Shown piece by piece: positions 1-64,000 of a stretch of 64,000 nucleotides of DNA. Location of the stretch: positions 640,001 through 704,000 of the forward strand of contig CAWJRG010000009.1 of assembly GCA_963845185.1 (NCBI GenBank), written 5' to 3'. The DNA is from an uncultured bacterium. Lineage in GTDB: Bacteria; Oederibacteriota; PGYV01; CAWJRG01. The translations under genes were made by a program, and so were the position numbers. The number at the start of each line of letters is the position of its first letter. Position 1 is the first letter of the stretch. The notes below the pieces were generated by a model. That model did no database searches and was not told the DNA's origin. It worked only from the letters and a program-made list of their open reading frames with translations.

Positions 1-1
1 A

Positions 2-343
2 ATACTTGGACTGATAATTTTTTTCCTGCTGGTTTTTTTGCGGCTCACAATGCATTTCAGGCTGAAAACAATTTTTAACAGCGACAAGCTGATTCGGGAA
101 GAAATAACATACGTTATAGACGAAAAGGGCATGAAAACAAGCGCCAGCTACGGCGGCTCACAGATTACCTGGGATAATATATACGGGGCACGTCTGGGAA
201 AAATACTTATAACAATCAATCTTGGAGAAGGCCGCATGTATTTACTGCCGGCGAGGTTCTTCAGGGACAAAAGCCAGATGCAGGAGCTCGCGGATTTATT
301 GAAAAAAGTACTGCCGAAGGGCAGGGTAAAAGGGAAAATATAA
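2..343 (+). CDS. YcxB-like membrane-associated protein, 5' partial
   Basis: Frame is open from the window edge; hydrophobic stretch then 'YVIDEKGM..ITWDNI..YLLPARFF', a YcxB-like pattern. Confidence 0.6.
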   Translation: MLGLIIFFLLVFLRLTMHFRLKTIFNSDKLIREEITYVIDEKGMKTSASYGGSQITWDNIYGARLGKILITINLGEGRMYLLPARFFRDKSQMQELADLLKKVLPKGRVKGKI

Positions 344-386
344 AAGCGGTATGCATGGATTCATAAAATTCAGAAGGAGTAGTATT

Positions 387-1910
387 ATGGAAAAGTCAGT
401 TATTATTATCGGCGCAGGCATAGCAGGCCTTTCTGCAGGGTGTTACGCGAGGATGAACGGGTATAAAACCACCATACTGGAAATGAACGACAAGTCAGGC
501 GGGCTTTGCACCGGATGGAAGAGGAAAGGATATACTTTTGACGGATGCCTGGACTGGCTCGTGGGCTCAAAGCCCGGCGACGCCATGCACGAGGGCTGGC
601 TTGAGCTTGGCGCCATACAGGGCAAAAAAATGATAGACCATGAAATTTTAATGGTGATTGAAGGCGATAACGGCCAGAAATTCACGGTATACGAGGATGC
701 CGGCAAACTGGGGCAGGAAATGTTGAGGCTGGCACCTGAAGATAAAAATGCAATCACGGGTTTTATAAACGACATAAAGGCTTTTGGGGACATGCCAATG
801 GCTCCGCCCGAGCCTGCGGCAGGCGCGAAAAAAACGGGATTCTTTGAATCTGTTGCGGATTTTTTGCGATTCTCGCCGAAACTTTTAAAAATTATAATGT
901 ATTCGCGCATGTCGGATAAAAAATTTGCCGGCAAATTCAAAAACAAGTTTTTGAGATTTGCATTCATGGAAATGTTCAATGGCCTGGATGATTTTTCCAT
1001 GCTGGCGCTTATATTCACTTTTGCCTGGATGAACGCCAAAAACGCGGCTTATGTCATTGGCGGCTCGCTTGAATTCATAGGTGGCATAGAAAAAAGGTAT
1101 AAAGGCCTTGGCGGCGAAATACAGTTTGATTCAAAGGTAAATAAGATACTCGTTGAAAACAACAGGGCCTGCGGCGTAGCGCTTGAAAACGGCAAAGAAT
1201 ACAGGGCTGATACCGTGATATCCGCGGCAGACGGCTACTCAACCATCTTTAAACTGCTGGAAGGCAGATACACAGGCAATAAAATAAAAAGAATTTACAG
1301 GACTTTCAAGCCTTTCCCTGCGATAATCCAGGTTTCCATAGGCGTGGACATGGACATGACTGGCCTGCCGCCGCTGATAAACTACCCTTTAAAAAACAAG
1401 CTCGAAATACCCGGCACTTCGGCCGCGAACAGGATGGCAGTAAGAATATTTAATTATGACCCGGCCATGGCGCCCAGGGGAAAGACCGCGGTTACCACCA
1501 TACTGGACGGCAATTACGAATACTGGAAGAACCTCAGGGAAAAAGACAAAGCCAAATACGACGAGGAAAAGAAAAAAACAGGAGAGGCAGCAGTCAGGGC
1601 CATTGAGGAAAGGTTTCCGGGTTTCGCGTCAAAAGTTGAGGTGATTGACGTGGCAACGCCGGCTACATACGACAGGTACACAGGCAACTGGAAAGCGTCG
1701 TTTGAGGGATGGCAGCCCACGACCAAAACCCTTATGGCGAAAATACCCAAAACCCTTCCGGGGCTTTTCGGTTTCCACATGATAGGCCAGTGGGTGGCGC
1801 CGGGCGGCGGCCTGCCGAGCGGGCTCATGACAGGCAAGGAAGTAATAAAGAAAATATGCAAAGAGGACGGGAAAGAGTTTACGGCAAGCAAGCCGGTTCA
1901 GGAGGAATGA
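387..1910 (+). CDS. NAD(P)/FAD-dependent oxidoreductase, phytoene dehydrogenase-like family
   Basis: N-terminal IIGAGIAGL Rossmann motif, GG..GW.RKGY.FD, C-terminal GQWVAPGGGLP; RBS AAGGAG before ATG 387. Confidence 0.85.
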   Translation: MEKSVIIIGAGIAGLSAGCYARMNGYKTTILEMNDKSGGLCTGWKRKGYTFDGCLDWLVGSKPGDAMHEGWLELGAIQGKKMIDHEILMVIEGDNGQKFTVYEDAGKLGQEMLRLAPEDKNAITGFINDIKAFGDMPMAPPEPAAGAKKTGFFESVADFLRFSPKLLKIIMYSRMSDKKFAGKFKNKFLRFAFMEMFNGLDDFSMLALIFTFAWMNAKNAAYVIGGSLEFIGGIEKRYKGLGGEIQFDSKVNKILVENNRACGVALENGKEYRADTVISAADGYSTIFKLLEGRYTGNKIKRIYRTFKPFPAIIQVSIGVDMDMTGLPPLINYPLKNKLEIPGTSAANRMAVRIFNYDPAMAPRGKTAVTTILDGNYEYWKNLREKDKAKYDEEKKKTGEAAVRAIEERFPGFASKVEVIDVATPATYDRYTGNWKASFEGWQPTTKTLMAKIPKTLPGLFGFHMIGQWVAPGGGLPSGLMTGKEVIKKICKEDGKEFTASKPVQEE

Positions 1911-1913
1911 TAA

Positions 1914-2618
1914 ATGAAAAATGATAAAAGGCTTTGGAACCCGGATAATTTCATATGGCTCAGCGCGCTTTTTTCGTTTTATCCTGCCGCGATACTGTGC
2001 GCGCTCAACTGGGGCAGGCTGGGGCAAAAGGATAAACAGAGGAATTACATGATATATTATTCCATAGGGTTTATTGCGCTGATAGCCGCCTTAATTTATA
2101 TCCCGGAAAGTTTCGCAAAAGGCGTGGCTGTAGGCGTAAACGTCGCGCTGGGCTTTCAAATGCAGCGGGCGCAAAAGGCAGAGTACGCAAAAAAAGCTGG
2201 GTATAACGGCAAGGCGCCCATACTGCTGCCGCTTGCGGCCTGCATTGCTGTAACAGGGCTGGTTGTGTGGTATATGCTCGCGTTCCCGGCTTTTTCGGGC
2301 AGCAACCTGGATTTCAACGGCAATAAAGTATTTTATACGCAGGGCGTGAGCAAAGACGAGGCGGAAAAACTTGGGAATTACATGGTATCGACCGGGTTTT
2401 TCAGCGGCGAAAATAAAAAAGACATAAAGCTTGACAATGCGCAGGATTGTTTTATCGTATCGTTTGTGATGGCCAACAACGCCGTGGCTGGGAAAAATGA
2501 AACCAAGGATACATTCAGGCAACTGGCGAAGCTCATATCAAAAACAGTGTTTAATAATGCAAAGGTTAAAGTGGAACTGTGCGATGATTCTTTTAAGCCT
2601 TTGGTAACTTTGGAGTAG
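1914..2618 (+). CDS. Hypothetical membrane protein
   Basis: About four hydrophobic segments then a soluble domain; RBS GGAGG. Confidence 0.7.
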   Translation: MKNDKRLWNPDNFIWLSALFSFYPAAILCALNWGRLGQKDKQRNYMIYYSIGFIALIAALIYIPESFAKGVAVGVNVALGFQMQRAQKAEYAKKAGYNGKAPILLPLAACIAVTGLVVWYMLAFPAFSGSNLDFNGNKVFYTQGVSKDEAEKLGNYMVSTGFFSGENKKDIKLDNAQDCFIVSFVMANNAVAGKNETKDTFRQLAKLISKTVFNNAKVKVELCDDSFKPLVTLE

Positions 2619-2656
2619 CGGCATTTGGCTGATTTTTGGTTAAAGGAGGATATATT

Positions 2657-3067
2657 ATGACAGATGAAAATCCCGGTAAAAAGAAAATCATGGTGGTGGA
2701 CGACGATGAGGATATAGTCAAGATAATAAAAATTGTTTTTGAAGAGGAAAATTATTCCGTTATAGCGGCATACAGGGGCAAAGAATGCCTTGATAAACTT
2801 GCAGCAAATGAAAAACCCGATATTATCCTTATTGATATCATGATGGCCGGAATGAGCGGATATGATTTATATGCAAAAATAAAGGAAAACGGCGAATACA
2901 AAGACATGAAAATAGCTTTTTTCTCAGTGAAAGCCCGGGCTGAAGACATCGAAAAAGGCCTGGCAATGGGCGCGGACGATTATATAACGAAACCTTTTGA
3001 CCCGTATGAGCTTGTAGAGCGCGTAAATAAAATCCTCGAAAATGATAAAGCAAAAGGTGGGGATTAA
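2657..3067 (+). CDS. Single-domain response regulator (receiver)
   Basis: VVDDD, PDIILIDIMM, GADDYITKPF; RBS AAGGAGG. Confidence 0.92.
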   Translation: MTDENPGKKKIMVVDDDEDIVKIIKIVFEEENYSVIAAYRGKECLDKLAANEKPDIILIDIMMAGMSGYDLYAKIKENGEYKDMKIAFFSVKARAEDIEKGLAMGADDYITKPFDPYELVERVNKILENDKAKGGD

Positions 3068-3140
3068 TTGCATCCCGAATAACGGTAATTGGAAATTTTT
3101 AAAAGTTGAAAATTGATAATTTGTAAAACAGGAGGCCTTT

Positions 3141-4136
3141 ATGAAAAAAACTTTTTTGGTCCTGGCAGTATTATTTGTTATTGTTCTTATCAGCACCTGC
3201 GGGTGCAGCAAGAAAAAAAGCAACCCTGCAGGGCCGGCGCCTGCGGCAACTAACACGCCTGTTTCCGGAAGCGACTGGACAGCGGCAACAACATCCGCGG
3301 CATTTACCGGAAGAGAAAATTTTTCCGGCGTGGTATTCAATAATGAAATGTGGGTGATAGGCGGCGCTGGCGGCGGCACAGGTTATTTGAATGACGTATG
3401 GCACTCAAGCGACGGCATAAACTGGACAGAGGCGACAGCAGGCGCTGGATTCAGCGCAAGATACAGTCATACAAGCGTGGCATACAGCAGCGTAATATGG
3501 GTAATAGGAGGAAGGAACGCGAGCAGTTATTTTAACGACGTATGGTATTCAGGCGACGGCATTAACTGGAATGAGGCAACGCCGGGTGCGGCATTTACCG
3601 GAAGATGCGGCCATTCAGGCATTGTATTTAACAATGAAATGTGGGTTATGGGCGGATGGACAGGTAGCGTTTTGGAAAGCGACGTATGGTATTCAAGCAA
3701 CGGCATAGACTGGGGATGCACAATCACCGCGGCGGCATTCGGCCCGAGGCAAAACCAGACCAGCGTTGTATATAACAATGAAATGTGGCTTATAGCCGGC
3801 GATGGTAACGGCCCTTTTTTGAATGACGTATGGTATTCAAGCAATGGAGTGGACTGGGCAGTGGCTACAACAAACGCGGCATTCAGCGCAAGGTCGTATC
3901 ATAGCAGCATTGTATATGGCAATAAAATGTGGGTAATAGGCGGCGAGGATAACAGCTATAATTTTAATAATGACGTGTGGTATTCCAGCGACGGGGTAAA
4001 CTGGACAGAAGCCACAGCGTCGGCAGGATTCGACGCAAGGGCTAACCCTGTAGGTTTGGCATATAACAATGAAATGTGGATAATAGGAGGATGGGACTAC
4101 AGCCATTTAAAAAACAACGTGTGGTGGGCGAAGTAA
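3141..4136 (+). CDS. Lipoprotein with Kelch-like/Asp-box beta-propeller repeats
   Basis: Signal peptide with Cys (TCGCSKKK); six repeats of 'MWVIGG...NDVWYSSDG.NW'. Confidence 0.85.
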   Translation: MKKTFLVLAVLFVIVLISTCGCSKKKSNPAGPAPAATNTPVSGSDWTAATTSAAFTGRENFSGVVFNNEMWVIGGAGGGTGYLNDVWHSSDGINWTEATAGAGFSARYSHTSVAYSSVIWVIGGRNASSYFNDVWYSGDGINWNEATPGAAFTGRCGHSGIVFNNEMWVMGGWTGSVLESDVWYSSNGIDWGCTITAAAFGPRQNQTSVVYNNEMWLIAGDGNGPFLNDVWYSSNGVDWAVATTNAAFSARSYHSSIVYGNKMWVIGGEDNSYNFNNDVWYSSDGVNWTEATASAGFDARANPVGLAYNNEMWIIGGWDYSHLKNNVWWAK

Positions 4137-4234
4137 ATAATTATCAATTAAAAATTGTCAGTTTTCAATTAAGGTAGTTTGGTTTTAATTGAAAATTGAG
4201 AATTGAAAATTTAAATTTAAGGAGGTTTTTGATT

Positions 4235-4768
4235 ATGAGGCCATCAGGAGCATTGATGATAGAGCACAGGCGCATTGAGAAAATACTGCCTGTCATCCAG
4301 AAAAGGATCAGCAGGCAGGAAAAAGACCAGCCCATGGACCCGGTTTTTATCGATACAGTGGTGGATTTTTTCAGGTTTTACGCGGACTGGACGCACCACG
4401 GCAAGGAAGAGGACATACTATTCATGGCAATCGGGGAAAAGGAACTTTCAAACGCGCACAACAGGATGAAGGAAGAGCTGATAAAAGAGCATGCTTATGC
4501 CAGGTCGGTGGTCGGAGATATTGTCGAGTGCAACAAAAAATACAGGCTGGGCGACAAAACCGCGCTGGACGAGATTATCAAAAACCTGAAAATACTTATC
4601 GGATTTTACCCGAAGCACATAAAAAAAGAGGACGAGGTTTTCTTCCCGGAAGTGATGAAATATTTCAGCAGGGAGGAACTGGATTTAATGCTGCATGACT
4701 TCTGGGATTTTGACAGCAAAATGATTCACGAAAAATACGACAGGGTGCTTGAGAGCCTAAATTTTTAG
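4235..4768 (+). CDS. Hemerythrin-domain protein
   Basis: EHRRI, HHGKEEDILF, EH, HIKKEDEVFF motifs; RBS AAGGAGG. Confidence 0.88.
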   Translation: MRPSGALMIEHRRIEKILPVIQKRISRQEKDQPMDPVFIDTVVDFFRFYADWTHHGKEEDILFMAIGEKELSNAHNRMKEELIKEHAYARSVVGDIVECNKKYRLGDKTALDEIIKNLKILIGFYPKHIKKEDEVFFPEVMKYFSREELDLMLHDFWDFDSKMIHEKYDRVLESLNF

Positions 4769-4917
4769 GTAAAATTTGGGATTTGGGATTCTGTATTTGG
4801 GATTTGGTGCAAAATTCCAAATTACTGAATGGAAATTAATTGACAAATTATAATTGAATGAAACTGGGAGGGAACGATAGATGCCAAATAGTGAATTAAT
4901 GTATTTTGGTTTACTAA

Positions 4918-7900
4918 ATGGTGATAAATTCCAAATTTCACTTGTCCACCGAAGTAGTAACAAAGGAGAAAATTCCAAATCCCATTACTGAATGGAATAA
5001 ATACTCAAAACCCATCCGCGTCATAAACAGCTTGATAAATAAATATTTTATTTTATTATTTATGCTGATTTTTCCGGCACTTGTTGCAAGCAGCCTGCAG
5101 GCAGCGCCTGTTTCATACGATAACAGCGCTTTTGCCGTGCTTAACCCGTGGGAAGGCGGAACCGGGAATACTTTGTGTGTCAATATAGATGTCACCTCAA
5201 ATAATGGCATGCTGCTGGTGGAGCTCTGTAAAGACCCGGCGGTCAATGGCCCGGTGGGAAATGCATCTGTCAGCAGTGTAACATACGATGATATAGCAAT
5301 GCAATTCGTGACATCGGTCGCGGATAGCGACAACCCCATAGAAGTCGACATTTACGCGCTTGCAAACCCTCCGGACGGCAATTATCCTGTCTGCGTAACG
5401 CTTACCGCAAATGATTTTGTGATAATGGATGTGGTCAGTTACAACAACGTCGGCCAAATAGGGGCAATTTCAGTCAACCATGTATACCTGGATTCTTACC
5501 TGTCAACAACGATTACCACGACAACGCCGGGGAGCTGGATTGCGGGTATTGCCGGCGTAAGGGCGAATGATAATATAGCCACGATGAGCAGCGACTGGAT
5601 TCCCAGGTTAAATGTAACTATGAACGGAGACAGGACAGGATTGAGCTTTGACCAGCCCGCTGCGTCGCCGGGCACTTATTTTCCAAACGTCACCAATGAC
5701 TACTACAGCGAGTGGCAGGCACTGGTCATTGCGGCCGTCGAGCTTGAGCCGTCAGACATACAGGTGCCGCCTGACTCTACAACGACAATCACGATTACAA
5801 TATCGCCGACAATTACAGTGACGGAAACGCTCACGCTGACGCCCAGTTATACCGCCACTTTGGTATCCGGGCCGACACCATGTTTTATAACAAAATGGGG
5901 GTCTTCAGGAACCGGCAACGGGCAGTTTTCAGTGCCTGAAGGAATAGCGGTATCCGGCATCGGAAACGTGTATGTCACGGATTTTTTAAATGACAGGATC
6001 GAGGAATTCAGCGGCACAGGTGCGTATATCACGCAGTGGGGCAATCAGGGAAATAACAACGGCCAGTTTGTCCATCCCCTGGGAGTGGCTATAGACAGCA
6101 GCGGAGACGTGTATGTCGCAGACTCTAATAATAACAGGATACAGGAATTCAGCAGCACGGGCGCGTATATAACGCAATTTGGAATGCAGGGGCCAGATGC
6201 AGGAATGTTTCACAGTCCTTCCGGCATAGCAATAGACAGCAGCGGAGACGTATATGTCGCGGACTCGGGCAATAACAGGATACAGGAATTCAGCAGCACG
6301 GGCACGTATATCACGCAATTTGGCAGTTCGTATTATGGTTCCGGAACCGGCAACGGACAGTTTAATCATCCTGAAGGAGTGGCAATAGACAGCAGCGGGA
6401 ATGTTTTTGTTACAGATTCGTGGAATAACAGGGTAGAGGAATTCAGCAGCACAGGCGCATATATAACACAATGGGGAAGCAGCGGGACCAGCCCCGGGCA
6501 GTTTAGTACGCCGATCGGCATAGCAATAGACAGAAGCGGAAATATATATATTGCAGACGTTGGCAATAACAGGATACAGGAATTCAGCAATACAGGCGTG
6601 TATATGACACAATGGGGTAGTTATGGAACCGGCAATGGATTTTTTGATTGGCCTTATGTCGTAGCAGCAGACAGCAGCGGCGACGTGTATGTCGCGGATG
6701 ATAATGACAAGGTTCAGGAATTCGGCGTATGTGGCAGCCCGACGATAACGCCCGTAGTGTCATTAACAATCACAGTGACATTAACGCCGACCGATACTGC
6801 CACTTTAGTACCCGGGCCGACGCCTTGCCTTATCATGCAATGGGGCAGCTCCGGAAACGGCAACGGGCAGTTTTATAATCCTTATGGAATAGCATTAAAC
6901 AGCAGCGGGGATGTGTATGTAACAGATGATAGTAATGACAGAATCGAAGAATTCAGCAGCACAGGCGCATATATGAATCAATGGGGCGTTCTTGGAAACG
7001 GCAACGGGCAGTTTCATGGGCCTTTTGGAGTGGCAGTATCCGGCAGTGGAAATGTTTATATTGCCGACACATATAATAACAGAATCCAGGAATTCAGCAG
7101 TACAGGAACATATATAACACAATGGGGCAGTAATGGGTCCGGCAACGGGCAGTTTAATTTGCCTTATGGAGTGGCAGTGGACAGCAGCGGGAATGTGTAT
7201 GTTACAGACGAAGGTAACAACAGAATCGAAGAATACGGAGTATGCGCGAGCCCGACGCCGACTTTGCCGGTAACACCTTCGATAACACAAACCATATCAA
7301 TAACGGCAACGGCTTCATGCACTCCGGTAGTTACAGGAACGGCTACACCGACAAGCACATGCAGTTTCCCGTCAAGTTACGACACGGACACGATTGCTGC
7401 GTATGAATTTGAGAACAACGGGAACGACAGCAGCGGCAACGGCTACAATTTAATACCTGTAAACGGCGGAGGGAGTTATCAGACTTCTCCTGTAAAATAT
7501 GGCTCATATTCTTATTACAATAGCCTGACAAACAACAGCTATGATTTATTCCCTGCAGCGCTCGAAACCAGACTGGCTGCATTAAGTTCCTTTGCTATTG
7601 AATTCTGGGTTTATATACCCGTTCAAACCCCGTGCGTACATTCACTCATACCGGTAGTCAGGGGAACTGCAGAAGGGCAGCCAAACGTCATTATGCTGCA
7701 GATAAATAACAGCAGTAACTGGAACGACTGGGGCGGCGCTTTGATTAATTTTAAAATAGGGGCAACTGAGATTTTTATAACCATGTCTTATCCATCAGTT
7801 GGATGGCACCATTTCAGTATTGACTGGACAGGCACGGTATATAATTTATACATGGACAGCACGATTGCCGGGTATATAAATTCGACGGCAAATGTTTTTG

Positions 7901-8754
7901 CGTCCGGTTCTGGTAATACGTTTGGACTTTCGTCATATTTTGGAAACACGGAAGGCGACTATGGCATTCCTGCAGGGTCCGGGCTTGACAGGCTGATTAT
8001 TTCAGACATAGCCCGCGGCGGGCATGAGACGTTACCGAGCGGCTGCTACGGACCGACAAATACGGCAACATACACACGGACGCCGACGTATACAAACACT
8101 ACATCGCCGATAAGCACTTATACGCAGACAGCGGCATTCACCATGTCACCGACAAATATAAACACGAATACTGATACAGCAACATCAACGATTACGGAGG
8201 CATTTACTGAGACGCCGACGTATACAACAACGCCGACGTACACAAACACTGCATCGCAGACAAGTACTTATACGCAGACAGCGACATTTACCATATCGCC
8301 AACCTATACAATTACAGATACCGGCACAGCGATACCGACCATGACAGCAACGCTTACCCAAACCCTGACTTACACAATAACGCCGACTGATACGAATACC
8401 CCGGCGCTGACTTTCACGGCAAGTATAACGCCCACTTCCACAATATCGCCTACAATTACAATAACTCCCACTTATTATTACGGCAGCGGAATTATTATTT
8501 ATCCCAACCCGTATAATCCCGGGAAAGCAGTTGACGGAACGTTGAAATTCATCAACGTGCCGATTAACGCAAACATATTCATTTATACAATATCAGGGGA
8601 AATAGTGATTTCACTGGCAGCGCAGGCGCCGGATGTTTTCTGGAATGGCAGGAATTCATACAACAGCCCGGTATCGCCCGGAATTTATTATTACGTAATT
8701 AAACTGGGTTCAAGCAATATATTAGAAATCGGCAAGATATTCGTGGTTCATTAA
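4918..8754 (+). CDS. Large secreted protein: NHL repeats, LamG-like domain, Thr/Pro-rich linkers, C-terminal YPNP (FlgD/T9SS-sorting-like) domain
   Basis: Many 'GQF..P.G.A.DSSGNVYV.D..NNRIQEF' repeats; 'IYPNPYNP...IYTISGE...WNGRN...SPGIYYY'; start uncertain (signal-like segment begins near 5032). Confidence 0.85.
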   Translation: MVINSKFHLSTEVVTKEKIPNPITEWNKYSKPIRVINSLINKYFILLFMLIFPALVASSLQAAPVSYDNSAFAVLNPWEGGTGNTLCVNIDVTSNNGMLLVELCKDPAVNGPVGNASVSSVTYDDIAMQFVTSVADSDNPIEVDIYALANPPDGNYPVCVTLTANDFVIMDVVSYNNVGQIGAISVNHVYLDSYLSTTITTTTPGSWIAGIAGVRANDNIATMSSDWIPRLNVTMNGDRTGLSFDQPAASPGTYFPNVTNDYYSEWQALVIAAVELEPSDIQVPPDSTTTITITISPTITVTETLTLTPSYTATLVSGPTPCFITKWGSSGTGNGQFSVPEGIAVSGIGNVYVTDFLNDRIEEFSGTGAYITQWGNQGNNNGQFVHPLGVAIDSSGDVYVADSNNNRIQEFSSTGAYITQFGMQGPDAGMFHSPSGIAIDSSGDVYVADSGNNRIQEFSSTGTYITQFGSSYYGSGTGNGQFNHPEGVAIDSSGNVFVTDSWNNRVEEFSSTGAYITQWGSSGTSPGQFSTPIGIAIDRSGNIYIADVGNNRIQEFSNTGVYMTQWGSYGTGNGFFDWPYVVAADSSGDVYVADDNDKVQEFGVCGSPTITPVVSLTITVTLTPTDTATLVPGPTPCLIMQWGSSGNGNGQFYNPYGIALNSSGDVYVTDDSNDRIEEFSSTGAYMNQWGVLGNGNGQFHGPFGVAVSGSGNVYIADTYNNRIQEFSSTGTYITQWGSNGSGNGQFNLPYGVAVDSSGNVYVTDEGNNRIEEYGVCASPTPTLPVTPSITQTISITATASCTPVVTGTATPTSTCSFPSSYDTDTIAAYEFENNGNDSSGNGYNLIPVNGGGSYQTSPVKYGSYSYYNSLTNNSYDLFPAALETRLAALSSFAIEFWVYIPVQTPCVHSLIPVVRGTAEGQPNVIMLQINNSSNWNDWGGALINFKIGATEIFITMSYPSVGWHHFSIDWTGTVYNLYMDSTIAGYINSTANVFASGSGNTFGLSSYFGNTEGDYGIPAGSGLDRLIISDIARGGHETLPSGCYGPTNTATYTRTPTYTNTTSPISTYTQTAAFTMSPTNINTNTDTATSTITEAFTETPTYTTTPTYTNTASQTSTYTQTATFTISPTYTITDTGTAIPTMTATLTQTLTYTITPTDTNTPALTFTASITPTSTISPTITITPTYYYGSGIIIYPNPYNPGKAVDGTLKFINVPINANIFIYTISGEIVISLAAQAPDVFWNGRNSYNSPVSPGIYYYVIKLGSSNILEIGKIFVVH

Positions 8755-9064
8755 TAATTGGATACTTTTTTTATTGAAGTTCAACGCTTGCTGGAGAAGA
8801 GGCTGATTTAAGAAATATAGGATTCTTAGGTTGTGCCTATTCTGAAAAATCAAATCTCGTACCGGAGCTTCACTCCGTTTCCACCCGTTTTAACACCTGT
8901 TTTTTCCTGGGATTAAAGGCCATAAAAAGCGGAATAAAGGTCTATCTAAATAACTGCCTGCAGTATACAATTGTTTGTTTAAGGTGGATGAATAAAAGGG
9001 TATTGAAGTTACAAAGCTAACGCAGTAAAAACTGCCTGAGTTACTAAATCACAAGGAGGATTTT

Positions 9065-9205
9065 ATGAAAAAAGGTTTTATAAATAAAAATGCTATTTTA
9101 ATTATCGGAATTGTTTTAGTCGGCGCCAGTTTTTTTGTCCATGACTATTCCATGCAGCCTTTAGTGGTCGGCGCTGTTTTAATCGGCGTAGGCCTTTTGA
9201 AATAG
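9065..9205 (+). CDS. Small 46-aa membrane protein (not in ORF track)
   Basis: RBS AAGGAGG; MKKGFINKNAILIIGIVLVGASFFVHDYSMQPLVVGAVLIGVGLLK, two hydrophobic segments. Confidence 0.65.
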   Translation: MKKGFINKNAILIIGIVLVGASFFVHDYSMQPLVVGAVLIGVGLLK

Positions 9206-9393
9206 CTGCAGGTTTTAACCAGGTCCATTACGCAGTATTAGGGGCGTACGCTGAATCCGTATAAAATTTTAACCAAGGACTCATATCTGTAGAGGAAACC
9301 ATAAACTATCCGCTATTGCTCGAGTTTATGGTCCTGTTCCGGGGCAAAACGGCTGGTACACGGGAAATTGAAATCAAAGGAAGGAGAACACTA

Positions 9394-9558
9394 ATGGCAA
9401 AAGAAACACAGAAACTGTCACTCGAAGCATTTCAGAACGAAGTCCGCAAGCTCGCCGGAGAAATCTACAAGAAAAGAACTGCCGGCAAGAAGTCCGGCGA
9501 TTCGCTTTCAGACTGGCTGCAGGCGGAGAAAGAAGTAAAGAAGGAATACGGGATATAA
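9394..9558 (+). CDS. DUF2934-like small protein
   Basis: 'VRKLAGEIYKKR...GDSLSDWLQAEKE'; RBS AAGGAG. Confidence 0.7.
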   Translation: MAKETQKLSLEAFQNEVRKLAGEIYKKRTAGKKSGDSLSDWLQAEKEVKKEYGI

Positions 9559-9693
9559 GATAATCATCCAGCCACACGGTAGTTAAGGAAAAAGGCATCA
9601 CTTGCCCGCTTAATTATGCGTTGCAGGCATTTAATTGACAATTAATCGCAAGATTAAATTGTGCATGAACCTGTTTAAAAGGAGGTAACTTAA

Positions 9694-9939
9694 ATGAAAA
9701 AAATAATCATGGTATTGATGGCAACCGCGTTTGCAATTTCGATGGCGTTTGCAGTTGAAAAACCTGCTGCAGTAGCAACAGCAGCGGTTGCAGTTTCAGC
9801 TCCAGCCGGGGCAACCGGGACAGTAAAACCGGTTGTAAAGAAAATAAAGAAAGCAAAAAAAGCGAAAAAGGCAGTTGTGAAAGTCAAGGCTACAGAAACA
9901 GCTCCAGCAGCAGCAGCCGTAACTCCAGCAGCAAAGTAA
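9694..9939 (+). CDS. Small secreted Ala/Lys-rich low-complexity protein
   Basis: Signal peptide ending AFA; KKAKKAKK tract; RBS AAGGAGG; followed by a terminator. Confidence 0.75.
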   Translation: MKKIIMVLMATAFAISMAFAVEKPAAVATAAVAVSAPAGATGTVKPVVKKIKKAKKAKKAVVKVKATETAPAAAAVTPAAK

Positions 9940-9963
9940 AGCAAAAATATTGTTTTGATTTTG

Positions 9964-10001
9964 AAAAGGCATAGAATCATAACGGTTCTATGCCTTTTTT
10001 T
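9964..10001 (+). terminator. Intrinsic terminator
   Basis: AAAAGGCATAGAA...TTCTATGCCTTTTTTT. Confidence 0.85.
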
Positions 10002-10163
10002 GTCCGCCGGTTTATCCGCCGGCTTGCACGCCATAGTCTACTGACGAAGGCGGCAATTGAAAATTGGAAATTGTTTAAAATTTCAAATCCAAACCCTCAT
10101 CCTTGTTTTGAATGAGCGCATGATATTGCTTGATTCTGCGAAAAAATATATTATAATAAGCAT

Positions 10164-10454
10164 ATGAAAAAACTTGATGAAATAATCAGGCGTTTAAAAG
10201 AGCTTGAGCCGGAACTGGCTGAAAAATACAAGGTGAAAAGCCTTGCTGTATTCGGTTCATTTGCAAGAAACCAGCAGGGGGAAAACAGCGACCTGGATAT
10301 ACTTGTCGAATTTTCCGGGCCTGTAGGTTTTGAGTTTTTTAGGGCCCAGAGATTTCTGGAAGAGAAACTGGGGATGAAAGTCGACCTTGTCACAAGGGAC
10401 GCTATCAAGCCGGGCATTGAAAAGAACGTATTGAGGGATCTGGCACGTGTCTGA
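10164..10454 (+). CDS. Minimal nucleotidyltransferase (MNT/MntA-type antitoxin)
   Basis: FGSFARN...SDLDILVEF...VDLV; promoter-like TTGATT/TATAAT at 10130-10157. Confidence 0.9.
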   Translation: MKKLDEIIRRLKELEPELAEKYKVKSLAVFGSFARNQQGENSDLDILVEFSGPVGFEFFRAQRFLEEKLGMKVDLVTRDAIKPGIEKNVLRDLARV

Positions 10455-10782
10455 AAGAGATTACAGCCTTTATATTTCCGATATTCTCCAGTCAATCAAG
10501 AACATACATGAATATATCGCCGGGATGGACGAGTCAAAATTTAAATCGGATAAAAAAACCATAGATGCCGTGATTAGAAATTTTGAAATAATAGGCGAGG
10601 CCGCGAATAAACTGCCGGATGATATAAGAATGAAAACCCCTGATATACCGTGGCGGGATATTATTGATTTCAGGAACAGGATAGCGCATGAATATTTTGG
10701 AGTAAGTGTTTCAATAGTATGGCAGATAATCGGGAAAGAACTCACGCCCTTAAAAGATAATATGGAAAAATTAAACAAATAA
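10447..10782 (+). CDS. HEPN/DUF86 (HepT-like) RNase toxin
   Basis: DAVIRNFEIIGEA, IPW, RNRIAHEY (Rx4-6H); overlaps the MNT gene. Confidence 0.9.
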   Translation: MSERDYSLYISDILQSIKNIHEYIAGMDESKFKSDKKTIDAVIRNFEIIGEAANKLPDDIRMKTPDIPWRDIIDFRNRIAHEYFGVSVSIVWQIIGKELTPLKDNMEKLNK

Positions 10783-10919
10783 CCCATCATGCCTTTTTTA
10801 ACCGATAAATGCTCTCGCCGCCTGCATTATTTAAATTTTTTCCCGCTTACCGTTTTACCCGCTTTTATGAAGGGAAGTGATTGGTCCGTGGGATTGGTAC
10901 GGGAATTCCAAATTACTGA

Positions 10920-11468
10920 ATGGAGAACACAATGAGCCAGTATGAAAGCCCGGTACGGGAAAAGCAGGAAAAAGCCCTGAAGTTTTTGTTCATTGGTTTC
11001 GCCGCGGTGCCGGTGCTGTATTTTATTATATGCGTGGTTTTGTTGCGCTATAGGTTTAAGCCGATACACCCGGGATTTGCGCCGCTGACTCCAGCAAATT
11101 ACAATATACTCAGGATAGTCCTGGCTGTGATAAGCATTGTCGAAACCCTGTTTGTCCTGAACATCAAGCGCGCGATAGACTCCGGGAACATCTTCGGGTT
11201 TGCCAGAGGATTTTTCAGCCAGTTGACGGAATCAACGGCAGATGACATGTCAACTGCCGCGAATTTTAATATTTCCATATACGCTTTTTGCGTGTCAATC
11301 GCGATATACGGGCTGGTACTTTTCCTGCTGAACGGAATAGCCATTGACGCTTATGCGTTCTTTGTTTTAAGTGAAATTTTATTTTTGATGTTTGTGCCGG
11401 CCAAAGCATATATAAATAAGCTGATTGCCATGAAGGCAGCCAGCCGGCAGCAGGGGATGGGAAGTTGA
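10920..11468 (+). CDS. Hypothetical 4-TM membrane protein
   Basis: Four hydrophobic segments; start may be 10932. Confidence 0.65.
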   Translation: MENTMSQYESPVREKQEKALKFLFIGFAAVPVLYFIICVVLLRYRFKPIHPGFAPLTPANYNILRIVLAVISIVETLFVLNIKRAIDSGNIFGFARGFFSQLTESTADDMSTAANFNISIYAFCVSIAIYGLVLFLLNGIAIDAYAFFVLSEILFLMFVPAKAYINKLIAMKAASRQQGMGS

Positions 11469-11519
11469 TTGGTCCGGCATTCAAGCATTTGAACCCCAAA
11501 TTGAATAAACAGGCATAAT

Positions 11520-12119
11520 ATGAAAAAAATATTACTGGTTCTTCTTGCATTCCTTGCAATGGGTCCCGCAGTATTGGCAATATGGCCGGATTTGCCCGCA
11601 GAAAAAAGTTTCTACTATGGCCTAAGAGCAGGCCTGGATGCCCCTTTAAACACAGACGGCAGCGATGCGTTTTTTACAGCAGGATTATTTGCGGGGCATA
11701 ACATTAACGGCATTCTGGCATTGCAGCTGGAACTTAATTATTTTGGCGTATACGTCACTTATATGGACCTTGTTTTTTCGCCAAGCTATTCCAATCCGAT
11801 TGAACATACGGTATCCAATTATATCCAGGTCCCGCTTTTATTAAAAACACATTTTCTGAAATCAAAAGATTATTCTCCCTATGCGGATATTGGGCCTGCT
11901 TTTGATTCGATATTTTCGGTAAGTTCAAACGCAGGCAATCTGCCGCTCAAGTACACATACATGAGCCTGGGCGGCATAATCGGCCTGGGCATTGATTTTC
12001 CTTACGAAGGGGGAAACGCGGTGGAAGCGGAAATCAGGGCTGACCAGTCCATTGTAAATAATTCCGGCATAACAACACTTCCGGTTTTTCTTTATATAAC
12101 GCTCGGGTATATTTTTTAA
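11520..12119 (+). CDS. Outer-membrane beta-barrel (PorT/OmpA-like barrel) protein
   Basis: Signal peptide; LQLELNY, YIQVPLLLK, PYADIGP; C-terminal GYIF. Confidence 0.75.
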   Translation: MKKILLVLLAFLAMGPAVLAIWPDLPAEKSFYYGLRAGLDAPLNTDGSDAFFTAGLFAGHNINGILALQLELNYFGVYVTYMDLVFSPSYSNPIEHTVSNYIQVPLLLKTHFLKSKDYSPYADIGPAFDSIFSVSSNAGNLPLKYTYMSLGGIIGLGIDFPYEGGNAVEAEIRADQSIVNNSGITTLPVFLYITLGYIF

Positions 12120-12256
12120 AATACTTTACAGTGGGATTTGCTCCTGCCTGCCCCCCGGCCTTATCGCATATCCGGAGCCGTTGCAAAATAACCTTGAATT
12201 AGCCTGCTTATTGGGGTATATTTTATACAGGAATTATGCCTGAAAAAGGAGACGCC

Positions 12257-13396
12257 ATGAAAAAAGCATTGTCAGTTATTGCAGCATTAATTGTTTTTGT
12301 TTTAATATCCGGTTCGTGTTCAAAGAAAAACCCGTCAGCGCCGGCTCCGACGCCGAACGCCACGCAGACAGCAGCCGCAATCGGGACAATGGTTGCGCAG
12401 CAGCAGACAGCGGGTGCGGCAGGATATACCGTTACAGCCACATTTACGCTTACCCCGACGCTGAACGCCACGCAGACAGCAGCGGCAATTTTGACGCTTG
12501 TTGCGCAGCAGCAGACAGCAGGCGCATCAGGATATACCGCGACGCCTACATTTACATCCACGCTTACGCCGAATGCCACGCAGACAGCGGCCGCAATCGC
12601 GACAATAGTTGCGCAGCAGCAGACAGCTGCAGCGGCGCTGTGGACAAAAACCCCGACATTTACGGTGACACCCGGGCCGCCCGCATGCCCGATAAAGACT
12701 CCTGTGCCTCCGTCATACGGACTGCTTATAGACAACTGCGACAGCGGAAATAATACGAACCTGCTCGGCGGGGGATGGTACACCGTAAATGACTGCAGCA
12801 ACGGCGGTAATTCCCGGGTCTGGCCATCTTCATACACCACGGGAGGGTTTTTTGCCATGGATTATCCGGGAATAGGGAACTGCGGTTATGCGGCACACAT
12901 TACAGGGACAGTAAACGGCGCAAGCCAGGGCGGGTACCAGTACGGGTATATCGCCCTGGGCACAGATTCAAACCAAAATGCATGGTCACAATGCATGGGC
13001 GTGGACTGGTCGGCTTATGCAGGCATCCAGTTCTGGGCAAAAACCGGGCCATCGGATTCGGGCTACGGTTACAGGGTAATAATACCCTACTCGGCAGACG
13101 GCGCAAGCAACACAGTAGCAGCAGGCACGGGCAATACATGCATTGACCCGCAGTATGCAGTATCGTGCATATCGCTGGACGCATATTCGGACAACCAGTA
13201 CGTATTTTCGCCTCCGGCAACATGGACTCAATATAAAGTACCTTTCAGCTCTTTTTCCGGGCCGGGCTGGGGCACTACGCCGCCCATTGCAACAGTGCTG
13301 AAAGACGTAAAAAGCGTGGAGTGGCACACTTACAACGAAACGAGTTACCCGTATAATGTTGATTTTTGGCTGGATGAGATAATGCTGTATTATTGA
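12257..13396 (+). CDS. Lipoprotein with 36-aa internal repeats and a CBM11/CIA30-like domain
   Basis: SGSCSKK lipobox-like; NATQTAAAI..VAQQQTA three times (about 108-bp period); LIDNCD..GGGWY..ND, GIQFWAK, FWLDEI. Confidence 0.75.
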   Translation: MKKALSVIAALIVFVLISGSCSKKNPSAPAPTPNATQTAAAIGTMVAQQQTAGAAGYTVTATFTLTPTLNATQTAAAILTLVAQQQTAGASGYTATPTFTSTLTPNATQTAAAIATIVAQQQTAAAALWTKTPTFTVTPGPPACPIKTPVPPSYGLLIDNCDSGNNTNLLGGGWYTVNDCSNGGNSRVWPSSYTTGGFFAMDYPGIGNCGYAAHITGTVNGASQGGYQYGYIALGTDSNQNAWSQCMGVDWSAYAGIQFWAKTGPSDSGYGYRVIIPYSADGASNTVAAGTGNTCIDPQYAVSCISLDAYSDNQYVFSPPATWTQYKVPFSSFSGPGWGTTPPIATVLKDVKSVEWHTYNETSYPYNVDFWLDEIMLYY

Positions 13397-13424
13397 TGAA
13401 TTGAATGTTGGATTATAAATATGG

Positions 13425-13454
13425 GCCCGGGGCGAAAGCTCCGGGCTTTTTTTT
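13425..13454 (+). terminator. Intrinsic terminator
   Basis: GCCCGGGGC-GAAA-GCTCCGGGC followed by T8. Confidence 0.9.
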
Positions 13455-13653
13455 ATGCGGAGGGATTTTTGATTTTGTAATGGAATGCCGGCCATAAACT
13501 ATTTGCTGTTGCTCAAGTCTTTAGTCATGTACCGGGCTATGTACCGGAACAAAGTGATTGGTTCAGGGGACTGGCACAGGTATGCCGGATTACTGAATGG
13601 ATATTGTTATTATTAGTGTGTAATTTCAATTCTATTATAATTAGAAAGAGAAA

Positions 13654-13751
13654 CCCCTCTCCCTTGACGGGAGAGGGACAGGGTGAGGGTGGAAATTTTT
13701 ACGGTTTCTACGCTCCCCTCACTCTGACTCTCTCCCGCAAGGGGAGAGAGG
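13654..13751. repeat. REP-like inverted doublet (CCCTCTCCC..GGGAGAGGG..GGGTGAGGG family)
   Basis: CCCTCTCCCTTGACGGGAGAGGGACAGGGTGAGGG and an inverted copy CCCTCACTCTGACTCTCTCCCGCAAGGGGAGAGAG. Confidence 0.75.
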
Positions 13752-13954
13752 TTATTTATTTTTGAAATTACACACTTTTTTATACACCATCCTGAATGGA
13801 TACTTCTTGATTTTTCACCTGTTTGGGCGCATACTTATGTGTATAAACATTAAGATATTTGGTATTTTGCATTTGGGATTTGGTATTCGAATGCAAATGC
13901 AAAATTCCAAATGCCAAATGACTGAATGGATTTTAATTGAAAATTGAAAAAATA

Positions 13955-14116
13955 ATACCGCTTGTCCTTGGCTAAAGCCTCGGACTTGAGCGGCTTGACA
14001 GAGTTTGATTTTGCAAGCGTCAATAGCGAAGCAAAATCGTTACTCTGACATGTCCATGCAAAGCATGGAGTGAAAGATGTTTTGTTTGAGCCTGTTGACG
14101 GCTTGACAAAATAAAC
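13955..14116 (+). repeat. Two-hairpin dispersed element, copy with an internal insertion
   Basis: ATACCGCTTGTCC..GGACTTGAGCGG, about 80-nt insert, then GCCTGTTGACGGCTTGACAAAATAAAC. Confidence 0.75.
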
Positions 14117-14196
14117 TATGGGTAGTTTTTATATGATGATTTAAGGAAACTACCCGTCAAATAGTCCGCTGGACTATTTGACTAAAGGAGGCGGAA

Positions 14197-15324
14197 ATGA
14201 AAAAATTTTTAATCCCGGTATTGATTCTCGCAATGATTTTTATTACAGTTACCTGCGCGAAAAAGAAATCCTCACCGACTGCTCCTGCGCCGACAAATAC
14301 GCAGCAGCCTGCGCCTGTAAATACGGCAACCAATACTATAACCAATATTACGCTGACATTGACAATTACAAATACCTATACAAGTACCTCTTCTTATACG
14401 CCTACTTTTACCGTTACGTCGACGCCGACCGATACAGTGGTCCCTTGCTCCACATGGACACAGGCAATAACCGGCGCAAGTTTTTCCATCAGGCACAGCG
14501 CCACAAGCCTGGCATATAACAATTTAATGTGGGTAATAGGCGGATGGATATGCCCGAATACTACAAACGATGTCTGGTTCTCTTTGGACGGAATAAGCTG
14601 GTATAATGCAACAGCTTCTGCTTCATTTCCCATAAGGCACAACCACAACAGCGTAGTTTATAATAATGCAATGTGGGTTATTGCAGGATGGACTTCCGGC
14701 CCTCCCGCAAGTTATCTTAATGATGTTTGGTATTCCACAGATGGAACAAACTGGTACAGCGCAAATCCAGGCGCGCCTTTTTCGCCAAGGGAATTTTCTT
14801 CAAGTGTTGTATATAACAATTTAATGTGGGTTATAGGCGGATGGGCAAACAACGTTGATTATAACGACGTTTGGTGGTCCGCAGACGGCGTAAACTGGTA
14901 TTCCGCCACAAATAACGCGGAATTTTCACCGCGGCACGGCCATACCACTCTGGCGTATGACAATAAGATGTGGGTAATAGGCGGCCAGCAGGGAAGCAGC
15001 TTCAATAATTGCCTGAATGATGTGTGGTATTCAACAAACGGGATTTCATGGACACAGGCAAGTTCAGGCGGTTTCAGCGCAAGGATGGGGCATTCAAGCG
15101 TGGTTTATGACAACAGCATGTGGGTAATAGGCGGATTAGGCGTTACAGATTATAATGACATTTATTATTCATCGGACGGCGTCAGTTGGACACACATAGT
15201 GCCTTCTTCGGGCTTTCCTACGAGATACTATGCCGGTACCGTAGTCTTTAACAATAAAATCTGGGAAATTGCCGGCATGAACAATAGTGTTGAGTGCCTT
15301 AACGATGTCTGGTCTACACCATAA
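14197..15324 (+). CDS. Lipoprotein with Kelch-like/Asp-box repeats (paralog of 3141)
   Basis: VTCAKKK; Thr-rich linker; six 'MWVIGG..NDVWYS.DG..W' repeats. Confidence 0.85.
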   Translation: MKKFLIPVLILAMIFITVTCAKKKSSPTAPAPTNTQQPAPVNTATNTITNITLTLTITNTYTSTSSYTPTFTVTSTPTDTVVPCSTWTQAITGASFSIRHSATSLAYNNLMWVIGGWICPNTTNDVWFSLDGISWYNATASASFPIRHNHNSVVYNNAMWVIAGWTSGPPASYLNDVWYSTDGTNWYSANPGAPFSPREFSSSVVYNNLMWVIGGWANNVDYNDVWWSADGVNWYSATNNAEFSPRHGHTTLAYDNKMWVIGGQQGSSFNNCLNDVWYSTNGISWTQASSGGFSARMGHSSVVYDNSMWVIGGLGVTDYNDIYYSSDGVSWTHIVPSSGFPTRYYAGTVVFNNKIWEIAGMNNSVECLNDVWSTP

Positions 15325-15421
15325 AATTGTTTTTCGTTGAAAATTGAAAATTATTTGATTGCCGGATTTTGAGGTATGATAATGACTGGGAAAGATGATA
15401 AAACAACAAAAAGGACAGGTT

Positions 15422-16481
15422 ATGAAACCGGAAAAAAATAAAGACATTATCACGCAATCATATAAAAAGGCCATAAAGGATATAAAAAACAAGATACTGC
15501 GGGCGAGGCAAAACGCCGTTGTTTCGGTAAATAAAGAGCTTATATTTTTGTATTGGGAAATAGGGAATATAATACTTCAAAAACAGGAAAACGAAGGATG
15601 GGGCGCGAAAGTAATAGACAGGATGTCCACCGACCTGTCGCGTGAATTTGCCGATATGAAGGGTTTTTCTGTGCGGAACCTTAAATACATGCTCAAGTTC
15701 GCGGAAGAAAACAAGTACCGCGCAATTGTGCAACAGGTTGTTGCACAATTGCCATGGGGAAGCAATATCGTACTTCTGAATAAACTCAACAGCCAGGCCG
15801 ACAGGCTATGGTACGCGAAAAAAGCTATAGAAAACGGCTGGTCAAGAAATGTCCTTGCGCATCAGATAGAGTCCGGACTGTATAAAAGGCAGGTATCCGG
15901 AAGCAAGACGCATAATTTTCGCAAGACACTGCAGGGAACACAGTCCGACCTGGCTCATGAAACCATCAAGGACCCTTATATTTTTGACTTTTTAAATATG
16001 TCCGAACAGGTTTCTGAAAAAGAGCTCGAAACCGGGCTAATAAACCATCTCGCATCATTTTTGCTCGAACTCGGCAAAGGTTTTGCCTATGTCGGCAGGC
16101 AATACCATCTGGAAGCAGGCGGGGAAGATTTTTTATATAGACCTGCTTTTTTATCATCTTGAACTCCGCTGTTATGTTGCGATAGAATTAAAAACTGGAA
16201 AGTTTAAGCCCGAATATGCCGGTAAAATGAATTTTTACCTGACTGCCATAGACAGCCTGCTGAATAAACCCGGAGACAACCAGGCGATAGGCATAATACT
16301 ATGCAAGGACAAAAATAAAGTGATAGCAGAGTACTCGCTGCGCGATATAAAGAAACCGATAGGCATATCGGCGTATAAGACAGCAACAAAGATAAAAAAC
16401 AAACTGCCGGATATTAAAATAATGGAAAAAGAAATGGATAATTATTTACTTAAAGAAGAAGCGGCGAAATACGGGAAATGA
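15422..16481 (+). pseudogene. DUF1016/YhcG-family PD-(D/E)XK protein, one frameshift near 16130
   Basis: LYWEIG, GWGAKVI, KGFSVRNL, IKDPYIFDFL; continues in another frame as YIDLLFYH..IELK..FKPE.AGKMNFY; T6 where T5 restores frame (may be a sequencing error). Confidence 0.85.
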
Positions 16482-16515
16482 ATCCCGGAATGTTTTTTTA
16501 ATTGAAAATTGGAAA

Positions 16516-16611
16516 CTTATAGCGTTTATTTTGTCGAGCCAAAGGCGATAACAAAATATTACGCTATCAAGTACCCGCTCAAGTCTTGAGCTTGCGAAAG
16601 ACAAGAGGTAT
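16516..16611 (-). repeat. Two-hairpin dispersed element, reverse-oriented copy
   Basis: Reverse complement reads ATACCTCTTGTC..GACTTGAGCGGGTAC TTGATAGCGTAATATTTTGT..ACAAAATAAACGCTATAAG. Confidence 0.85.
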
Positions 16612-16684
16612 TGGGAATTATTAAAAGCCAAAGGAAAGTCCTGAGCCCAGCCCTGAGCTTGCCGAAGGGGATGGATTTTGAGGT

Positions 16685-17401
16685 ATGAGGATTATGAATA
16701 AAAATAACGATAACAAGACAAAAAGAGCTGATACAAGAGCCGCTGAAGCATGCAACATCAGCGGGATAGTAAAAGGGAAATCAGGCGATTTTAAAAGCGC
16801 CATCAGGGATTTTAACAAAGCCATAAAATACGACCCCGGATACGCGCCTGCTTACATCAACCGCGGCAACGCGAAATATTATCTTGCTGACTTTAAAGGC
16901 GCCATTGAGGATTGCATGCAGGCAATAGAGCTTGAACCAAGATCCGCGGCTGCTTATAACAACCTCGGCAATGCCAGAGGCGCTTTAGGCGATTGCAAGG
17001 CGGCGATTAAGGATTATGATAAGGCAATGGAACTAAACCCAAAGGACGCGGAATTTTGCTATAACCGGGGCACTGTTAAATATGCTTCAGGTGATTTTAA
17101 AGGCGCTATCGGGGATTGCAACAGGGCAATAGAATTAAATCCGGAATACGCGGATGCTTATAACAACCGGGCCACAGCAAAAGACAGGCTGGGCGACTTC
17201 AAAGGAGCAATTGAGGATTATACCAAAACAATCGGGCTAAAGCCGGAACTGGCCCGTGCTTACAGCAACCGCGGGCTCGTTAAAAATAAACTGGGCGATA
17301 AGCGGGGCGCGATTGAGGATTTAAACATGGCTGTGGAGCTTGGGGATACCGGAGCATATGAAATAATCAAGCAAATTGAGGGGAAATTGGATGGGAAATG
17401 A
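16685..17401 (+). CDS. TPR-repeat protein
   Basis: About six 'AY.NRG..K..LGDFKGAIEDY.KAIEL.P' repeats. Confidence 0.9.
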   Translation: MRIMNKNNDNKTKRADTRAAEACNISGIVKGKSGDFKSAIRDFNKAIKYDPGYAPAYINRGNAKYYLADFKGAIEDCMQAIELEPRSAAAYNNLGNARGALGDCKAAIKDYDKAMELNPKDAEFCYNRGTVKYASGDFKGAIGDCNRAIELNPEYADAYNNRATAKDRLGDFKGAIEDYTKTIGLKPELARAYSNRGLVKNKLGDKRGAIEDLNMAVELGDTGAYEIIKQIEGKLDGK

Positions 17402-17524
17402 ATCCCGGATTGTTTTAATGAATGCGCCGGGAATAATGTGTTTGGTGTTTTGAATCCCCGATACCGAACAGAGAATTTATGTTAAAATAAGTATTGAAAA
17501 TGAAAAAGTGACAGGAGAAAAACA

Positions 17525-18565
17525 TTGAAATCATTTATTAAAAAAGGTAGAGAGTTGTCGATACCGGCAGGCGCGGTATGGCTCATGAACGACATTTCCG
17601 AATTCAAGGGCAAACAGGAGCTTTACGCAAAGCAATCCCCGCAGGTTTTAAAGGCATTGATCGAGCGGGCTTTGATAGAAAGCGCGGAGTCTTCGAACAG
17701 GATAGAGGGAATAACAGTCGAGCATTCGCGCCTTAAACCGCTTGTGCTTCAGAACGCGAAGCCTAAAGACCGGTCAGAAGAGGAAGTTGCGGGATACAGG
17801 AAGGCGCTTGATTACATCCATAAAAATCACGCGTCAATAGAAATAACCCCTGATGTCGTAAAAGAACTTCATGCCATGGCGCAGGCCGGGGCGTGGGACG
17901 CGGGAAAATGGAAGGAAAAAGACAACGACATTATTAAAAAATATCCGGACGGCAGGAGCGAAGTAATATTCAGGCCTGTTTCCGCAAAAGATACGCCGGA
18001 GGCGATGAACAACCTTTGCAGGGCTTACTCTCATTCCGTGGACCAGTTAAAATACCCGCCGCTTTATGCCATATCCTGTCTTATCCTTGATTTCCTGAGC
18101 ATACACCCTTTCAGGGACGGCAACGGCAGGGTGTCGCGACTTCTGACGCTTCTTGCGCTTTATAAATATGGTTTTAACGTCGGCAAATACATAAGCCTCG
18201 AGCGCATTACAGAGGAATCAAAAGAAACATATTATGAAACTTTAAGTAAAAGTTCAGAGGGCTGGCATGAAGCAAAGCATGATGTGGAGCCGTGGCTGTT
18301 TTACTTCCTGGGTACGGTTTTGGCTGCTTACAGGGAATTTGAGCAAAGAGCGGGGAATGTTAAGGCCGCGCGCGGAGCGAAGACAGAGATGATAATAACG
18401 GCCATAAAGGAGTTTCCCGGAAATTTTAAAATAAGCGACATAGAACGCGCCTGCCCGTCTGTGAGCAGGGATATGATACGCACAATTTTAAGAAAATTAC
18501 AGAAAAACAAAGTCATAAAAAGCATGGGAAAGGGCCAATCTGCAGAGTGGAAACGAATAGGGTAA
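17525..18565 (+). CDS. Fic-family protein with C-terminal HTH
   Basis: HPFRDGNGRVSR catalytic motif; SNRIEG inhibitory-type motif; TTG start. Confidence 0.9.
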   Translation: MKSFIKKGRELSIPAGAVWLMNDISEFKGKQELYAKQSPQVLKALIERALIESAESSNRIEGITVEHSRLKPLVLQNAKPKDRSEEEVAGYRKALDYIHKNHASIEITPDVVKELHAMAQAGAWDAGKWKEKDNDIIKKYPDGRSEVIFRPVSAKDTPEAMNNLCRAYSHSVDQLKYPPLYAISCLILDFLSIHPFRDGNGRVSRLLTLLALYKYGFNVGKYISLERITEESKETYYETLSKSSEGWHEAKHDVEPWLFYFLGTVLAAYREFEQRAGNVKAARGAKTEMIITAIKEFPGNFKISDIERACPSVSRDMIRTILRKLQKNKVIKSMGKGQSAEWKRIG

Positions 18566-18832
18566 TAACCGCGTGAATGGGGTAATGAATGGGGTAATAA
18601 CATAAACGTGGTAATAAGTAGCCTGAACATAGTAATAAACGTGGCAATAACAAATAAACGCCTTAAAAATAAAGCAAATAATAGCTAAATAGGTAATATG
18701 TGTTTAATTAGGTATTTAATTAGGTGTTTTGAATCCCAAATCCGAGTTGGGTCAATTAATTGAGATTGACAATTGAGAATTGAAAATTTTTTGAATGCTG
18801 GATTTTGAGGTATAATGATTTAGGAGGAAAAA

Positions 18833-19636
18833 ATGAAAAATTGGCTAGTATTGCATGATATGTCAGCTTTTTCAACTCATCCAGATTATATTGGGAAAGA
18901 AGAAAGACAAGAAGGGAAAATTTCTAAAATTAAAAAGGGAGATAACGTTATTTATTATTGTACAGGTGATATGATAATAACAGGAATTTACAAAGTTGTT
19001 TCGGATTTGCAACATTGGAAAAAAGACCCGTTCTGGGAAGGTGGCCATGTTGTATATAAAATAAAACCGATTATTGAAGCACATGGGCCACAATATATTG
19101 GTTTAAATAACATGTTAAAAGAGATTTCTCTTAATGCATTCCCAAAGGGGAAAGTAGAAGGTATAAAACTTAAAGGCAGGACTGCTATTCCAATATCAAA
19201 GCATGATTTAAAAGCAATAGAAATGTATATAAAAAATTACAAAGGAAAATCAGAAAAATTATTTGCCGGAGTATCAAATGATGAAGGACTTGGGGAACCG
19301 ATGGAACTTGAGGTTATGGGCTATGCACCTACTTCAGAGGCAGGTGTTATTGTGTTGTTTGCTCATTTTTTAAAAAAACTCGGTTTTGAAAGGATTGAGT
19401 TTATTAGGGCTGGATTTCCGGATGCCTGTGTTCTTAAAAAAGTTGGCGAAAAATTTGAAAGAAAATATATTGAATTCGAATTTCAGTCTTCCTCTTTTAG
19501 AATTCATATTAAAAATCCCAAGCATAAGAATATTAAATGCGATTACATAGTATGCTGGGAAAATGATTTTATTAATTGTCCTGTACCTGTTATTGAATTA
19601 AAAACCGAATTGCAAAAATTAAGGATATTGAAATGA
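18833..19636 (+). CDS. EVE/PUA-like domain fused to a PD-(D/E)XK-like nuclease (candidate modification-dependent restriction enzyme)
   Basis: N-terminal 'KIKKGDNVIYY...ITGIYKVVSD'; C-terminal 'FPDA...IEFE..S..F..H...CDYIVCWEND'; AT-rich. Confidence 0.65.
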   Translation: MKNWLVLHDMSAFSTHPDYIGKEERQEGKISKIKKGDNVIYYCTGDMIITGIYKVVSDLQHWKKDPFWEGGHVVYKIKPIIEAHGPQYIGLNNMLKEISLNAFPKGKVEGIKLKGRTAIPISKHDLKAIEMYIKNYKGKSEKLFAGVSNDEGLGEPMELEVMGYAPTSEAGVIVLFAHFLKKLGFERIEFIRAGFPDACVLKKVGEKFERKYIEFEFQSSSFRIHIKNPKHKNIKCDYIVCWENDFINCPVPVIELKTELQKLRILK

Positions 19637-19728
19637 TTATAAAAATTTTTAAAAATCATTTCCAAACGTAAAGGATTTGATGAAAATACATTAATTTGAT
19701 AGAATGTAAACAAAAGTAAAGGAGCTTT

Positions 19729-21630
19729 ATGGACGGGAAATCGGAAGACGTGCTAAAAGACAGGATAAAAGAGCTGAAAAAGCTGTTCCCTGAAGCGGTG
19801 ACAGAGGGGAAAGTAGACCTCGAGATGCTCAAGGCAACACTCGGCGGGGAGATAAATACAGACAACGAGCGGTATGTGCTGAACTGGGCCGGGAAAGCAG
19901 AGGCTTTCCGCGTACTGCAGACGCCCACCACGGCCACGCTCGCGCTTGCGGAAAAAGAATCAATAAATTTTAACAATACTGAAAATATTTTTATCGAGGG
20001 GGAAAATCTTGAAGTCTTAAAAATCCTGCAAAAATCATATTACGGCAAAATAAAGATGATATATATAGACCCGCCGTATAATACCGGAAGCGACAGCTTC
20101 ATATATCCCGATAAGTTCGCGGAAAGCAAGGATGAATATTTGAAAAGGATAGGGGAAAAAGACGAGGAAGGATACCTGCTGAAAGAGGGGCTTTTCAGGA
20201 AAAACAGCAAGGAAAACGGCCAGTTCCACAGCGTGTGGCTGTCCATGATGTACCCGCGCCTTTTCCTCGCCCGCAACCTGCTCCGCGACGACGGCGTGAT
20301 ATTCATTTCCATAGACGACAACGAAGTGCATAATTTAAGAATGATGATGAATGAGATTTTTGGTGAGGAGAATTTTGTTGCTGTTTTTCCATGGCGCAAA
20401 AGGACAGCAAAAAGTGATGTACCATTTGGCGTTTCACAGGATTTTGAATGGATATTAATGTATGGGAAAGGTGATTTTTGGGCTGGATATTCCCTAGAAC
20501 GCAAATATTACAAATCAAAAGATTATAAAGACGGATGGAGACTAGCCGATTTAACAACACAAAGAACAAAGGAAGAACGACCTAATTCATTTTTCACCAT
20601 GATAAATCCAAAAGATAAGAAGAAGTACGAAGCCAATCCAAACAGAGTTTGGGGAGTTACCAAAGAAACTTTCAAAGATTACTATGAAAAAGGAAAAATT
20701 GTATTCCCGGGAGATTATGATTTTTTAAATATTTCAATACCTGCATTTAGAGTTTTTGAAAGCGAAGATAAGGAAAAGAATCTTAAAAAATTCGGTTCGG
20801 AAGAAGCTTTCCGAACGGTATCAACTTTATTACCTCCGGATATTGGCAGGACAGAGGACGGCACTAAAGAAATTACCGAACTTTTTCAGAGTAAAGTATT
20901 CTCATTTCCTAAACCACAATCATTAATTAAGTATTTGATTAGCATAATACCTGAAAACGATTTTACGATTTTAGATTTTTTTGTCGGATCGGGAACAACC
21001 GCACATGCAACTTTTGAACTCAATAAAGAAGATGGCGGACAACGTAATTTTATTTGTATTCAATTACCGGAAAAGACAACAGAAGACACTGAAGCACTTA
21101 AAGAAGGATATAAAACTATCGCTGAAATCGGTAAAGAGCGCATACGCAGGGTAATAAAGAAAATAAAGGAAGAAAAGAAAAGCAATCCTGACCTTTTTTC
21201 CAAAGACAAGCCTGAACTTGACCTTGGATTTAAGGTATTCAAACTTAAAGAATCAAACTTTAAAGTCTGGCGGAGTGATGTGGTGGAGAATGAAAAGGAT
21301 TTAAACAGGCAGATGGAGATATTCCAGGAGCCTGTCAAACCAGGCGCGGAAATGAATAATATGATGTGGGAACTGCTGGTAAAAAACGGGTATGAACTGA
21401 CGACAAAGGTAGAAGAACGGGAACTCGCCAAATGCCCGTGTTTCGTCGTCGCCGAAGGCGAACTTATTGTCTGCCTCTCCAAACTCACTGAAACCGCAGT
21501 CAAAGAGATTTTGAAGCTGAAACCAAAGAAAGTCATCTGCCTTGACTCTCTCTTTGAGCGTAACGATAAGCTGAAAACCAACACCGCCCTGCAAATGAAA
21601 GACGCAGGGGTGGAGTTGAAGACGATATGA
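19729..21630 (+). CDS. mod: Type III restriction-modification methyltransferase
   Basis: IEGENLEVLK, IYIDPPYNTG, HS.WLSMMYPRL, FPKP, LDFFVGSGTTAHA, DLGFKVFKL. Confidence 0.93.
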   Translation: MDGKSEDVLKDRIKELKKLFPEAVTEGKVDLEMLKATLGGEINTDNERYVLNWAGKAEAFRVLQTPTTATLALAEKESINFNNTENIFIEGENLEVLKILQKSYYGKIKMIYIDPPYNTGSDSFIYPDKFAESKDEYLKRIGEKDEEGYLLKEGLFRKNSKENGQFHSVWLSMMYPRLFLARNLLRDDGVIFISIDDNEVHNLRMMMNEIFGEENFVAVFPWRKRTAKSDVPFGVSQDFEWILMYGKGDFWAGYSLERKYYKSKDYKDGWRLADLTTQRTKEERPNSFFTMINPKDKKKYEANPNRVWGVTKETFKDYYEKGKIVFPGDYDFLNISIPAFRVFESEDKEKNLKKFGSEEAFRTVSTLLPPDIGRTEDGTKEITELFQSKVFSFPKPQSLIKYLISIIPENDFTILDFFVGSGTTAHATFELNKEDGGQRNFICIQLPEKTTEDTEALKEGYKTIAEIGKERIRRVIKKIKEEKKSNPDLFSKDKPELDLGFKVFKLKESNFKVWRSDVVENEKDLNRQMEIFQEPVKPGAEMNNMMWELLVKNGYELTTKVEERELAKCPCFVVAEGELIVCLSKLTETAVKEILKLKPKKVICLDSLFERNDKLKTNTALQMKDAGVELKTI

Positions 21631-22442
21631 AGGAGTTAATAAATATAGTAAATACGAAATATAAAGAATTTGATATAAATAAATTAGATTATAATAAACC
21701 GTATTTTATTGTTTCTCCAAAAGACGATCTGGAAGGAATAATTTTGGAGAATGAAACAATTATGTTAAAATATAAAGAAATGTTTTCGTTTAAAATGCCA
21801 ACTGGTAATATTTGTAATTTAAGACAATGGATAATTTTATATAACAAAGATATAAACGATATAACATATTTTAGAAATTATTTCTATGATAACAATTGTA
21901 ATCCATATGCAATAGCTATGCTGTTTAAATATTTGCGTTATAATGTTAAAGAATTAACAAATTTAACGCAATTTCCACCATTGAATTTTAAAAAAACTAA
22001 AGAAGAACAATCAAATGCAATGGATCTTGTTATACAAAAGGCTGAACCTTCGGATTTAATATTTGTATATGATAGAAAAAGTGGAATTTCTAAGTATATT
22101 AGAAAAATAGATAGATGTATGTGGTCGCATTGCGGGGGAATCAATATGAATAAAGAAATTATTGAAATGACAACTGCCGGAATTAGAAGGGGTAGTTTTG
22201 AAGAATATAGAAATGAAAATATAGATTTAGGATTGTATAGATTGAAACAACAAATTTCATTTGAGAGTAAGGAAAAGATGCATGATTTTTCAGAAGATAA
22301 ATTAAGGAAACAAACAAGATATAACTGGAAGGGTGTTGTTAAACTTTATTTGAAAAAGAAATTTAAAATTCCTATTGACGCAGGTCCGTCCCCGGCGGAT
22401 ATAATATACGGTAATAAATTGCAATTAATTGCATATGCATAA
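21627..22442 (+). CDS. Permuted papain-like (YiiX/YaeF, NlpC/P60-related) domain protein
   Basis: 'PSDLIF...ISKYIR..D...WSHCG', 'RYNW', 'SPADII'; no CSE-type catalytic Cys motif seen; ATGA overlap with mod. Confidence 0.55.
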   Translation: MKELINIVNTKYKEFDINKLDYNKPYFIVSPKDDLEGIILENETIMLKYKEMFSFKMPTGNICNLRQWIILYNKDINDITYFRNYFYDNNCNPYAIAMLFKYLRYNVKELTNLTQFPPLNFKKTKEEQSNAMDLVIQKAEPSDLIFVYDRKSGISKYIRKIDRCMWSHCGGINMNKEIIEMTTAGIRRGSFEEYRNENIDLGLYRLKQQISFESKEKMHDFSEDKLRKQTRYNWKGVVKLYLKKKFKIPIDAGPSPADIIYGNKLQLIAYA

Positions 22443-22499
22443 TAGTTATATATCCATATCGCTCTTTGAACAAATCAATGAAGAGTGAGGTTGCGGACA

Positions 22500-23745
22500 A
22501 TGATTGAAAGAGAAGATTTAAAGGATATTAAAAATACAGTTGCTCATTTAAATGATTTAGCTAAAGTTTTTCACAAATTTAATGTAGAAGATTGGTCAAT
22601 ATTATGGTATGCCCGTAATAAACGCGCTGGTGAAAGTCTTGAAAATCTATACTTTGTAAAAGATAAGGATTTCATTAATGCTGTTGAAAGTGTTTATCGT
22701 GAAGGAAGACAAATAGCCGTAGATTTATCATATGATTTACCGCTCATTGATCAAATCGAAGTTTTCCCTAAGATATTCTAATTATTTAGATCATATGAAT
22801 AATTATTTTGACTTAGTTGATAAAATTGCACCCGAATTTTTAAAATGGGAACAAATAATTAATGCGAAAAGGGATTATGAAGTAGATTATGGCGCGATTG
22901 ACGATATGATAAAACTTTTTAAAGCACAGTTAAATTTAATAAAGGGTTTAAAAAATGATTTTGAAAATATTAAGAACTCAGAAAGATTTAAAATTGAAAA
23001 CGATTCAAAAATAATTGAAAATGTACAAAATACAAATCAAAATAATAAATCTTTAATTTTTATAAGTTATAATGTAATTGATAAAGTAATTGCGGGTGAA
23101 ATATTTGACTTTTTGAATACTTTTTTTGAAGTTTTTTTAGCTCATGAAAAAATTAAATCCGGCGTTGATTGGCAAGAGGAGATAATACTTAATTTACAAA
23201 AAGCAGATATATTTATGCCTATTATAACTAAATCATTCAAACAGTCGGATTGGACTGATCAAGAATGCGGAATTGCATATTTATTAGCAAATTTAAAAAA
23301 CACAAAAATACTTCCGCTTAATAAACCACAATCACATAAAAAAAATCTTCCATATGGATTTATAAGTAAATTTCAATCTTTTCCTTTTACTGATATGAAA
23401 AAACAAGAAGAGCAGATTGAATTTTTTGCAAAATTATTAGAATTAATCAATAAAAACGAAAAAAAACGTTTATTTGATTTGCTTGTTTTAAAACTTACAG
23501 GATGCAATACAAAAAACGACTGTACAAAATATACAAGAATGCTATTACACTTTGATATAACAGAATATAGACTTAATAAGATTTTTGAAGCTTTTAGCAT
23601 GGATATTAGTAAAAAATATTCTAAAAGTATAATAAAAATATTTGAGGATTTTATTAAAAACAAACATATCGAATTTTTAGATAAATTTAAAAAATTCAAA
23701 GCTTCTATTTTTAAACAAATTAGCATAAAAAATGGTAAAACATGA
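22500..23745 (+). CDS. TIR-domain protein, probably one gene split by a frameshift near 22770 (ORFs 22485-22781 and 22732-23745)
   Basis: IFISY..D...A..I, VFLAHEKIKSGVDWQEEI...L, SDWTDQECG (catalytic-type Glu); very AT-rich. Confidence 0.75.
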
Positions 23746-23786
23746 AACTACATTTTGATTCCAATCAGGCATATCAATTAGAGGCG
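23742..23786 (+). repeat. Truncated copy 1 of the res 5' end (MKLHFDSNQAYQLEA)
   Basis: ATGAAACTACATTTTGATTCCAATCAGGCATATCAATTAGAGGCG, compare 27679-27723. Confidence 0.9.
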
Positions 23787-23956
23787 GCTGGAAAAGACCG
23801 TGGTGAGTGCGACGTGGGACGTGGAACGGAAAATATAAACATTCGGAATTCGGGATTTGGAATTTGGTATTCGGGATTTGGGATTTGAAAGACACATTCA
23901 GCGTTTGGTATTCAAGAATTTGAATCCGGAATTCCAAATGCAGAATCGGAGTTACA

Positions 23957-25399
23957 ATGACAAAAAAGGAATTAATCAATAAAATCCAGGACATAGAGTG
24001 GGAGGATTTTGAAGTAAAAGAGGCAGCGGGAGGTTTGCCTAAATCCTCATGGGAGACTGTGAGCGCTTTTGCGAATACCGCCGGCGGGTGGATTGTATTC
24101 GGAGTTTCCGGCATGGGCTCAAAATACGCGATTACCGGAGTGGATAAGCCCGGGAAACTGGAGCAGGACTTTTTAAACACCCTTCGCGGGGATAAATTTA
24201 ACAGGAAAATCAGCGTTAAGTGCAAAAAATATAAAATTGAGGATAAAACCGTACTGGGATTTTACGTACCTTCGGCGCAGGGCAAAGACAAGCCGGTCTA
24301 TTTTAATTCCAAGGCAAATACTTTCATAAGGACAGGAAGCGGCGACCAGCGGGCGACAAGCGAAGAGATAGACGCCATGTACAGGAACTCTTCTTTCGAC
24401 AAAAAAGACGAGCAGCCGACGCGCTTTACGATAAAAAGCCTTGATGCCCGTACGATAGAACGCTTCAGGACATATCTGAAAAACATAAATCCCGGGCACA
24501 GATATAACAGCTTAAAAAATGAGGAATTTCTTGAAAAGCTGAGGGCGGTTTCACGGGGCAGGGTGACAATAGGCGGGCTTTTGTTTTTTGGGAAAGAAGA
24601 AAGCATAAGCGAATATGCGCCGGATTTCAGGATAGATTATCTGGAGATTTCCGGGACATCATACGGGGACGCGCCGGAACGCTACAGCTACAGGCTTCCT
24701 GAGGAAATCAATATTTTTAATTATTATTTCGCCGTAATGGACAGGCTGATGAGAAAAATAGATATTCCTTTCAAACTCAAAGGAATGGCAAGGGACGAAA
24801 ACCCGCCGCAGTTGACCGCGATAAGGGAAGCGCTTGTAAACCTGCTGATGCACAGCGATTATTTCAGCGGCGCAAAGCCGAGGATAAGGGTATTCACCGA
24901 CAGGATAGAGTTCTTTAATCCAGGCTCTTTGCCGAAAGAGATAAAATACATTTTAAAGGAAGATTTTTCGCTTCCGAGAAACCCGACCATAGCCAGGTCG
25001 TTCAGGATGGTACAGCTTGCCGAAAGCATAGGCTCGGGATTTTATAAAATGATAAACGGCTGGAAATCCTACTACAAAATAAAACCTGAAATAACAGGCG
25101 ATTTTGATTATTATAAAATCGTATTTAAATTTGAATCCGCGGCTGATGATGCTGTAAATGTCCCTGTAAATGTCCCTGTAAATGCCCCTGTAAATGCCCC
25201 TGTAAATGCCCCTGTAAAAAGATTGGAAATGATAGTAGAACAAATGAAAGTTAACGACAGGATAACATTTGTGCAATTAGCAAAGTTTCTTAAGGTAGAT
25301 GTGACTACAATAAGGCGAAATGTCTCAAAATTGAAAAATGAGGGGCGAATAAGGAGAATAGGGCCGGATAAGAACGGAAGATGGGAAGTGCTTAAATGA
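23957..25399 (+). CDS. AlbA_2/Schlafen-like domain, RecG-C-like ATPase region and C-terminal HTH
   Basis: E...FEVKEA, WETVSAFANT.GG.IVFGV, AIREALVN.L.H.DY, RIEF.NPG, RNP.IA; 12-bp repeat before the HTH. Confidence 0.85.
   Translation: MTKKELINKIQDIEWEDFEVKEAAGGLPKSSWETVSAFANTAGGWIVFGVSGMGSKYAITGVDKPGKLEQDFLNTLRGDKFNRKISVKCKKYKIEDKTVLGFYVPSAQGKDKPVYFNSKANTFIRTGSGDQRATSEEIDAMYRNSSFDKKDEQPTRFTIKSLDARTIERFRTYLKNINPGHRYNSLKNEEFLEKLRAVSRGRVTIGGLLFFGKEESISEYAPDFRIDYLEISGTSYGDAPERYSYRLPEEINIFNYYFAVMDRLMRKIDIPFKLKGMARDENPPQLTAIREALVNLLMHSDYFSGAKPRIRVFTDRIEFFNPGSLPKEIKYILKEDFSLPRNPTIARSFRMVQLAESIGSGFYKMINGWKSYYKIKPEITGDFDYYKIVFKFESAADDAVNVPVNVPVNAPVNAPVNAPVKRLEMIVEQMKVNDRITFVQLAKFLKVDVTTIRRNVSKLKNEGRIRRIGPDKNGRWEVLK
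25152..25218 (+). repeat. In-frame 12-bp tandem repeat (CTGTAAATGYCC, 5.5 copies)
   Basis: Encodes VNVP/VNAP repeats. Confidence 0.9.
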
Positions 25400-25440
25400 A
25401 ATTACATTTTGATGCCAATCAGGCATATCAATTAGAGGCG
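25396..25440 (+). repeat. Truncated copy 2 of the res 5' end (MKLHFDANQAYQLEA)
   Basis: ATGAAATTACATTTTGATGCCAATCAGGCATATCAATTAGAGGCG. Confidence 0.9.
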
Positions 25441-25634
25441 GCTAGAAAAGCAGGGGTAAGGGGGAAGGGTGGAACAGATAAAAGCGGGGGAAGTGGTAAG
25501 GGGCCCTTCGACAGGCTCAGGATGAAGAAAAGCAGTGGTAAGTGGGGATGGGAAGAGAAAGAAGTTTCTGGTTTCAAGTTTCTGGGTATTGAAAAGATAT
25601 TTGCTGTGACATAAATTACAGATAAAATAATAGA

Positions 25635-25792
25635 TACCCCACGGCTAAAGCCGTGGTACTGTAGTCCTACGACTTCGTCGTCGGACTCTTAACAAAGGGC
25701 TAACGCCCTTTGAAACCTCTCAGCAAGGTTGGATGTTTGATTTTAGTCTGCGTTCATTCAACCACGGGCAAGCCCGTGGTCTTCTGAACGCA
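25635..25792. mobile_element. Non-autonomous IS200/IS605-like palindromic element
   Basis: Terminal hairpins CCACGGCTAAAGCCGTGG and ACCACGGGCAAGCCCGTGGT resembling IS200/IS605 ends; no transposase. Confidence 0.6.
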
Positions 25793-25819
25793 TTTCTGAT
25801 AAACTAACGGAGTAAAACA

Positions 25820-26344
25820 ATGGAAAAACAACAGTTTGAAAAGCTCGATAAGCTTGCGGACAGGATATGCGATAAATTCGCGGAGCTGGATAAAAAGGGC
25901 GCGTTTTCCGGAATAGAAGAGGAAATGAATAAAATTTGCTCTGAACTGCCGGAGAAATACGACATCACATTCCGGTTTACGCTTGGTATCTTCGACGAGG
26001 AAAAAGAAAATGAGATTCAGCTTCTTGAAACAGGCATAAGCTGTTTCGGGCAAAATACCGCGTACCGCCTGCAGGGCACGGGGTCAACGCCCCATTCATA
26101 CCTCGTAAACGGCAAAATATCAAAAATTCCGCATGATTATTGCCCTGCATGCTGGGGCCGGTGGGATTTTAAGCTGAAAAATAAAACATGCCCTGGGTGC
26201 GGGGCAGTGATGGGCAAGGAAGTAAAACTCATGCTCGACTCGGACGTCTGCCCGTCATGCGAAGACGGCAAAATCACGCGGAACAACCCGAAATGCGGCA
26301 AGTGCGGGTTTGAAGTGGACGGAACTACGGTATACTGGGGATGA
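25820..26344 (+). CDS. Hypothetical protein with four CxxC pairs (double zinc ribbon)
   Basis: CPAC, CPGC, CPSC, CGKC; RBS GGAG. Confidence 0.75.
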   Translation: MEKQQFEKLDKLADRICDKFAELDKKGAFSGIEEEMNKICSELPEKYDITFRFTLGIFDEEKENEIQLLETGISCFGQNTAYRLQGTGSTPHSYLVNGKISKIPHDYCPACWGRWDFKLKNKTCPGCGAVMGKEVKLMLDSDVCPSCEDGKITRNNPKCGKCGFEVDGTTVYWG

Positions 26345-26611
26345 CGCCGCGTAGCGGCGAGAGATTTGAACAGTAGAAAGGTGAATTGAAGACAGTGGTA
26401 AGTGATAGAGATAAGGGGGAAGTGGTAAGGGGTATGGGGCAGAAGAGCAAGTTTCTGGGGTTTCTGGTTTCTAAATGAGGAAAAATGAGCGAAAGAATCC
26501 TGCGACAGGCTCAGGACTAACAAGTAAAAGCGTGCGGCAGAAAGAACAGGAAAAGGCCGATTCAGTTATCCGGAATTTCCGGAATACTGATGTTTATGAG
26601 GAGCGTGAAAC

Positions 26612-27682
26612 ATGAATGAAAAAAGCGGGCTGCCCGCGAAAACAGAGTTTCTTTTATACACGACAGAGGACGGGAAAACAAGAATCCAGACCCGCATGCA
26701 GAATGAGACTGTGTGGCTGACACAGCAGATGATGGCGGATTTATTCCGGACTACAAAGCAGAATATCAGTTTGCATATTCAAAATATATTAAAAGAGGGC
26801 GAATTGGGCGAGGGGGCAACTGTCAAGGATTTCTTGACAGTTCAAAATGAGGGCGGAAGGGATATCAAAAGAAACATAGAATATTATAATCTCGACATGA
26901 TTATATCCGTCGGATACCGCGTAAAAAGCGTCATAGCCACGCAATTCCGCATATGGGCCACGCAAAGGCTGAAAGAGTATATCATAAAGGGATTTACCAT
27001 GGACGACGACAAACTGAAGCAGGCAGGCGGCGGGAACTATTTCGAAGAACTGCTCGCCCGCATACGGGATATAAGGTCTTCGGAAAAAATATTCTGGCGC
27101 AAGGTGCTGGATATATACGCCACAAGCATTGACTATAACCCGGATATTGATTTATCAAAGCAGTTTTTCGCGACAATACAGAATAAAATGCACTGGGCGG
27201 CCCACGGGCGGACCGCAGCTGAAGTTATCTACGGCAGGGCCGACGCCGCAAAACAAAACATGGGGCTGACAAACTGGGTAGGCGCGGGCATACGAAAGGA
27301 AGAGACTGAAATCGCCAAAAATTACCTTAACGAAAAAGAACTGGATATGCTGAACAGGATAGTGACGGCTTATCTTGAGTTTGCCGAGGTCCAGGCCTTG
27401 AACCGCAGGCCCATGACAATGAAAGACTGGATAGCCAAGCTGGATGATTTTTTAAAGCTTTCAGGCAGGGATATACTGACGCACGCAGGGACAATAAGCC
27501 ATGATAAAGCCCTGAAAAAAGCCCATGAGGAGTACGAAAAATACAGGGCGGCGCGGATGGACGCGCCGTCTGAGGCTGAAAAGGATTTTCTGGAAGCGGA
27601 AAAAGAAATAAAAAGAATTGAGAAAACGGCAAAGAATAAAAAAATAAAAAATTCAAAAAAGAAGAACAAAGGGAAAAGATGA
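26612..27682 (+). CDS. RhuM-family protein
   Basis: ETVWLTQ..MA.LF, YNLDMIISVGYRVKS..ATQFRIWAT, YFEELLARIRDIRSSEK. Confidence 0.9.
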   Translation: MNEKSGLPAKTEFLLYTTEDGKTRIQTRMQNETVWLTQQMMADLFRTTKQNISLHIQNILKEGELGEGATVKDFLTVQNEGGRDIKRNIEYYNLDMIISVGYRVKSVIATQFRIWATQRLKEYIIKGFTMDDDKLKQAGGGNYFEELLARIRDIRSSEKIFWRKVLDIYATSIDYNPDIDLSKQFFATIQNKMHWAAHGRTAAEVIYGRADAAKQNMGLTNWVGAGIRKEETEIAKNYLNEKELDMLNRIVTAYLEFAEVQALNRRPMTMKDWIAKLDDFLKLSGRDILTHAGTISHDKALKKAHEEYEKYRAARMDAPSEAEKDFLEAEKEIKRIEKTAKNKKIKNSKKKNKGKR

Positions 27683-30315
27683 AATTACATTTTGACTCCA
27701 ACCAGCAGTATCAATTAGAGGCGATGAAAGCTATTACAGATATTTTCGAAGGCCAGCCGATGAACTCCAGCGATTTCGAGTTCTCGGCGGACGTGGGCGG
27801 GTCGCTGCTGTACAACGAATTCGGCGTGGCGAATAAGCTCGTCCTGGACGACAGGCAAATAAAGAAAAACCTCAGCGTGGTCCAAAAACGCAACGGGATA
27901 CGGGACATACCGGAATTCGCGGGCATGAACTTTTCCGTGGAAATGGAAACAGGCACGGGCAAAACATACGTTTATTTGCGCACGATATACGAGATGAACA
28001 AGCTTTACGGCTTCAAGAAATTCATAATCGTGGTGCCGGGCATAGCCATACGCGAAGGAGTATTGAAAAACCTCGAAATCACACACGAACATTTCCAGGA
28101 GCTGTACTCAAAGACGCCGTGCAAATACTTTGTATATGACTCCTCGAATGTCTCGAACCTGCGCAGTTTCGCGCTGAACAACTCAATCCAGATACTCGTC
28201 ATAAACATAGACTCGTTCGCGAAGGACGAAAACGTCATAAACAAAGTCAATGACAGGCTGACAGGCAAAAAGCCGGTAGAATTCATACGCGGGGTAAACC
28301 CGATAGTCATAGTTGACGAGCCGCAAAACATGGAGACCGAGATAAGGAAGCGCGCCATAGCGAACCTGAACCCGCTGTGTACGCTGCGGTACTCGGCTAC
28401 ACACACAAACCTTTACAACCCTGTTTACAGCCTGAACCCTGTGAAGGCGTATGACATGGGGCTGGTAAAGCAGATAGAAGTGGACTCGGTATATACCGAG
28501 AACGACTTTAACCGCGCCTATGTGGCGCTCAAATCGCTATCATCCACAAAAACACGCACAAGCGCGAAGCTGGAAATAGACATAGAAACAGAAAACGGGA
28601 CAAAGCGAAAGCTGGTGACTGTGAAAGTGGGCGATAACCTGCATGACCTGTCCGGGAAAAGGGAAATATACAGCGATAATTTCACTGTGGAGCGCATTGA
28701 CCTGAAAAAAGAAATTGTAGGGTTCGCAAACGGCATAGAGATAGCTAAAGGCGAGGCAAAGGGCGGGCTGACTGACGAGGTAATGAAAGTGCAGATAGAA
28801 AAGACAATACAGGAGCATTTGGAAAAAGAGAAAAGATACAGGGACAAGGGGCTCAAAGTCCTGTCCCTGTTTTTCATAGACAGGGTAGCGAACTACAGGA
28901 CGCCTGATGGGCAAAAAGGCAAAATAGCGCTGTGGTTCGAGGAATCATATAAAAAACTCATAAAGAAACCCGAATATAAAAGCCTGCTGCCGTATAAGGT
29001 GGAGCAGATGCATAACGGATATTTTGCGCAGGATAAAAAAGGTAACTTTAAAGATTCTTCGGAAGGCAGGGATACCCAGGACGATGATAAGGCATATCAG
29101 TTAATAATGCAAAAAAAAGAACAACTTCTTGATATAAACGAGCCCCTGCGTTTTATATTCAGCCACTCTGCCCTGCGCGAGGGATGGGACAACCCGAACG
29201 TGTTCCAGATATGCGCGCTCAGGGAAATATCCACACAAAGGCAAAGGCGGCAGACAATAGGCAGGGGCATGCGGCTCGCGGTGGACCAGCAGGGAATGAG
29301 GAACCAGGAAAGGGACATAAACAGGCTCACTGTCATAGCGGGCGAGAGTTTTGAGGAGTTTGCAGACGGCCTGCAAAAGGAAATTGAAAGCGAGTGCGGG
29401 GTAAAGTTCGAAAACAGGATAAAGGACAGAAATAAAAGAATATCAGTGAAGCTGAAGAAAAACTACGCGCTCGATAAAAATTTCATGGACATGTGGGACA
29501 AAATAAAACAAAAAACAACTTACAGGGTGGAGTTTGACACTGAAAAACTTGTTGAAGAGGGCGTAAAGACCATGAAGGAGATGCAGACAGTAAGTAGGCC
29601 TGAGGTTAGGTCTGAAAAAAATTATATGTTAATGGATAAAAAAGAAGGAATCCATGGCGATTTATTAGGTGAGGAAGTGCATCATATGGACACGAGCGCA
29701 ATGGATATCCCGGATATATACGCATTCATAGAGGATAAGACATGGATTACACGGAGCAGTATTTACAGGATTTTAAACGAGTCGGGAAGGTCGGCTGATA
29801 TACTGAAAAACCCGCAGCTTTTTCTCGACATGGCCGCTAAGCAGATAAAAGACGCGCTGAACAGGCTCATGGTGGACGGGATAAAGTACGAGAAAATAGG
29901 CGGGGCAGAGTATGCGATGATGTTGTTTAAGGATAGCGAAATAGAGTCCTATATAGATAACCTCTACAAAGTTAAAAATGAGGATAAGACAATAACCGAT
30001 TACGTGGAGGCCATATCCGGGCCCGAACTGCAATTCGCAAAGGACTGCGACAGCAGGGAGGATGTGGCGTTTTACATCAAACTGCCGCGCTGGTTCAGGA
30101 TACAGACGCCAATAGGCGACTATAACCCTGACTGGGCGCTGGTTTTCAAGGGCGAAAAAAAGCTGTACTTTGTGGCAGAGACAAAGTCAAGCCTTGACCC
30201 GAAAGAACGCAGGCAGGATGAGAACGACAAGATAAAATGCGGCGAGGCGCACTTCGCCGAGTTCCCGGACGTGAAGTATAAGGTAGTGAGGAACGTGGGG
30301 GAAGTGAAGGAATAA
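27679..30315 (+). CDS. res: Type III restriction endonuclease/helicase
   Basis: EMETGTGKTYVYL, IVDEPQ, LRYSATH, ALREGWDNPNVFQIC, YNPDWA...VAETK. Confidence 0.93.
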   Translation: MKLHFDSNQQYQLEAMKAITDIFEGQPMNSSDFEFSADVGGSLLYNEFGVANKLVLDDRQIKKNLSVVQKRNGIRDIPEFAGMNFSVEMETGTGKTYVYLRTIYEMNKLYGFKKFIIVVPGIAIREGVLKNLEITHEHFQELYSKTPCKYFVYDSSNVSNLRSFALNNSIQILVINIDSFAKDENVINKVNDRLTGKKPVEFIRGVNPIVIVDEPQNMETEIRKRAIANLNPLCTLRYSATHTNLYNPVYSLNPVKAYDMGLVKQIEVDSVYTENDFNRAYVALKSLSSTKTRTSAKLEIDIETENGTKRKLVTVKVGDNLHDLSGKREIYSDNFTVERIDLKKEIVGFANGIEIAKGEAKGGLTDEVMKVQIEKTIQEHLEKEKRYRDKGLKVLSLFFIDRVANYRTPDGQKGKIALWFEESYKKLIKKPEYKSLLPYKVEQMHNGYFAQDKKGNFKDSSEGRDTQDDDKAYQLIMQKKEQLLDINEPLRFIFSHSALREGWDNPNVFQICALREISTQRQRRQTIGRGMRLAVDQQGMRNQERDINRLTVIAGESFEEFADGLQKEIESECGVKFENRIKDRNKRISVKLKKNYALDKNFMDMWDKIKQKTTYRVEFDTEKLVEEGVKTMKEMQTVSRPEVRSEKNYMLMDKKEGIHGDLLGEEVHHMDTSAMDIPDIYAFIEDKTWITRSSIYRILNESGRSADILKNPQLFLDMAAKQIKDALNRLMVDGIKYEKIGGAEYAMMLFKDSEIESYIDNLYKVKNEDKTITDYVEAISGPELQFAKDCDSREDVAFYIKLPRWFRIQTPIGDYNPDWALVFKGEKKLYFVAETKSSLDPKERRQDENDKIKCGEAHFAEFPDVKYKVVRNVGEVKE

Positions 30316-30497
30316 TGAGGAGCAGGCCGCGCTCATGGGGGAAGGGATGGCGACTGGATAAGGCAATTATCAATTAAGAATTGTCAATTTTCAATAACAT
30401 GAATACCAAAGCAAATGCCGAATAGTCGGATTTATAATTAAAGCATAGATGTAAAAGTCTGCCGGCTTTTGTGCCGGTGAAAACGAAAGGGATAACA

Positions 30498-31283
30498 ATG
30501 TACAGGAAAATTTTTTGTTTTTTTGCAGTTGTTTTTTCAGTTTTACCGGCAGTGGCTTTTGCCGCAGGCTCTGACACGGCCCCGGACAGCGGGCAGGCAG
30601 TAACATCCGCGGTTCCTGCCGTGCAGGCGGCTCCTGTTCAGCAGTCCGCGCCTGTGTCTGACCAGTCATTTTACGCGGACAAGTTTTGCATTGCGTATAA
30701 CGGAGGACTGGATTTCAGGTGGTGGTTTGGAAAAAACTGGGGGCTTGAGATACCTATATCCGGCTCCACGACCGGCTCGCTTACCAAAGCCGACATCAGC
30801 GAGGGCGCACAGAATTCTTTCTACTGGAACGCTGTGACAGGGCTGAATTTTATTTTCCCTTTGCAGAACATATACGGGATTAACTTTAACTTTATCCCGG
30901 GTATTTACCTGAGCGGCAGCGAAAACCTTTACAGGAATGCTCCGAGTTACTGGAATTCCAACAATATATTTACTTATTATGAGCAGGATAGCTACAATTA
31001 CAGTTTTTCAGGAGGAATATCGCTGGGGCTGGAAGCGGAGGTTTTCCCGCATAATATATGCGACAAAATACCGCAGAACATCAGTTTCGGCAGCAAGTTT
31101 GCATTCAACTGCCTTTACAATTACGCTGAGTCGTGGAATCACTATCCGGGAATGAACCAGCAAATCCAGCAGTCGAACCCGTATTCGTCATTCACAGCTT
31201 TCCAGCGCAACGAAGGAATAATCACAAACTTCAGCATAGGCGGCAGTACCTGGAGCGCGCTGTATGTGAGATATTACTTCTGA
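30498..31283 (+). CDS. Secreted, probable outer-membrane beta-barrel protein
   Basis: Signal peptide ending AFA; aromatic-rich strands; C-terminal VRYYF. Confidence 0.7.
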   Translation: MYRKIFCFFAVVFSVLPAVAFAAGSDTAPDSGQAVTSAVPAVQAAPVQQSAPVSDQSFYADKFCIAYNGGLDFRWWFGKNWGLEIPISGSTTGSLTKADISEGAQNSFYWNAVTGLNFIFPLQNIYGINFNFIPGIYLSGSENLYRNAPSYWNSNNIFTYYEQDSYNYSFSGGISLGLEAEVFPHNICDKIPQNISFGSKFAFNCLYNYAESWNHYPGMNQQIQQSNPYSSFTAFQRNEGIITNFSIGGSTWSALYVRYYF

Positions 31284-31320
31284 TCAAGAGTTGCTTTAGC
31301 CGGCAGTCAACAGGCGGCTG

Positions 31321-31450
31321 GGAGGACTTCGGAGGGTCGGAAGGGCAGAAGAGCGGAAGGTTAGAGGATCGGAGGGGCAGAGGGTCGGAAGAGCAGAGGA
31401 ACGGAAGAGCGGAGGAACGGAAGAGCGGAGGAACGGAAGAGCGGAAGAAT
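31321..31450 (+). repeat. Degenerate purine-rich 8-mer tandem repeat (GGAAGAGC/GGAGGAAC)
   Basis: Visible 8-nt periodicity; similar tract at about 35509-35580. Confidence 0.75.
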
Positions 31451-31474
31451 GGCAAAGGCGTAAGGCAATTATCA

Positions 31475-31570
31475 ATACCTCTTGTCTTGCGCAAGCGCAA
31501 GACTTGAGCGGGTACTTTATAGCGTAATATTTTGTCTGCGCCTTCGGCTTGACAAAATAAACGCTATAAG
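31475..31570 (+). repeat. Two-hairpin dispersed element
   Basis: ATACCTCTTGTC-TTGCGCAAGCGCAA-GACTTGAGCGGGTAC; TATAGCGT-AA-TATTTTGTC..GACAAAATA-A-ACGCTATA. Confidence 0.88.
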
Positions 31571-31691
31571 TTTTCAATTTTCAATGAAAGAAGTAAAAGA
31601 ATTATCTATCCTCAGATTCAAGGCCATAATGCAACTTGATTTTATCATAACAGATGTTATAATTATGACGAGATTTGAAAGGGACGCTCAA

Positions 31692-31982
31692 ATGACTCAG
31701 TTACAGAAACAAACAGTAAAGAAACTGCTCTGGGACTATGATTTTACAGAAGAAGAATTCATGGATATCCTGAACGGGAAAACCGAACTGGGCAGCTTCA
31801 ACAGAAAATGGGCCGTGAGAAGGGCTGTTGAAGGGCTGAATTATTACGACCTTCTCGAGGTTGTAGGGCTCAAGACGCTTGCCGAGGTCTGGCCGGAGAT
31901 AAGGCAGACTTTCCGCATAAAAAACATTAAAGACGGAATTGATTATGTTTTACGAAAATACACTGTATCCGCTTCAAGATAA
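31692..31982 (+). CDS. Small protein upstream of an AbiEii-like gene (probable antitoxin partner)
   Basis: 'LLWDY' motif; overlaps the downstream nucleotidyltransferase gene. Confidence 0.6.
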   Translation: MTQLQKQTVKKLLWDYDFTEEEFMDILNGKTELGSFNRKWAVRRAVEGLNYYDLLEVVGLKTLAEVWPEIRQTFRIKNIKDGIDYVLRKYTVSASR

Positions 31983-32590
31983 ACTCCTCGGCACTATAGA
32001 CGGGCTGGGTCTGGCTTTTTACCTCACGGGCGGCACTGCGCTCGGCCGTTTCCATTTCAACCACAGGTACTCGGATGACCTTGATTTTTTCGTCAACAAC
32101 AACCCAAAATTTCAGGATGACGTCAATCTTATAATCCGGTCCATTGCGGGGCAGGGCCTGAAATACGCAGTTGAGAAAAAGGATGAAACTTTTTGCAGGC
32201 TTACTATTGAAAATATTCTCAAGGTGGATTTTGTGAATGCGTGCCTTCTTATTACGGCGAGGTTGAAATCAGGGCTGACGGGCCGTTTTCCCGCATTGAT
32301 AATCCCATGAATATATTGGCAAATAAAATTACCGCGTTCAGCGACAGGGAAGAGGCAAAGGACATATCCGATATCTGGATAATCGCAAAAAAATGCCTGT
32401 TAACTGGAAATCTGTTTTCACAGCGGCTGACAGCAAAGCTGCAGGGTTAAACGCCCCGCTGATAGCCAAGAAAATAGAGGAGTTTGACTTAAAGAGCCTG
32501 GCAAAAGTCAAATGGATAAAACAGCCGCCGGACGAAGAGTTTAAAAAAGATATTAAAAGGATTGCTGATGATATTTTGGGAATACGGTAA
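31945..32590 (+). pseudogene. AbiEii/AbiGii-family nucleotidyltransferase with two frameshifts (about 32240, 32392)
   Basis: YLTGGTAL..F...HRYSDDLDFF; KVDFVN-(D)VP; ILANKITA..R.EAKD..D in successive frames. Confidence 0.8.
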
Positions 32591-32648
32591 GATACTGATT
32601 AAAAAAAGAGATTTGATCCCTTTCCGCGAAGATCCCCGCTAATATATC

Positions 32649-33575
32649 ATGATGGTAAACTACAGTACAACTTCCATGAAAAAAGAGATGAGAGCATCGA
32701 CAAAAATAGTGCTTATAACCGGCATAATATACTTCATTGTTTTCCTTTTTGTGCCATTGTGCCCGTTTATATCGGCGGCGGCAGGCAATTTATCCGCGCG
32801 GATAATCCCGTTTTTTGCGGACAAATTGCCGCATAAAGCAGGGGCTGCGAGTATGCAGGAACTCGCCCAGGCGTCAGCCGATGCCGAGGTAAAAAAATGG
32901 GACACTCTGTTTGACCAGATACTAAAGGGGGACTACACCGGCAACACCGGCCCTGCGCCATTGGCCGGCAGTCAGGCAAAAGCCGCAGGGGAAACCGGCC
33001 TGTTGCAGGCTGTCACGCAGGGAAGGCTCCTGGCAGTATTTCCGATGGGGCTTGAATGCGACATTGGCAAGAAAGAATGCGGCATAATATTCGGCGCGGA
33101 TTATGAAAGGGCCTCGATGAAAATGACGGCGTTCGTTTCCTTCATGGGCATAAAGCCGGTGTTCACAGGGCTCAGGAGCGAGCCTGTATACGGCAAAATA
33201 GGGGACCTTGTCAAAATCCAGTTCGTGGGCATGCCTGTGTGGCACTATGCCTGCCTTTTTTTTAGCCTTGTCCTGATTTATTTCACGTTTTCCACGCTCA
33301 TGCTCTGCACGCAGAGCGGTGTGAAGCTGAAAATTTTCTGGCTCATATTCATCGCGTTCGGGGTATTTTCGCTGGCTACAGTCTGGGACAGGGCGGCGCC
33401 TGAAGTACTGTTTAGTTTTAAGCGCATTATTTTTTCATCCGCATCCTGGGTAAAATACCCTTTATACTCGCCGGCTGTGCTGACAATATCCCTGCCGCTC
33501 GGCGCGATAGTTTTCAGGGTGTTTTTGATGCTCAGGAGCCGGAAATCCAGGGACGGGTGGACAGAAAATGGGTAA
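32649..33575 (+). CDS. Hypothetical membrane protein
   Basis: N-terminal and three C-terminal hydrophobic segments; start uncertain. Confidence 0.65.
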   Translation: MMVNYSTTSMKKEMRASTKIVLITGIIYFIVFLFVPLCPFISAAAGNLSARIIPFFADKLPHKAGAASMQELAQASADAEVKKWDTLFDQILKGDYTGNTGPAPLAGSQAKAAGETGLLQAVTQGRLLAVFPMGLECDIGKKECGIIFGADYERASMKMTAFVSFMGIKPVFTGLRSEPVYGKIGDLVKIQFVGMPVWHYACLFFSLVLIYFTFSTLMLCTQSGVKLKIFWLIFIAFGVFSLATVWDRAAPEVLFSFKRIIFSSASWVKYPLYSPAVLTISLPLGAIVFRVFLMLRSRKSRDGWTENG

Positions 33576-33606
33576 GGGAGAAGTGGGAGGAAATGATGGG
33601 AAGAAG

Positions 33607-34312
33607 AACAAGTCTCTGGTTTCTGGTTTCAAGTTTCTGGGTAAAGACCAAGACCATTCAACAGTCCTTCGGCAGGCTCAGGGTAAAGCAGGGGGAAGGC
33701 GACAGCAAAGCTTAAAACAACCCTCATCCGCAGCCTAGGGCTGAACCAGCCCTATGTCAGCCGGGCTATTAGGCTCCTGGCAGTGCTAAACCTAGGGACA
33801 AAACAGGTAATTTACGGCCAAGCCGTATTATCCACATTTTTGGGAGGGCGGTATGGGAGGCAATTTACCGGATTCCGGTAAAATCAGGAATTGGCAGGGA
33901 TTTAGGGGTCTACCAGGCAGGCAATTTATGGGAATCCCATATTATCCACAATCCTGAGATAAAATTTCCAGGTATGAAGGGGTAGCGATATGTCGAAATT
34001 TCAACCATAATTCAAGAAAATACATGTAATTATTGGTTGAAATCGGCGTGGAAGGCAATTTACTAACAGTTAGTAAAAATGCCGGATTGGCAGGACTTCG
34101 GGGAGGCAATTCTTGGCAATGCCAATTTATCCACAGGAGCCGTTCGAAAAATGTGTAAATTTATACGCTGCGTATAAAATTTATGGCCTATGTGGCCTAT
34201 AAAGGAGGCAGTTCAGTGCAATGCACGGAAATCAGGCACCGGGAGGGGCCTGTCAGGAGGAATGGGAAGGAAAAAACAAGTCTCTGGTTTCTGGTTTCAA
34301 GTTTCTGGGTAA
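33607..34312. repeat. Non-coding block bracketed by a perfect 38-bp direct repeat and containing seven variable 6-3-6 palindromes
   Basis: AACAAGTCTCTGGTTTCTGGTTTCAAGTTTCTGGGTAA at 33607-33644 and 34275-34312; palindromes at 33813, 33866, 33927, 34061, 34112, 34162, 34214. Confidence 0.85.
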
Positions 34313-34337
34313 TGAGGGTACGCCCAAAAAAAATTAT

Positions 34338-34366
34338 TTGACAAGCAAACAAGATTATGTTAACAT
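34338..34366 (+). promoter_or_regulatory. Sigma70-type promoter of the HTH/Doc operon
   Basis: TTGACA-17 nt-TAACAT with TG extension. Confidence 0.65.
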
Positions 34367-34423
34367 TGTAATTAGGATTAACGATTGTTAACTAAGAACG
34401 CAAAGTTAACAAAACTTATAAAT

Positions 34424-34625
34424 TACCGCTTGCCAACGGCCTAACGGCCTTAGGCTTGAGCGGGTACATGGTCTCGTAATGTTTTACCGGCACCTTCGGC
34501 TTGGCAAAACAAACGCATAATATCAAGCACCGCTTGCCGGGATAAAACCCCGGCTGGAGCGGGTACATGCTTTCGTAATACTTTTCCTGCGCCTGTTGAC
34601 GGTTTGGAAAAGTAAACGAAAGCAA
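34424..34625 (+). repeat. Two tandem copies of the two-hairpin element (34424-34520, 34528-34625)
   Basis: ACCGCTTGCC..GGCT(T/G)GAGCGGGTAC twice; second copy ends at the RBS GGGAGG. Confidence 0.85.
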
Positions 34626-34637
34626 GGGAGGCAATTT

Positions 34638-34898
34638 ATGAAAGACAAAAAAGATTTTTATTCTATCGCAGAGTTCGGAAAAATACTGGGAATCAGCAGG
34701 ATAGCTGTTTATAAAAAGATAAAAAAAGGCGATATCAAGGCAATCCAGATAGGCAAATCATACGCCATTCCTGCCGATATGCTTGAAAGTATTGAAGGAA
34801 ACGAATTGAATGAGAGCGAAAAGGAACAGCTCGGGAAAGCCGTTAAAAAAGTTTTTGAAAATTACGGAGAAACAATCAAAAAGCTCGGGAAAGAATAA
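34638..34898 (+). CDS. Excisionase-like HTH protein, probable antitoxin
   Basis: YSIAEFGKILGISRIAVYKKIKKGDIKA; C-terminal YGETIKKL; abuts the Doc gene. Confidence 0.75.
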   Translation: MKDKKDFYSIAEFGKILGISRIAVYKKIKKGDIKAIQIGKSYAIPADMLESIEGNELNESEKEQLGKAVKKVFENYGETIKKLGKE

Positions 34899-35327
34899 AT
34901 GAAGGCAATAAAGAAAATTACAATAAGGGATATTGAATATATTTCACATAAAATGGCATCCGAAATGATGGACTATAACGAGCCTATACCTAATTTTTCC
35001 ACGAGGTTCCCGAATATACTTGAAAGCTGTCTTGCCACGCCTTTCATGAGTTTTGGCACCAGGGACCTTTATAAAACCCTTGTTGATAAGGCAGCTGTTT
35101 TGTTTTACCTTATGATAAAAAACCATCCTTTCCAGAACGGCAACAAAAGGGTGGCAATAACAACCCTGATTGTTTTTCTCACGAAGAATGAAAAATGGCT
35201 GGATGCCAAAAACGATGACCTGTATGAGTTTACCGTATGGATTGCGTCCAGCCCGGCAAGGTCCAAGGATGAGGCTATAAAAGCAATAGAGGAATTTATT
35301 TCATCGGGGATGGTTGATTATAAATAA
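34899..35327 (+). CDS. doc: Doc (death-on-curing) family toxin
   Basis: LY....DKAA.L...IKNHPFQNGNKRVA. Confidence 0.88.
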   Translation: MKAIKKITIRDIEYISHKMASEMMDYNEPIPNFSTRFPNILESCLATPFMSFGTRDLYKTLVDKAAVLFYLMIKNHPFQNGNKRVAITTLIVFLTKNEKWLDAKNDDLYEFTVWIASSPARSKDEAIKAIEEFISSGMVDYK

Positions 35328-35360
35328 TTGCCGGGTTTCAATAAAAAATAATAATTAAAC

Positions 35361-35388
35361 GTAGAGACGTTTTGCAAAACGTCTCTAC
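35361..35388. repeat. GTAG-family REP palindrome
   Basis: Perfect 28-bp palindrome GTAGAGACGTTTTGCAAAACGTCTCTAC. Confidence 0.8.
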
Positions 35389-35649
35389 AGATAAAAACAA
35401 TATCATATCAATACCGCTTGTCCTCGGCAGATTCAGGACAATGCTCGGGGTAAAGCAGAATAGGGAGTGATATGGGGGAAGTGGCCCTTCGACAAGCTCA
35501 GGGGAAGAGGATTGGAGGGTTGGAAGGTCGGAAGCTCGGAAGGTCGGAGGAGCAGAGGCTCAGAAGTTCAGAAGTTCAATTTTCAATTTAAAACCTTTAA
35601 TCCATATAAAAAATTACGGCTTAAAGTATTATTTGGTATTATTTAGTAC

Positions 35650-35678
35650 TTGACTTACTTAATAAGCAATGATATACT
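35650..35678 (+). promoter_or_regulatory. Sigma70-type promoter of the RelE-type TA operon
   Basis: TTGACT-17 nt-TATACT with TG extension. Confidence 0.7.
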
Positions 35679-35711
35679 TAAAAAAAGATGGGAATCGGGA
35701 ATAGAGAATAG

Positions 35712-35936
35712 GCGGGTTTACAAAATAAACGTTATACAAACACCTCTTGTCCGCGGCAGTAGCCTCGGACTTGAGCGGGTGTAAGCAAGAGTAATATTTT
35801 GCTGCACCCTGCGGGTTTACAAAATAAACGTTATACAAACACCTCTTGTCCGCGGCAGTAGCCTCGGACTTGAGCGGGTGTAAGCAAGAGTAATATTTTG
35901 CTGCACCCTGCGGGTTTACAAAATAAACTCTTGCTT
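35712..35936 (+). repeat. Exact 99-bp tandem duplication giving two copies of the two-hairpin element
   Basis: 35712-35810 equals 35811-35909; final stem AAGCAAGAGT/ACTCTTGCTT abuts AGGAGG. Confidence 0.9.
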
Positions 35937-35948
35937 AGGAGGACTATC

Positions 35949-36203
35949 ATGGCAGGAAAAAATATTACTTTCACACTAAAACTCGACAAGGATATAAGGA
36001 GCCTTTTGAAGGATTTTTGCGAATCAAGGGGGCTTCTTATGAACAGTTTTGTGGAGCGGGCCATAATCGATGAAATCGAAAAGGAAGAGTTAAAAGAAGA
36101 CCTGGCCGCAATACAGCATTACGAGAAATTTGAGCGGGATTCCACGATACCGCTCGATAAGGTTGCTGAAGAGCTGAATTTTTATGCCAAAAAGAAGAAA
36201 TAA
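35949..36203 (+). CDS. Probable RHH-type antitoxin
   Basis: ITFTLKLD beta-strand, acidic C-terminus, directly upstream of RelE. Confidence 0.75.
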   Translation: MAGKNITFTLKLDKDIRSLLKDFCESRGLLMNSFVERAIIDEIEKEELKEDLAAIQHYEKFERDSTIPLDKVAEELNFYAKKKK

Positions 36204-36205
36204 CC

Positions 36206-36478
36206 GTGTATAAGCTGGAACTATCAGCCACTGCTTACAGGATATTAAAGTCAAAAAAACTCATTCCGAAAGACAACGCTGCAATAAAAGACAGGATTTT
36301 AAGCCTGCAGAACGACCCGCGATCACCCGGCTGCGAGAAACTGAAGGGTTTTGACAAAAACTATTACAGGGTCAGGCAGGGCAATTACAGGATTGTTTAT
36401 GAGATAAAAGACACAGAGAAAATAGTGGCAATAGTTTTCATAGGGCACAGGCGGGATGTGTACGGAAAAATCGGGTAA
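36206..36478 (+). CDS. RelE/ParE-family toxin
   Basis: PR..GCEKLKG...YRVRQGNYRIVYEI....IGHRRDVY. Confidence 0.92.
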   Translation: MYKLELSATAYRILKSKKLIPKDNAAIKDRILSLQNDPRSPGCEKLKGFDKNYYRVRQGNYRIVYEIKDTEKIVAIVFIGHRRDVYGKIG

Positions 36479-36578
36479 GTAAATAGTAAAGCTCAAAAGT
36501 TCAAGGTTCAAAGTTCAAGGCGGTAACAGTTGAACAGTAGAACAGGTGAGATAAGAAAGGTTCAATTCTCAATTGTCA

Positions 36579-36678
36579 ATACCTCTTGTCTTTTGCAGGC
36601 TCAAGACTTGAGCGGGTACTTGATAGCGTAATGTTTTGCCTTTGCCTGTTGACGGCTCGGCAAAACAAACGCTATAAG
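36579..36678 (+). repeat. Two-hairpin dispersed element
   Basis: ATACCTCTTGTC..GACTTGAGCGGGTAC; ATAGCGT-AA-TGTTTTGCC..GGCAAAACA-A-ACGCTAT. Confidence 0.88.
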
Positions 36679-36845
36679 TTTTCAATGAATTTGATTCAGT
36701 AATTTGGGATTTTGGATTTGGGATTGAAAAATACATGAGACATGCGCAGGGGCCTGTCTCTGCGAAAGACAAACGATATAAGTTTTCAATTGACGTGAAA
36801 CTTATTTTGATTGATAATCAATAATCAGGAACCGGAAATAAATTG

Positions 36846-36944
36846 ATACCGCTTGTCGGGATAAAACCCTGACTTGAGCGGGTACATGATTTCGTAATAC
36901 TTTGCCGGCGCCTATTGACGGCTTGGCAAAGTAAACTAAATCAA
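36846..36944 (+). repeat. Two-hairpin dispersed element directly before an RBS
   Basis: ATACCGCTTGTC..GACTTGAGCGGGTAC; TGATTTCGT-AA-TACTTTGCC..GGCAAAGTA-A-ACTAAATCA-AGGAGG. Confidence 0.88.
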
Positions 36945-36954
36945 GGAGGCAGTC

Positions 36955-37710
36955 ATGAAAAAAGTCTTAATCCCAGCATTAATTTTAATTGCAATTTTAT
37001 TTGCAATCACATGTTCAAAAAAGAAATCCTCGCCCGCAGCGCCTGAGGCGACATCAACAACGGCGCCCGCAAACACTGCTGCTATGACAGCCACAACGCA
37101 GGCTACAGCTACGGCAACAACAGTTAAAACAGCGACAGCCACAGAAACCATAGTAGTGGCGCTGACAGCTACTGAAACTTCGGTAATATCACCGACAGCC
37201 AGCGTTACGATCACAATCACGCTGACAAGCACTGCCTCGCCTACAATAACCCTGACGCCGTGCCCGGGCCTGTCTTTTGGGAACATGGGGTCGTATGATC
37301 TTGATAACAACGCCCTGCAGCTTACATTTAACTCGGCATATACAATCTCAGCTCCGGTCAAGCTTATAGGGTTCAGCTACTATGTGGGTGAAATACCGTC
37401 AAATGGCGTGGCGCTCATGTGCGACTCAAGCGGAAATGTAATTGCGGAGTCGCCGGTGACAGCAGCAACAAGCACCGGCTGGCTGAATGTAACCGTAATA
37501 CCGGTCGAACTGGCTGCAGGCTCGTATTATCTCGGGGTAGACTCGGATACGCTTGGAGGCACAACCGGCTCAAACGGCGGGTCAACATGGGGGCCGACAC
37601 CGCCGTCATCGCTCACCACCATACCAACGTCATTTATCTTTGATATCTATAACATGGGACAGGGCAGCGGCTGGACAATGAATGTGGAAGCGATATGCAC
37701 GTGCCCGTAA
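36955..37710 (+). CDS. Lipoprotein with Thr/Ala-rich linker
   Basis: MKKVLIPALILIAILFAITCSKKKSSP. Confidence 0.8.
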   Translation: MKKVLIPALILIAILFAITCSKKKSSPAAPEATSTTAPANTAAMTATTQATATATTVKTATATETIVVALTATETSVISPTASVTITITLTSTASPTITLTPCPGLSFGNMGSYDLDNNALQLTFNSAYTISAPVKLIGFSYYVGEIPSNGVALMCDSSGNVIAESPVTAATSTGWLNVTVIPVELAAGSYYLGVDSDTLGGTTGSNGGSTWGPTPPSSLTTIPTSFIFDIYNMGQGSGWTMNVEAICTCP

Positions 37711-37743
37711 TGCGGTAAATCACGAATCAGCGCAGATATAATA

Positions 37744-37772
37744 CAAACCCCGGGCCTATATCCCGGGGTTTG
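37744..37772 (+). terminator. Probable terminator hairpin
   Basis: CAAACCCCGGG-CCTATAT-CCCGGGGTTTG. Confidence 0.65.
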
Positions 37773-37817
37773 CTGTTTGTGCAGGAAACTGTACCTGAAG
37801 CCCGGCATAAATTTTCA

Positions 37818-37921
37818 ATACCTCTTGTCCGGGTAGTTTTTATATTAAATGAATTATGGATACTACCCGTCAAATAATCCACAGGATTATTTGACTGAAT
37901 GCTCAGGACTTGAGCGGGTAC
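37818..37921 (+). repeat. Hairpin 1 of the dispersed element with a second palindromic module nested in its loop
   Basis: ATACCTCTTGTCC[GGGTAG..CTACCC GTCAAATAATCC-ACA-GGATTATTTGAC]..GGACTTGAGCGGGTAC. Confidence 0.8.
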
Positions 37922-37997
37922 GTGTCCGGCACTGCAACCTTTTCCATTTAACTGCATTATATTAAATACAACAGTAAATAAATACAGGGAGGCAAAA

Positions 37998-39026
37998 ATG
38001 AAAAGATTTTTAAGCTTGGCAGCGGTTTTATTGTTCCTGTCTTCATCAGCTTTTGCGGCAGTCATAGAGGACTGGAGCTATGTGATCCCGAACATGGATA
38101 TTGGTACCTATGCGGATACCAAGGGCTCCAGGATTGACTTCACCATCGAAGCAGGACCCTGCGGGGCCAAGGCCGTCAAGCTGACGTCCAAAATAGTCCA
38201 TGGCGGCTGGTGCGGGATATGGCGCAATCTTTACGCAGACCTTTCCGGGGACAAATCCCTCCAGTTCAAGGTCAAGTCCAATACGGCCGGTGAAGTGGAG
38301 ATTGGATTGACCGACGGTTATGACGTGCAATACACCACCCGCTTTACGGTTTTTGCCAAGGATTGGACGGAAGTCACAGTGCCCTTATCCTCCTTCAACA
38401 AAAATTCTTATTACACTGCGCCGGACGCGGTCATGGGGCATCCCATGGACCTCACCACGATCAAGGCCATGAGTTTCTCATCCCAGATTGCGGGCGATTC
38501 AGCCGTGGAAATCGGGCCTGTCGAGGCAGTTGGGACAGCATCAGATAGCGCGGCTGCCGCAGTTCCTGCTACCGGCAGTATTGTAAAGCAGAATAACGCG
38601 GATTTCAGCCAGGGAAAACAGGGGTGGTATCTCTGGACAAACCAGACCGGAAAAGGCGAATTTGAAGCGGTAGACGGCAGGGCACAGGTTAAAATTACTG
38701 ATCCGGGAACATTGATATGGTCTTTAGGATTGGCGAATCCCTACATCAAGATCGAAAAGGACAGGATGTATAAAGTCGAATTTGAAGCCAGGTCAAGCCC
38801 TCCTATAAACCTGAAAAGCCTGGTGCAGCTTAATAAGCAGCCGTACACCGAATATTCAGGGTTCCGGTACTTTAAACTGACTGAAAACAACAAAAAATAT
38901 TCTTATACTTTTATCATGAGGCATGATACGGACCCGGCAGCGGCTTTCGAGTTCGAATGCGGCGGGCAAATAAAAAGCATAATAACTCTGGGCAATGTAA
39001 AGATATTTGATATGGGAAGCAAATAA
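37998..39026 (+). CDS. Secreted carbohydrate-binding protein (CBM11/CIA30-like plus CBM4_9-like)
   Basis: Signal peptide; DLS....L.F..K, WTEVTVPLSSF; NADFSQG..GW, YKVEFEARS. Confidence 0.75.
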   Translation: MKRFLSLAAVLLFLSSSAFAAVIEDWSYVIPNMDIGTYADTKGSRIDFTIEAGPCGAKAVKLTSKIVHGGWCGIWRNLYADLSGDKSLQFKVKSNTAGEVEIGLTDGYDVQYTTRFTVFAKDWTEVTVPLSSFNKNSYYTAPDAVMGHPMDLTTIKAMSFSSQIAGDSAVEIGPVEAVGTASDSAAAAVPATGSIVKQNNADFSQGKQGWYLWTNQTGKGEFEAVDGRAQVKITDPGTLIWSLGLANPYIKIEKDRMYKVEFEARSSPPINLKSLVQLNKQPYTEYSGFRYFKLTENNKKYSYTFIMRHDTDPAAAFEFECGGQIKSIITLGNVKIFDMGSK

Positions 39027-39042
39027 AAAAACGGAGGCAAAA

Positions 39043-40563
39043 ATGAAAAGATTTTTAAGTTTCGCGGTGGTTTTTTTATTCCTGTCCTCGGTTGCTTTTG
39101 CGGCAGTCATAGAGGACTGGAGCAATATCAAGCCTGGTGAAAATATCGGCACCTTCGCCGATCAAGGCGGAACGACTTTAACTGCATCCATAAGCGCCAA
39201 AGCCGGGGAAAAACTGCTTAAAATGTCGGGAAATATTGTCCAGTGGGGTGGCGTGTGGGCGCTTACCAAAGCAGAAACAGACCTTTCACAGTCAGCGGCA
39301 ATAGAATTCCAGGCAAAATCAGATGCCCGCGCGCTTCTCCAGGTGGGTATCACAGACTCGCAGAGTATCCAGTATAATTCGCCTGTCTGGATAAATACAT
39401 CCTGGAAAAAATATACAATACCGTTATCCTCGTTCAGCAAGACGCTGTACCCTGACCCAAAGGCACCAAAAGACACTCCTATTAACCTGTCAAAGATAGT
39501 GGTCATGCAATTTCAGCCGCTAAACCCCGGTGCTTTTAAGATTTACATAGCTAAAATAACGCCGAAAGAGGGCGCTCCGTCAGCGCAGGCAAGCCCTGCG
39601 GAAAAAAATACCGGCGTCCAGGCCCTGCAACTCCTGAAAGTGCAGGGAAACAAAATTGTCGATTCCAGCGGAAACCCGGTAATACTAAAAGGTGTCTGCA
39701 TCGCCGACCCGGCAATGGTCAAACAATACGGCTATTGGTCAGAGGATTATTTCAGGCAGGCAGCGGCATGGGGCGCGAAACTCATCCGCGTACCGGTACA
39801 TCCAAATACCTACAGGTCCCTTGGAAAAGAAACGGTTTTAGCCCTGTTAAACGACGCTGTTGGATGGTCGGAAAAGTACGGCATGTATGTAATTATTGAC
39901 TGGCACCCTATAGGAAACCCTGTTTCCGGCATTTTTCTTGACCCGGAAAACAATTACATGACTACAATGGCTGAAACAAAAGATTTCTGGGCCGCAGTTG
40001 CTGAAAAATTCAAGGACAGACCTGCCGCTGCTTTTTATGAAATCTTTAACGAACCTTCAGCCATTGACTGGAAAGGCGGGAAATTAAGCTGGCAGCAGTG
40101 GCAGGCCTGGGCAGATGAGGTAATCGACACCATTTATAAAGTCAACCCCAATGCCATCCCAGTCGTAGGCGGCCTGGATTTTGCCTATAACTTTCAGGGT
40201 ATTGATTCCGCGGCGTTCAGGAACAAGGGCATAGTATTCGCTGCCCATCCTTATCCCGGCCATGCAGGGCAGCCCTGGGAGGAAAACTGGGAAAAAGACT
40301 TTGGCTTTATGGCAAAATCTTATCCTGTCATAATGACGGAATTCGGTTTTGACCCTGACGATAAAATATTGCCTTCTGTTTATAAGGCAGACGTGGATTA
40401 CGGCAAGCGGATAATTGCTTTCGCAAAGGCAAAAAGCATGTCATGGACAGCCTTTGTATGGGCCGATCTGGCCAGCTGGCCAATGCCGCTTTACAAAGGA
40501 TTGGATTATACCCCGACAATAAGCGGAAAATTTTTTAAGGAAGAACTCAGCCGCAAGGAGTAA
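39043..40563 (+). CDS. Secreted glycoside hydrolase family 5 with N-terminal CBM11/CIA30-like domain
   Basis: LKVQGNKIVD..G..V.LKG, LIRVP, YVIIDWH, YEIFNEP (acid/base), HPY, VIMTEFG (nucleophile). Confidence 0.88.
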   Translation: MKRFLSFAVVFLFLSSVAFAAVIEDWSNIKPGENIGTFADQGGTTLTASISAKAGEKLLKMSGNIVQWGGVWALTKAETDLSQSAAIEFQAKSDARALLQVGITDSQSIQYNSPVWINTSWKKYTIPLSSFSKTLYPDPKAPKDTPINLSKIVVMQFQPLNPGAFKIYIAKITPKEGAPSAQASPAEKNTGVQALQLLKVQGNKIVDSSGNPVILKGVCIADPAMVKQYGYWSEDYFRQAAAWGAKLIRVPVHPNTYRSLGKETVLALLNDAVGWSEKYGMYVIIDWHPIGNPVSGIFLDPENNYMTTMAETKDFWAAVAEKFKDRPAAAFYEIFNEPSAIDWKGGKLSWQQWQAWADEVIDTIYKVNPNAIPVVGGLDFAYNFQGIDSAAFRNKGIVFAAHPYPGHAGQPWEENWEKDFGFMAKSYPVIMTEFGFDPDDKILPSVYKADVDYGKRIIAFAKAKSMSWTAFVWADLASWPMPLYKGLDYTPTISGKFFKEELSRKE

Positions 40564-40608
40564 ATGCAGTACATAGTAAGTTAACAAAATCATAAACGGA
40601 GGCAAAAA

Positions 40609-43050
40609 ATGAAAAGATTTTTAAGTTTCGCGGTGGTTTTATTACTTTTATCTTCATCTGCTTTTGCGGCAGTCATCGAGGACTGGAGCAGGGTGAACCC
40701 GGGCCAGGACATAGGGACATTCGCGGACACCCTGGGTTCTAAAATCAGTTTCGACATTGAAAACGGGCCGGGAGGAAACAAGGCCATCAGGCTGACATCA
40801 AAAATAGCCGCAAGCGGCTGGTGCGGTATCTGGCGCAGTATTGCGGCAGACCTTTCGAAGTCCGGTTCCTTGAAATTTAAGGCCAGGTCCAGCGCTGACG
40901 GGGAAGTGGAAATAGCGCTCAAGGACGCATACAACATGCAGTATGTTGCCATGTTCCAGGTTTCATCCAAGGACTGGACAGAAGTCACGGTTCCTTTTTC
41001 ATCATTTAACAAGGACCCATATTACACGCCGCCGGACGCGGTACCCGGGCATACCATGGACCTCACAATGACCAAAAACATGAATTTTCAGCCGGAAATT
41101 ACCGGAGACTCAGTTGTGGAAATCGGGCCCATCGAGGCAGTTGGGAAAGCATCTGCAAACGCGGCACCCACGCCTGTAATAATAGATTCTTCTTCAAACG
41201 GCAAAATAATCGAGGACTGGTTTACCAGCCCGTTCCAGATGATCGGGACTTTCGTGGACTCTATTGGCTCCAGGTGTGACGCTGTGCTTGAGACAGGGCC
41301 AGACGGCCAAAGAGCAGTCAAGTTGACCTCCAGCCTGGTACAGGGCGGGTGGTGCGGCATTGGACGCAATATTCCGGTTTCTGACCTTTCCAAAAATACC
41401 TGCTTCAAATTTAAAATCAAATCAAGCACAGCATGCAGCGTGCAGATGTCTTTGAAGGATTCATACAACGTGCAGTATGTCACGGTGTTCCAGGTTTCTA
41501 GCGGGGACTGGACAGATGTCACGCTCCCATTTTCATCATTCCAAAAGGACCCATATTACACACCGCAGGGCGCGCGATTGGGGCACAGCATGGACCTGAA
41601 AATGGCCAAGGGCATTACTTTTATGCCAAGGGTGACAGGAGATTCTGTCCTGGAAATAGGGCAGGTTGAGGCGGCCGGGACAGGAGGCGCTTTTTTTGAC
41701 AAGGCAAAAGCCGGCGTCCAGATAAAGACGGTAAAGATAAGCCGGGACAACGGTGTCCCGATATCACCCTATGCTTTTGGCAGCTGTTACTTTGACTGGA
41801 TAGACTGGAACAAAAACGGCCTTGTCGGGCTAAAAGGGACAGAAGAGCCGGTCAGGGCGCTGAAACTCAACGTGATTGTAGGCGCGGACAACCAAAACGA
41901 CGCGAACAGCCCTGAGCTTTTCGACAACAGCCAGGAGGATAAGTTTATAGAATATTGCCGCGCAACAGGCGCAGAGCCTATCATGATAGTGCCTGTTTAC
42001 GGAAACAACAAGGACGGAGGCAGGACCTCGGCGCAGGGAGCGGCGGACATTGTCACCTATATCAACGGCACCAAAAAGTACGGGGTCAAGTACTGGAGCA
42101 TAGGCGACGAGGTGGATATATATGATGTATACTTTCAAAGGAAAACAGGCCTGCCTGTTACAACCGTGTCCGAATATGCAAACATCTATAATTCCTACGC
42201 AAAGGCAATGCTGGACGCCAATGAAAAGGCGCACAGCGGGGTTGAGCTTAAATTCGTAGGGCCTGAGCTCGGCGCAAAGTACAACGAAGGCGATGACTGG
42301 CTGAGCCCCATGCTCGATGAGTGCAGGGACTATATCGACATAGTGAGCATACATCAGTATGGTTTTTCCGCGCGGGAGCTCACAGAAGCCGGAGTGCTAA
42401 ATGATATAAACGGGTTTCCGGAATTTGTCCAGGGAGTGAAGGCGCGCATAGCCAAGCACGGAAAGCCGGGCACGCAGCTGGCAATCACAGAGGCAAACGC
42501 CTGCTATGACGCTAATACCAATTTATACACGCCGGAAACACGCAAGGTAGGGCCCGGGACATTCTACGCAGCTATCTGGGACGCGGAGCGGATGGGCGCC
42601 GCGCTCGAGGCAGGGCTCTGGAACTTCTCGTTCTGGGAACTTGCCGAGCCTGTACAGAGCGCAAACTTCACTGTCTTCGGGTTTGTGCTGACTAACCCTT
42701 CGAAAAACCCGGTGACATATAAACTTACGCCGGAATATTATGTCCAGCAAATGGTGGACACGAACTTCAGCGGGACATCGGTAAAGCCGTCTGAGGCGCC
42801 TGAGGGCATGTCTGTGTATGCCTGCTATGACGAAAAAAAGGCAGCCACAGCCATCCTGGTCGTCAACAAGGATACAGTGAAGAGGGTACTGACGCTTGCA
42901 GTAGACAGCCTCAAGCCCAGGAAAATCACTTTTTCGCCCATGTCCATCAATATCGTCACAATACCGGACGATACTTCGGCAGGATACCATATGATTGAGT
43001 ACACCATGCAGATGGCGGACGCAGGGATAGGGCCGAAGAATATTCAATAA
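40609..43050 (+). CDS. Secreted clan GH-A-like glycoside hydrolase with two CBM11/CIA30-like domains
   Basis: PISPYAFG, VKYWSIGDEVD, DIVSIHQY, LAITEAN; family (GH44/51/79-like) uncertain. Confidence 0.7.
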   Translation: MKRFLSFAVVLLLLSSSAFAAVIEDWSRVNPGQDIGTFADTLGSKISFDIENGPGGNKAIRLTSKIAASGWCGIWRSIAADLSKSGSLKFKARSSADGEVEIALKDAYNMQYVAMFQVSSKDWTEVTVPFSSFNKDPYYTPPDAVPGHTMDLTMTKNMNFQPEITGDSVVEIGPIEAVGKASANAAPTPVIIDSSSNGKIIEDWFTSPFQMIGTFVDSIGSRCDAVLETGPDGQRAVKLTSSLVQGGWCGIGRNIPVSDLSKNTCFKFKIKSSTACSVQMSLKDSYNVQYVTVFQVSSGDWTDVTLPFSSFQKDPYYTPQGARLGHSMDLKMAKGITFMPRVTGDSVLEIGQVEAAGTGGAFFDKAKAGVQIKTVKISRDNGVPISPYAFGSCYFDWIDWNKNGLVGLKGTEEPVRALKLNVIVGADNQNDANSPELFDNSQEDKFIEYCRATGAEPIMIVPVYGNNKDGGRTSAQGAADIVTYINGTKKYGVKYWSIGDEVDIYDVYFQRKTGLPVTTVSEYANIYNSYAKAMLDANEKAHSGVELKFVGPELGAKYNEGDDWLSPMLDECRDYIDIVSIHQYGFSARELTEAGVLNDINGFPEFVQGVKARIAKHGKPGTQLAITEANACYDANTNLYTPETRKVGPGTFYAAIWDAERMGAALEAGLWNFSFWELAEPVQSANFTVFGFVLTNPSKNPVTYKLTPEYYVQQMVDTNFSGTSVKPSEAPEGMSVYACYDEKKAATAILVVNKDTVKRVLTLAVDSLKPRKITFSPMSINIVTIPDDTSAGYHMIEYTMQMADAGIGPKNIQ

Positions 43051-43123
43051 AGCTGCCCGCCAAATAGTTCATTGGACTATCTGACCATGGCCAAACCTTA
43101 AGCAAAAACTCCTGAAAAAAACC

Positions 43124-43152
43124 TTGACAAACCGTGTTTTTAACTGTATATT
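43124..43152 (+). promoter_or_regulatory. Sigma70-type promoter of the AbiE operon
   Basis: TTGACA-17 nt-TATATT. Confidence 0.65.
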
Positions 43153-43188
43153 ACTGTTGTAAGTAAGTTAACAGAAAGGATAACTTTT

Positions 43189-43851
43189 ATGGAACAGCAA
43201 ATAATACAGAAAATCGCGGGAAAAAGGGGCATAAGCCCGGACGCGGTTGTCAGGGAGTACTACGAATACCTGCTCCTGCGTGAGCTTTATGAGAGCCCCG
43301 TCGGCGACGGCCTGGTTTTCAAGGGAGGCACCGCGCTGCGCGTTTTTTACGGCCTGCCCAGGTACTCCGACGACCTTGATTTTGAAATGACGAAAAAATT
43401 CGGGTTTGCAGCTTTTTCCGGCGCAATAAAGGCCGCGGCAGGCAAATTTGAAAACATGAAAATAACCGACCTGTGGGGAAAAAATTACACATACATATGC
43501 GAGATAAAGGCTACCGAGACATGGCTTAAAATGCCTTTCTCAATCAAAATAGAGGTCTCCAAGCGGCCTGCGGCAAAGGGACGGGAATCCGAGCTCAAAA
43601 TGGCTGCGTCCGGGGATTTCGGCATACAGGCGTTCGGCAGGGTTTTGACCCTCGACTCGCTTTATGAGGACAAAAAAGCAGCCATAGCGGGCAGGGATGA
43701 GCCAAAGGATTATTTTGACATGTGGTACATCTGTCAGGTGAAAAAGGTGCCTTTTACGCCGGGTAAAAAGCCGGATAAAAAAAGGTACAGGCAGGTGCTG
43801 GGAAAATACCTGCCCAGGCAGTACCTGAAAGTGCTGGATGAGATACTGTGA
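43189..43851 (+). CDS. AbiEii-family nucleotidyltransferase toxin
   Basis: LVFKGGTALR.FYGLPRYSDDLDF; K..A...R..PKDYFD. Confidence 0.9.
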   Translation: MEQQIIQKIAGKRGISPDAVVREYYEYLLLRELYESPVGDGLVFKGGTALRVFYGLPRYSDDLDFEMTKKFGFAAFSGAIKAAAGKFENMKITDLWGKNYTYICEIKATETWLKMPFSIKIEVSKRPAAKGRESELKMAASGDFGIQAFGRVLTLDSLYEDKKAAIAGRDEPKDYFDMWYICQVKKVPFTPGKKPDKKRYRQVLGKYLPRQYLKVLDEIL

Positions 43852-44441
43852 ATACAATAACACTTTTGAAAAAACTCGGGGACATAGGCAAGGGGTATTA
43901 CACGCCGGCCGATATAGGCAAGATAACAGGGCTGTCAGGCGGCGCGCTCAAGGTCAGGCTGAACAGGCTGATAAAATCCGGCATAATAGAGCGGCTTAGC
44001 CGCGGAATGTACGGCGTGCCGGGAATGAAGACAGACACAGAGCGCGCGGCAAACGATGCGGTGTACCCGTCATACATATCTTTTGGCTCGGCGCTGTCAA
44101 AGTACGGCGTGATAAGCGAAGTGCCGTACGTACTGGAGTTTGCCACCACAAAAGGGACGAGGAAGAAACAAATAGGGGGCATGGACGTCCTGTACAGGAA
44201 ACTGCAGAAGAAACTTTTTTTCGGTTATACCATGTCAAACGGCGTGATGATAGCTGAGCCGGAAAAGGCAGTGCTGGACATGGTATACCTGAAAGCCGCG
44301 GGAAAATACGCCGGAAATGAGGCGGAAAAGCTTGACCTTAGAAAGCTGGACATGAAGAAACTTAAAAAGTACGCGATGAGATTCCCAGCAAAGGCCAGGG
44401 CAGCCCTTGAGGCTGTGACTGGCTTGCGGATAAAAAGATAA
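43848..44441 (+). CDS. AbiEi-family antitoxin
   Basis: wHTH 'RLNRL.K.G.IERL.RG.Y', SYISF.SAL..YG.I, IAEPEKA.LD. Confidence 0.85.
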   Translation: MNTITLLKKLGDIGKGYYTPADIGKITGLSGGALKVRLNRLIKSGIIERLSRGMYGVPGMKTDTERAANDAVYPSYISFGSALSKYGVISEVPYVLEFATTKGTRKKQIGGMDVLYRKLQKKLFFGYTMSNGVMIAEPEKAVLDMVYLKAAGKYAGNEAEKLDLRKLDMKKLKKYAMRFPAKARAALEAVTGLRIKR

Positions 44442-44500
44442 ATAATATTAATGGGATCTGGGATTTTAAATGGGCCAAATACCAAATGCCAAACCGGAAC

Positions 44501-44655
44501 TAACGCTTGTCCGGATAGAACTCGGACTTGAACGGGGTTAATAAATTCTCAATTAAAAATTGTCAATGTTAAATTAAGGTATTTAATTGATAACTGCGAA
44601 TTGATAATTGAAAATTAACGGAAGTTGACGGCTTGGTAAAACAAACGATCTTAAG
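44501..44655 (+). repeat. Two-hairpin element disrupted by an AT-rich heptamer tract
   Basis: CGCTTGTCC..GGACTTGAACGGG, insert, GTTGACGGCTTGGTAAAACAAACG then RBS. Confidence 0.7.
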
Positions 44656-44667
44656 GGAGACTTCATC

Positions 44668-45195
44668 ATGAAAAACGGATTCTGGTACACTTACAACGAC
44701 GCTGACCCCGGGGGCTCTTCCTCGGTTCTGCCTTCGCCGGGCAGACCATTTACAATGACGAGGCCCGGCCACGGCCCCGGCAACGAATGCGCCTGCCTGA
44801 AAGGAAAAGTAACGACCCGGTACCCGCACGGTTTTATCGGCATGGGATACTATTTAAGCCCTGCGGATGTCAAAAAGCCTTTTGACCTCAGTGATAAATC
44901 CGGCATCAGGTTCTGGCACAGGGGCGATGGCAGGAAATACAGGGTAAAACTCACGTCCGTACACCCGGATTTTAGCGGCAGGGACGGGGACAACCACTTC
45001 GGCTATGACTTCCAGGCGGATAAAGATTGGGCACAGATTGAGATAAGCTTTTCGGACATTTCACAGCAGCCAGGGTGGGGGAGCAAAGTGGATGTAAAGA
45101 ACGCGTTGTCGATGATAAAGGAAATACAGTTCTGCACCCTGGGGCAACCGCATGACTCTGTTGAATTGTGCATAGACAGCCTGGAGGTGTTTTAG
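44668..45195 (+). CDS. Stand-alone CBM11/CIA30-like protein, no signal peptide
   Basis: GFWYTYND, DLS...GIRFW.RGDG..YRV, QPGWG, IDSLE. Confidence 0.75.
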   Translation: MKNGFWYTYNDADPGGSSSVLPSPGRPFTMTRPGHGPGNECACLKGKVTTRYPHGFIGMGYYLSPADVKKPFDLSDKSGIRFWHRGDGRKYRVKLTSVHPDFSGRDGDNHFGYDFQADKDWAQIEISFSDISQQPGWGSKVDVKNALSMIKEIQFCTLGQPHDSVELCIDSLEVF

Positions 45196-45318
45196 TGATG
45201 GAAATACCGGCCTTAAAATTAAAGACTAAAGCAATAGCTTAACAAAATCAGCAATCATAATATTTATAAAACATAAGCTGGAATCGTTATATAATTACAT
45301 TCAACAACCCGGAGGTAA

Positions 45319-46320
<1,002 letters not shown>

Positions 46321-46356
46321 ATTCCGTTCCGGTTCCGGGGATTTGTAAAAAATTAC

Positions 46357-46385
46357 TTGATTTTAGTAATATTTTACGATATAAT
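46357..46385 (+). promoter_or_regulatory. Sigma70-type promoter of the 46615 gene pair
   Basis: TTGATT-17 nt-TATAAT. Confidence 0.7.
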
Positions 46386-46406
46386 TTAGTTAAGAAAATA
46401 ATGAAC

Positions 46407-46602
46407 TACCGCTTGTCCGGGTAGAACCCGGACTTGAGCGGGTACATGATTCCGTAATACTTTACCAGCGCCTGTTGACGGCTTGGTAAAGTAAACGAAA
46501 TTATAAGTACCTCTTGTCCCTCATAAACTCGGGACTTGAACGGGTACTTGATCTCGTAATGTTTTATCATCGCTTTCAGCTTGATAAAACAAACGATCTC
46601 AA
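46407..46602 (+). repeat. Two tandem, diverged copies of the two-hairpin element (46407-46503, 46508-46602)
   Basis: Stems TACTTTACC/GGTAAAGTA and TGTTTTATC/GATAAAACA; second copy ends at AAGGAGG. Confidence 0.88.
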
Positions 46603-46614
46603 GGAGGTGTTCAT

Positions 46615-46851
46615 ATGAGCACGATAACTTTAACTTTAAAGATCGACAAGGCTAAGAAAAAGGCTGTTTATGATTTTTGCCACGAGCAGGGGCTGATGGT
46701 GAACAAGTTTTTTGAAAAAGCCGCTGAAAACGAGATAGAAAGGCATCTTTTAAACGAAAGCACGAATGTATTCGCCAATTATGAAAAACGCAAAAAAACT
46801 GCTGTTGATTTCGACCGGGTTGTGAAACTAATAAAAGCAAAGAAAAAATAG
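46615..46851 (+). CDS. Probable RHH-type antitoxin (paralog of 35949)
   Basis: ITLTLKIDK...DFC...GL..N.F.E.A...EIE aligns with the 35949 protein. Confidence 0.7.
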   Translation: MSTITLTLKIDKAKKKAVYDFCHEQGLMVNKFFEKAAENEIERHLLNESTNVFANYEKRKKTAVDFDRVVKLIKAKKK

Positions 46852-46854
46852 CGT

Positions 46855-47154
46855 ATGCGCATAGTACTTATGATGCTTGAGTTTTTGAAAAAATTCCTGT
46901 TATTATCCGGCAGGGAACAAAAAATAATAACCCATATCAGGGCTGACATAGGCCGTAAGCGGGAATTTAACAGGAACGAGGGGTTTGTCAGGATGCAGCC
47001 CGGAAACCTGAAAAGCGCGCAGGGATTTGTATATGAGCCTTCGCTTGATATCAGGCTGAAGAAACTCAGGCTTACCGGCCCGTATTTCAGAATATGGTTT
47101 ACAGCCGAAAAAAACGGGGATGTTTATTTTGTTGATTTTGAAAAACTTGATTAA
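46855..47154 (+). CDS. Putative toxin, divergent RelE-like
   Basis: 99 aa, basic, 'KKLRL...FRIWF', downstream of an antitoxin-like gene. Confidence 0.5.
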   Translation: MRIVLMMLEFLKKFLLLSGREQKIITHIRADIGRKREFNRNEGFVRMQPGNLKSAQGFVYEPSLDIRLKKLRLTGPYFRIWFTAEKNGDVYFVDFEKLD

Positions 47155-47165
47155 AATAATTAACA

Positions 47166-47264
47166 ATACCGCTTGTCAGGATAAAACCCTGACTGGAACA
47201 GGTACATGATTTCGTAATACTTTGCCAGCGCCTGTCGACGGCTTGGCAAAGTAAACGAAATCAA
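47166..47264 (+). repeat. Two-hairpin dispersed element directly before an RBS
   Basis: TGATTTCGT-AA-TACTTTGCC..GGCAAAGTA-A-ACGAAATCA-AGGGAGG. Confidence 0.88.
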
Positions 47265-47278
47265 GGGAGGTTTATACT

Positions 47279-47968
47279 ATGAAACGATTTGTAGTTGTGG
47301 CAGTGTTTGTTCTCGCTGTTTTTTGCCTTTCGTATCCTGCTTTTACGGACGACGCGGGGGAATATCTCGATAAAGGCATGGATAAGTTCAAAAAAGGCAA
47401 CTACCCGGTTGCGATCGACGATTACGGCAAGGCAATATTCCTTAAACCCGGGTATGCAAAGGCTTATTGCGAACGCGGAAATGCCGAATATGAACTGGGG
47501 GACTTTGCGGCAGCGGTTAAGGATTTCAGCAGGGCAATAGAATTTGACCGGAAGTACGCGGAAGCCTATTACAGTCGCGGTGGAGCCAAAGATGAACTAT
47601 GCAACCATAAAGGCGCGATCAAGGATTTCAACAGGGCAATAAGGCTGAACCCGAAATACGCGGCCGCTTACTGCGACCGGGGAAACGCCAAAGACGAGCT
47701 GGACGACTGCAGGGGCGCTTTGAAAGATTTAAACAGGGCAATAAAGCTTGCGCCCTGGTTTGCGGCTGCTTACTTCACTAGGGCAAGCGTTAAACAGGAA
47801 TTAGGCTATTACAGGAGCGCATCCAATGATTACCACAGGGCTTTTCAGCTTGACCCGAGAATCAAGCGGGATATTGACAGGCACAGGCTCGCGAAATGGC
47901 TCAGGAATCCCGGGCGCAAAATGGCGGATAATAAGAAGCTGCCGCCCCCGGTAAAAATAACGAAATAG
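47279..47968 (+). CDS. Secreted TPR-repeat protein
   Basis: Signal peptide plus about five TPRs. Confidence 0.88.
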   Translation: MKRFVVVAVFVLAVFCLSYPAFTDDAGEYLDKGMDKFKKGNYPVAIDDYGKAIFLKPGYAKAYCERGNAEYELGDFAAAVKDFSRAIEFDRKYAEAYYSRGGAKDELCNHKGAIKDFNRAIRLNPKYAAAYCDRGNAKDELDDCRGALKDLNRAIKLAPWFAAAYFTRASVKQELGYYRSASNDYHRAFQLDPRIKRDIDRHRLAKWLRNPGRKMADNKKLPPPVKITK

Positions 47969-48105
47969 ACCGGCGGAGTTTTCAACTGCCATTGTAAATT
48001 TTCAATGAAAAACAATTTGGGATTTCCGCCTTCGTTTTATCTATGGCGGGCGGGCTCAATTTTTAATAAAAAATTATAATTAAAAACGCGGTTAGGATAA
48101 TAAGC

Positions 48106-49626
48106 ATGGCTGATATTCACCCTGAGAAAAAAATAATAGAGGCGGATTTCCTGCGTTCATGGCGGCCGTATCTCTGGATAGCGCTGGCGGGTTTTTTGCT
48201 CTATGCGCAAACCCTGGGTTTCGGCCTGACCTATTTTGACGACGATATTTTTGTGCTGAAAAACCAGGCTTTTAACAGCGATATAGCCAATATATTTGAG
48301 GCATTCAAAACAAGCGCTTTTGTCAACCATCCAAACGAATATTACAGGCCGCTGCTTAATGTTTCCTTCATTTTAAACGGCGTGCTTGGGGCGTCCGGCC
48401 CAATAGGCTGCCACTTTTTTAACATACTCTTCCTTATACTTGCCGCATGCCTGTTTTTCCGGCTGCTGCTGGCCCTGGGATATTCCAGGGGCCTGTCGTT
48501 TTTCTGCGGCCTGGTTTTTGCCGTGCATCCGGCCGTGGCCCAGGCAGTGGCATGGATACCGGGAAGAAACGACTCATTGCTGGCAATATTCGTGTTCGGC
48601 TCAATGATAAAGTTCATACGCTTCCGGGCCTCGCAGAAATGGCAGGACGCGTTCTGGCATCTTTTGTTATTCGCAGCCGCTTTATTCACCAAGGAATCAG
48701 GCGCGGTTTTGATGCTTGTGTGCGCTGCATATGCGCTGCTCTCTAAAGGGAAAAAATCGTGGCGAAAGCCGGCTGCCATCGGGCTGGGCTGGTTTTTTAT
48801 ACTTGTGTTATGGCTCGCGCTCAGATCGCAGGCCATTGGAAAAGACTACAGGGTAACAATAAGCGGCATGGCATCGAGCATTTACGCCAATATGGGAGCC
48901 CTGGTCCAGTATTTGGGGAAAATGCTGTTCCCGGTCAACCTCTCTGTTTTTCCAATAAGGGAAGATACGACATATATCTTTGGGGCGCTGGCTTTGCTCC
49001 TGACAGGAGGATTAATCCTGTTTTCCAAAAACAAAAGGTCGGGCCCCATGGTTTTCGGCGCGGTTTTTTCCGCTGCTTTCCTGGTGCCGGGGCTCATAGT
49101 CTCAAAGCTGTCCATGGCTTCGCCGCTCATGGAGCAGAGGCTGCTTCTGCCGCTGGCTGGAATTATGATTGTTTTTCTGGAAACGGACATTGCCGGGCGC
49201 TTTGACCTGAACAGGCAGTCAGGGCGTTTCTGGCCGGTAATATTGATAGCAATATTTTCAGTGCTTGCTTTTATTCATACAGGAAATTTTAAGGACAACA
49301 TCAGCTTCTGGCAGGATGCGGTGCGCACATCGCCCCATTCTCCTCTTGCACACGGGATGATGGGCGAAATATACCGCAATAAGGGGCTGCTTCCTGAAGC
49401 TGAAGCGGAATACAGAAAGAGCCTGGAGCTAAACCCGGACAACAACATCATGCCTCTTGTTGACCTTGGGATCCTGTGCATGCAGGAAAACCGGCTTGAG
49501 GAATCGGAAAAGTTTTTTGACAAAGCCCTGACAATGAATTTTAAAAACGGGCAGGTAAGGGAATTCGTCCAGAAAAACCTGGACGAGGTCAGAGCCAGGA
49601 TAAGCAGTAACAGCGGGAAAAAGTGA
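48106..49626 (+). CDS. TMTC-like GT-C membrane glycosyltransferase with C-terminal TPRs
   Basis: FDD motif, YYRPL, FAVHP...AVAWI.GR, KE, W...V...P, TPRs; many TM segments. Confidence 0.8.
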   Translation: MADIHPEKKIIEADFLRSWRPYLWIALAGFLLYAQTLGFGLTYFDDDIFVLKNQAFNSDIANIFEAFKTSAFVNHPNEYYRPLLNVSFILNGVLGASGPIGCHFFNILFLILAACLFFRLLLALGYSRGLSFFCGLVFAVHPAVAQAVAWIPGRNDSLLAIFVFGSMIKFIRFRASQKWQDAFWHLLLFAAALFTKESGAVLMLVCAAYALLSKGKKSWRKPAAIGLGWFFILVLWLALRSQAIGKDYRVTISGMASSIYANMGALVQYLGKMLFPVNLSVFPIREDTTYIFGALALLLTGGLILFSKNKRSGPMVFGAVFSAAFLVPGLIVSKLSMASPLMEQRLLLPLAGIMIVFLETDIAGRFDLNRQSGRFWPVILIAIFSVLAFIHTGNFKDNISFWQDAVRTSPHSPLAHGMMGEIYRNKGLLPEAEAEYRKSLELNPDNNIMPLVDLGILCMQENRLEESEKFFDKALTMNFKNGQVREFVQKNLDEVRARISSNSGKK

Positions 49627-49990
49627 CCTGATTGCCGATAAATAAAAAGCTAGGCAAAACAATTGATAAGGGGAATAATAACAAACTTAAAGAGCAATAA
49701 AAACAGTATGAAAGCAAACTATTCACTAACGTTTAAGTTTATGGCCATGCACCGGAATTCAACAAGCCGTTCATCCGCTTTTATTCACCGTGTTTGCCCA
49801 CCCGATAAAAGTCAATTATAAGGGGATGCAAAGGATTCCCAAACCAACAAATAAAAATTATCATAAATCAATGATATATGGCAATAGACCGCAGTGCAGC
49901 AGGTAAACTAAAAAAATATGACGGCTTGATATTGAAAATGGCCGGCTTGTCCTTGTAAAAGATAAATAGACTGATTAAAAGGAGGCTGAA

Positions 49991-50227
49991 ATGCAAAAGA
50001 GCAGGGCAATTTTAGGAGCAGGAGTATTAGGAGCACTTGCAGGCGCGGTGATAGCCGAGTTTTTCCCCAGGATGTTCCAGTCGGGAATTGCAGGCGCTGT
50101 TGGGAACGCTTTAAACGACACGTTCTCGCAGTACAGGAATGATCTCGCGTTAAAATACGGATTAACAGGGCTGGTTATCGGGCTTGTAGTGGGCATAGTA
50201 ATAGTTGCGGTGTCAGGCAAAAAGTAA
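49991..50227 (+). CDS. Small 2-TM membrane protein
   Basis: RBS AAGGAGG; two Gly-rich hydrophobic segments. Confidence 0.65.
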   Translation: MQKSRAILGAGVLGALAGAVIAEFFPRMFQSGIAGAVGNALNDTFSQYRNDLALKYGLTGLVIGLVVGIVIVAVSGKK

Positions 50228-50269
50228 AAAGCAGGAACAGGAAACATAAAAATACCAAAGGAGGAAGTT

Positions 50270-50715
50270 ATGAACAAGAAGATTATGAAATTTTTTCAGG
50301 GTTTGCTTTTCGTTGTTTTGATTGCACAGCTTGCGGGCTGCGGGACATTACTGCATCCAAAACGCATAGGCCAGAAAGGCGGCGATCTTGATGCCACAGT
50401 AGTCATTTTAGACGGAGTGTGCCTGTTGTTTTTTGTAGTCCCGGGCATTGTTGCTTTTGCCGTTGATATTGTAAACGGCACGATTTACCTGCCGGGCGGG
50501 CGCAGGTCTTCGCTGGACAATAACGGCTATAAGCAGGTAAAATTTGACCCGAGCAGCACCACCCCGGGGATATAGAAAGAATAATCAAACAGGAAACAGG
50601 GTGCAGCATAAAACTAAACCAGCAGGGAATCAAGGTTTATTCGCTCAAATCCGCAAATGAAATGAAAATGTTCTTTGCGATGCAGGATACAGGCGCGATT
50701 TTAAGCATGAAATAG
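50270..50715 (+). CDS. Hypothetical lipoprotein with probable frameshift near 50570
   Basis: LAGC lipobox, GTLLHP.R.GQ, PGIVAFAVD..NGTIYLP; continues in a shifted frame as DIERIIKQETG to TAG 50715. Confidence 0.6.
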
Positions 50716-50741
50716 AAGGAATACCACATTGGGAGGCAGAA

Positions 50742-50900
50742 ATGACAAATTTATTGTTGGTTGCAGGCCTGGTTCTTTTTTTGCTATGGCTGTTAGGCTT
50801 GATCACGGCCCATACTCTGGGCGGCGGCATACATGTTTTACTGGTTATTGCCGTTATTTCGGTTATTATCTGGTTACTTATTGGCCGTAAAAATAAATAG
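50742..50900 (+). CDS. lmo0937-family small membrane protein (52 aa, not in ORF track)
   Basis: 'LWLLGLI...LGGGIHVLLVIAVI'; RBS GGGAGG. Confidence 0.8.
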   Translation: MTNLLLVAGLVLFLLWLLGLITAHTLGGGIHVLLVIAVISVIIWLLIGRKNK

Positions 50901-51074
50901 CCTTAAAGATTCGATATATTAATACAGCACAGCTTCCGGGTAGTTTTCATAATATAATAACTTATGGAAACTACCCGTTATTATTTGGCTCTTTGCTAAA
51001 GCTCCGGACTTAAGCAGGCAGGTTTTATAAATTAGGAATTATCTGTTTTCAATTATTTATACATGCGGCAATTA

Positions 51075-51103
51075 TTGACAAGGCTGGAAATAAAGGGTAT
51101 AAT
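51075..51103 (+). promoter_or_regulatory. Consensus sigma70 promoter
   Basis: TTGACA-17 nt-TATAAT. Confidence 0.8.
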
Positions 51104-51166
51104 TAAAATATAAAATTTAGGATTTGGCATCAGGATCCCGGATAGAAATGTCAAACGGAGGCGGAA

Positions 51167-51862
51167 ATGAAAAAATTTTTAATCCTAATATCCTTTCTTG
51201 CATTAGCTTTTGTTTTTACATTTATGCAGGGCTGCTCGAAAACTTCGTCTTCCGGGCCCAGCTCAGGCTCGCATCCGTCTCCCACAACAACTCCTGGATT
51301 GCCGTTGACTGAAAATTTTGAAAGTTATTCCCTGGGCGCTTTTGCTTATGGCACCGGTGGTTGGGCAACTACGGGCGCGGGCGCGTCCATTGTAAATACA
51401 GTAGCGGCAAACGGCACATCGCAATCAATAAGCTTGTCAAATTCGACCGGCATAATAAAAGGTTTCAGCAATACGGGAAGTATTACATATTTTGAATTTT
51501 ATGTAAGGGCTACAGGCACAGGATATCCGGTATTGCAGGCGTATAACGGCACCACAGCTATAGACCCTATATTTAATTTTAGCGTTCTTGGAGACATAGG
51601 CGGGACGATTGAAATCGACGGCTATGACGGCACAAATACCGAGACATTGATTCACTATTCAACGGGAGTAACTTTTGCCGCCGATACATGGTATAAAATA
51701 AAAATAGAGGTAAATTCCGCAAGCGGCGCCCTGAATATCTGGGTCAATGACGCAAACCAAACAACCGGCTCGACATTGACAGCTGACAAACAGCCGGCCC
51801 AGGTCCAGTTTGCAGGTTTCGGCAGTACATGCTATTATGATGAAATAAACATACATAATTAA
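51167..51862 (+). CDS. Lipoprotein with a beta-sandwich-like domain
   Basis: MQGC lipobox-like; ENFESY, WYKIKI, YYDEI. Confidence 0.75.
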   Translation: MKKFLILISFLALAFVFTFMQGCSKTSSSGPSSGSHPSPTTTPGLPLTENFESYSLGAFAYGTGGWATTGAGASIVNTVAANGTSQSISLSNSTGIIKGFSNTGSITYFEFYVRATGTGYPVLQAYNGTTAIDPIFNFSVLGDIGGTIEIDGYDGTNTETLIHYSTGVTFAADTWYKIKIEVNSASGALNIWVNDANQTTGSTLTADKQPAQVQFAGFGSTCYYDEINIHN

Positions 51863-51891
51863 ATTTAATATTCACGGAATTGGAGGCAATA

Positions 51892-51945
51892 ATGAATAAG
51901 GCCCAAAGATTTATATTGCCGCAAAGGCAAAAAAGGAGGGAATAA
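51892..51945 (+). other. Candidate 17-aa leader ORF, copy 1 (MNKAQRFILPQRQKRRE)
   Basis: GGAGG upstream; TAA directly adjacent to ATG 51946. Confidence 0.5.
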
Positions 51946-53043
51946 ATGAAAAAAACATTGATTTTATTTTGCTTGCTTTTTCTTGCTGGTTGTTTCAGCA
52001 GTATTGGCTGCAGTTGCAGTAAAAAATCCTTGCCTACTTCTCCGGTGGCAACGCAAACCCCCAACCCAACGTCAAAATCCTGGGTTGCAACAAATATCGG
52101 GCTTACTTCCGGCAGCATTAATGACTTGCAGATTTTTGACCAGAATGACGGCTGGGCATGTGGAGGAGACGGCTCGGTGGGGGTTATTTACCGTTATAAC
52201 GGCTCAAGCTGGGTAAAGCTCACCACTCCAACGATTACCGGCACCTGGTCGCTAAACGCCATTGCTCCTGTCGACGCTGAGCACTGTTATATAGCAGGGA
52301 CCAGCTCAAATTCAGGCAGTTATTATCCTGTTATAATATACTGCAACGGCACAACATGTTCCATATCCACGAATCCTGCTGCGCCTGATTTGTCAGCATA
52401 CGCAGGCTCTCTTTCTATCCTTAACTCAGCGTATTTCAACGGCTCGCTTTATATAGGCGGGACAGTCAGCACCAGCCTTAAAGCTACAGGGACCATTTTA
52501 TATAAATACTCAAACAGCGCATGGTCGTCGGACATAGACCCATATACATGGGGTACTGCCGGCAACCCTGTCCACATGAAAGTCGCAGGCGACGGAAGTG
52601 CCGTATGGTATCTAGTTACCAATTGCGACCAGTTGCAATGCAGTGTCCCAGTATATATTACCGAAGGCTATAAAGATACAGGGTCGGGGTTTGCATCCGT
52701 CAATATAGAACCCGGCCTTGACCCGTACTACGGAGCGTGGTTTATGGATGCAAATAACGGATGGTGCATAGGACAGGACGGGAATTTTAACCAGGCAATT
52801 TTTCAAATATTAAATAATAATTCAACGGAAATAACTACAAGCGGTACAACTTTGCAGGCGATAATGCAGGACGTGGACGGCATGGTATGGGTCGCCACCA
52901 GCGATGGAATATATTACCATCCGCAGGGGACCAGCTCATGGCAGCTACATACAAGCGTAGCAACTTTGGGGCAATCCGTGATTAAATTCGGGAAATACGG
53001 CTGGGCAGCGACAAACGCAAGGGAACTTTTGCATTTACAATAA
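51946..53043 (+). CDS. Lipoprotein, probable beta-propeller
   Basis: Cys-containing signal; DGWACG, WFMDANNGW. Confidence 0.75.
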   Translation: MKKTLILFCLLFLAGCFSSIGCSCSKKSLPTSPVATQTPNPTSKSWVATNIGLTSGSINDLQIFDQNDGWACGGDGSVGVIYRYNGSSWVKLTTPTITGTWSLNAIAPVDAEHCYIAGTSSNSGSYYPVIIYCNGTTCSISTNPAAPDLSAYAGSLSILNSAYFNGSLYIGGTVSTSLKATGTILYKYSNSAWSSDIDPYTWGTAGNPVHMKVAGDGSAVWYLVTNCDQLQCSVPVYITEGYKDTGSGFASVNIEPGLDPYYGAWFMDANNGWCIGQDGNFNQAIFQILNNNSTEITTSGTTLQAIMQDVDGMVWVATSDGIYYHPQGTSSWQLHTSVATLGQSVIKFGKYGWAATNARELLHLQ

Positions 53044-53099
53044 GCCGGAAAGAACAGCAAGACTTTTAAAATTAAATAATACCGGAACCGGAGGCAGTG

Positions 53100-53153
53100 A
53101 TGGACAAGGACCGAAAATTCATATTGCCGCAAAGGCAAAAAAGGAGGGAATAA
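53100..53153 (+). other. Candidate 17-aa leader ORF, copy 2 (MDKDRKFILPQRQKRRE)
   Basis: GGAGG upstream; TAA directly adjacent to ATG 53154. Confidence 0.5.
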
Positions 53154-53627
53154 ATGAAAAAATTATTAATGCTGTTTTTGATTTTATTGATTGTGTTTTT
53201 TGCAGGCATTGGCTGCCATAAATCCAACCAGCCTGCCGCCAAAAGCGAAAACGAGCAGATGGGAATAACATTCAAGGGACAGGAAAGCCAGCTGAACGGA
53301 ACCTGGCTGGGGACTGCGGATAACGGGATTGCCATACAGTTTAATTTCCAGTCGGGCAAGGTAATTGAGGAATGGTATGACTGGGTTACGGGCGGAATGT
53401 ATGGTTCAGGAGGATGGATGAATGACATGAAAGGAAACGAAGGTTACATAGGGTATTACAGTTTTGACGGCACGAATTTTGCCCTGGCAGTCAATGACAG
53501 TGCGCCCGGCGCGCCTGTCACAACGGTCACAAGGACAATGACAGGCACCATCAGCGGTAGCACCATTTCCGGCACAACCGTATGGAACCAGACAAATACG
53601 TACAATTTTTCTATTACAAAACAATAA
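53154..53627 (+). CDS. Lipoprotein
   Basis: AGIGC lipobox-like; LNGTW.G. Confidence 0.75.
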   Translation: MKKLLMLFLILLIVFFAGIGCHKSNQPAAKSENEQMGITFKGQESQLNGTWLGTADNGIAIQFNFQSGKVIEEWYDWVTGGMYGSGGWMNDMKGNEGYIGYYSFDGTNFALAVNDSAPGAPVTTVTRTMTGTISGSTISGTTVWNQTNTYNFSITKQ

Positions 53628-53686
53628 TTTATCCTGATGGATTGGTAAGGCAAAAAATATAATTTCGAAGGAGACATACAGGGACA

Positions 53687-56627
53687 ATGAAAAAAAATGT
53701 TAACCGGAAAATTATATTAATAACGTTATTTTTTTTAACGTTATTAGCCGGATGGAACACTATAGCAGCTGCTTTAGCACCGCCTTGCTACTTGATGCAA
53801 TGGGGAACCAGCGGAACCGGAAATGGCCAATTTAAAGGAATTCCAGCCATAGCTGTCGACAGCAGCGGGAATGTTTATGCGGCGGATACGGGCAACAACA
53901 GGATTCAGGAATTTACATCGGATGGGGCTTATATAACACAATGGGGCACTTCCGGAGGCGGCAACGGGCAGTTTAATGATCCCGGATGTATTGCAATGAG
54001 CGGAACCGGCAACATTTATGTCGATGATTCAATGAACTTCAGGATGCAGGAATTCTCTGCACCGGGGGTTTATGTAACTCAGTGGGGAAGTAATGGTTCA
54101 GCCAATGGGCAGTTTGTCAATCCACAAGCTGAATTTGTCGACAGCAGCGGAAACGCGTATGCAGCGGATTCGGGCAACAACAGGATTCAGGAATTTACGT
54201 CAACAGGGGTTTATATAGCACAATGGGGCACTGCAGGAACAGGCAATGGCCAGTTTAATCTCCCTGTTGGCATAGTAATTGACAGCAGTGGGAATATATA
54301 TGTGTCAGAGCAGAATAACAACAGGATACAAAAATTTACATCAGCAGGGGTTTACATAACGCAATGGGGCGGTGCCGGAGCCGGTAACGGGCAGTTCAGT
54401 AATCCCGAACTGATAGCAATAGACAGCAATGGAAATATTTATGTAGCGGATTCTCTTAATAACAGGATACAGGAATTCGCGTCGGATGGGACCTATTTAA
54501 CTCAATGGGGAAGTTATGGTGCAGGCGATGGCCAGTTTAATAATCCTTACGGAGTGGCAGTGGACAACAGCGGAAACGTGTATGTGGCGGATACCAAAAA
54601 CAGCAGGATAGAAAAATTTGGAGTGTGTCCAAGTCCCACAATGACGCCGAGCATTACGCCGACAAATACGGCTATAAACACGCCCGGGCCGACTCCATGC
54701 TATATGACCCAATGGGGCGGTGCCGGAGCCGGTAACGGGCAGTTTAACCTGCCAGACGGCATTGCTGTGGACAACAGCGGAAATATTTATGTAACGGACA
54801 GCAGTAATGTCAGGATTCAGAAATTTACAAGTACAGGGGCATACATAACACAATGGGGCAGCGGTGGAACCGGCAACGGACAGTTTGGCGGGCCTCGCGG
54901 ATTAGCAGCTGACAGTAGCGGGAATGTTTATGTGGTAGATACGAATAACAACAGGATACAAAAATTTACAAACACGGGGACATATATAACGCAATGGGGA
55001 ACCAGCGGGAGCGGCAACGGACAGTTTAACGGCCCCTGGGGTATAGCCGCAGACAGTAGTGGAAATATTTATGTTACGGATAACGGGAACAGCAGGATTC
55101 AGAAATTTGACAGTTCAGGAACATATATAACACAATGGGGCAGCACCGGCAGCGGAAGCGGGCAGTTTAACCAGCCGGAAGGCATAACTGCCGACAACAG
55201 CGGTAATATTTATGTTGCTGATGCCGGCAATAACAGGATACAGGAATTTACAAATACAGGAACATATATAACACAATGGGGCAGCACCGGCAGCGGCATA
55301 GGGCAATTTAATTGGTCCAGGGGCATATCTGTTGATAACAATGGAAATGTATATGTGGCGGATGACAGCAATTCAAGGATTCAGGAATTTACATCTTACG
55401 GAAGCATCATAACCCTGTGGGGGAGTTTCGGGAACGCTATTGGTCAGTTTAACTCACCATAATGATGTTGCTGTGGATAACGGTGGGAATATATTTGTAG
55501 CCGATACATTTAACAACAGGATACAAAAATTCGGTGATTGCTTGAGCCATACACCGACTGTCACACAGACAAATACTCCTTCCGCGACAGGAACAATAAC
55601 ACATACTATAACCCTGACGGCGACACCCAGTACGACCCCGACAAGTACGGACTCAATTACAGCTACATATTCCTCCACAAGCACGGTTACGCCGACTTCT
55701 ACAATAACAAATACAAGCACGCCGTCACCGACGAGCACCCAGACACAGACATATACTGCTACAGCAACAATTACGCTGACTGTATCCCAGACAGATACGC
55801 CTACGATAACCCCGACATCCACAGATACAATGTCGTTTACAAGCACCCCGACAGCAACGCCAACTTTTACAGATACGGCGACTTACACCATAACGCAGAC
55901 ATTTACAAATTCCCCTACAATCACGCAAACAAGCACGGTTACGCCCACGCCTCTGCCGTCGCCAGTGGAACTTGTAATCACAAAAAAGGCATTGCAGGGG
56001 GAAGAGCCTGCAATAGGCGCGTCGATAACTTATGAAATCGACATACAAAATCCGGGATATGCCGGAGTGAACAACCTTGTTGTATGGGACACGCTTCCGG
56101 GCGAGGTGAGTTATCAGGAAAACGTTTCCGGAATTACCCCTGTTGTCTACGGCGGCAACGTGCTCGTATGGAACCTCGGAGGGCCGTTTAATCCGGGCAG
56201 CGTAATAACGCTGCAGTTTATTGTGCAGATAGTTTCACTCGATGAGGGCAATACGCCCATAAAGAATGTTGTTTCCGCTGATTATAACGACCCTATGTAT
56301 AATGGCATGTACGGCAGGCACCCTGTAATCACGTCAAATGTTTCTTTTTATCCGGCAGGCCTGCCTGTTGTCTATCCCAATCCTTTTAACCCGAGGACAG
56401 CGCGTAACGGGAAGATGAAATTCGATAACCTTATACCAAGCGCGCAGGTTGAAATATACACGGTGGTCGGGGAGGAAGTATGGAAATCAGGGCCCGCGCA
56501 GGGGATAAAGATATACTGGGACGGCAAGACCAACACGGGAAATGAGGTAAAAACAGGCGGGTATTATTACATAATCAAAAACGGGCAGTGGGTGTATAAA
56601 GGCAAGCTGCTGCTGATAAGGGAATAA
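53687..56627 (+). CDS. Large secreted protein: about 12 NHL repeats, Thr-rich linker, DUF11-like domain, YPNP C-terminal domain; frameshift near 55460
   Basis: NHL repeat 'GQFNSP|NDVAVD' is split across ORFs 53687-55462 and 55440-56627; ITYEI.I.N.G..VVWDTLP; VYPNPFNP..WDGK..GGYYY. Confidence 0.85.
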
Positions 56628-56629
56628 AT

Positions 56630-57880
56630 ATGAAAAAAATAATACTGGCATTGATTTTATTCCTGCCGGCGTATTTATCCGCTACCGAGGCAGGGACAAC
56701 AAATTTTTCAGAGCTGAAGATAGTGCCCGGGGCGAGGCAGGCTGCCATGTCCGAAGCCTTTACCGGGCTTGCCGACGACATAAACGCCATATACTGGAAC
56801 CCTGCGGGCATGGCTTTTTTAAGCGGGACACAACTGTGCTTTATGAGGGCAAACTGGCTCATGGACGGGAATTTCAGTTATGGGGCGGGGAGCTTTTCCT
56901 CCGACTTCGGGACAATAGGCATATACGCGAGTTATTTTGATTTAGGGGCGTTTGACATGACGACTGAAGATGCGCTTGGGAACTATAATATAACCGGCCA
57001 GAAAGTGACTGAGACGGACATGAATGTAATACTCGCGCACAGCGCCAAAATCAGCGAGGATTTTTCATTTGGGCTAAAATGGATAGTATTATTTGAGAAT
57101 GTATATAACGATTCAGGCAGCGGTTCGGCGTTTGGGATAAGCCTTTTTAAGAAGCCCGTAGGGGAGAATTATTCATGGGGGCTGGCTGTGGAGAACCTTG
57201 GCCTTGTAACAAACAGGGACGCGCTGCCTGTAGTGGCAAGGCTCGGAGGCAGCTGCAGGTTCCCACTGCTGAATATCAACAGGATGTTTTCATACGATAA
57301 TTACGTGGAGGCAACACCGACGGATTCCGTGATTTCAGCGGACGCGGTATGGTACCTTGCGGAACAGATTTTCAGGGCAAACCTCGGCATAGAAACGACA
57401 GCAAGGCTTGGGAAATATAAACTGAGTTTGAGGGCAGGGGGAAAATTCAGCAATGAGAGTGATTATGGATACGGGTTCGGGTTTTCAACAGGGCTTGGCG
57501 TAGCATACGACGCGGGAGGCACCGAGTTCTGCCTGGATTACGCGTATGTGCCCATAGGGGAGATAGGAGACACGCACAGGATGTCTGTGACAGGGAAATT
57601 CGGAGGGCAAAAGGAGCCATTAAAATATCCGGATAAGGCAAAAGAAGCGTGCAAAAGGGGCGAGGAGTTCATGGCAAAAAATGATATCCCGGCGGCGCTG
57701 GACGCTTTTTATGAGGCAAGGAAGTATGACGACGCATATTGCCAGGCATACGCAGGCATGGGAAAATGCTTTGAGGTATTGGGCAAAAAAGAACTGGCGC
57801 TCATGGCGTATAAAAAAGCGCATGAATGCGACCGGAACAACAAGGAAGTAAATGATATTCTCGAAAAAACGGTGAAATAA
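56630..57880 (+). CDS. PorV/PorQ-like outer-membrane barrel with C-terminal TPR
   Basis: GARQAAM.EAF.GLADD.NAIYWNPAGMA; DYAY.P.GE.G.THR.S. Confidence 0.85.
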   Translation: MKKIILALILFLPAYLSATEAGTTNFSELKIVPGARQAAMSEAFTGLADDINAIYWNPAGMAFLSGTQLCFMRANWLMDGNFSYGAGSFSSDFGTIGIYASYFDLGAFDMTTEDALGNYNITGQKVTETDMNVILAHSAKISEDFSFGLKWIVLFENVYNDSGSGSAFGISLFKKPVGENYSWGLAVENLGLVTNRDALPVVARLGGSCRFPLLNINRMFSYDNYVEATPTDSVISADAVWYLAEQIFRANLGIETTARLGKYKLSLRAGGKFSNESDYGYGFGFSTGLGVAYDAGGTEFCLDYAYVPIGEIGDTHRMSVTGKFGGQKEPLKYPDKAKEACKRGEEFMAKNDIPAALDAFYEARKYDDAYCQAYAGMGKCFEVLGKKELALMAYKKAHECDRNNKEVNDILEKTVK

Positions 57881-58022
57881 AGGAGACTGCAGATTTTTGA
57901 ATTAATGATATTAAAGCATGCAAATAAAGCGCCGAATATGGACGCTGCACATAGAGGGAAACGGCCGGCAAATGGCAGAGTGTGTTATAAAATATGCTTT
58001 ATTATTAAGGTGAGTTAATATT

Positions 58023-59003
58023 ATGGGAAAAAAATCAAACAGATTTGGCTTCAAGCTTTATATTATATTTTTCATTGTAATATTTTTTATATCGTCCTGT
58101 GCTTTAAATGAGTATGAAATAAAGAGAAATAAAACGGACGATGGAGAAGTTATTTCCCTGGTGAATAATAAGAATCATGGCATCTTTTGCGAACAATCAA
58201 ACATTGAAAAACAAGTTCACGCAAATAAAGCGTCATATTATCTAAAAATCCTATTATGCACGGATTTAGTCATTCGTAATTTACCGCAAATGCCTATAGT
58301 TCTGGAACTTGATGACGGAGAAAAGCTTAGCCTGGAATTTTATAAAGAGGATTTAAGCGAACCTGTAAATGTAAGCGGAAGCCGTCCATATCAATATTAT
58401 GATATGTCTTCACATAGTATTGTACACGACTATACTAATGAAGTGAATTATTCATATACTCTCCAAAATCAAACAATTTATTATAAAATATCAAAGGAAG
58501 AAATCAAGCGCATTAGCGAGGCCAAACAGATCAAGTTTTATATTCAATTGCCGGATTTTTTATACAGCAGGACGGATACTATTGATGAAGGAGCAATAAA
58601 AAATTTCAAACTATTTTATGATAATTTTGTTGCAGACAGCAAAGAAACTGAAAATAATAATAATAAGTCGCTGGCGGCAGTTGATAGTGCGTTTATCCCT
58701 TACAAAAATAATACTAAAGGAAACAAACAACTTAACGGAGAAAAGAAAGTCTATTATCCGGCAGGAGAATTGAAAGGCAAATTGAATTACAAAAATGGAG
58801 CACTTGAAGGGGAATGCATATTGTATTATTCCAATGGGAATAAACAAAACGAGGGTGTTTTCAGCAATAATTTACTTGAGGGCACGGCAAAATTATATTC
58901 TGAAAACGGCAAATTGTTAATATCGGAGGAATATAAAGAAAGGCTGTTGATAGTTGGAAAAATACATGATGAAAACGGAGAAGTAATTGCAACATATCCA
59001 TAA
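58023..59003 (+). CDS. Lipoprotein with C-terminal MORN2/YwqK-like repeats
   Basis: ISSC lipobox; G..K.YY..G repeats; AT-rich. Confidence 0.7.
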   Translation: MGKKSNRFGFKLYIIFFIVIFFISSCALNEYEIKRNKTDDGEVISLVNNKNHGIFCEQSNIEKQVHANKASYYLKILLCTDLVIRNLPQMPIVLELDDGEKLSLEFYKEDLSEPVNVSGSRPYQYYDMSSHSIVHDYTNEVNYSYTLQNQTIYYKISKEEIKRISEAKQIKFYIQLPDFLYSRTDTIDEGAIKNFKLFYDNFVADSKETENNNNKSLAAVDSAFIPYKNNTKGNKQLNGEKKVYYPAGELKGKLNYKNGALEGECILYYSNGNKQNEGVFSNNLLEGTAKLYSENGKLLISEEYKERLLIVGKIHDENGEVIATYP

Positions 59004-59072
59004 ACTATAAAATAAATAAAAGAGTAAAAATCTTACTGGCATTTTTGCATGGCAAAATAATGGAGGCGAAAA

Positions 59073-59927
59073 ATGAAAAAAATTCCAGTTATAATTTTAT
59101 TAATATTTTGCTTTGGCTTATTTACATATTCTGATAACGACGAAGCGCAAAAATATTATAATTCCGGTTTTGATAAGGTTAATTCAGGTGACTATAAAGG
59201 GGCAATTGAAGATTATAATAAGGCAATAGAACTCGACCCGAATTCTGCCGGTGCTTATAGCAGTCGTGGTGTTATCAAAAGCATATTGAGCGACTATAAA
59301 GGAGTAATTGAGGATTGTACTAAAGCAATAGAACTTGATCCAAACTATAAGGATGCTTATTATAACCGCGGAACAGCCAAAGATTTATCAGGCGACTATA
59401 ATGGAGCAATCGAAGACTATAATAAAACAATAGAACTCGAACCTAATTATAAGAAAGCTTATTGCAACCGCGGAAATAGTAAAGATAGCTTAGGCGACTA
59501 TAAAGGGGCAATTGAGGACTATAACAAGGCAATAGAACTTGACCCGAACTATGCCGATGCTTATTATAACCGGGGAGGTACTAAAGTTAAATCAGACGAC
59601 CCTGCGGGTGCGATTAAAGATTATAACAGAGCAATAAGTTTTAACCCAAAATATGCTGTGAAAGCTTATAACGGAAAATATGCGGCGAAAGCGTATAATA
59701 AAATGGGGATGGATAAAATGGTGGAAGAAGACCCTAAAGGAGCACTTAAAGATTTTAATAATGCGATAAAGCTTGACTCAAAGTTATCAGAGTCTTATTA
59801 CTATCGCGGACTAATCAAATTTATAGCTTTAAAGGATAAAAAAGGCGCACTAAAAGATTTAAATACTGCCAAAGAACTGGGTTACGATAAAGCGTATAAC
59901 GCAATTAAAAAAATTAAAGGCAAATAA
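59073..59927 (+). CDS. Secreted TPR-repeat protein
   Basis: Signal peptide plus about seven 'GDYKGAIEDYNKAIELDP' repeats. Confidence 0.9.
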   Translation: MKKIPVIILLIFCFGLFTYSDNDEAQKYYNSGFDKVNSGDYKGAIEDYNKAIELDPNSAGAYSSRGVIKSILSDYKGVIEDCTKAIELDPNYKDAYYNRGTAKDLSGDYNGAIEDYNKTIELEPNYKKAYCNRGNSKDSLGDYKGAIEDYNKAIELDPNYADAYYNRGGTKVKSDDPAGAIKDYNRAISFNPKYAVKAYNGKYAAKAYNKMGMDKMVEEDPKGALKDFNNAIKLDSKLSESYYYRGLIKFIALKDKKGALKDLNTAKELGYDKAYNAIKKIKGK

Positions 59928-59944
59928 AACGGAGGTGGTTATGA

Positions 59945-61852
59945 GTGCGCCGAGAAAAGCGTATCGGTTCGCGCTGGTGAAAGTCCAGCCTGGGCAAAGG
60001 TCAGCCGCCAGCCCAATACCAAATTCCACAAATAGTGAGGCAACGAGCTAAATGAAGCTGGAAGGCGGGAGACATCGGGATACAACGCAAGTGAAGGTAT
60101 TGAGCCCCGAAATCGCCAACGTGTCGGAGGCCGACATTTTTCATAAAAGAGCAGGCAGCAGTCCCACAATCATAAAAAGGCGAGAGAGTGGGAATCCGAC
60201 GGGGTCTAAGTCCGTGTCAAGATGTCAAGGAGCAGATATGAACTCGGGAGAGCCGGGACACCCTCAAAACGAGAGTATGCGGCGACAAATCCTAAAAGAT
60301 AAGGAGCCGCAAAAGATGTTCCGGCAGTCTGACTATCCCATAGTATCGATGAAGTCTACGAAAAGTAGATGGAGAAAAGGGGATAGAGGGAATGCGTATG
60401 GACATAAGGGAGACAACCGCCACACACAGAGGTGGAGACGGAATGGCAACAAAACTTATGACCATAACAATGCGGGCAAAGGAAAATCCAAAATTGAGAT
60501 TTACATCGCTGATACACCTGCTCAATGAGGAGTTTCTAATGGAGTGCTTTGGGGAGTTAAAACAGGACAAAGCCCCGGGCATTGACGGAGTAAGGATAGA
60601 GGAATATGAAGTCAACAAAGAGGCAAATATCAAGGATTTAATCAATAGGATGAAGGCGTGGAGATACATACCGCAACCAACAAGGCGCGTCTACATCCCC
60701 AAGACAAACGGAGACAAGAGGCCGCTGGGAATACCTGCCGTCGAGGATAAGATAATCCAGATGGGGGTAAAGAAAATTCTTGAGTCAATCTTTGAGGTAG
60801 ACTTCAGCGAAGTATCTTACGGGTTCAGGCCTGACAGAAATTGTCATCAGGCATTGAAAATTCTGGATAAGGAAGTAATGACAAAGCCAGTCAACGCAGT
60901 AGTGGATATGGACATTGAGAAGTTTTTCGATACCATAAACCACAAATGGCTAATGAAATGCCTTACGCAAAGGATTGCCGATACAAACCTGATAAGGTTA
61001 ATCGGCAGGATATTAAATGCAGGGATTATGGAAGAAGGTAAGTTTATCGAAACGGATAAAGGGACGCCGCAGGGCGGAATACTAAGCCCATTACTGGCGA
61101 ACATCTACCTACACTACATATTAGACCTGTGGTTCGAAAGGCATGTCAAGAGACAGCTCAAAGGATACGCCAGTCTGATACGTTATGCCGATGACTTTGT
61201 TGTGCTGTTCCAATATGACAGCGAAGCAAAGGAGTTTGGCGAAATGTTAAGACAGAGGCTTGATAAGTTTGGCCTCAAAATCGCCAAAGATAAATCGAGA
61301 ATAATCGTATTCGGGCGCCACGCCTGGTATAAGTCCAAAGATACAGGCGGGAAAATTCCGACCTTTGATTTCCTCGGGTTTACTCATTACTGCGACAAAA
61401 CCAGAAAGGGCGGCTTCAAATTAGGCCGAAGGACGGCAAGTACAAAATTCAAACAGAAGATGAAGGCGACGAACTTCTGGCTAAAGAGCGTAAGAAATCT
61501 TGTGGAATTAAAACAGTGGTGGCAGGCATTAGGAAGAAAGTTAACGGGCCACTACAATTATTACGGGATAAGCGGTAATATGCCCCAAATAACAAAATTC
61601 TACTGGAGAAATCGTGCGCTCGCCTATAAATGGATAAACAGGCGAAGCCAGAAAAGAAGTTACAACTGGGAACAGTTTTGCCGCTTTCTAAAGATACAAC
61701 CCATTGCCGGAACCCAGGATATATCATTTAACCTATTCGCTGTCATCGTATTAGGAAGTATTCCCGTGGAGCCGAATGACCGAAACGGTCACGTTCGGTT
61801 CTGAGAGGGGCATTAAGTAACCAAAGGAGGTTATAAAAGATGTCTACTCACA
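59945..61852 (+). mobile_element. Group II intron
   Basis: 5' GTGCG at 59945; domain V GAGCCGAATGACCGAAACGGTCACGTTCGGTTC at 61769-61801; domain VI with bulged A at 61846; internal RT ORF; 3' end could be off by 1 nt. Confidence 0.92.
60443..61754 (+). CDS. ltrA: Group II intron reverse transcriptase/maturase, no endonuclease domain; frameshift near 61692
   Basis: APGIDG, RPLGIP..EDK, SYGFRP, GTPQGG.LSP.LAN.YL, RYADD, FDFLGF; natural C-terminus YNPLPEPRIYHLTY lies in a shifted frame ending TAG 61754. Confidence 0.9.
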
Positions 61853-62853
61853 AAAAAATCTTAATCTCAGTACTAATTTTAATTGCAATTTTATTTACAA
61901 TCACATGTTCAAAAAATTCTTCATCTTCTTCGGCGTCACCATCCGGCCCCAACCCGACACCGGTTATAACCCCGGTCCCTACGGCCGGATATCCGTATTC
62001 GGATCTTGTACCTGCTTCCGGTGGCGCATTTACCCAGTCAGATACGTCTGGAAACAGTTTCTCCTCCACAGTCTCTGCTTTTAAAATAGGAAAGTATCAG
62101 GTGACCTATGATTTGTGGTACAAGGTACGACTTTGGACAGTTGCCAATGGATATACTTTTGCTTATTCAGGCCACGAAGGCAATACCGGGGCAGAAGGAG
62201 CAGTAACAACTACTGCAAAATACCTGCCGGTCACATATATAAGCTGGAGGGATGCCGTAGTATGGTGCAATGCATACAGCCAGATGACTGGGCTTACGCC
62301 TGTATACTGCACAGATTCAGGGTATGCCACGCCAATCAAGACTTCCATAGATGCAAGTTATGGCAGCAGTGTAGATACTGCTAACGGCAGTATTGATAAT
62401 CCATACGTGAACTGGAACGCAAACGGATACAGGCTGCCTACGGAGAGCGAATATCAGTACGCGGCAAGTTACATAGACGGCACAAACTGGACACCGTATA
62501 ACTATGCCAGCGGTGCAGAAGATATCTACTCGGACATAGCAGCGACCAGTCTTGTAGCGTGGTTTTATAGCGATTGCTCCGACATGCAGGCTGTGGGCTT
62601 GTTAAATGCAAACAAGCTTGGAATATATGATATGTCGGGAAATGTGCAGGAGTGGTGCTGGGATTGGTTTGGAACATATCCAACCACGGCTCAAACAGAT
62701 TACAGGGGCCCTGCGAGCGGTTCTGCCCGCGCATTACGCGGCGGAAGCTATACTGATTACGCAGCAGCCATGGAGGTCGGCATCCGTATAAGCAACGGCC
62801 CGTATAACTCGGGAAACCTGCTTCTCGGCTTCCGTGTTGCAAGGACGTATTAA
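61840..62853 (+). CDS. FGE-sulfatase (SUMF1-like) domain lipoprotein; original start ATG 59941 is interrupted by the intron
   Basis: ITCSK lipobox-like; PV..ISW.DA..WCN, GYRLPTE.E.QYAA, N.LGIYDMSGNVQEWCWD, RGGS, GFRVAR. Confidence 0.9.
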   Translation: MSTHKKILISVLILIAILFTITCSKNSSSSSASPSGPNPTPVITPVPTAGYPYSDLVPASGGAFTQSDTSGNSFSSTVSAFKIGKYQVTYDLWYKVRLWTVANGYTFAYSGHEGNTGAEGAVTTTAKYLPVTYISWRDAVVWCNAYSQMTGLTPVYCTDSGYATPIKTSIDASYGSSVDTANGSIDNPYVNWNANGYRLPTESEYQYAASYIDGTNWTPYNYASGAEDIYSDIAATSLVAWFYSDCSDMQAVGLLNANKLGIYDMSGNVQEWCWDWFGTYPTTAQTDYRGPASGSARALRGGSYTDYAAAMEVGIRISNGPYNSGNLLLGFRVARTY

Positions 62854-62893
62854 AAAGAAACGCGATATTTATCAATCTAATGCGAGGTAAAAA

Positions 62894-63697
62894 ATGATGA
62901 AAAAAATCTTAATCCCTGTTTTTATTTTAATTGCAATCTTGTTTACAATCACATGTTCAAAAAAGAAATCCAGCCCATCCGGGCCGGGCGGGGGCAGCAA
63001 TAACGGGAACCGCTTAAGCAAAGTTATGTTTTATGATTCTTCGTCCACGCTACAGGACTACGAGACTTTTAGTTATGACAGTAACGGGAACCTTTTGCAA
63101 ATGTCGGGTTACAGCCCGTCTGACGCGCTTGTAAGCTACGCGACTTTTAATTATAATACAAACAGCAGGCTTACGCAATGTTCAGTTTATGACGCTTCCA
63201 ATGTATTGCAGAGTTATTACACAATCTCATACGGCGCAGGCGGCAATGTGGCGCAGTCTTCGGATTATAATGCATCGTCCGTACTGCAGAATTACACGAC
63301 ATTTGACACGTATAACACAAACAACAAAGTTACACAAGAATCGTATTACGACGGCTCCGCTGTCTTGCAGTTTTATACCACGTACCAATATAATAGCAGC
63401 AACAACCTGACGCAGTGGACAGAATACAATCCGTCAGCAGTCATGCAGGGCTACGACACATTTCAGTATGACTCAAGCGGAAAATGGGTGCAATATTCAG
63501 CCTTTAATTCGTCGTCCGCGCTGGCGCAATACGATACCCTGCAATACGACAGCAGCGGAAGGCTGTCTAACAGGTCTACATATAACGCCTCTAACGCACT
63601 GCAAAATTACAAAACTTTCACCTACGAGCAGGGCGCATATAATACAAATAGTTATTTTGATTTTTCAACACCGGGAAATTTTTGCGTCACATTTTAA
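62894..63697 (+). CDS. Lipoprotein with about eight 26-aa YD-like repeats
   Basis: ITCSKKKSSP; 'Y.AS.VLQ.Y.TF.YDS.G' repeats. Confidence 0.8.
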   Translation: MMKKILIPVFILIAILFTITCSKKKSSPSGPGGGSNNGNRLSKVMFYDSSSTLQDYETFSYDSNGNLLQMSGYSPSDALVSYATFNYNTNSRLTQCSVYDASNVLQSYYTISYGAGGNVAQSSDYNASSVLQNYTTFDTYNTNNKVTQESYYDGSAVLQFYTTYQYNSSNNLTQWTEYNPSAVMQGYDTFQYDSSGKWVQYSAFNSSSALAQYDTLQYDSSGRLSNRSTYNASNALQNYKTFTYEQGAYNTNSYFDFSTPGNFCVTF

Positions 63698-63859
63698 TTT
63701 TTTTTAAATGCAAAGATTTACCGGAAATAAAATCCGGAAAGTATCCGCGGCGTGAATGCCGGGACTGAACGGACATACATACGGCAATTACTGACAAAAT
63801 TATAACCCGGGGATATACTTGTAATCAGTTTTAATTTTTAATTTGGTATGGAGGTAATT

Positions 63860-64000
63860 ATGAAAAAAATCCTGATTACATCATTAATCCCTGCATTAAT
63901 TTTTGCTGCAATTACCTGCAGAAAGACTTCTCCGCCTGCTTTTCCTGCGGCAACAAATACTCCAAATGCCGGGCAGACAGTGGAGGCAGTATTGACTGCG
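63860..64000 (+). CDS. Lipoprotein, 3' partial
   Basis: RBS GGAGG; MKKILITSLIPALIFAAITCRKTSPPA, same signal-peptide family. Confidence 0.75.
   Translation, partial: MKKILITSLIPALIFAAITCRKTSPPAFPAATNTPNAGQTVEAVLTA

Follow-up and report, generated by a model that had tools for sequence, protein, structure and literature searches.

The window, a 64,000-nt stretch of contig CAWJRG010000009.1 from an uncultured bacterium of the Oederibacteriota, carries between 14 and 47 kb Fic/Doc, ParE, AbiE, TIR, restriction-modification and similar genes, nearly all of them on one strand. The same region contains a two-hairpin repeat with a unit of ∼100 nt. Sequence reading and an alignment of the window copies bore out the layout given in the first-pass annotation. 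Hairpin 1 runs from TACC(G/T)CTTGTC through a variable loop-stem to GACTTGAGCGGGTAC, and hairpin 2 consists, in order, of an outer stem, GTAAT, an inner stem, an apical GCC..GGC, the returning inner stem, AAAC and the returning outer stem. When CTTGAGCGGGTAC was searched for with up to 3 mismatches, 26 matches were obtained against a shuffle mean of 10.2, and 0 of 100 shuffles reached 26. The window holds 11 full copies (11 strong matches to the covariance model), 1 degenerate copy and several partial ones (Table 1). Among the sites first listed, 11 are full copies and one (13955) is weak, whereas those at 37818 and 44501 are partial and those at 35411, 36770 and 50930 are fragments. The initial count of about 13 describes the window, with its 11 full copies and 1 degenerate copy, but understates the family, of which 177 copies (nhmmer) or 145 (covariance model) are scattered over all large contigs of the 3.5-Mb genome. 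The tandem pair at 35736..35951 is a local duplication.

Table 1. Copies and fragments of the repeat in the window. The covariance model (CM) was built with flanking sequence, so its coordinates extend beyond the copy by ∼5 nt on the 5′ side and ∼12 nt on the 3′ side.
Positions	Strand	Feature	Basis	Context
13951..14066	+	Degenerate copy, hairpin 1 intact, hairpin 2 diverged	CM 33.6 bits, E 1e-6	
16501..16615	-	Full copy, the only one on the minus strand in the window	CM 115.6 bits	Subfamily with AAGTTTCCAATTTTCAAT directly after; no SD
31471..31585	+	Full copy, then AAGTTTTCAATTTTCAATG	CM 114.9 bits	132-codon frame opens at ATG ∼31580, no classical SD
34419..34522	+	Upstream member of tandem pair	CM 73.9 bits	Ends ..ATCAAG, next copy directly after; identity to neighbor 0.74, the random-pair level
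34523..34640	+	Full copy adjoining AAGGGAGG	CM 105.5 bits	HTH gene (ATG at 34638), then Fic/Doc gene
35411..35455	+	Fragment resembling degenerate hairpin 1	Sequence reading only	
35736..35834	+	Upstream member of identical tandem pair	CM 77 bits	Identity to next copy 1.0
35835..35951	+	Full copy adjoining TTAGGAGG	CM 102.8 bits	DUF6290 antitoxin-like gene (ATG at 35949), then ParE
36575..36693	+	Full copy, AAGTTTTCAAT subfamily	CM 110.3 bits	No adjacent gene start
36770		Fragment		
36842..36959	+	Full copy adjoining AAGGAGG	CM 106.8 bits	251-aa signal-peptide protein, ATG at 36955
37818..37925	+	Hairpin 1 only, no hairpin 2 after	Sequence reading	Loop split by a foreign 77-nt nested repeat, 37830-37906
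44501..44667	+	Disrupted copy		Degenerate hairpin 1, then ∼80 nt of AT-rich filler and the hairpin 2 3′ half, still adjoining AAGGGAG and ATG at 44668
46402..46501	+	Upstream member of tandem pair	CM 92.4 bits	Copy also in metagenome relative L178 (90% identity)
46503..46617	+	Second tandem copy, different subfamily	CM 108 bits	Between first copy and SD/ATG at 46615; L178 has one copy only at this site
47162..47279	+	Full copy adjoining AAGGGAGG	CM 109.2 bits	TPR protein, ATG at 47279
50937..51015	+	Remnant: nested-repeat copy, then hairpin 1 3′ arm GGACTTAAGCAGG		

Across the 31 pairs of the fold, 93.7% of cells are paired, compared with 39%–44% when the partners are slid, and 25 pairs have changed on both sides; the observed values were matched by 0 of 500 shuffles. 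The compensatory changes claimed at the outset are thus confirmed. In the window copies alone (n = 11), 15 of the 31 pairs are compensated, and the switch from GTC/GAC to GCC/GGC reported at 34424 and 34528 is recovered at pair 16-37, which is UA in nine sequences and CG in two. Because the stems covary, the single-stranded fold has been under selection. The AA/A internal loop, described as constant, is invariant in the window copies as GTAAT/AAAC but appears in relatives as GUAAA or GUAAG with UAAC; the GTAAT/AAAC and CTTG..TTGAG loop sequences are kept across families of the order. One pair of hairpin 1 is a nearly invariant U.G (46/49), which on the opposite strand would become an A.C mismatch. 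GU and AC mismatches occur equally often (30 and 35), and neither strand is singled out as the folding one. The two hairpins are dissimilar to each other, the ends of the element do not pair mutually, and neither terminal inverted repeats (from the alignment and inspection of junctions) nor target duplications at insertions were found. No Rfam family matched the element, in line with the first-pass annotation, which had not recognized it as a known riboswitch or ribozyme.

The element is restricted to one order of an uncultured phylum. It is carried by 11 of 23 other genomes of that order, at 1–17 copies each, and by none of the 17 genomes that represent the phylum's other orders. The closest copy at another locus is 85%–93% identical for 77 of 114 copies and at least 97% identical for just 4. 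Most copies are old by this measure, and any activity today is hypothetical. The family splits into distinct subfamilies; nested insertions occur within copies, and tandem arrays reach 7 copies. Tandem neighbors at 7 loci share an identity of 0.65–0.76, like random pairs (0.72). At two orthologous sites, each of the two genomes has a different subfamily. In orthologous copies, 15 pairs are broken by a change on one side and 11 are compensated, with 0.126 substitutions per paired nucleotide and 0.183 per unpaired nucleotide.

It had been pointed out that many copies end just before a Shine-Dalgarno (SD) sequence, and this holds for 88 of the 135 copies with a 3′ half, which are directly followed by an SD core, a start codon 6–17 nt later and an ORF of ≥50 aa, as compared with 2.7% of random positions (n = 5,000). 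Information content jumps at A-R-[T/C]ACC and drops right after GGAG, and the foot of the hairpin lies only 2–4 nt from the junction. All SD-linked copies are in sense orientation and in a fixed register with the SD. They precede ∼90 unrelated genes, which range from metK, argG, rplC, atpA, murC and fabD through lipoproteins to antitoxins. Genes that bear the element have a GGAGG core in 57% of cases, compared with 27% for all long genes. The predicted unpaired probability of the SD is unchanged (0.50 versus 0.44 in controls, p = 0.09).

Seven comparisons of filled and empty sites, two in operons and five against metagenome relatives of 76%–92% identity, all place the element directly 5′ of (A)GGAG(G). 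In the S10 operon, the rpsJ-rplC spacer measures 116 nt here and 11–33 nt in 22 of 22 relatives; in the ATP-synthase operon, the atpH-atpA spacer measures 113 nt here and 15–57 nt in the 19 relatives whose gap was measurable, all of which lack the element there. The five metagenome pairs are syntenic, with the element directly 5′ of AGGAG(G) in each. The SD core is identical in both alleles in four of them; at L158 the whole stretch from SD through spacer to start is identical, while the spacers of the other pairs are similar but not identical, and at L201 the filled allele differs in SD and spacer. Because this allele differs and because SD variants track subfamily (for example ..CAAGGGAGG versus ..CTCTAAGGAG), part of the SD stretch may move together with the element. 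At its 5′ end the junction is sharp and has no homology to the target, and in the filled/empty pairs the AT-rich sequence upstream is native.

The same element has a different setting in a sister family, f10, where it immediately precedes the A-tract of intrinsic terminators and never an SD (0/21). An A-run, a GC hairpin and a T-run follow 16 of the 21 copies in G014, G020, G023 and G019. These copies converge on the neighboring gene, with flanking genes on the other strand. Their 5′ flanks are often TATTATA or ATTATATTA, stopping a few bases before TACC, and one subfamily shares ∼45 nt of upstream sequence. Since the terminators vary in sequence among copies with the same 5′ extension and belong to the convergent neighbor gene, they are pre-existing sites outside the unit.

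Presence/absence polymorphism with exact junctions, distinct subfamilies, tandem pairs of unrelated copies, nested insertions and downstream genes without a common function favor a mobility site over a shared cis-regulator. The first-pass annotation had left the choice between a cis-regulatory RNA and an ssDNA mobility site; the exact junctions, polymorphism and nesting support the latter, and dedicated cis-regulation is unsupported. Speaking against such regulation are the unchanged SD accessibility, orthologues with more broken than compensated pairs, and the position of the f10 copies before terminators. We therefore read the repeat, with moderate confidence, as a non-autonomous mobile DNA element of ∼100 nt, inserted directly 5′ of SD cores or, in f10, of terminator A-tracts. 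It would have been inserted, always in the sense direction, immediately 5′ of (A)GGAG(G) at ∼90 unrelated genes and, because of this placement, would then ride along as an mRNA leader or intercistronic spacer. A putative trans-acting enzyme may recognize the folded single strand, by analogy with IS200/IS605 ends, REPs and attC, which would account for the conserved hairpins, and may join the element beside a purine-rich motif (AGGAGG, or an A-run then GG). Such insertions would be tolerated because they leave the SD no less accessible than that of other genes, so that selection for structure would act on active source copies and not at each resident locus. Counted against mobility are the lack of a Y1 transposase gene, the age of most copies, the strict sense orientation and position inside mRNAs, which would equally fit a role at the RNA level, and a conserved target that, read on the sense strand, lies 3′ of the element. 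The element is almost certainly transcribed in this genome and may on that account have a side effect at the RNA level.

It is possible, though rather unlikely, that the element works as an RNA module in leaders and between cistrons, retained after spreading because its transcribed hairpins are useful beside the ribosome-binding site. It could block 5′ or 3′ exonucleases, insulate the SD from upstream sequence, or uncouple cistrons through cleavage by a double-strand RNase in the asymmetric AA/A loop. Analogues would then be the RNase III sites of phage T7 and the effects of REP and ERIC on mRNA. The strict orientation and fixed SD register, the presence of the element within essential operons, the conservation of both loop sequences across families, the nearly invariant U.G and the unoccluded SD are all consistent with such a module. 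However, the downstream genes have no function in common, the gain in SD accessibility is not significant, orthologues gather unpaired changes, and the relatives express rplC (22/22) and atpA (19/19) without the element. Arrays and nested insertions are unexpected for a tuned leader, and f10 copies, which converge on a neighbor gene before its terminator, never precede an SD.

An ancestral stand-alone sRNA gene with its own promoter and terminator, as f10 might represent, later fused to mRNA leaders in this genome, is improbable. The terminator-like sequences, shared 5′ flanks and oppositely oriented neighbors of f10 would suit it, as would the enrichment of -10-like hexamers 2–6 nt upstream here (29 of 153 copies at offset 6, compared with ∼6 per offset farther up). 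Yet a full sigma-70-like promoter lies upstream of only 12 of 153 copies in this genome, the AT-rich flanks are native at filled sites, and the terminators vary and belong to the convergent neighbor.

Spread in the absence of a dedicated enzyme, by template switching or gene conversion between ribosome-binding regions, with AGGAGG as microhomology and the hairpins as stalling points, is very improbable. No transposase is linked to the element, the junction always falls at a motif common to all sites, SD variants track subfamily, and subfamilies swap at the same site, all as such a process might produce. Against this, the 5′ junction is sharp without target homology, over 100 independent events, all with identical ends, would be unusually many for illegitimate recombination, and the f10 lineage has the same ends at a different site.

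An integron cassette array is suggested by the toxin-antitoxin and defense genes on one strand at 14–47 kb and by repeats that, like attC, owe their identity to the fold of one strand and not to sequence, have an asymmetric unpaired spacer and precede unrelated promoter-less genes. It is ruled out by the genome-wide distribution, with copies on all large contigs and before housekeeping genes, and by the absence of core sites. In keeping with the first-pass annotation, which had not recognized an attC site, R″/R′ AAC..GTT boxes (RYYYAAC/GTTRRRY) and R/L boxes are lacking, there are two hairpins whose ends do not pair instead of one, and junctions lie at the AGGAGG of the SD and not at a GTT core.

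A mobile element of the kind proposed has counterparts in IS200/IS605 ends, their gene-less derivatives (PATEs) and REPs (RAYT, Y1 HUH), which are small and non-autonomous, have subterminal imperfect hairpins with covarying stems, lack terminal inverted repeats and target duplications, insert strand-specifically by a short motif, and occur in many intergenic copies. The present element resembles them in all these respects. It differs in its two dissimilar hairpins and in its target: the ribosome-binding site itself, situated 3′ of the element on the sense strand. Insertion by IS200/IS605 elements takes place 3′ of the target and would fit here only if the bottom strand were active; the short distance from hairpin foot to junction also leaves no space for an IS608-type guide segment. 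Moreover, this 99.4%-complete genome, the richest in copies, gave 0 matches to the Y1 transposase (PF01797). Across the order, 15 of 24 genomes carry Y1 genes, whose presence is unrelated to copy number, and no element was found near the 10 Y1 loci examined in relatives.

Among other systems, group IIC introns insert after terminator hairpins, and the resident group II intron lies after GGAGG-N5-6-ATGA in 7 of 7 copies. Both resemble the element in landing at a “safe” signal for transcription or translation, but the element has no ribozyme domains, no Rfam match and no sequence or structure similarity to the resident intron (at most 5.4 bits). It bears no likeness to the resident IS110 elements either, and no transposase linkable to it was found among Y1/HUH, group II intron and IS110 candidates. 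Mycobacterial interspersed repetitive units (MIRUs) are likewise short repeats in intercistronic spacers, oriented with the genes, but they carry small coupled ORFs and are not known as hairpin elements, whereas the present repeat is non-coding, structured and ends exactly at the SD. According to PMC3049150, BOX, RUP and SPRITE of Streptococcus pneumoniae and ERIC and BIME of enterobacteria are also lineage-restricted interspersed repeats of ∼100 nt with conserved stem-loops, partly modular, found in tandem, co-transcribed with neighbors and with no known dedicated transposase inside. The pneumococcal repeats are only ∼61%–63% on the leading strand and enriched between convergent genes (PMC3049150), and BOX and RUP possess inverted terminal repeats and target duplications, whereas the present element adjoins the SD in sense orientation and neither feature was found for it. 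The repeat family appears to be undescribed, and its insertion preference directly before ribosome-binding sites would be new among small bacterial mobile elements.

Reading of the individual copies bore out the two-hairpin layout proposed in the first-pass annotation. Hairpin 1 opens with (A)TACC(G/T)CTTGTC and closes with GACTTGAGCGGGTAC, with a self-complementary insert that varies between them, and hairpin 2 runs, in order, through the outer stem, GTAAT, the inner stem, an apical GCC..GGC, the inner stem', AAAC and the outer stem'. An alignment of 11 window copies contains 36 invariant columns within ~100, and RNAalifold predicts 31 pairs; the compensatory base changes noted on first reading were recovered as double changes in 15 of these pairs. 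In a larger set of 61 model-aligned copies (53 distinct) from the genome under study (G000) and its relatives, standard pairs fill 93.7% of cells, against 39%–44% when the 3' partners are slid by 1–3 columns, both sides have changed in 25 of the 31 pairs, and none of 500 column shuffles matched any observed fold measure; this alignment was fitted to the model and is therefore biased toward structure, but the margin is large. The internal loops and the junctions are conserved in sequence, rather than the stems. In 46 of 49 rows one pair of hairpin 1 is U.G, a hint that folding takes place in the sense strand; apart from this pair, GU (30) and AC (35) mismatches are equally frequent. Searches with Rfam 15 at the gathering score returned only group II intron models across the whole window and none for the element, and the 31–48 kb region at E ≤ 1 and one copy alone at E ≤ 10 gave only chance-level matches far under gathering. 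That the element was not recognized on first reading as a known riboswitch or ribozyme agrees with this result.

The core motif with up to three mismatches occurs 26 times in the window compared with 10.2 expected, a number reached in none of 100 shuffles. A covariance model built from window copies identified 11 strong copies and one weak copy; the other sites listed initially proved to be partial, disrupted or fragmentary. The source assembly (3.5 Mb, 11 contigs, 99.4% complete) contains 177 matches to a profile made from 10 window copies and at least 145 matches to the covariance model, for which 150 of ~2,600 first-look candidates were scored. They are distributed over 7 of the 11 contigs. 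The family is thus genome-wide, and the 33-kb region to which it had been assigned is only a place where copies are locally dense. When copies were compared with those at other loci, the best identity was 85%–93% for 77 of 114 and ≥97% for only four, all of which sit within larger duplicated segments. The copies are not young.

In a sample of 40 other genomes, the element was found in 11 of 23 from the same order, with 1–17 copies each, and was absent from all 17 genomes that represent the phylum's other orders. When 185,579 species genomes were scanned for the exact pattern, true copies came solely from three relatives of the same order, one labelled 'candidate division FCPU426', and about ten chance matches came from unrelated phyla. 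No copy was detected in a scan of viral contigs or by blastn against plasmids and phages. No description of the element was found in literature on FCPU426, Goldbacteria or interspersed repeats at ribosome-binding sites. The main text of a genomic paper on the phylum (PMC7031533) does not use the terms "intergenic," "hairpin," "Shine-Dalgarno" or "non-coding," and has "repeat" in methods wording only.

The boundaries of the element are well defined. Conservation begins sharply at A-R-[T/C]ACC on the 5' side, and on the 3' side it continues across the outer stem (six bases), the next two to four A/T bases and GGAG before it collapses. Among 135 copies with a 3' half, 88 are followed by a Shine-Dalgarno (SD)-like core, a start codon 6–17 nt further on and an open reading frame of at least 50 codons. 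The same context was found at 2.7% of 5,000 random positions, in keeping with the first impression that many copies end just before the SD of unrelated genes. The remaining 47 are mostly upstream members of tandems or arrays, copies with a weaker SD, or a subfamily followed by AAGTTTTCAATTTTCAAT. Tabulation of the 88 downstream genes, named from their N-terminal sequences and Pfam, revealed nothing in common functionally; they include metK, argG, rplC, atpA, murC, fabD, gatC, pyrB, ilvD, glpK, secG and metG, as well as ~31 signal-peptide proteins and small antitoxin-like genes. The orientation of the element is that of the gene, with 7 of 88 on the locally minor strand versus 14.9% of all genes (p = 0.07), and on these figures a gene-independent bias in replication strand was rejected. 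A GGAGG core is present in 57% of element-adjacent SDs and in 27% of all long genes, a comparison that is partly circular because an SD-like motif was the selection criterion for the 88 genes. Gene-strand bias in G000 is very strong: the locally major strand carries ~85% of crude gene calls, and the switch of the bias on contig C9 suggests an origin or terminus nearby.

Locations of element variants, other repeats and neighboring features (unprefixed positions are in the window; C numbers are contigs of G000)
Feature	Location	Remark
Partial copy	37818	Hairpin 1 only; foreign 77-nt repeat inside its loop
Disrupted copy	44501	
Fragments	35411, 36770, 50930	
Subfamily with AAGTTTTCAATTTTCAAT(G) in place of SD, window	31571-31595, 36675-36692, 16501-16520(-)	
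Same subfamily, outside window	C5:32929, C5:35395, C1:208370	
ATG within AAGTTTTCAATTTTCAAT(G) motif	31580	Starts 132-codon frame without SD
Split copy (L208)	C10:624292-625716	Outer stem parted from hairpin 2 interior by 1.3 kb
IS110-family insertion sequences, 1288 bp	C1:323041, C5:335702, C9:330368, C10:445859	Four identical copies, outside window
Palindrome similar to that beside IS110-family copies	C1 ~222,350	
Group II intron, window	59945 to ~61853	Reverse transcriptase ORF 60392-61804
Other group II intron copies	C1:269894, C9:813074, C9:846914, C10:385218, C10:831397, C11:63444	
Second repeat, window	37830-37906, 14120-14186, 50937-50978	
Motif directly 5' of element	C9:528159, C9:532504, C9:918633, C9:907470, C6:76380	Outside window
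Defense and toxin-antitoxin island	~15,400-31,300, 34,600-36,500, 43,190-44,440	Dense, nearly one-stranded
Switch of strand bias	C9, between ~710 and 800 kb	

Comparison with relatives provided filled and empty versions of the same sites. The rpsJ-rplC spacer is 116 nt in G000, where it is filled by an element copy, and 11–33 nt, barely more than xGGAGGxxxx, in all 22 relatives with both genes on the locus. The atpH-atpA spacer, filled in the same way, is 113 nt in G000 and 15–57 nt in the 19 relatives for which a positive gap could be measured (two others gave negative estimates and two lacked one gene); at this site the element was detected in G000 alone. A pattern scan of metagenome contigs yielded 50 loci, 43 with the element, many of them syntenic to G000 at 72%–92% identity. 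At five loci with both flanks aligned (L158, L186, L157, L201 and L155), the element is present in the relative and absent in G000. In all five, the insertion begins at TACC, ends 1–2 bases beyond the outer stem and lies directly 5' of AGGAG(G). The SD core is equal in both alleles at four of the sites (AGGAGG at L158, L186 and L157, AGGAG at L155). At L158 the alleles are identical through the start codon (AGGAGGACTTACATGAG), at the other three the spacers are alike but not identical, and at L201 the alleles differ both in the SD (AGGGAGG versus AGGAGG) and in the spacer. No target-site duplication was observed at the filled/empty junctions, and the dinucleotides of the 5' flank and the 3' end are uncorrelated.

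We lean toward the view that this is a selfish, non-autonomous mobile element whose hairpins are recognized by an enzyme and which integrates at the 5' edge of a purine-rich signal, sparing translation initiation. A trans-acting enzyme that works on single-stranded nucleic acid would recognize the structure of the two hairpins. Integration would be targeted to the 5' edge of a punctuation signal rich in purines, which in the lineage of G000 is the SD core, so that the positions would reflect targeting rather than selection, and the element would persist at the SD because translation initiation stays intact. The first-pass annotation had left the choice between a cis-regulatory RNA and a single-stranded DNA mobility site; it is the mobility reading that is mildly favored here, and the cis-regulatory one was not supported.

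The main rival explanation, which we regard as unlikely, is that the transcribed hairpins are retained for a leader function in stability, insulation or processing. As a cis-regulatory leader proper (riboswitch, thermometer or attenuator) the element was rejected, with 88 unrelated downstream genes, an SD located outside both hairpins and a predicted SD accessibility as in controls. The predicted probability that the SD is unpaired is 0.50 with the element (n = 87) versus 0.44 in controls (n = 150; p = 0.09), and therefore the element neither hides the SD nor clearly frees it. Constraint on the stems in place is at most weak in the small sample of seven orthologous-site pairs, where single substitutions comprise 15 pair-breaking and 10 pair-keeping changes, double substitutions are compensated in 11 cases and broken in 3, and substitutions amount to 0.126 per paired and 0.183 per unpaired nucleotide. 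An internal sigma-70 promoter (TTGAGC, 15–16 nt, TAATAT) was dismissed, as it matches at most 8 of 12 positions, is absent from a promoter scan and is lost in relatives. A promoter carried along at the 5' edge was rejected as well: hexamers resembling a −10 box are enriched 2–6 nt upstream of it, yet the flanks are native in filled/empty pairs and a full promoter-like site occurs at only 12 of 153 copies. Mimicry of the anti-SD by the 5' end (ACCTCTT versus the 16S tail) was likewise rejected, the required T being present in only 23 of 113 copies (G in 65, A in 24).

The landing site is different in f10, a sister family of the same order (G014, G020, G023 and G019). Of its 21 copies with a 3' half, none has an SD context: 16 run straight into an A-run, then a GC-rich hairpin whose sequence is particular to each copy, then a T-run; another three are in tandem, and the last two have other contexts. 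In most cases the neighboring gene is convergent with the element, and the terminator therefore belongs to that gene. The SD context in G000 and the terminator context in f10 thus represent the same element with a lineage-specific landing site. On the sense strand, both landing sites open with a purine tract, AGGAGG or an A-run followed by GG. An SD context was also observed for three of four copies in G001, from another family. Metagenome relatives of G000 contributed 25 SD-type, 6 tandem, 6 terminator-type and 6 other copies and one that was too short; five of the six terminator-type copies come from the same assembly as G014. An origin of the element from a small-RNA gene is less probable than a leader function. 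The −10-like flanks are present in f10, and the terminators behind the copies belong to the convergent genes.

Sites can be occupied more than once. The metagenome relative L178 holds a single copy, 90% identical to window 46402-46501; in G000, a further copy from a different subfamily (46503-46617) separates the 46402-46501 copy from the SD. Tandem neighbors at seven loci share an identity of 0.65–0.76, against a random-pair median of 0.72, which fits repeated independent insertions at the same site. One identical tandem pair and a seven-copy array (0.92–1.0) are local duplications. Two of seven orthologous sites hold different subfamilies in the two genomes, indicating turnover. Spread by recombination with no enzyme involved is another reading that is less probable than a leader function.

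The search for a mobilizing enzyme covered several families. The Y1/HUH transposase (PF01797) gave no match in G000, although control genomes responded. Among 24 genomes of the order, 15 have Y1 genes, in numbers unrelated to element copy number, and no element lies by any of 10 Y1 loci examined in relatives; a REP/RAYT (REPtron) system was rejected on this basis. A search for IS91-type Y2 enzymes found no match, but control genomes were equally silent and the result is hence uninformative. PF01548 (IS110 family) has seven matches in G000. Four identical insertion sequences of this family do not resemble the element, and their insertion site is a different palindrome; a relation to IS110/IS1111 was rejected. 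Next to three of the four lies a third repeat, a palindrome reading CACCCTCACCC..CTCTCCCGTC(A/G)A^GGGAGAGG; the C1 copy has another left flank. Six identical group II intron reverse transcriptases are encoded. An origin of the element as an intron fragment or reverse transcriptase-dependent parasite was rejected: the covariance model run over the intron with filters off scored at most 5.4 bits (E ≥ 0.59). The genome-wide match list showed no excess of 5'-truncated copies. An autonomous, gene-bearing version was not found, as the only split copy encloses not a transposase but a gene for a fatty-acid-desaturase-like membrane protein with histidine-box motifs.

Comparison with known systems gave partial likenesses. 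An integron attC site carries R'' (RYYYAAC) and R' (GTTRRRY) at its ends, which pair in one imperfect hairpin. The aligned copies and the consensus fold instead have unpaired ends, two separate hairpins and no AAC..GTT boxes, and the spread over contigs without core sites also speaks against a cassette array; the attC reading was rejected, in agreement with the first reading, which had not recognized an attC site. Like the IS200/IS605-derived PATEs, the element has covarying hairpins, unrelated ends and no target-site duplication at its junctions. Insertions of the IS200/IS605 type occur 3' of a fixed tetra- or pentanucleotide, with the cognate TnpA present. The fixed motif of the element, AGGAG, adjoins it on the 3' side of the sense strand, which agrees with such insertion only if the bottom strand is active (immediately 3' of CTCCT), and the PATE TnpA is absent from G000. 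Classical MITEs (Correia, RUP) were rejected, since the element has neither terminal inverted repeats nor target-site duplication. In its working the element is most like PATEs and REPs, with structured ends, no inverted repeats and no target duplication, and in its looks it is most like the co-transcribed repeats of the BOX/ERIC type. Membership in any of these groups failed on the lack of a Y1 enzyme here, of a Y1 association and of inverted repeats, and on a target on the other side. Pneumococcal repeats are described as favoring convergent intergenic regions, with a strand bias of only ~61%–63% (PMC3049150).

Other repeats occur in the same neighborhoods. The group II intron is present in seven copies, six with identical reverse transcriptase genes, and all seven 5' ends lie directly after GGAGG-N5-6-ATGA, that is, an SD, a start codon and one base. 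The intron appears to home to a translation start. From its flanks, the window copy seems to interrupt codon 2 of a signal-peptide gene with an FGE-sulfatase domain, with a predicted joining of ATGA to AAAAAAATC.. (MKKILIS..) and a putative 3' splice site. A second repeat of ~75 nt also has two hairpins, GGGTAG..CTACCC followed by CAAATAGTCC..GGACTATTTG. G000 contains 43 copies of at least 60 nt, 32 of them within 120 nt of the two-hairpin element, and the copies examined follow TTTG(Y)(Y) in one of the element's two hairpin loops; this appears to be a repeat nesting in another repeat. A further conserved motif, CCCGC..CGCGAAAA.CCCGCC.GTAGAGGCGGGGAT.GATAGCGCT.CGG, immediately precedes the element at five loci, and a ~430-bp repeat includes three of them. 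The defense island encodes a DUF1016/YhcG nuclease, Fic, EVE, N6/N4 methylase, TIR, Schlafen/AlbA_2, RhuM, a type III restriction helicase-endonuclease, HTH+Fic/Doc, DUF6290+ParE and AbiEii/AbiEi.

A more specific form of the mobility reading, put forward tentatively, is that the ribosome-binding site serves as the attachment site. A putative hairpin-recognizing or nucleic-acid-guided enzyme would paste the element exactly at the 5' edge of AGGAGG and, in the sister lineage, at that of terminator A-tracts. Intron homing and the nesting second repeat fit this reading. If it is true, it points to a new mechanism of target selection, and the punctuation signals of translation and transcription would be the preferred safe havens of a layered community of small elements in the phylum.

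Small interspersed repeats are usually thought to land where they do least harm, downstream of genes or between convergent ones. In contrast, the junction of this element lies at the 5' edge of the SD core in seven independent filled/empty comparisons, and even the S10 and ATP-synthase operons have been entered. This target choice is unusual. If the position results from targeting, an enzyme or guide must read AGGAGG, or a purine tract, beside a folded hairpin, a new specificity for mobile elements that is possibly programmable. If it results from selection, the element is a portable insulator of natural origin that sits ahead of ribosome-binding sites. In both cases, the leaders of ~3% of genes have been rewritten in an uncultured phylum, and in these genomes predictions of gene starts and operons, like searches for non-coding RNA, will be misled by the element.

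Follow-up and report, generated by a model that had tools for sequence, protein, structure and literature searches.

How could three copies of the beginning of a restriction gene come to stand, with unrelated genes between them, inside a single R-M (restriction-modification) operon of Type III? In the window (the whole 64,000-nt stretch analysed here), mod and res lie on the same strand, on either side of an insert of about 6 kb: 6048 nt separate them (21630 to 27679), with six open reading frames (ORFs) inside (Table 1). Mod matches N6/N4 DNA methyltransferases of the Type III kind (Pfam N6_N4_Mtase, 1e-32; PADLOC MTase_III, 1e-192, over residues 3-629 of 633), and its translation contains DPPY and FxGxG motifs. 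Res has the family matches of a Type III restriction subunit, an SF2 helicase/ATPase with a C-terminal PD-(D/E)xK endonuclease (Pfam ResIII, 8e-14, and RE_endonuc, 6e-34, residues 770-872; PADLOC REase_III, 3e-290); its reading frame is unbroken for 878 aa, and Walker A, DExx and PD...ExK motifs are visible in the translation. An earlier note on this DNA had proposed that genes accumulated at the mod-res junction and that the R-M system survived their stacking. With both genes keeping full-length family matches, the operon indeed looks intact.

Table 1. Features between and including mod and res, numbered from the first base of the window.
Feature	Position	Strand	Basis or remark
mod, Type III methyltransferase, 633 aa, left border of slot	19729..21630	+	Pfam, PADLOC
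Block 1 gene a, 271 aa, no family	21627..22442	+	ORF, Pfam, PADLOC
Block 1 gene b, 98 aa, no family	22485..22781	+	ORF, Pfam, PADLOC
Block 1 gene c, TIR-domain protein, 337 aa	22732..23745	+	Pfam, PADLOC
res 5' stub 1, 45 nt (res codons 1-15) plus 10 common non-res bases	23742..23796	+	alignment, repeat search
Spacer S1	23797..23956	.	short GGGATTTGG-type repeats, present elsewhere in genome too
Block 2, AlbA_2 (Schlafen-like) + HATPase_c_4 + winged-helix protein, 480 aa	23957..25399	+	Pfam
res 5' stub 2, 45 nt plus the same 10 bases	25396..25450	+	alignment, repeat search
Spacer S2	25451..25819	.	G-rich repeat to ~25614, then hairpin-rich element
Block 3 gene a, double-zinc-ribbon protein, 174 aa	25820..26344	+	Pfam
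Spacer S3, second copy of G-rich native repeat	26345..26611	.	repeat search
Block 3 gene b, RhuM-family protein, 356 aa	26612..27682	+	Pfam, PADLOC
res, Type III restriction subunit, 878 aa, right border of slot	27679..30315	+	Pfam, PADLOC

Direct reading, alignment and a repeat search agree with the earlier note that the first 45 nt (15 codons) of res occur at 23742, 25396 and 27679. A degenerate 45-nt pattern allowing at most 3 mismatches matched 3 forward sites and no reverse site across the 3,496,445-base genome; the reversed pattern, used as a control, found none on either strand; the triple repeat is confirmed as real and as confined to one locus in the genome. ORF ends bear out that each copy overlaps the preceding stop as ATGA: the TIR gene ends at 23745 and stub 1 starts at 23742, the AlbA_2 gene ends at 25399 and stub 2 starts at 25396, and the RhuM gene ends at 27682 and res starts at 27679. 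As also claimed, both stubs depart from res after ...GAGGCG and continue GCT(G/A)GAAAAG, so that they have 10 non-res bases in common, 9 of which are identical. The stubs are more like each other (95% identity over 55 nt) than either is like res, which is 73% identical over those 55 nt; in the res-derived part, either stub agrees with res at 39 of 45 positions. The ORFs that start at the stubs are junk (less than 50 aa at stub 1; 72 aa, 25396-25614, at stub 2). A motif, GAAAAG..GTGGTRAGTG, follows both stubs and recurs once in S2, its only three matches genome-wide. Because they have the same break and the same 10 non-res bases, the best reading of the two stubs is a single junction present in two copies rather than two independent events at codon 15.

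A layout of this kind might be an assembly artefact, in which the common res start served to string together three haplotypes from different strains, each having a single block ahead of res. The genome assembly comprises 11 contigs, and repeats at borders are classic mis-join points. A mis-join through the res start would, however, run on into res and not into a spacer before the next cargo gene, and the stub-spacer junctions must therefore exist in real molecules. Moreover, the exact runs are short, 29 nt between stubs and 17 nt between stub and res at most, the contig is 1.0 Mb long, and a dozen independent assemblies contain equivalent stubs. We consider an artefact extremely improbable.

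The three cargo blocks between mod and res all run in the same direction and consist of ORFs without a family plus the TIR gene, the AlbA_2 gene, and a zinc-ribbon gene with the RhuM gene; the names given earlier to the TIR, AlbA_2, RhuM, Mod and Res products hold by Pfam and PADLOC. In block 1, gene a, whose start overlaps the mod stop as ATGA, has a weak Atlas lead (0.82) to permuted papain-like/NlpC-P60 clusters, and gene b may not be a real gene. The TIR protein (Pfam TIR_2, 3e-14; PADLOC ThsB-like, 3e-9) has just two weak relatives in the genome contig collection. The GC content of block 1 is 24-30%, against ~45% around it, as expected for a recent import. The block 2 protein matches SLFN_AlbA_2 (4e-17) together with HATPase_c_4 and a winged helix. 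Block 3 holds a DZR_2 match under the curated cut-off (1e-5) and RhuM (Pfam Virulence_RhuM, 2e-114; PADLOC PDC-S05, 2e-147), whose stop overlaps the live res start. Judging by these family matches, the cargo probably consists of phage-defence genes, and it is probably co-transcribed with the operon. Among the 59 window ORFs of at least 90 aa screened by Pfam (E<=1e-6), none is an integrase, transposase, resolvase or other recombinase, in line with the earlier note. The sole nucleic-acid-rearranging enzyme in the window is a reverse transcriptase at 60392-61804, 30 kb away.

The G-rich part of S2 belongs to a native dispersed repeat family with 11 genomic matches at <=2 mismatches, 2 of them at this locus. 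S2 also contains an internal repeat of ~82 nt and a 180-nt hairpin-rich element (25615-25819), which has two further genomic copies; S2 has no Rfam match. S2 and S3 are significantly similar, their score being reached by 0 of 300 shuffles; the spacers after stubs 1 and 2 are not significantly alike past the 10 bases (35 of 300). S3, internal to block 3, contains no res stub.

If genes do accumulate at this junction, related operons should carry variable inserts there. We confirmed 590 Res relatives and kept the best 80 loci, which are not independent (L026 and L028 are near-duplicates; L029 and L035 are related). A mod C-terminus lies upstream on the same strand in 63 of these 80, which were used for gap counts and span many phyla; 15 of the 17 others have less than 3.7 kb of upstream DNA, and the other two (L014 and L043) have no mod within 10 kb upstream of res. 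Of the 63 loci, 8 have a mod-res gap of <=60 nt, 2 one of 60-500 nt and 53 one of more than 500 nt (up to 6957), which supports the idea of an accretion site. Nearly all gap ORFs of at least 70 aa (118 of 126) are on the operon strand. Pfam searches of 112 of these ORFs brought up a wide range of defence-type families without relation to one another: AlbA_2 (19 ORFs in 18 loci), GmrSD, Fic, DarT-Macro, Eco57I-like methylase, Bro-N, AAA+/S8 peptidase, TIR, SIR2+HerA, OLD-TOPRIM+UvrD, Dcm+Vsr, ThiF-JAB and DUF1016/YhcG. Cargo content differs and is unrelated between loci, genes nested between core defence genes varying among relatives. In 22 of the 53 occupied loci, the final cargo ORF shares an NTGA overlap with the start of res. 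Across 64 loci, mean pairwise nucleotide identity is 0.59-0.80 over res nt 1-90 and 0.62-0.80 over the last 90 nt of mod, against 0.27-0.32 directly outside both arms; this conservation, though required by the model proposed below, could reflect protein constraint and is no evidence that recombination uses the arms. No relative of the source genome nearer than order level was found among the 60 searched.

Stubs are found in relatives too. A six-frame profile scan for the Res N-terminus and the Mod C-terminus in 79 loci and the window (1.28 Mb) gave 13 res matches of at least 9.5 bits beyond the true gene ends. Eleven are on the plus strand inside the slot, which makes up 13% of the DNA; the remaining two are in L032, 1 kb upstream of res, where mod lies off the contig. 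Five extra mod matches are likewise inside slots. The best minus-strand scores were 8.8 and 9.1 bits; the low-scoring stubs, at 12.6-16 bits, come close to a threshold at which one chance match of 9.7 bits turned up in 0.7 Mb. A second set of 71 loci added one stub (L120), again inside a mod-res slot. Apart from the window, 11 loci carry res 5' stubs and 4 carry mod 3' stubs, all within the slot. One of them, L038, is the mirror image of the window, with three cargo blocks and, between them, two mod 3' stubs (45 and 23 codons). L029 and L035 are ~90% identical from the first base of a shared stub through a DUF1016_N gene into res, and are unrelated upstream of it, where they carry different cargo; because homology begins exactly there, the stub start marks a recombination border. 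In L104, from the same phylum as the source genome, an AlbA_2 orthologue (57% identical) overlaps an intact res start exactly as at stub 2. This intact AlbA_2-res junction and the frequency of the NTGA overlap favour the earlier suggestion that stubs are relics of former cargo-res junctions. The accompanying claim of a fixed point in res does not stand, because breaks in the other loci lie at ~codon 6, 8, 11, 13, 14, 18, 23, 24-25 and >40.

These breaks also bear on an integron-like alternative, in which the res 5' end plus the 10 bases would be an attachment site and each block a cassette with a res start of its own at its end, inserted and excised by a recombinase encoded elsewhere. The layout is what serial integration at one site would leave, and the shared break, the near-identity of the stubs over 55 nt and the motif found only here speak for it. 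No recombinase family is present among the 59 window ORFs screened, however, and the three 55-mers form no hairpin beyond shuffled controls (DNA folding; z 0.33, -0.87 and 1.50). Nor is there a common crossover point: other stub-bearing loci break at different codons and continue into sequences unrelated to one another. Block 1 starts at the mod stop without the 10-base motif, and block 3 has an internal spacer without a stub. The 55-nt junction is absent from the genome contig collection, save for a chance match in a ribosomal protein L16 gene, and from the metagenome (two patterns) and viral contig collections. Site-specific cassettes therefore seem very unlikely to us.

Another alternative is a local origin: slippage or unequal sister exchange between G-rich repeats would have duplicated stub and spacer within this genome, with cargo inserted between the copies later, and the second stub would carry no information on a former cargo-res junction. 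The native G-rich repeat in the spacers, the likeness of S2 and S3, the repeat inside S2 and the greater likeness of the stubs to each other than to res are all compatible with it. On the other hand, the ATGA overlap is preserved exactly at both stubs, each time with the stop of another upstream gene, which spacer duplication would not recreate; the intact junction of L104 is known; and the order cargo-stub-cargo is found in other genomes without these G-rich repeats. We think a local origin quite unlikely.

We propose instead that a widespread clade of Type III operons has its variable cargo slot at the mod-res junction, and that recombination anchored in the conserved 3' end of mod and 5' end of res exchanges the cargo, with occasional additive events leaving stubs. 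DNA from another locus of the clade would recombine through the two arms (~90 nt of each) and cargo would be swapped. Occasionally homology would act on one side only, the other side joining illegitimately within or just past an arm (homology-facilitated illegitimate recombination) or, alternatively, pairing with a pre-existing stub; new cargo would be added, the old kept, and a truncated arm would remain. A res 5' stub would then mark the place after displaced cargo, and a mod 3' stub the place before it. Joints differ between loci, yet the two in the window are identical, and since two independent illegitimate joins would not share the break and 9 of 10 bases, a second step is needed: the junction of res codon 15 with the native G-rich spacer may have been duplicated as a block was added next to it, giving three stacked blocks. 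The order of these events is our reconstruction, and no donor, recipient or intermediate allele was found in the genome, metagenome and viral contig collections. Additive stacking by recombination is consistent with the triple repeat, the occupied slots, the relatives' stubs and the sharp homology borders, and slot and similar scars recur in related operons across many phyla; as a whole, we judge this explanation probable. The interpretation in the earlier note is partly supported, its accretion site and relic stubs being borne out and its fixed point not, and the observation behind it is confirmed.

It is also conceivable, if rather doubtful, that the stubs are working parts of a recombinase-free cassette system and the operon a self-repairing, portable defence-island scaffold across phyla. 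In that case every block would keep a copy of a res start or mod end, incoming clade cargo could dock at any stub, and block order could be shuffled by ordinary homologous recombination. Recombination between stubs and res would delete blocks and restore an intact res, with predicted deletions of 1654, 2283 and 3937 bp.

A literature search found no paper on a Type III mod-res slot or stub scars. The nesting of defence genes is a described pattern whose mechanism is absent from the literature searched, and this locus with its relatives may supply a concrete one: a slot framed by two short conserved gene ends, in which truncated copies would log each additive event. It predicts RecA-dependent deletions between stubs and replacement of cargo by donor DNA with both arms. 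The frequently occupied mod-res interval of this clade, where many genes lack any family, would be a large and easily searched reservoir for new anti-phage genes, and software for annotation or defence finding may overlook or break up such systems where it expects mod next to res.

In the textbook Type III systems EcoP1I and EcoP15I, the two genes are adjacent. The present operon resembles them in gene order, Mod before Res on a single strand, and shares their Pfam and PADLOC families; it differs in that only 10 of 63 loci of its clade have mod and res within 500 nt. Integron arrays are similar in their same-direction, promoter-poor genes, each followed by a repeat, beside a fixed chromosomal point. 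They differ in that here no integrase is found among the window ORFs, the repeat is a coding-gene fragment without an attC-like hairpin, and breakpoints vary between loci. Orphan toxin-immunity arrays are carried by CDI and Rhs loci. In Vibrio T6SS loci, orphan immunity gene arrays are attributed, in the part of PMC9711863 considered here, to homology-facilitated illegitimate recombination: incoming modules displace older ones, which are kept as an array with relics of a conserved gene at the borders, one crossover lying in a conserved gene segment and the other being illegitimate. The two res stubs here and those of the relatives are likewise relics beside displaced modules. The modules of those arrays are effector-immunity pairs and lie downstream of a gene for secretion or for a toxin, whereas here they are anti-phage-type genes within an R-M operon, what is left as a relic comes from the downstream gene's 5' end or the upstream gene's 3' end, and the genes on both flanks stay intact. 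The closest parallel in content is guilt-by-embedding, as in PrrC within the Type I EcoprrI locus and DarTG2 between hsdS and hsdR, the latter site being called a potential recombination hotspot in a passage of PMC12255303. The candidates sit in Hma, BREX, DISARM and Type I R-M systems (10.1101/2024.01.29.577857); in the portion of that text covered here, 'Type III' comes up a single time, in connection with a retron-type system, and 'recombination' nowhere. As in those cases, unrelated same-direction defence-type genes are nested between restriction core genes and vary between related loci, and RhuM here matches a PADLOC candidate family (PDC-S05). What distinguishes the present locus from published embedding is its Type III host, a slot whose edges, the mod stop and the res start, are defined to the base, and truncated flanking-gene copies that appear to record the addition of cargo.

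The Type III restriction-modification operon's mod and res genes lie 6 kb apart on the plus strand, and the first 45 nt of res are present twice more in the slot between them. These two stubs, that is, truncated copies of the res 5' end, form one family with the res start itself in the repeat search. The two stubs have 95% identity over 55 nt, and res resembles either stub over 45 nt only (39/45 positions), both stubs departing from it past codon 15 with 10 following bases that are common to the two (9/10 identical). Every copy opens with ATGA, whose TGA is the stop of the preceding TIR gene, AlbA_2 gene or RhuM gene, respectively. With up to three mismatches allowed, a degenerate 45-nt pattern matches the genome of 3.5 Mb at these three sites and no others, and the reversed-pattern control has no match; the earlier note's account of three overlapping res starts thus holds in every detail, in the sequence, the repeat search and the whole-genome pattern. 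The donor of the stub allele cannot be named, because res genes of other phyla match the stubs nearly as well (37-38/45) as the resident res does, and the 10-base extension fits none of 80 Res N-termini as part of a res allele. The metagenome contigs contain no match to the 24-nt stub core or to the degenerate junction pattern, nor do the viral contigs to the core, while the single match of a 22-nt junction pattern in the genome contigs falls inside a ribosomal protein L16 gene and was dismissed as a chance match. Among 60 relatives examined, the nearest being of the same order, none has the locus in common beyond single genes.

Features of the Type III operon, its slot and the surrounding island (positions in the window)
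Feature	Position	Remark
HepT-like gene	10447-10782	
DUF1016/YhcG gene	15395-16162	truncated
Fic gene	17525-18565	
Unknown ORF	18833-19636	low GC, just before mod
mod	19729-21630	plus strand
Cargo block 1	21627-23745	271-aa ORF, doubtful 98-aa ORF, TIR-domain protein
Stub 1	from 23742	res 5' end
Cargo block 2		single gene: AlbA_2 (Schlafen-like), HATPase_c_4, winged helix
Tandem repeat	25140-25230	within the AlbA_2 gene
Stub 2	from 25396	res 5' end
G-rich repeat family	25451-25614 and 26400-26530	nine further genomic sites
Hairpin-rich element	25615-25819	about 180 nt, upstream of the zinc-ribbon gene
Cargo block 3		zinc-ribbon protein, RhuM-family protein (PADLOC candidate PDC-S05)
res	27679-30315	plus strand
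AbiEii fragment	31939-32310	
HTH_17 and Fic fragment	34596-35327	
ParE gene	36206-36478	
AbiEii/AbiEi	43189-44441	
Reverse transcriptase, then FGE-sulfatase-fold gene	60392-62853	directly adjacent

Mod and Res are both full-length Type III matches (PADLOC MTase_III, 1e-192, with Pfam N6_N4_Mtase; PADLOC REase_III, 3e-290, with Pfam ResIII and RE_endonuc), and what we take to be the usual catalytic motifs are visible in their translations. The start of the 271-aa ORF overlaps the mod stop, and cargo block 1 has a GC content of 24-30% against about 45% in its surroundings. This ORF belongs to no Pfam or PADLOC family, the Atlas giving only a lead below threshold, and the two relatives found for the TIR block are both weak and partial. 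The tandem repeat in the AlbA_2 gene consists of six copies of a 12-nt unit and is translated into a PVNV/PVNA linker that precedes the winged-helix domain; an AlbA_2 orthologue in another genome (locus L104) has a different repetitive linker at the equivalent place, and this linker could be a slippage-prone, length-variable hinge. No intergenic terminator-like site was found on the plus strand between mod and res, which makes their co-transcription plausible. The operon itself sits inside a wider island of defence and toxin-antitoxin genes at about 10-44 kb (10447-19636 and 30471-44441), several families of which also occupy the mod-res slot in other genomes. Farther on, a 470-aa reverse transcriptase (RVT_1, 1e-40) is followed by a protein of the FGE-sulfatase fold (2.5e-32), a pairing typical of diversity-generating retroelements.

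A scan for Res relatives with one genome per species gave 590 confirmed, and the best 80 loci, taken together with as much as 10 kb of flanking DNA, are 55-65% identical and come from many bacterial phyla and some archaea. The C-terminus of mod lies upstream on the same strand in 63 of these 80 loci; the remaining 17 mostly lack upstream DNA, and two loci (L014 and L043) have no mod in 10 kb of upstream DNA. Of the 63 mod-res gaps, 8 are at most 60 nt long and 2 measure 60-500 nt; the other 53 exceed 500 nt, the longest being 6957 nt. Together the gaps hold 126 ORFs of at least 70 aa, 118 of them on the operon strand. Among the 53 occupied loci, 22 have a last ORF that overlaps the res start as NTGA, and 15 more have one that ends within 30 nt of it. 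Pfam searches of 112 of the 126 ORFs returned defence-type families that vary from locus to locus: AlbA_2/HATPase_c_4 (19 ORFs from 18 loci, frequently paired with a protein of about 870 aa that carries an ABC-ATPase-like domain), GmrSD, Fic, DarT-Macro, Eco57I-like methylases, Bro-N, AAA+ with S8 peptidase, TIR, SIR2 with HerA, OLD-TOPRIM with UvrD, Dcm-Vsr with GHKL ATPases, ThiF-JAB, DUF1016/YhcG and DUF1828, besides many ORFs without a family. Such changing content marks the mod-res junction of this clade as a general cargo slot. The earlier note had taken the junction for a site of gene accretion, and the comparison supports and generalises that claim, since most related slots are occupied, stubs lie inside slots, and the inserts differ among relatives.

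One cargo recurs as two genes spanning about 3.8 kb, in which an AlbA_2/HATPase_c_4 protein of about 390 aa is preceded by one of about 870 aa with weak matches to AAA_21/SMC_N (L011, L013, L018, L035, L038, L042, L052, L053, L060, L065 and L083). It explains a cluster of gap sizes near 3.7-4.4 kb and, judged from its sequence, looks like a conserved two-gene defence module. The AlbA_2 gene of the window has a full-length orthologue, 57% identical, in L104, placed in the same phylum by the coordinates of L093, where it overlaps an intact res start just as it overlaps stub 2. Stub 2 is thus the relic of an AlbA_2-res junction living elsewhere, which agrees with the proposal that the AlbA_2 block once stood directly before res. 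Both mod and res are found beside only 3 of 56 AlbA_2 relatives (L097, L104 and L120); in the 70 of 125 flanking ORFs scanned, others adjoin Type I components (L098, L102, L103, L113 and L152) or housekeeping genes.

Further scars were sought with one profile of the N-terminal 28 residues of Res and one of the C-terminal 50 of Mod, in all six frames of 79 loci and 20 kb of the window (1.28 Mb). Scores on the minus strand peaked at 8.8 and 9.1 bits. Leaving aside the real gene ends, the plus strand gave 13 Res matches of at least 9.5 bits. Eleven of them fall within the mod-res gap, a region that makes up 13% of the searched DNA; the other two were found 1 kb upstream of res in L032, a locus with its mod off the contig. 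All five Mod matches are inside gaps, a Mod-profile match in L064 (10.6 bits) having been dropped as it falls within the real mod gene. A second, independent set of 71 loci, in which a lone minus-strand match of 9.7 bits marks where chance begins, added one res stub in the Type III slot of L120, and none beside AlbA_2 outside Type III loci. Res stubs occur in L015, L017, L020, L026/L028, L029, L032, L035, L039, L082 and L120, and mod 3' stubs in L015, L038 (two), L057 and L063. In L038, a mirror image of the window, three cargo blocks are set apart by mod 3' stubs, one of 45 codons and one of 23. The position of the break differs in nearly every stub-bearing locus, from about codon 6 to beyond codon 40, and the sequence past it is unrelated from locus to locus, so that the fixed recombination point at codon 15 proposed in the earlier note is not supported. 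An integron-like site-specific system would account for the identical breaks of the two window stubs but does not fit these scattered breaks; nor is there a structured site, and the earlier remark that the window contains no recombinase is borne out by its 59 ORFs of at least 90 aa, none of which belongs to a recombinase family.

Two decayed copies deserve separate mention. The res stub at 2203-2301 of L032 is interrupted past codon 13 by about 24 inserted nt, is res-like again (codons ~14-23) and then breaks, so that this scar bears a second lesion. Outside the window, elsewhere in the genome (G000 C9:327283-327412; L155 7283-7412), the last ~40 codons of a Type III mod persist as a relic with stops, 75% identical to the window mod in nucleotides and without res, in a second island that carries a ParB_N protein, two DUF1016/YhcG genes, DUF4145, a CoiA-like nuclease and an IS110 transposase.

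The spacers that follow the stubs are composed of short repeats also present elsewhere in the genome. Two of the three slot spacers are formed by a native dispersed G-rich family with the core GGGGGAAGTGGTAAGGGG, often followed by the motifs GTTTCTGGTTTC and CGACAGGCTCAGG; its 18-mer has 11 genomic matches at up to two mismatches. Duplication purely among these native repeats would be a local origin for the stubs, but it leaves unexplained why each stub overlaps a different upstream gene at an exact ATGA. Misassembly, for its part, does not account for the stub-spacer junctions, and the longest exact common runs are 29 and 17 nt. The hairpin-rich element has two further copies in the genome (G000 C4:3-182 and C10:86700-86865, 76-80% identity), beside housekeeping genes; it has no Rfam match and could be either a small RNA of an unknown kind or an element of the REP/MITE type. 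The lone Rfam match over 19000-31000, XIST_A_REPEAT (E 0.66), was rejected, leaving nothing real in that interval.

Two conserved arms frame the slot: over 64 loci compared in pairs, the first 90 nt of res have a mean nucleotide identity of 0.59-0.80 and the last 90 nt of mod one of 0.62-0.80, and the value falls to 0.27-0.32 at the bases directly beyond. L029 and L035 are about 90% identical from the first base of a shared stub through a DUF1016_N gene into res, and are unrelated upstream, where they carry different cargo; the start of the stub is thus a recombination border, and in exchanges of upstream cargo a stub can take the part of the right-hand arm. We infer that operons of the clade most likely pass cargo to one another by homologous recombination in the mod 3' and res 5' arms, and that one side would sometimes be resolved illegitimately, within or just past an arm, or against an existing stub. 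Such events would add the incoming block and leave a truncated arm next to the displaced one. The window would need an extra step. Its two stubs have the break and the next 10 bases in common, and beyond these their spacers are not significantly alike, which points to two copies of one junction, presumably duplicated as a block was added beside it. The same logic has been proposed for the orphan immunity gene arrays of Vibrio T6SS clusters (PMC9711863).

Defence genes nested within defence systems are established, as in PrrC inside a Type I locus (PMC12707154) and DarTG2 between hsdS and hsdR, a site described by its authors as a potential recombination hotspot (PMC12255303). Hma, BREX, DISARM and Type I R-M are the subject of a systematic "guilt-by-embedding" study (10.1101/2024.01.29.577857); its accessible text has "Type III" once, in another sense, and "recombination" nowhere. 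In the largely open-access literature searched, we found no description of a Type III mod-res slot or of truncated arms as footprints. The slot of this clade would offer a mechanism for the nesting of cargo, and provides a large territory with sharp limits in which to look for defence genes. The window shares with the known cases its nested defence-type cargo, and differs from them in its Type III operon and legible recombination scars; as far as sequence comparison can tell, it represents a known pattern, embedded defence cargo, that is probably new in its host system and in its scars.

Follow-up and report, generated by a model that had tools for sequence, protein, structure and literature searches.

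The window, by which is meant the whole 64,000-nt stretch of DNA analyzed, contains between positions 33806 and 34236 an array of seven palindromic units, each composed of a left frame, a 15-bp core, and a right flank. All seven units reported in the initial annotation were confirmed by reading the sequence and by a scan of the 3.5-Mb assembly for the frame and palindrome pattern, and so was the alternation of two right flanks, TTATCCACA and AAAAT, through units 1 to 6. Five of the seven cores are perfect 6-3-6 palindromes, and, as described, a single mismatch is found in each of the other two, at 34112 and 34214. The units are irregularly spaced, at 50 to 61 bp, with one gap of 134 bp. The region was correctly described as lacking a covering ORF: only ORFs of ≤55 aa overlap parts of it, and stops are present in all three forward frames. 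An upstream 308-aa ORF (32649-33575) encodes an unrelated membrane protein, with no Pfam or NCBIfam family and no genomic paralogue. On the downstream side, the array does precede genes for an HTH_17 protein and a Fic/DOC protein; however, “just upstream” of this HTH/Doc operon is only positionally correct, because ~400 bp of other repeats intervene, as does an unrelated 100-nt leader element in two copies. A link of the array to the operon is unsupported: the shared GGAGGCAATT before the ATG of the HTH gene is ordinary ribosome-binding context, and the frame GGAGGCAATTT was rejected as a tie to the operon for the same reason. Genome-wide, 17 10-mers of the GGAGGCAATT type occur, 6 of them in units. 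The features of the locus are as follows.

33529..33660, + strand: C-terminal low-complexity relic of a ParB-like gene, containing direct-repeat copy 1 (33604-33647)
33720..33836, + strand: decayed HTH-coding relic, continuing into unit 1 (hhalign, tblastn)
33806..33836, + strand: unit 1, core from 33813; GGTAATT, TACGGC-caa-GCCGTA, TTATCCACA; arms perfect, center asymmetric
33859..33885, + strand: unit 2, core from 33866; GGCAATT, TACCGG-att-CCGGTA, AAAAT
33920..33950, + strand: unit 3, core from 33927; GGCAATT, TATGGG-aat-CCCATA, TTATCCACA
33951..34053, + strand: second decayed HTH-coding relic, in the interval between units 3 and 4 (tblastn, paralogy)
34054..34081, + strand: unit 4, core from 34061; GGCAATT, TACTAA-cag-TTAGTA, AAAAAT; perfect 8-bp arms
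34105..34135, + strand: unit 5, core from 34112; GGCAATT, CTTGGC-aat-GCCAAT, TTATCCACA; one mismatch
34155..34181, + strand: unit 6, core from 34162; GTAAATT, TATACG-ctg-CGTATA, AAAAT; perfect
34207..34232, + strand: unit 7, core from 34214; GGCAGTT, CAGTGC-aat-GCACGG, AAAT; one mismatch
34272..34315, + strand: direct-repeat copy 2, a second C-terminal low-complexity relic (repeat search); end of the mosaic

The perfect cores are not accounted for by chance. Five are observed in 33806-34236, whereas 2,000 dinucleotide-preserving shuffles produced 0.15 on average and never more than 3, and the 64-kb window as a whole contains 30, equivalent to 0.2 per 431 nt. When one mismatch is allowed, seven are observed, compared with a mean of 2.5 and a maximum of 9 in the same 2,000 shuffles. 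The outer bases of the 3-nt “loop” are complementary as well in six of the seven units, so the cores are really 7-1-7 dyads; outward, the arms reach 8 bp (TTTA...TAAA) in units 2, 4, and 6. Such a dyad, with only one central base left over, is well matched to a dimer bound to duplex DNA and is unusable by a hairpin. This geometry bears on the proposal, also made in the initial annotation, that the locus is a small-hairpin RNA array that is transcribed and acts as RNA. Seven short stem-loops do occur serially on one strand, and the potential of the arms to fold is evident. Against this, complementarity enters the loop, where a hairpin cannot use it, and the genes from which the units derive (see below) carry the same palindromes within coding sequence. 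Moreover, Rfam 15 at the gathering score yielded, across the whole window, only two group II intron models, at ~60 kb, and a search of 33400-34750 with E up to 5 added two chance-level matches (E >2). An RNA hairpin array is therefore very improbable. An integron attC or CRISPR-type array was likewise rejected, with no ORF between units 50 to 61 bp apart and no integrase or Cas detected in the Pfam annotation of the neighbors.

The constant frame noted in the initial annotation is explained by protein-coding ancestry. The frame GGAGGCAATT-TAC translates as (R)EAIY, the flank AAAATC as KS, and the flank TTATCCACA as LST, and this (R)EAI-Y codon string is that of a ParB-like gene. The frame occurs at five further places in the 3.5-Mb assembly (pattern scan). 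For example, the unit at C9:608677 sits within an intact 395-aa ORF, where GGGAGGCAATTTACCGGAATCCGGTAAAATC encodes REAIYRNPVKS, and the TTATCCACA flank is the “LST” variant found in the gene at C1:272715. Each unit is a copy of a ~55-bp segment of an orphan ParB/Noc-like gene family, present seven times in the window, and the array units almost certainly derive from the palindrome-bearing module of that family.

Pieces of other parts of such genes are found around and between the units. The sequence at 33720-33836 was matched by hhalign to the family alignment of the HTH block (A2) with a probability of 90% and an E value of 1.5e-6 over model positions 22 to 60, and by tblastn to the protein encoded at C10:426119 (E 0.054). 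Weak tblastn matches to the C9:608240 protein were obtained for 33529-33630 (residues 323 to 354; E 1.7) and, with stops, for 33899-34138 (residues 85 to 174; E 1.4). The second HTH relic is paralogous to C9:917733-917896 (77% identity), and its presence accounts for the 134-bp gap between units 3 and 4. The C-terminal relic reads KNKSLVSGFKF, in agreement with the read-through of the broken copy at C10:318216. A 44-nt direct repeat within it recurs at 34272-34315 with 95% identity (repeat search), and the two copies flank the array. As judged from these alignments, the array is a noncoding mosaic assembled from pieces of decayed ParB-like genes, with the palindrome segment present sevenfold; no ParB-like gene is found inside the 64-kb window.

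Alignment to a decayed gene or a replicon origin had been named in the initial annotation as an outcome that would refute its reading, and this is borne out in part, for the gene but not for the origin: descent from decayed ParB-like coding sequence accounts for the constant frame, for the two kinds of flank, and for the apparent DnaA boxes. These boxes are the three perfect copies of TTATCCACA at 33828, 33942, and 34127, all on the + strand and within 300 bp, which would fit a secondary DnaA-binding locus (datA/DARS-like) or an origin. Perfect boxes number 64 genome-wide and form three clusters only, in the window, in the paralogous array at C9:917.6-918.0k, and at C10:783.6k. The last of these, however, immediately precedes dnaA (C10:784026) and probably marks the origin, and the 9-mer is an inherited codon string, (E)LST, in the genes at C1:272715 and C10:318216. 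GC skew shows no sign change anywhere in the window, and no initiator gene is nearby. Thus, a replication origin at this locus was rejected, with dnaA and its box cluster residing at C10:783.6-784.5k, and a DnaA-binding role of any kind is highly unlikely.

The genome carries four intact and three broken paralogues of the parent gene. The C9:608240 protein contains a ParB N-terminal domain (Pfam ParB_N, 9.4e-14) and matches the NCBIfam Noc model TIGR04285 over both domains (7.6e-23), with a score of 81.2 bits against a cutoff of 315. Noc (7ng0) was the top match in a PDB profile search (1.8e-20, both domains), which also returned Spo0J/ParB and KorB structures, and Foldseek matched an AF2 model (pLDDT 83) to Noc-NBS (7ol9), ParB, and KorB (8qa9). 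The family is Noc-like in fold and alignment, yet outside the Noc equivalog, and the parent protein is predicted to be a ParB/Noc-type DNA binder. Some paralogues retain a GxxR box (SGARRLRAA, EGERRLRAA), whereas in others this box has diverged. A search for homologous proteins returned nine, all generically named ParB, and the ESM Atlas yielded generic ParB clusters only.

All seven paralogues, intact and broken, carry an internal palindrome, perfect and different in each, so that, as with a ParB site, a cognate protein accompanies the candidate site. The palindromes follow the helix-turn-helix and read TTTACCGG.A.CCGGTAAA, TTTACCGA.A.TCGGTAAA, TTGTTCGC.T.GCGAACAA, and AACTCCGG.A.CCGGAGTT, the last followed by ATCCACA. 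Exactly at the palindrome-coding spot, between “EALLQR” and “AITERHAR,” the family has an insertion of ~7 residues relative to Noc. By alignment count, in a region where alignment across the family is unreliable, the insertion lies ~9 to 10 residues before position 201 of ParB/Noc, on the N-terminal side of its helix; this position is described as base reading in the available part of PMC7383237.

To survey the family, the HTH-block profile A2 was run on 99 genomes of the phylum. The family was detected in 22 of these, among them 19 of the 31 genomes within one taxonomic family, with up to 19 matches per genome. The analyzed set of 72 genes comprises the 73 matches with E ≤1.3e-16 minus one that spans model positions 1 to 98, with ~88 weaker or partial matches left out. 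Of the 72 genes (all from the one phylum), 55 contain a perfect palindrome with a minimum size of 6+3+6, compared with a mean of 6.9 and a maximum of 17 genes with a palindrome anywhere in 200 codon-shuffled controls. Without exception, these 55 palindromes lie at a relative position of 0.45 to 0.58 of the conserved block and are centered on codon position 2. They are in frame, in a family-specific loop directly after the helix-turn-helix, with arms of 6 to 11 bp and a 3-nt center; the symmetry continues through the center in 46, and 47 of the 55 sequences are distinct. The outer arms are common to subfamilies (TTTA.., AGTGT.., TTCTTG..), and the variation resides in the inner 3 to 4 bp. Because a different palindrome occupies one fixed in-frame position, each gene sequence directly reveals the candidate site of its product. 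The palindrome is nevertheless dispensable, as it is missing from 17 of the 72 genes and from a 47%-identical metagenomic relative. A 63%-identical metagenomic relative of the C9:608240 gene differs from it in a single compensated pair (TTTACCGC/GCGGTAAA). Single-protein searches returned 15 loci from metagenome contigs, with L183 and L184 as the only family members, and one irrelevant archaeal locus from genome contigs.

In several intact genes of relatives, identical in-frame copies of the palindrome occur exactly 42 bp apart, three in L202/L203 and L205/L208 and two in L224, which is an iteron-like layout. Such identical copies (two or three) were found within single genes of relatives only. 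Within the genome studied here, each specific palindrome is present in one to three copies, in the gene and sometimes also in an array. The AGTGT-type palindromes of the relative G079 are essentially confined to genes: the six AGTGT-N11-ACACT sites in that genome comprise three within known genes, one further perfect palindrome near a contig end, and two nonpalindromic sequences. Given this low copy number and confinement to genes, each protein would own a nucleation site in its own gene. Both the array cores and the in-gene palindromes have the size and symmetry of a ParB-family site, that is, a dyad of ~13 to 23 bp suited to a dimer. The consensus shared by ParB sites was not found, with 22 distinct cores among 27 array units (see below) and 47 distinct palindromes among 55 genes. 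On sequence and comparative grounds, the palindrome module is a candidate ParB-like binding site, and we consider its chances of being one slightly better than even.

The window array is one of five noncoding array loci in this genome, the others being at C9:917.7k, C5:412.7k, C10:731.5k, and C10:651.8k, with four to seven units each and ~27 in total. The palindrome GTTTCA-NNN-TGAAAC, which occurs five times in the genome, opens four of the five loci, and the similarity among the loci is patchy and mosaic. Arm positions are complementary at 151 of 162 places in the 27 units, a count biased upward by the choice of units as palindromes with ≤1 mismatch, compared with a mean of 75 when arms are re-dealt among units; thus, each unit has its own arms. 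A mismatch is present in 11 of the 27 units, and 22 cores are distinct. Homologous units of the window and of C9:917k have flanks that are ~77% identical, whereas their cores are unrelated yet symmetric.

Individual cores recur across the genome and the family. The unit 2 arms, TTTACCGG/CCGGTAAA, are identical to those of the intact gene at C9:608240, 65 kb distant, the sole difference being a flipped center; among the window units, only this one matches the arms of an intact gene of the genome. The unit 3 core is repeated at C10:651840, and related forms are found at C9:917.7-917.9k, namely, TACGGG/CCCGTA and the one-mismatch form TACGGG/CCCATA, so that TATGGG/CCCATA, TACGGG/CCCATA, and TACGGG/CCCGTA constitute a compensated change together with its intermediate. 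The unit 5 core type, TTCTTGGC.GCCAAGAA, is the in-gene palindrome of a relative (L213, G078), from a subfamily that is intact in other genomes only. The unit 7 core, mismatch included, is repeated at C5:412.8k. With 22 distinct cores in the arrays and 4 intact paralogues, most units have no cognate protein in the genome. Unit 4 shows that palindromy outlives coding: its left arm contains a TAA stop when read in the frame of the ParB-like family, incompatible with a functional gene, and its 8-bp arms are nonetheless perfect, which implies that both arms changed after coding was lost. The palindrome-diversifying mechanism suggested in the initial annotation is upheld with respect to the diversity, which is real and family-wide, but not with respect to the mechanism. 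Sequence matches such as that of unit 5 indicate that at least some units trace back to separate subfamilies of the gene and did not arise by diversification on the spot.

Defense or mobile genes surround the window array, as they do three of the other four array loci. Downstream of the four intact paralogues are, respectively, a ParE gene; YhcG nucleases, DUF4145, and CoiA; a type IIG restriction-modification system with DUF4062; and a Gp49/HigB-like gene, all of which are accessory or defense-type genes. The neighbors in relatives include PIN, MazEF, Fic, ORF6N, AAA_15, and NYN genes. No ParA partner was seen beside family genes, either next to the intact copies of this genome or among the neighbors in relatives, and no BisC-like partner or activator domain was seen.

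We propose that the window holds an orphan, decayed, and tandemly amplified cluster of putative ParB-clamp loading sites, of the parS/NBS/bisS kind, in a defense island, and assign this reading a probability of about 0.5. The in-gene palindrome would be the loading site for the gene's own product, a dimeric ParB-type clamp that would nucleate there. This clamp would initially work in cis, at the locus that encodes it and in the adjoining variable or defense island, over which it may spread as KorB or BisD do. The seven window units would be copies of this module that lost the reading frame and mostly retained the dyad symmetry. If active, the array could draw in ParB-like clamps, or titrate them, inside the defense island, with unit 2 matching the site of an intact gene; the chance that the window array still functions is about one in three. 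Thus, the suggestion in the initial annotation of operator-like sites for dimeric binders is the best, if putative, reading, in view of the odd dyads, the origin from ParB/Noc-like genes, and the BisD precedent, but the units themselves are not free-standing.

The main rival, which we regard as rather unlikely, is that the array is inert debris, the wreck of one or two ParB-like pseudogenes with a palindrome segment prone to tandem duplication, and that nothing binds it now. The survival of the palindromes would then reflect either the youth of the copies or a hairpin-templated repair process in which one arm serves as the template for its partner. Around and between the units there are indeed HTH and C-terminal relics interrupted by stops and frameshifts, the mosaic similarity of the five loci fits decay as well as function, and, in addition to the mismatched units, heavy decay is seen in one or more of the units at C9:917k. 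The one-mismatch intermediate between two perfect variants and the excess of cores over intact paralogues point in the same direction. The module duplicates in tandem within intact genes as well, which makes duplication an intrinsic tendency. Furthermore, noncoding arrays of this frame were absent from the ±1.5-kb flanks of the relatives' loci (n = 28) and were not found in G079; with arrays found in this genome only, conservation of the array itself cannot be shown. Conversely, inert debris does not readily account for five separate loci that each keep four to seven units, four of them opened by the same palindrome, for the perfect arms of unit 4 despite its in-frame stop, or for the unrelated but symmetric cores within the similar flanks of the window and C9:917k units. 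A search of genome contigs for GGCAATTTAY-N9-RTAAAATC returned 112 stretches, of which 80 were inspected and 25 had a palindromic N9 (≤1 mismatch); none has homologous flanks, and these are therefore chance matches.

The recurrence of identical cores at different loci with different flanks points to mosaic exchange and fits a further alternative, in which the arrays are a cassette store for gene conversion that exchanges the palindrome, together with the loop that it encodes, in an expressed ParB-like gene or, in an incompatibility-type defense, centromere-like decoys that titrate the ParB-like proteins of invading plasmids or phages. Variable cores in constant flanks are the layout of silent cassettes, some core types belong to subfamilies that are not intact here (unit 5 and L213), and most arrays are located among defense or mobile genes. 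Yet the flanks are short (left, ~12 nt; right, ~30 nt), the genes beside the arrays include neither a recombinase nor a diversity-generating gene, 4 of the 27 units would bring in-frame stops into a gene, no invader encoding a matching ParB was identified, and the C10:731k array is flanked by housekeeping genes. This alternative is improbable.

Several known systems resemble the proposed loading sites. In chromosomal ParABS systems, parS can lie inside the parB/spo0J gene, and here too the gene of a ParB-family protein contains a candidate palindrome for its product. Canonical parS, however, has a single 16-bp sequence that is conserved across phyla, and it functions together with ParA near oriC, whereas the palindromes described here are hypervariable and have no ParA neighbor; two parS patterns searched with ≤2 mismatches gave no canonical parS in this genome save one weak match. 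Tandem ~40- to 60-bp units, each with a short inverted repeat in a constant frame, are also seen in plasmid centromere arrays, such as sopC of F, and in KorB with its OB operators on RK2. The OB operator is an odd palindrome that begins with TTTA and ends with TAAA, as units 2, 4, and 6 do. The sopC and OB cores, however, are identical and accompany a plasmid par operon, whereas here all cores differ, the spacing is irregular, and the array is chromosomal and orphan.

The outer arms of NBS, ATTT...AAAT, are A/T rich and presumably similar in flavor to the palindromes of the family. Noc with its site NBS in Bacillus subtilis (7ol9, 7ng0) is the closest match in sequence and fold and, as presented in the accessible text of PMC7383237, resembles the family in being an orphan ParB paralogue with a palindromic site. 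NBS differs in being an even 16-bp site with tens of copies around the chromosome, compared with an odd, gene-unique site in one to three copies here, and Noc itself lacks the ~7-residue insertion at the palindrome-coding spot; the Noc model score of 81 bits is far below the cutoff of 315. A further parallel is BisD of ICEclc, a ParB-like CTP clamp that, according to the available part of PMC12409273, was shown experimentally to load at an 11-1-11 palindrome found within two genes, inrR and ssb. As described there, BisD shares with the family the state of an orphan ParB-like protein without ParA, an odd palindrome with a free central base, sites within coding sequence, and action on adjoining genes in a mobile or accessory region. 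Its site, bisS, is one sequence in two copies, in inrR and ssb and outside bisD (PMC12409273, same portion), whereas the palindrome here is in frame in the clamp's own gene and different in nearly every paralogue.

What sets the present case apart is the combination of an in-frame candidate site in the region encoding the clamp's own DNA-binding domain, its hypervariability among paralogues, and the survival of frame-less copies as arrays. No description of an in-frame hypervariable palindrome was found in the literature searched, including the accessible passages of an orphan-ParB survey, in which the string “palindrom” is absent. The best-studied case of how ParB-type proteins and their sites diversify without cross talk is the single split between ParB/parS and Noc/NBS (PMC7383237, available part). 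The family comprises dozens of natural paralogues, with up to 19 matches in one genome. If binding is confirmed, it would provide a ready matrix for the evolution of specificity, a source of orthogonal DNA-labeling pairs, and a lead on the role of orphan ParB clamps at the edges of defense and accessory islands. A more far-reaching reading of the sequences, which we hold to be quite doubtful, is that the family is a natural library of mutually orthogonal clamp/site pairs, with the site encoded in the codons of the loop beside the DNA-reading helix of its reader, and that the arrays keep alternative specificities in reserve for gene conversion or act as decoy centromeres against invaders; a change in the palindrome would then alter the site and the protein together. 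Finally, some members of the family have a hydrophobic or basic amphipathic C terminus, a sequence feature that suggests membrane contact.

Within the source genome of the window, the palindrome GTTTCA-NNN-TGAAAC occurs five times genome-wide, often in the form ATGTTTCAAnnTGAAAC, and four of these occurrences head non-coding palindrome-array loci (C5, C9 and C10 are contigs of this genome):

C5:413035, heading an array locus
C9:918079, heading an array locus
C10:652091, heading an array locus
C10:731718, heading an array locus
C5:331495, fifth site, upstream of dnaK

The half-sites of this palindrome are like those of canonical parS, but they flank a 3-nt center. When up to two mismatches were allowed, canonical parS itself was not found in the assembly, except for one weak match.

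Palindromes were also observed in and beside the orphan ParB/Noc-like genes of relatives. Several of these genes, all intact, contain their own palindrome two or three times in frame, at a spacing of exactly 42 bp (14 codons), and these copies are small intragenic arrays. Adjoining the ParB-like genes of two relatives are several long odd palindromes with arms of 11 to 17 bp that have the core TCGCAA-N-TTGCGA in common and variable outer arms; these represent a different palindrome family.

L202 and L203 (genome G079), 42-bp-spaced copies
L205 and L208 (G081), 42-bp-spaced copies
L224 (G078), 42-bp-spaced copies
L049:925-1101, long odd palindromes
L036:213-304, long odd palindromes

A dispersed element of ∼100 nt was detected by BLAST as 73 pieces and 23 near-full copies, with tandem copies at two sites:

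window 34426-34633, two tandem copies
window 36848-36951, 46408-46500 and 47168-47270, further sites
C9:916520-917174, seven tandem copies

Its conserved stems co-vary (CCGCT...AGCGG, a variable hairpin and TTTGCC...GGCAAA), and its 3′ end consists of AAGGGAGG followed by the ATG of widely differing genes, namely, metK-like and lysA-like genes, lipoproteins, dehydrogenases and one ParB-like gene. The element, which had no match in Rfam, looks like either a portable promoter or 5′-leader cassette or an undescribed leader RNA.

The window also harbors a co-oriented defense-type island (19700-36500) that encompasses a Schlafen AlbA_2/ATPase protein, RhuM, a helicase plus endonuclease restriction protein, AbiEii fragments and HTH-Doc, along with a ParE-like toxin and its DUF6290 partner; GC content is low (0.28 to 0.37) at 18 to 24 kb. 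Near the window end lies a copy of a group II intron, identified through Rfam matches to D1-D4 (100 bits) and domain V/VI (49 bits):

window 59980-60214, group II intron domains
window 61767-61853, group II intron domains

Finally, three perfect DnaA boxes are located directly upstream of dnaA, and this cluster is likely the chromosomal origin, on a contig other than that of the window:

C10:783582-783658, DnaA boxes
C10:784026-784508, dnaA
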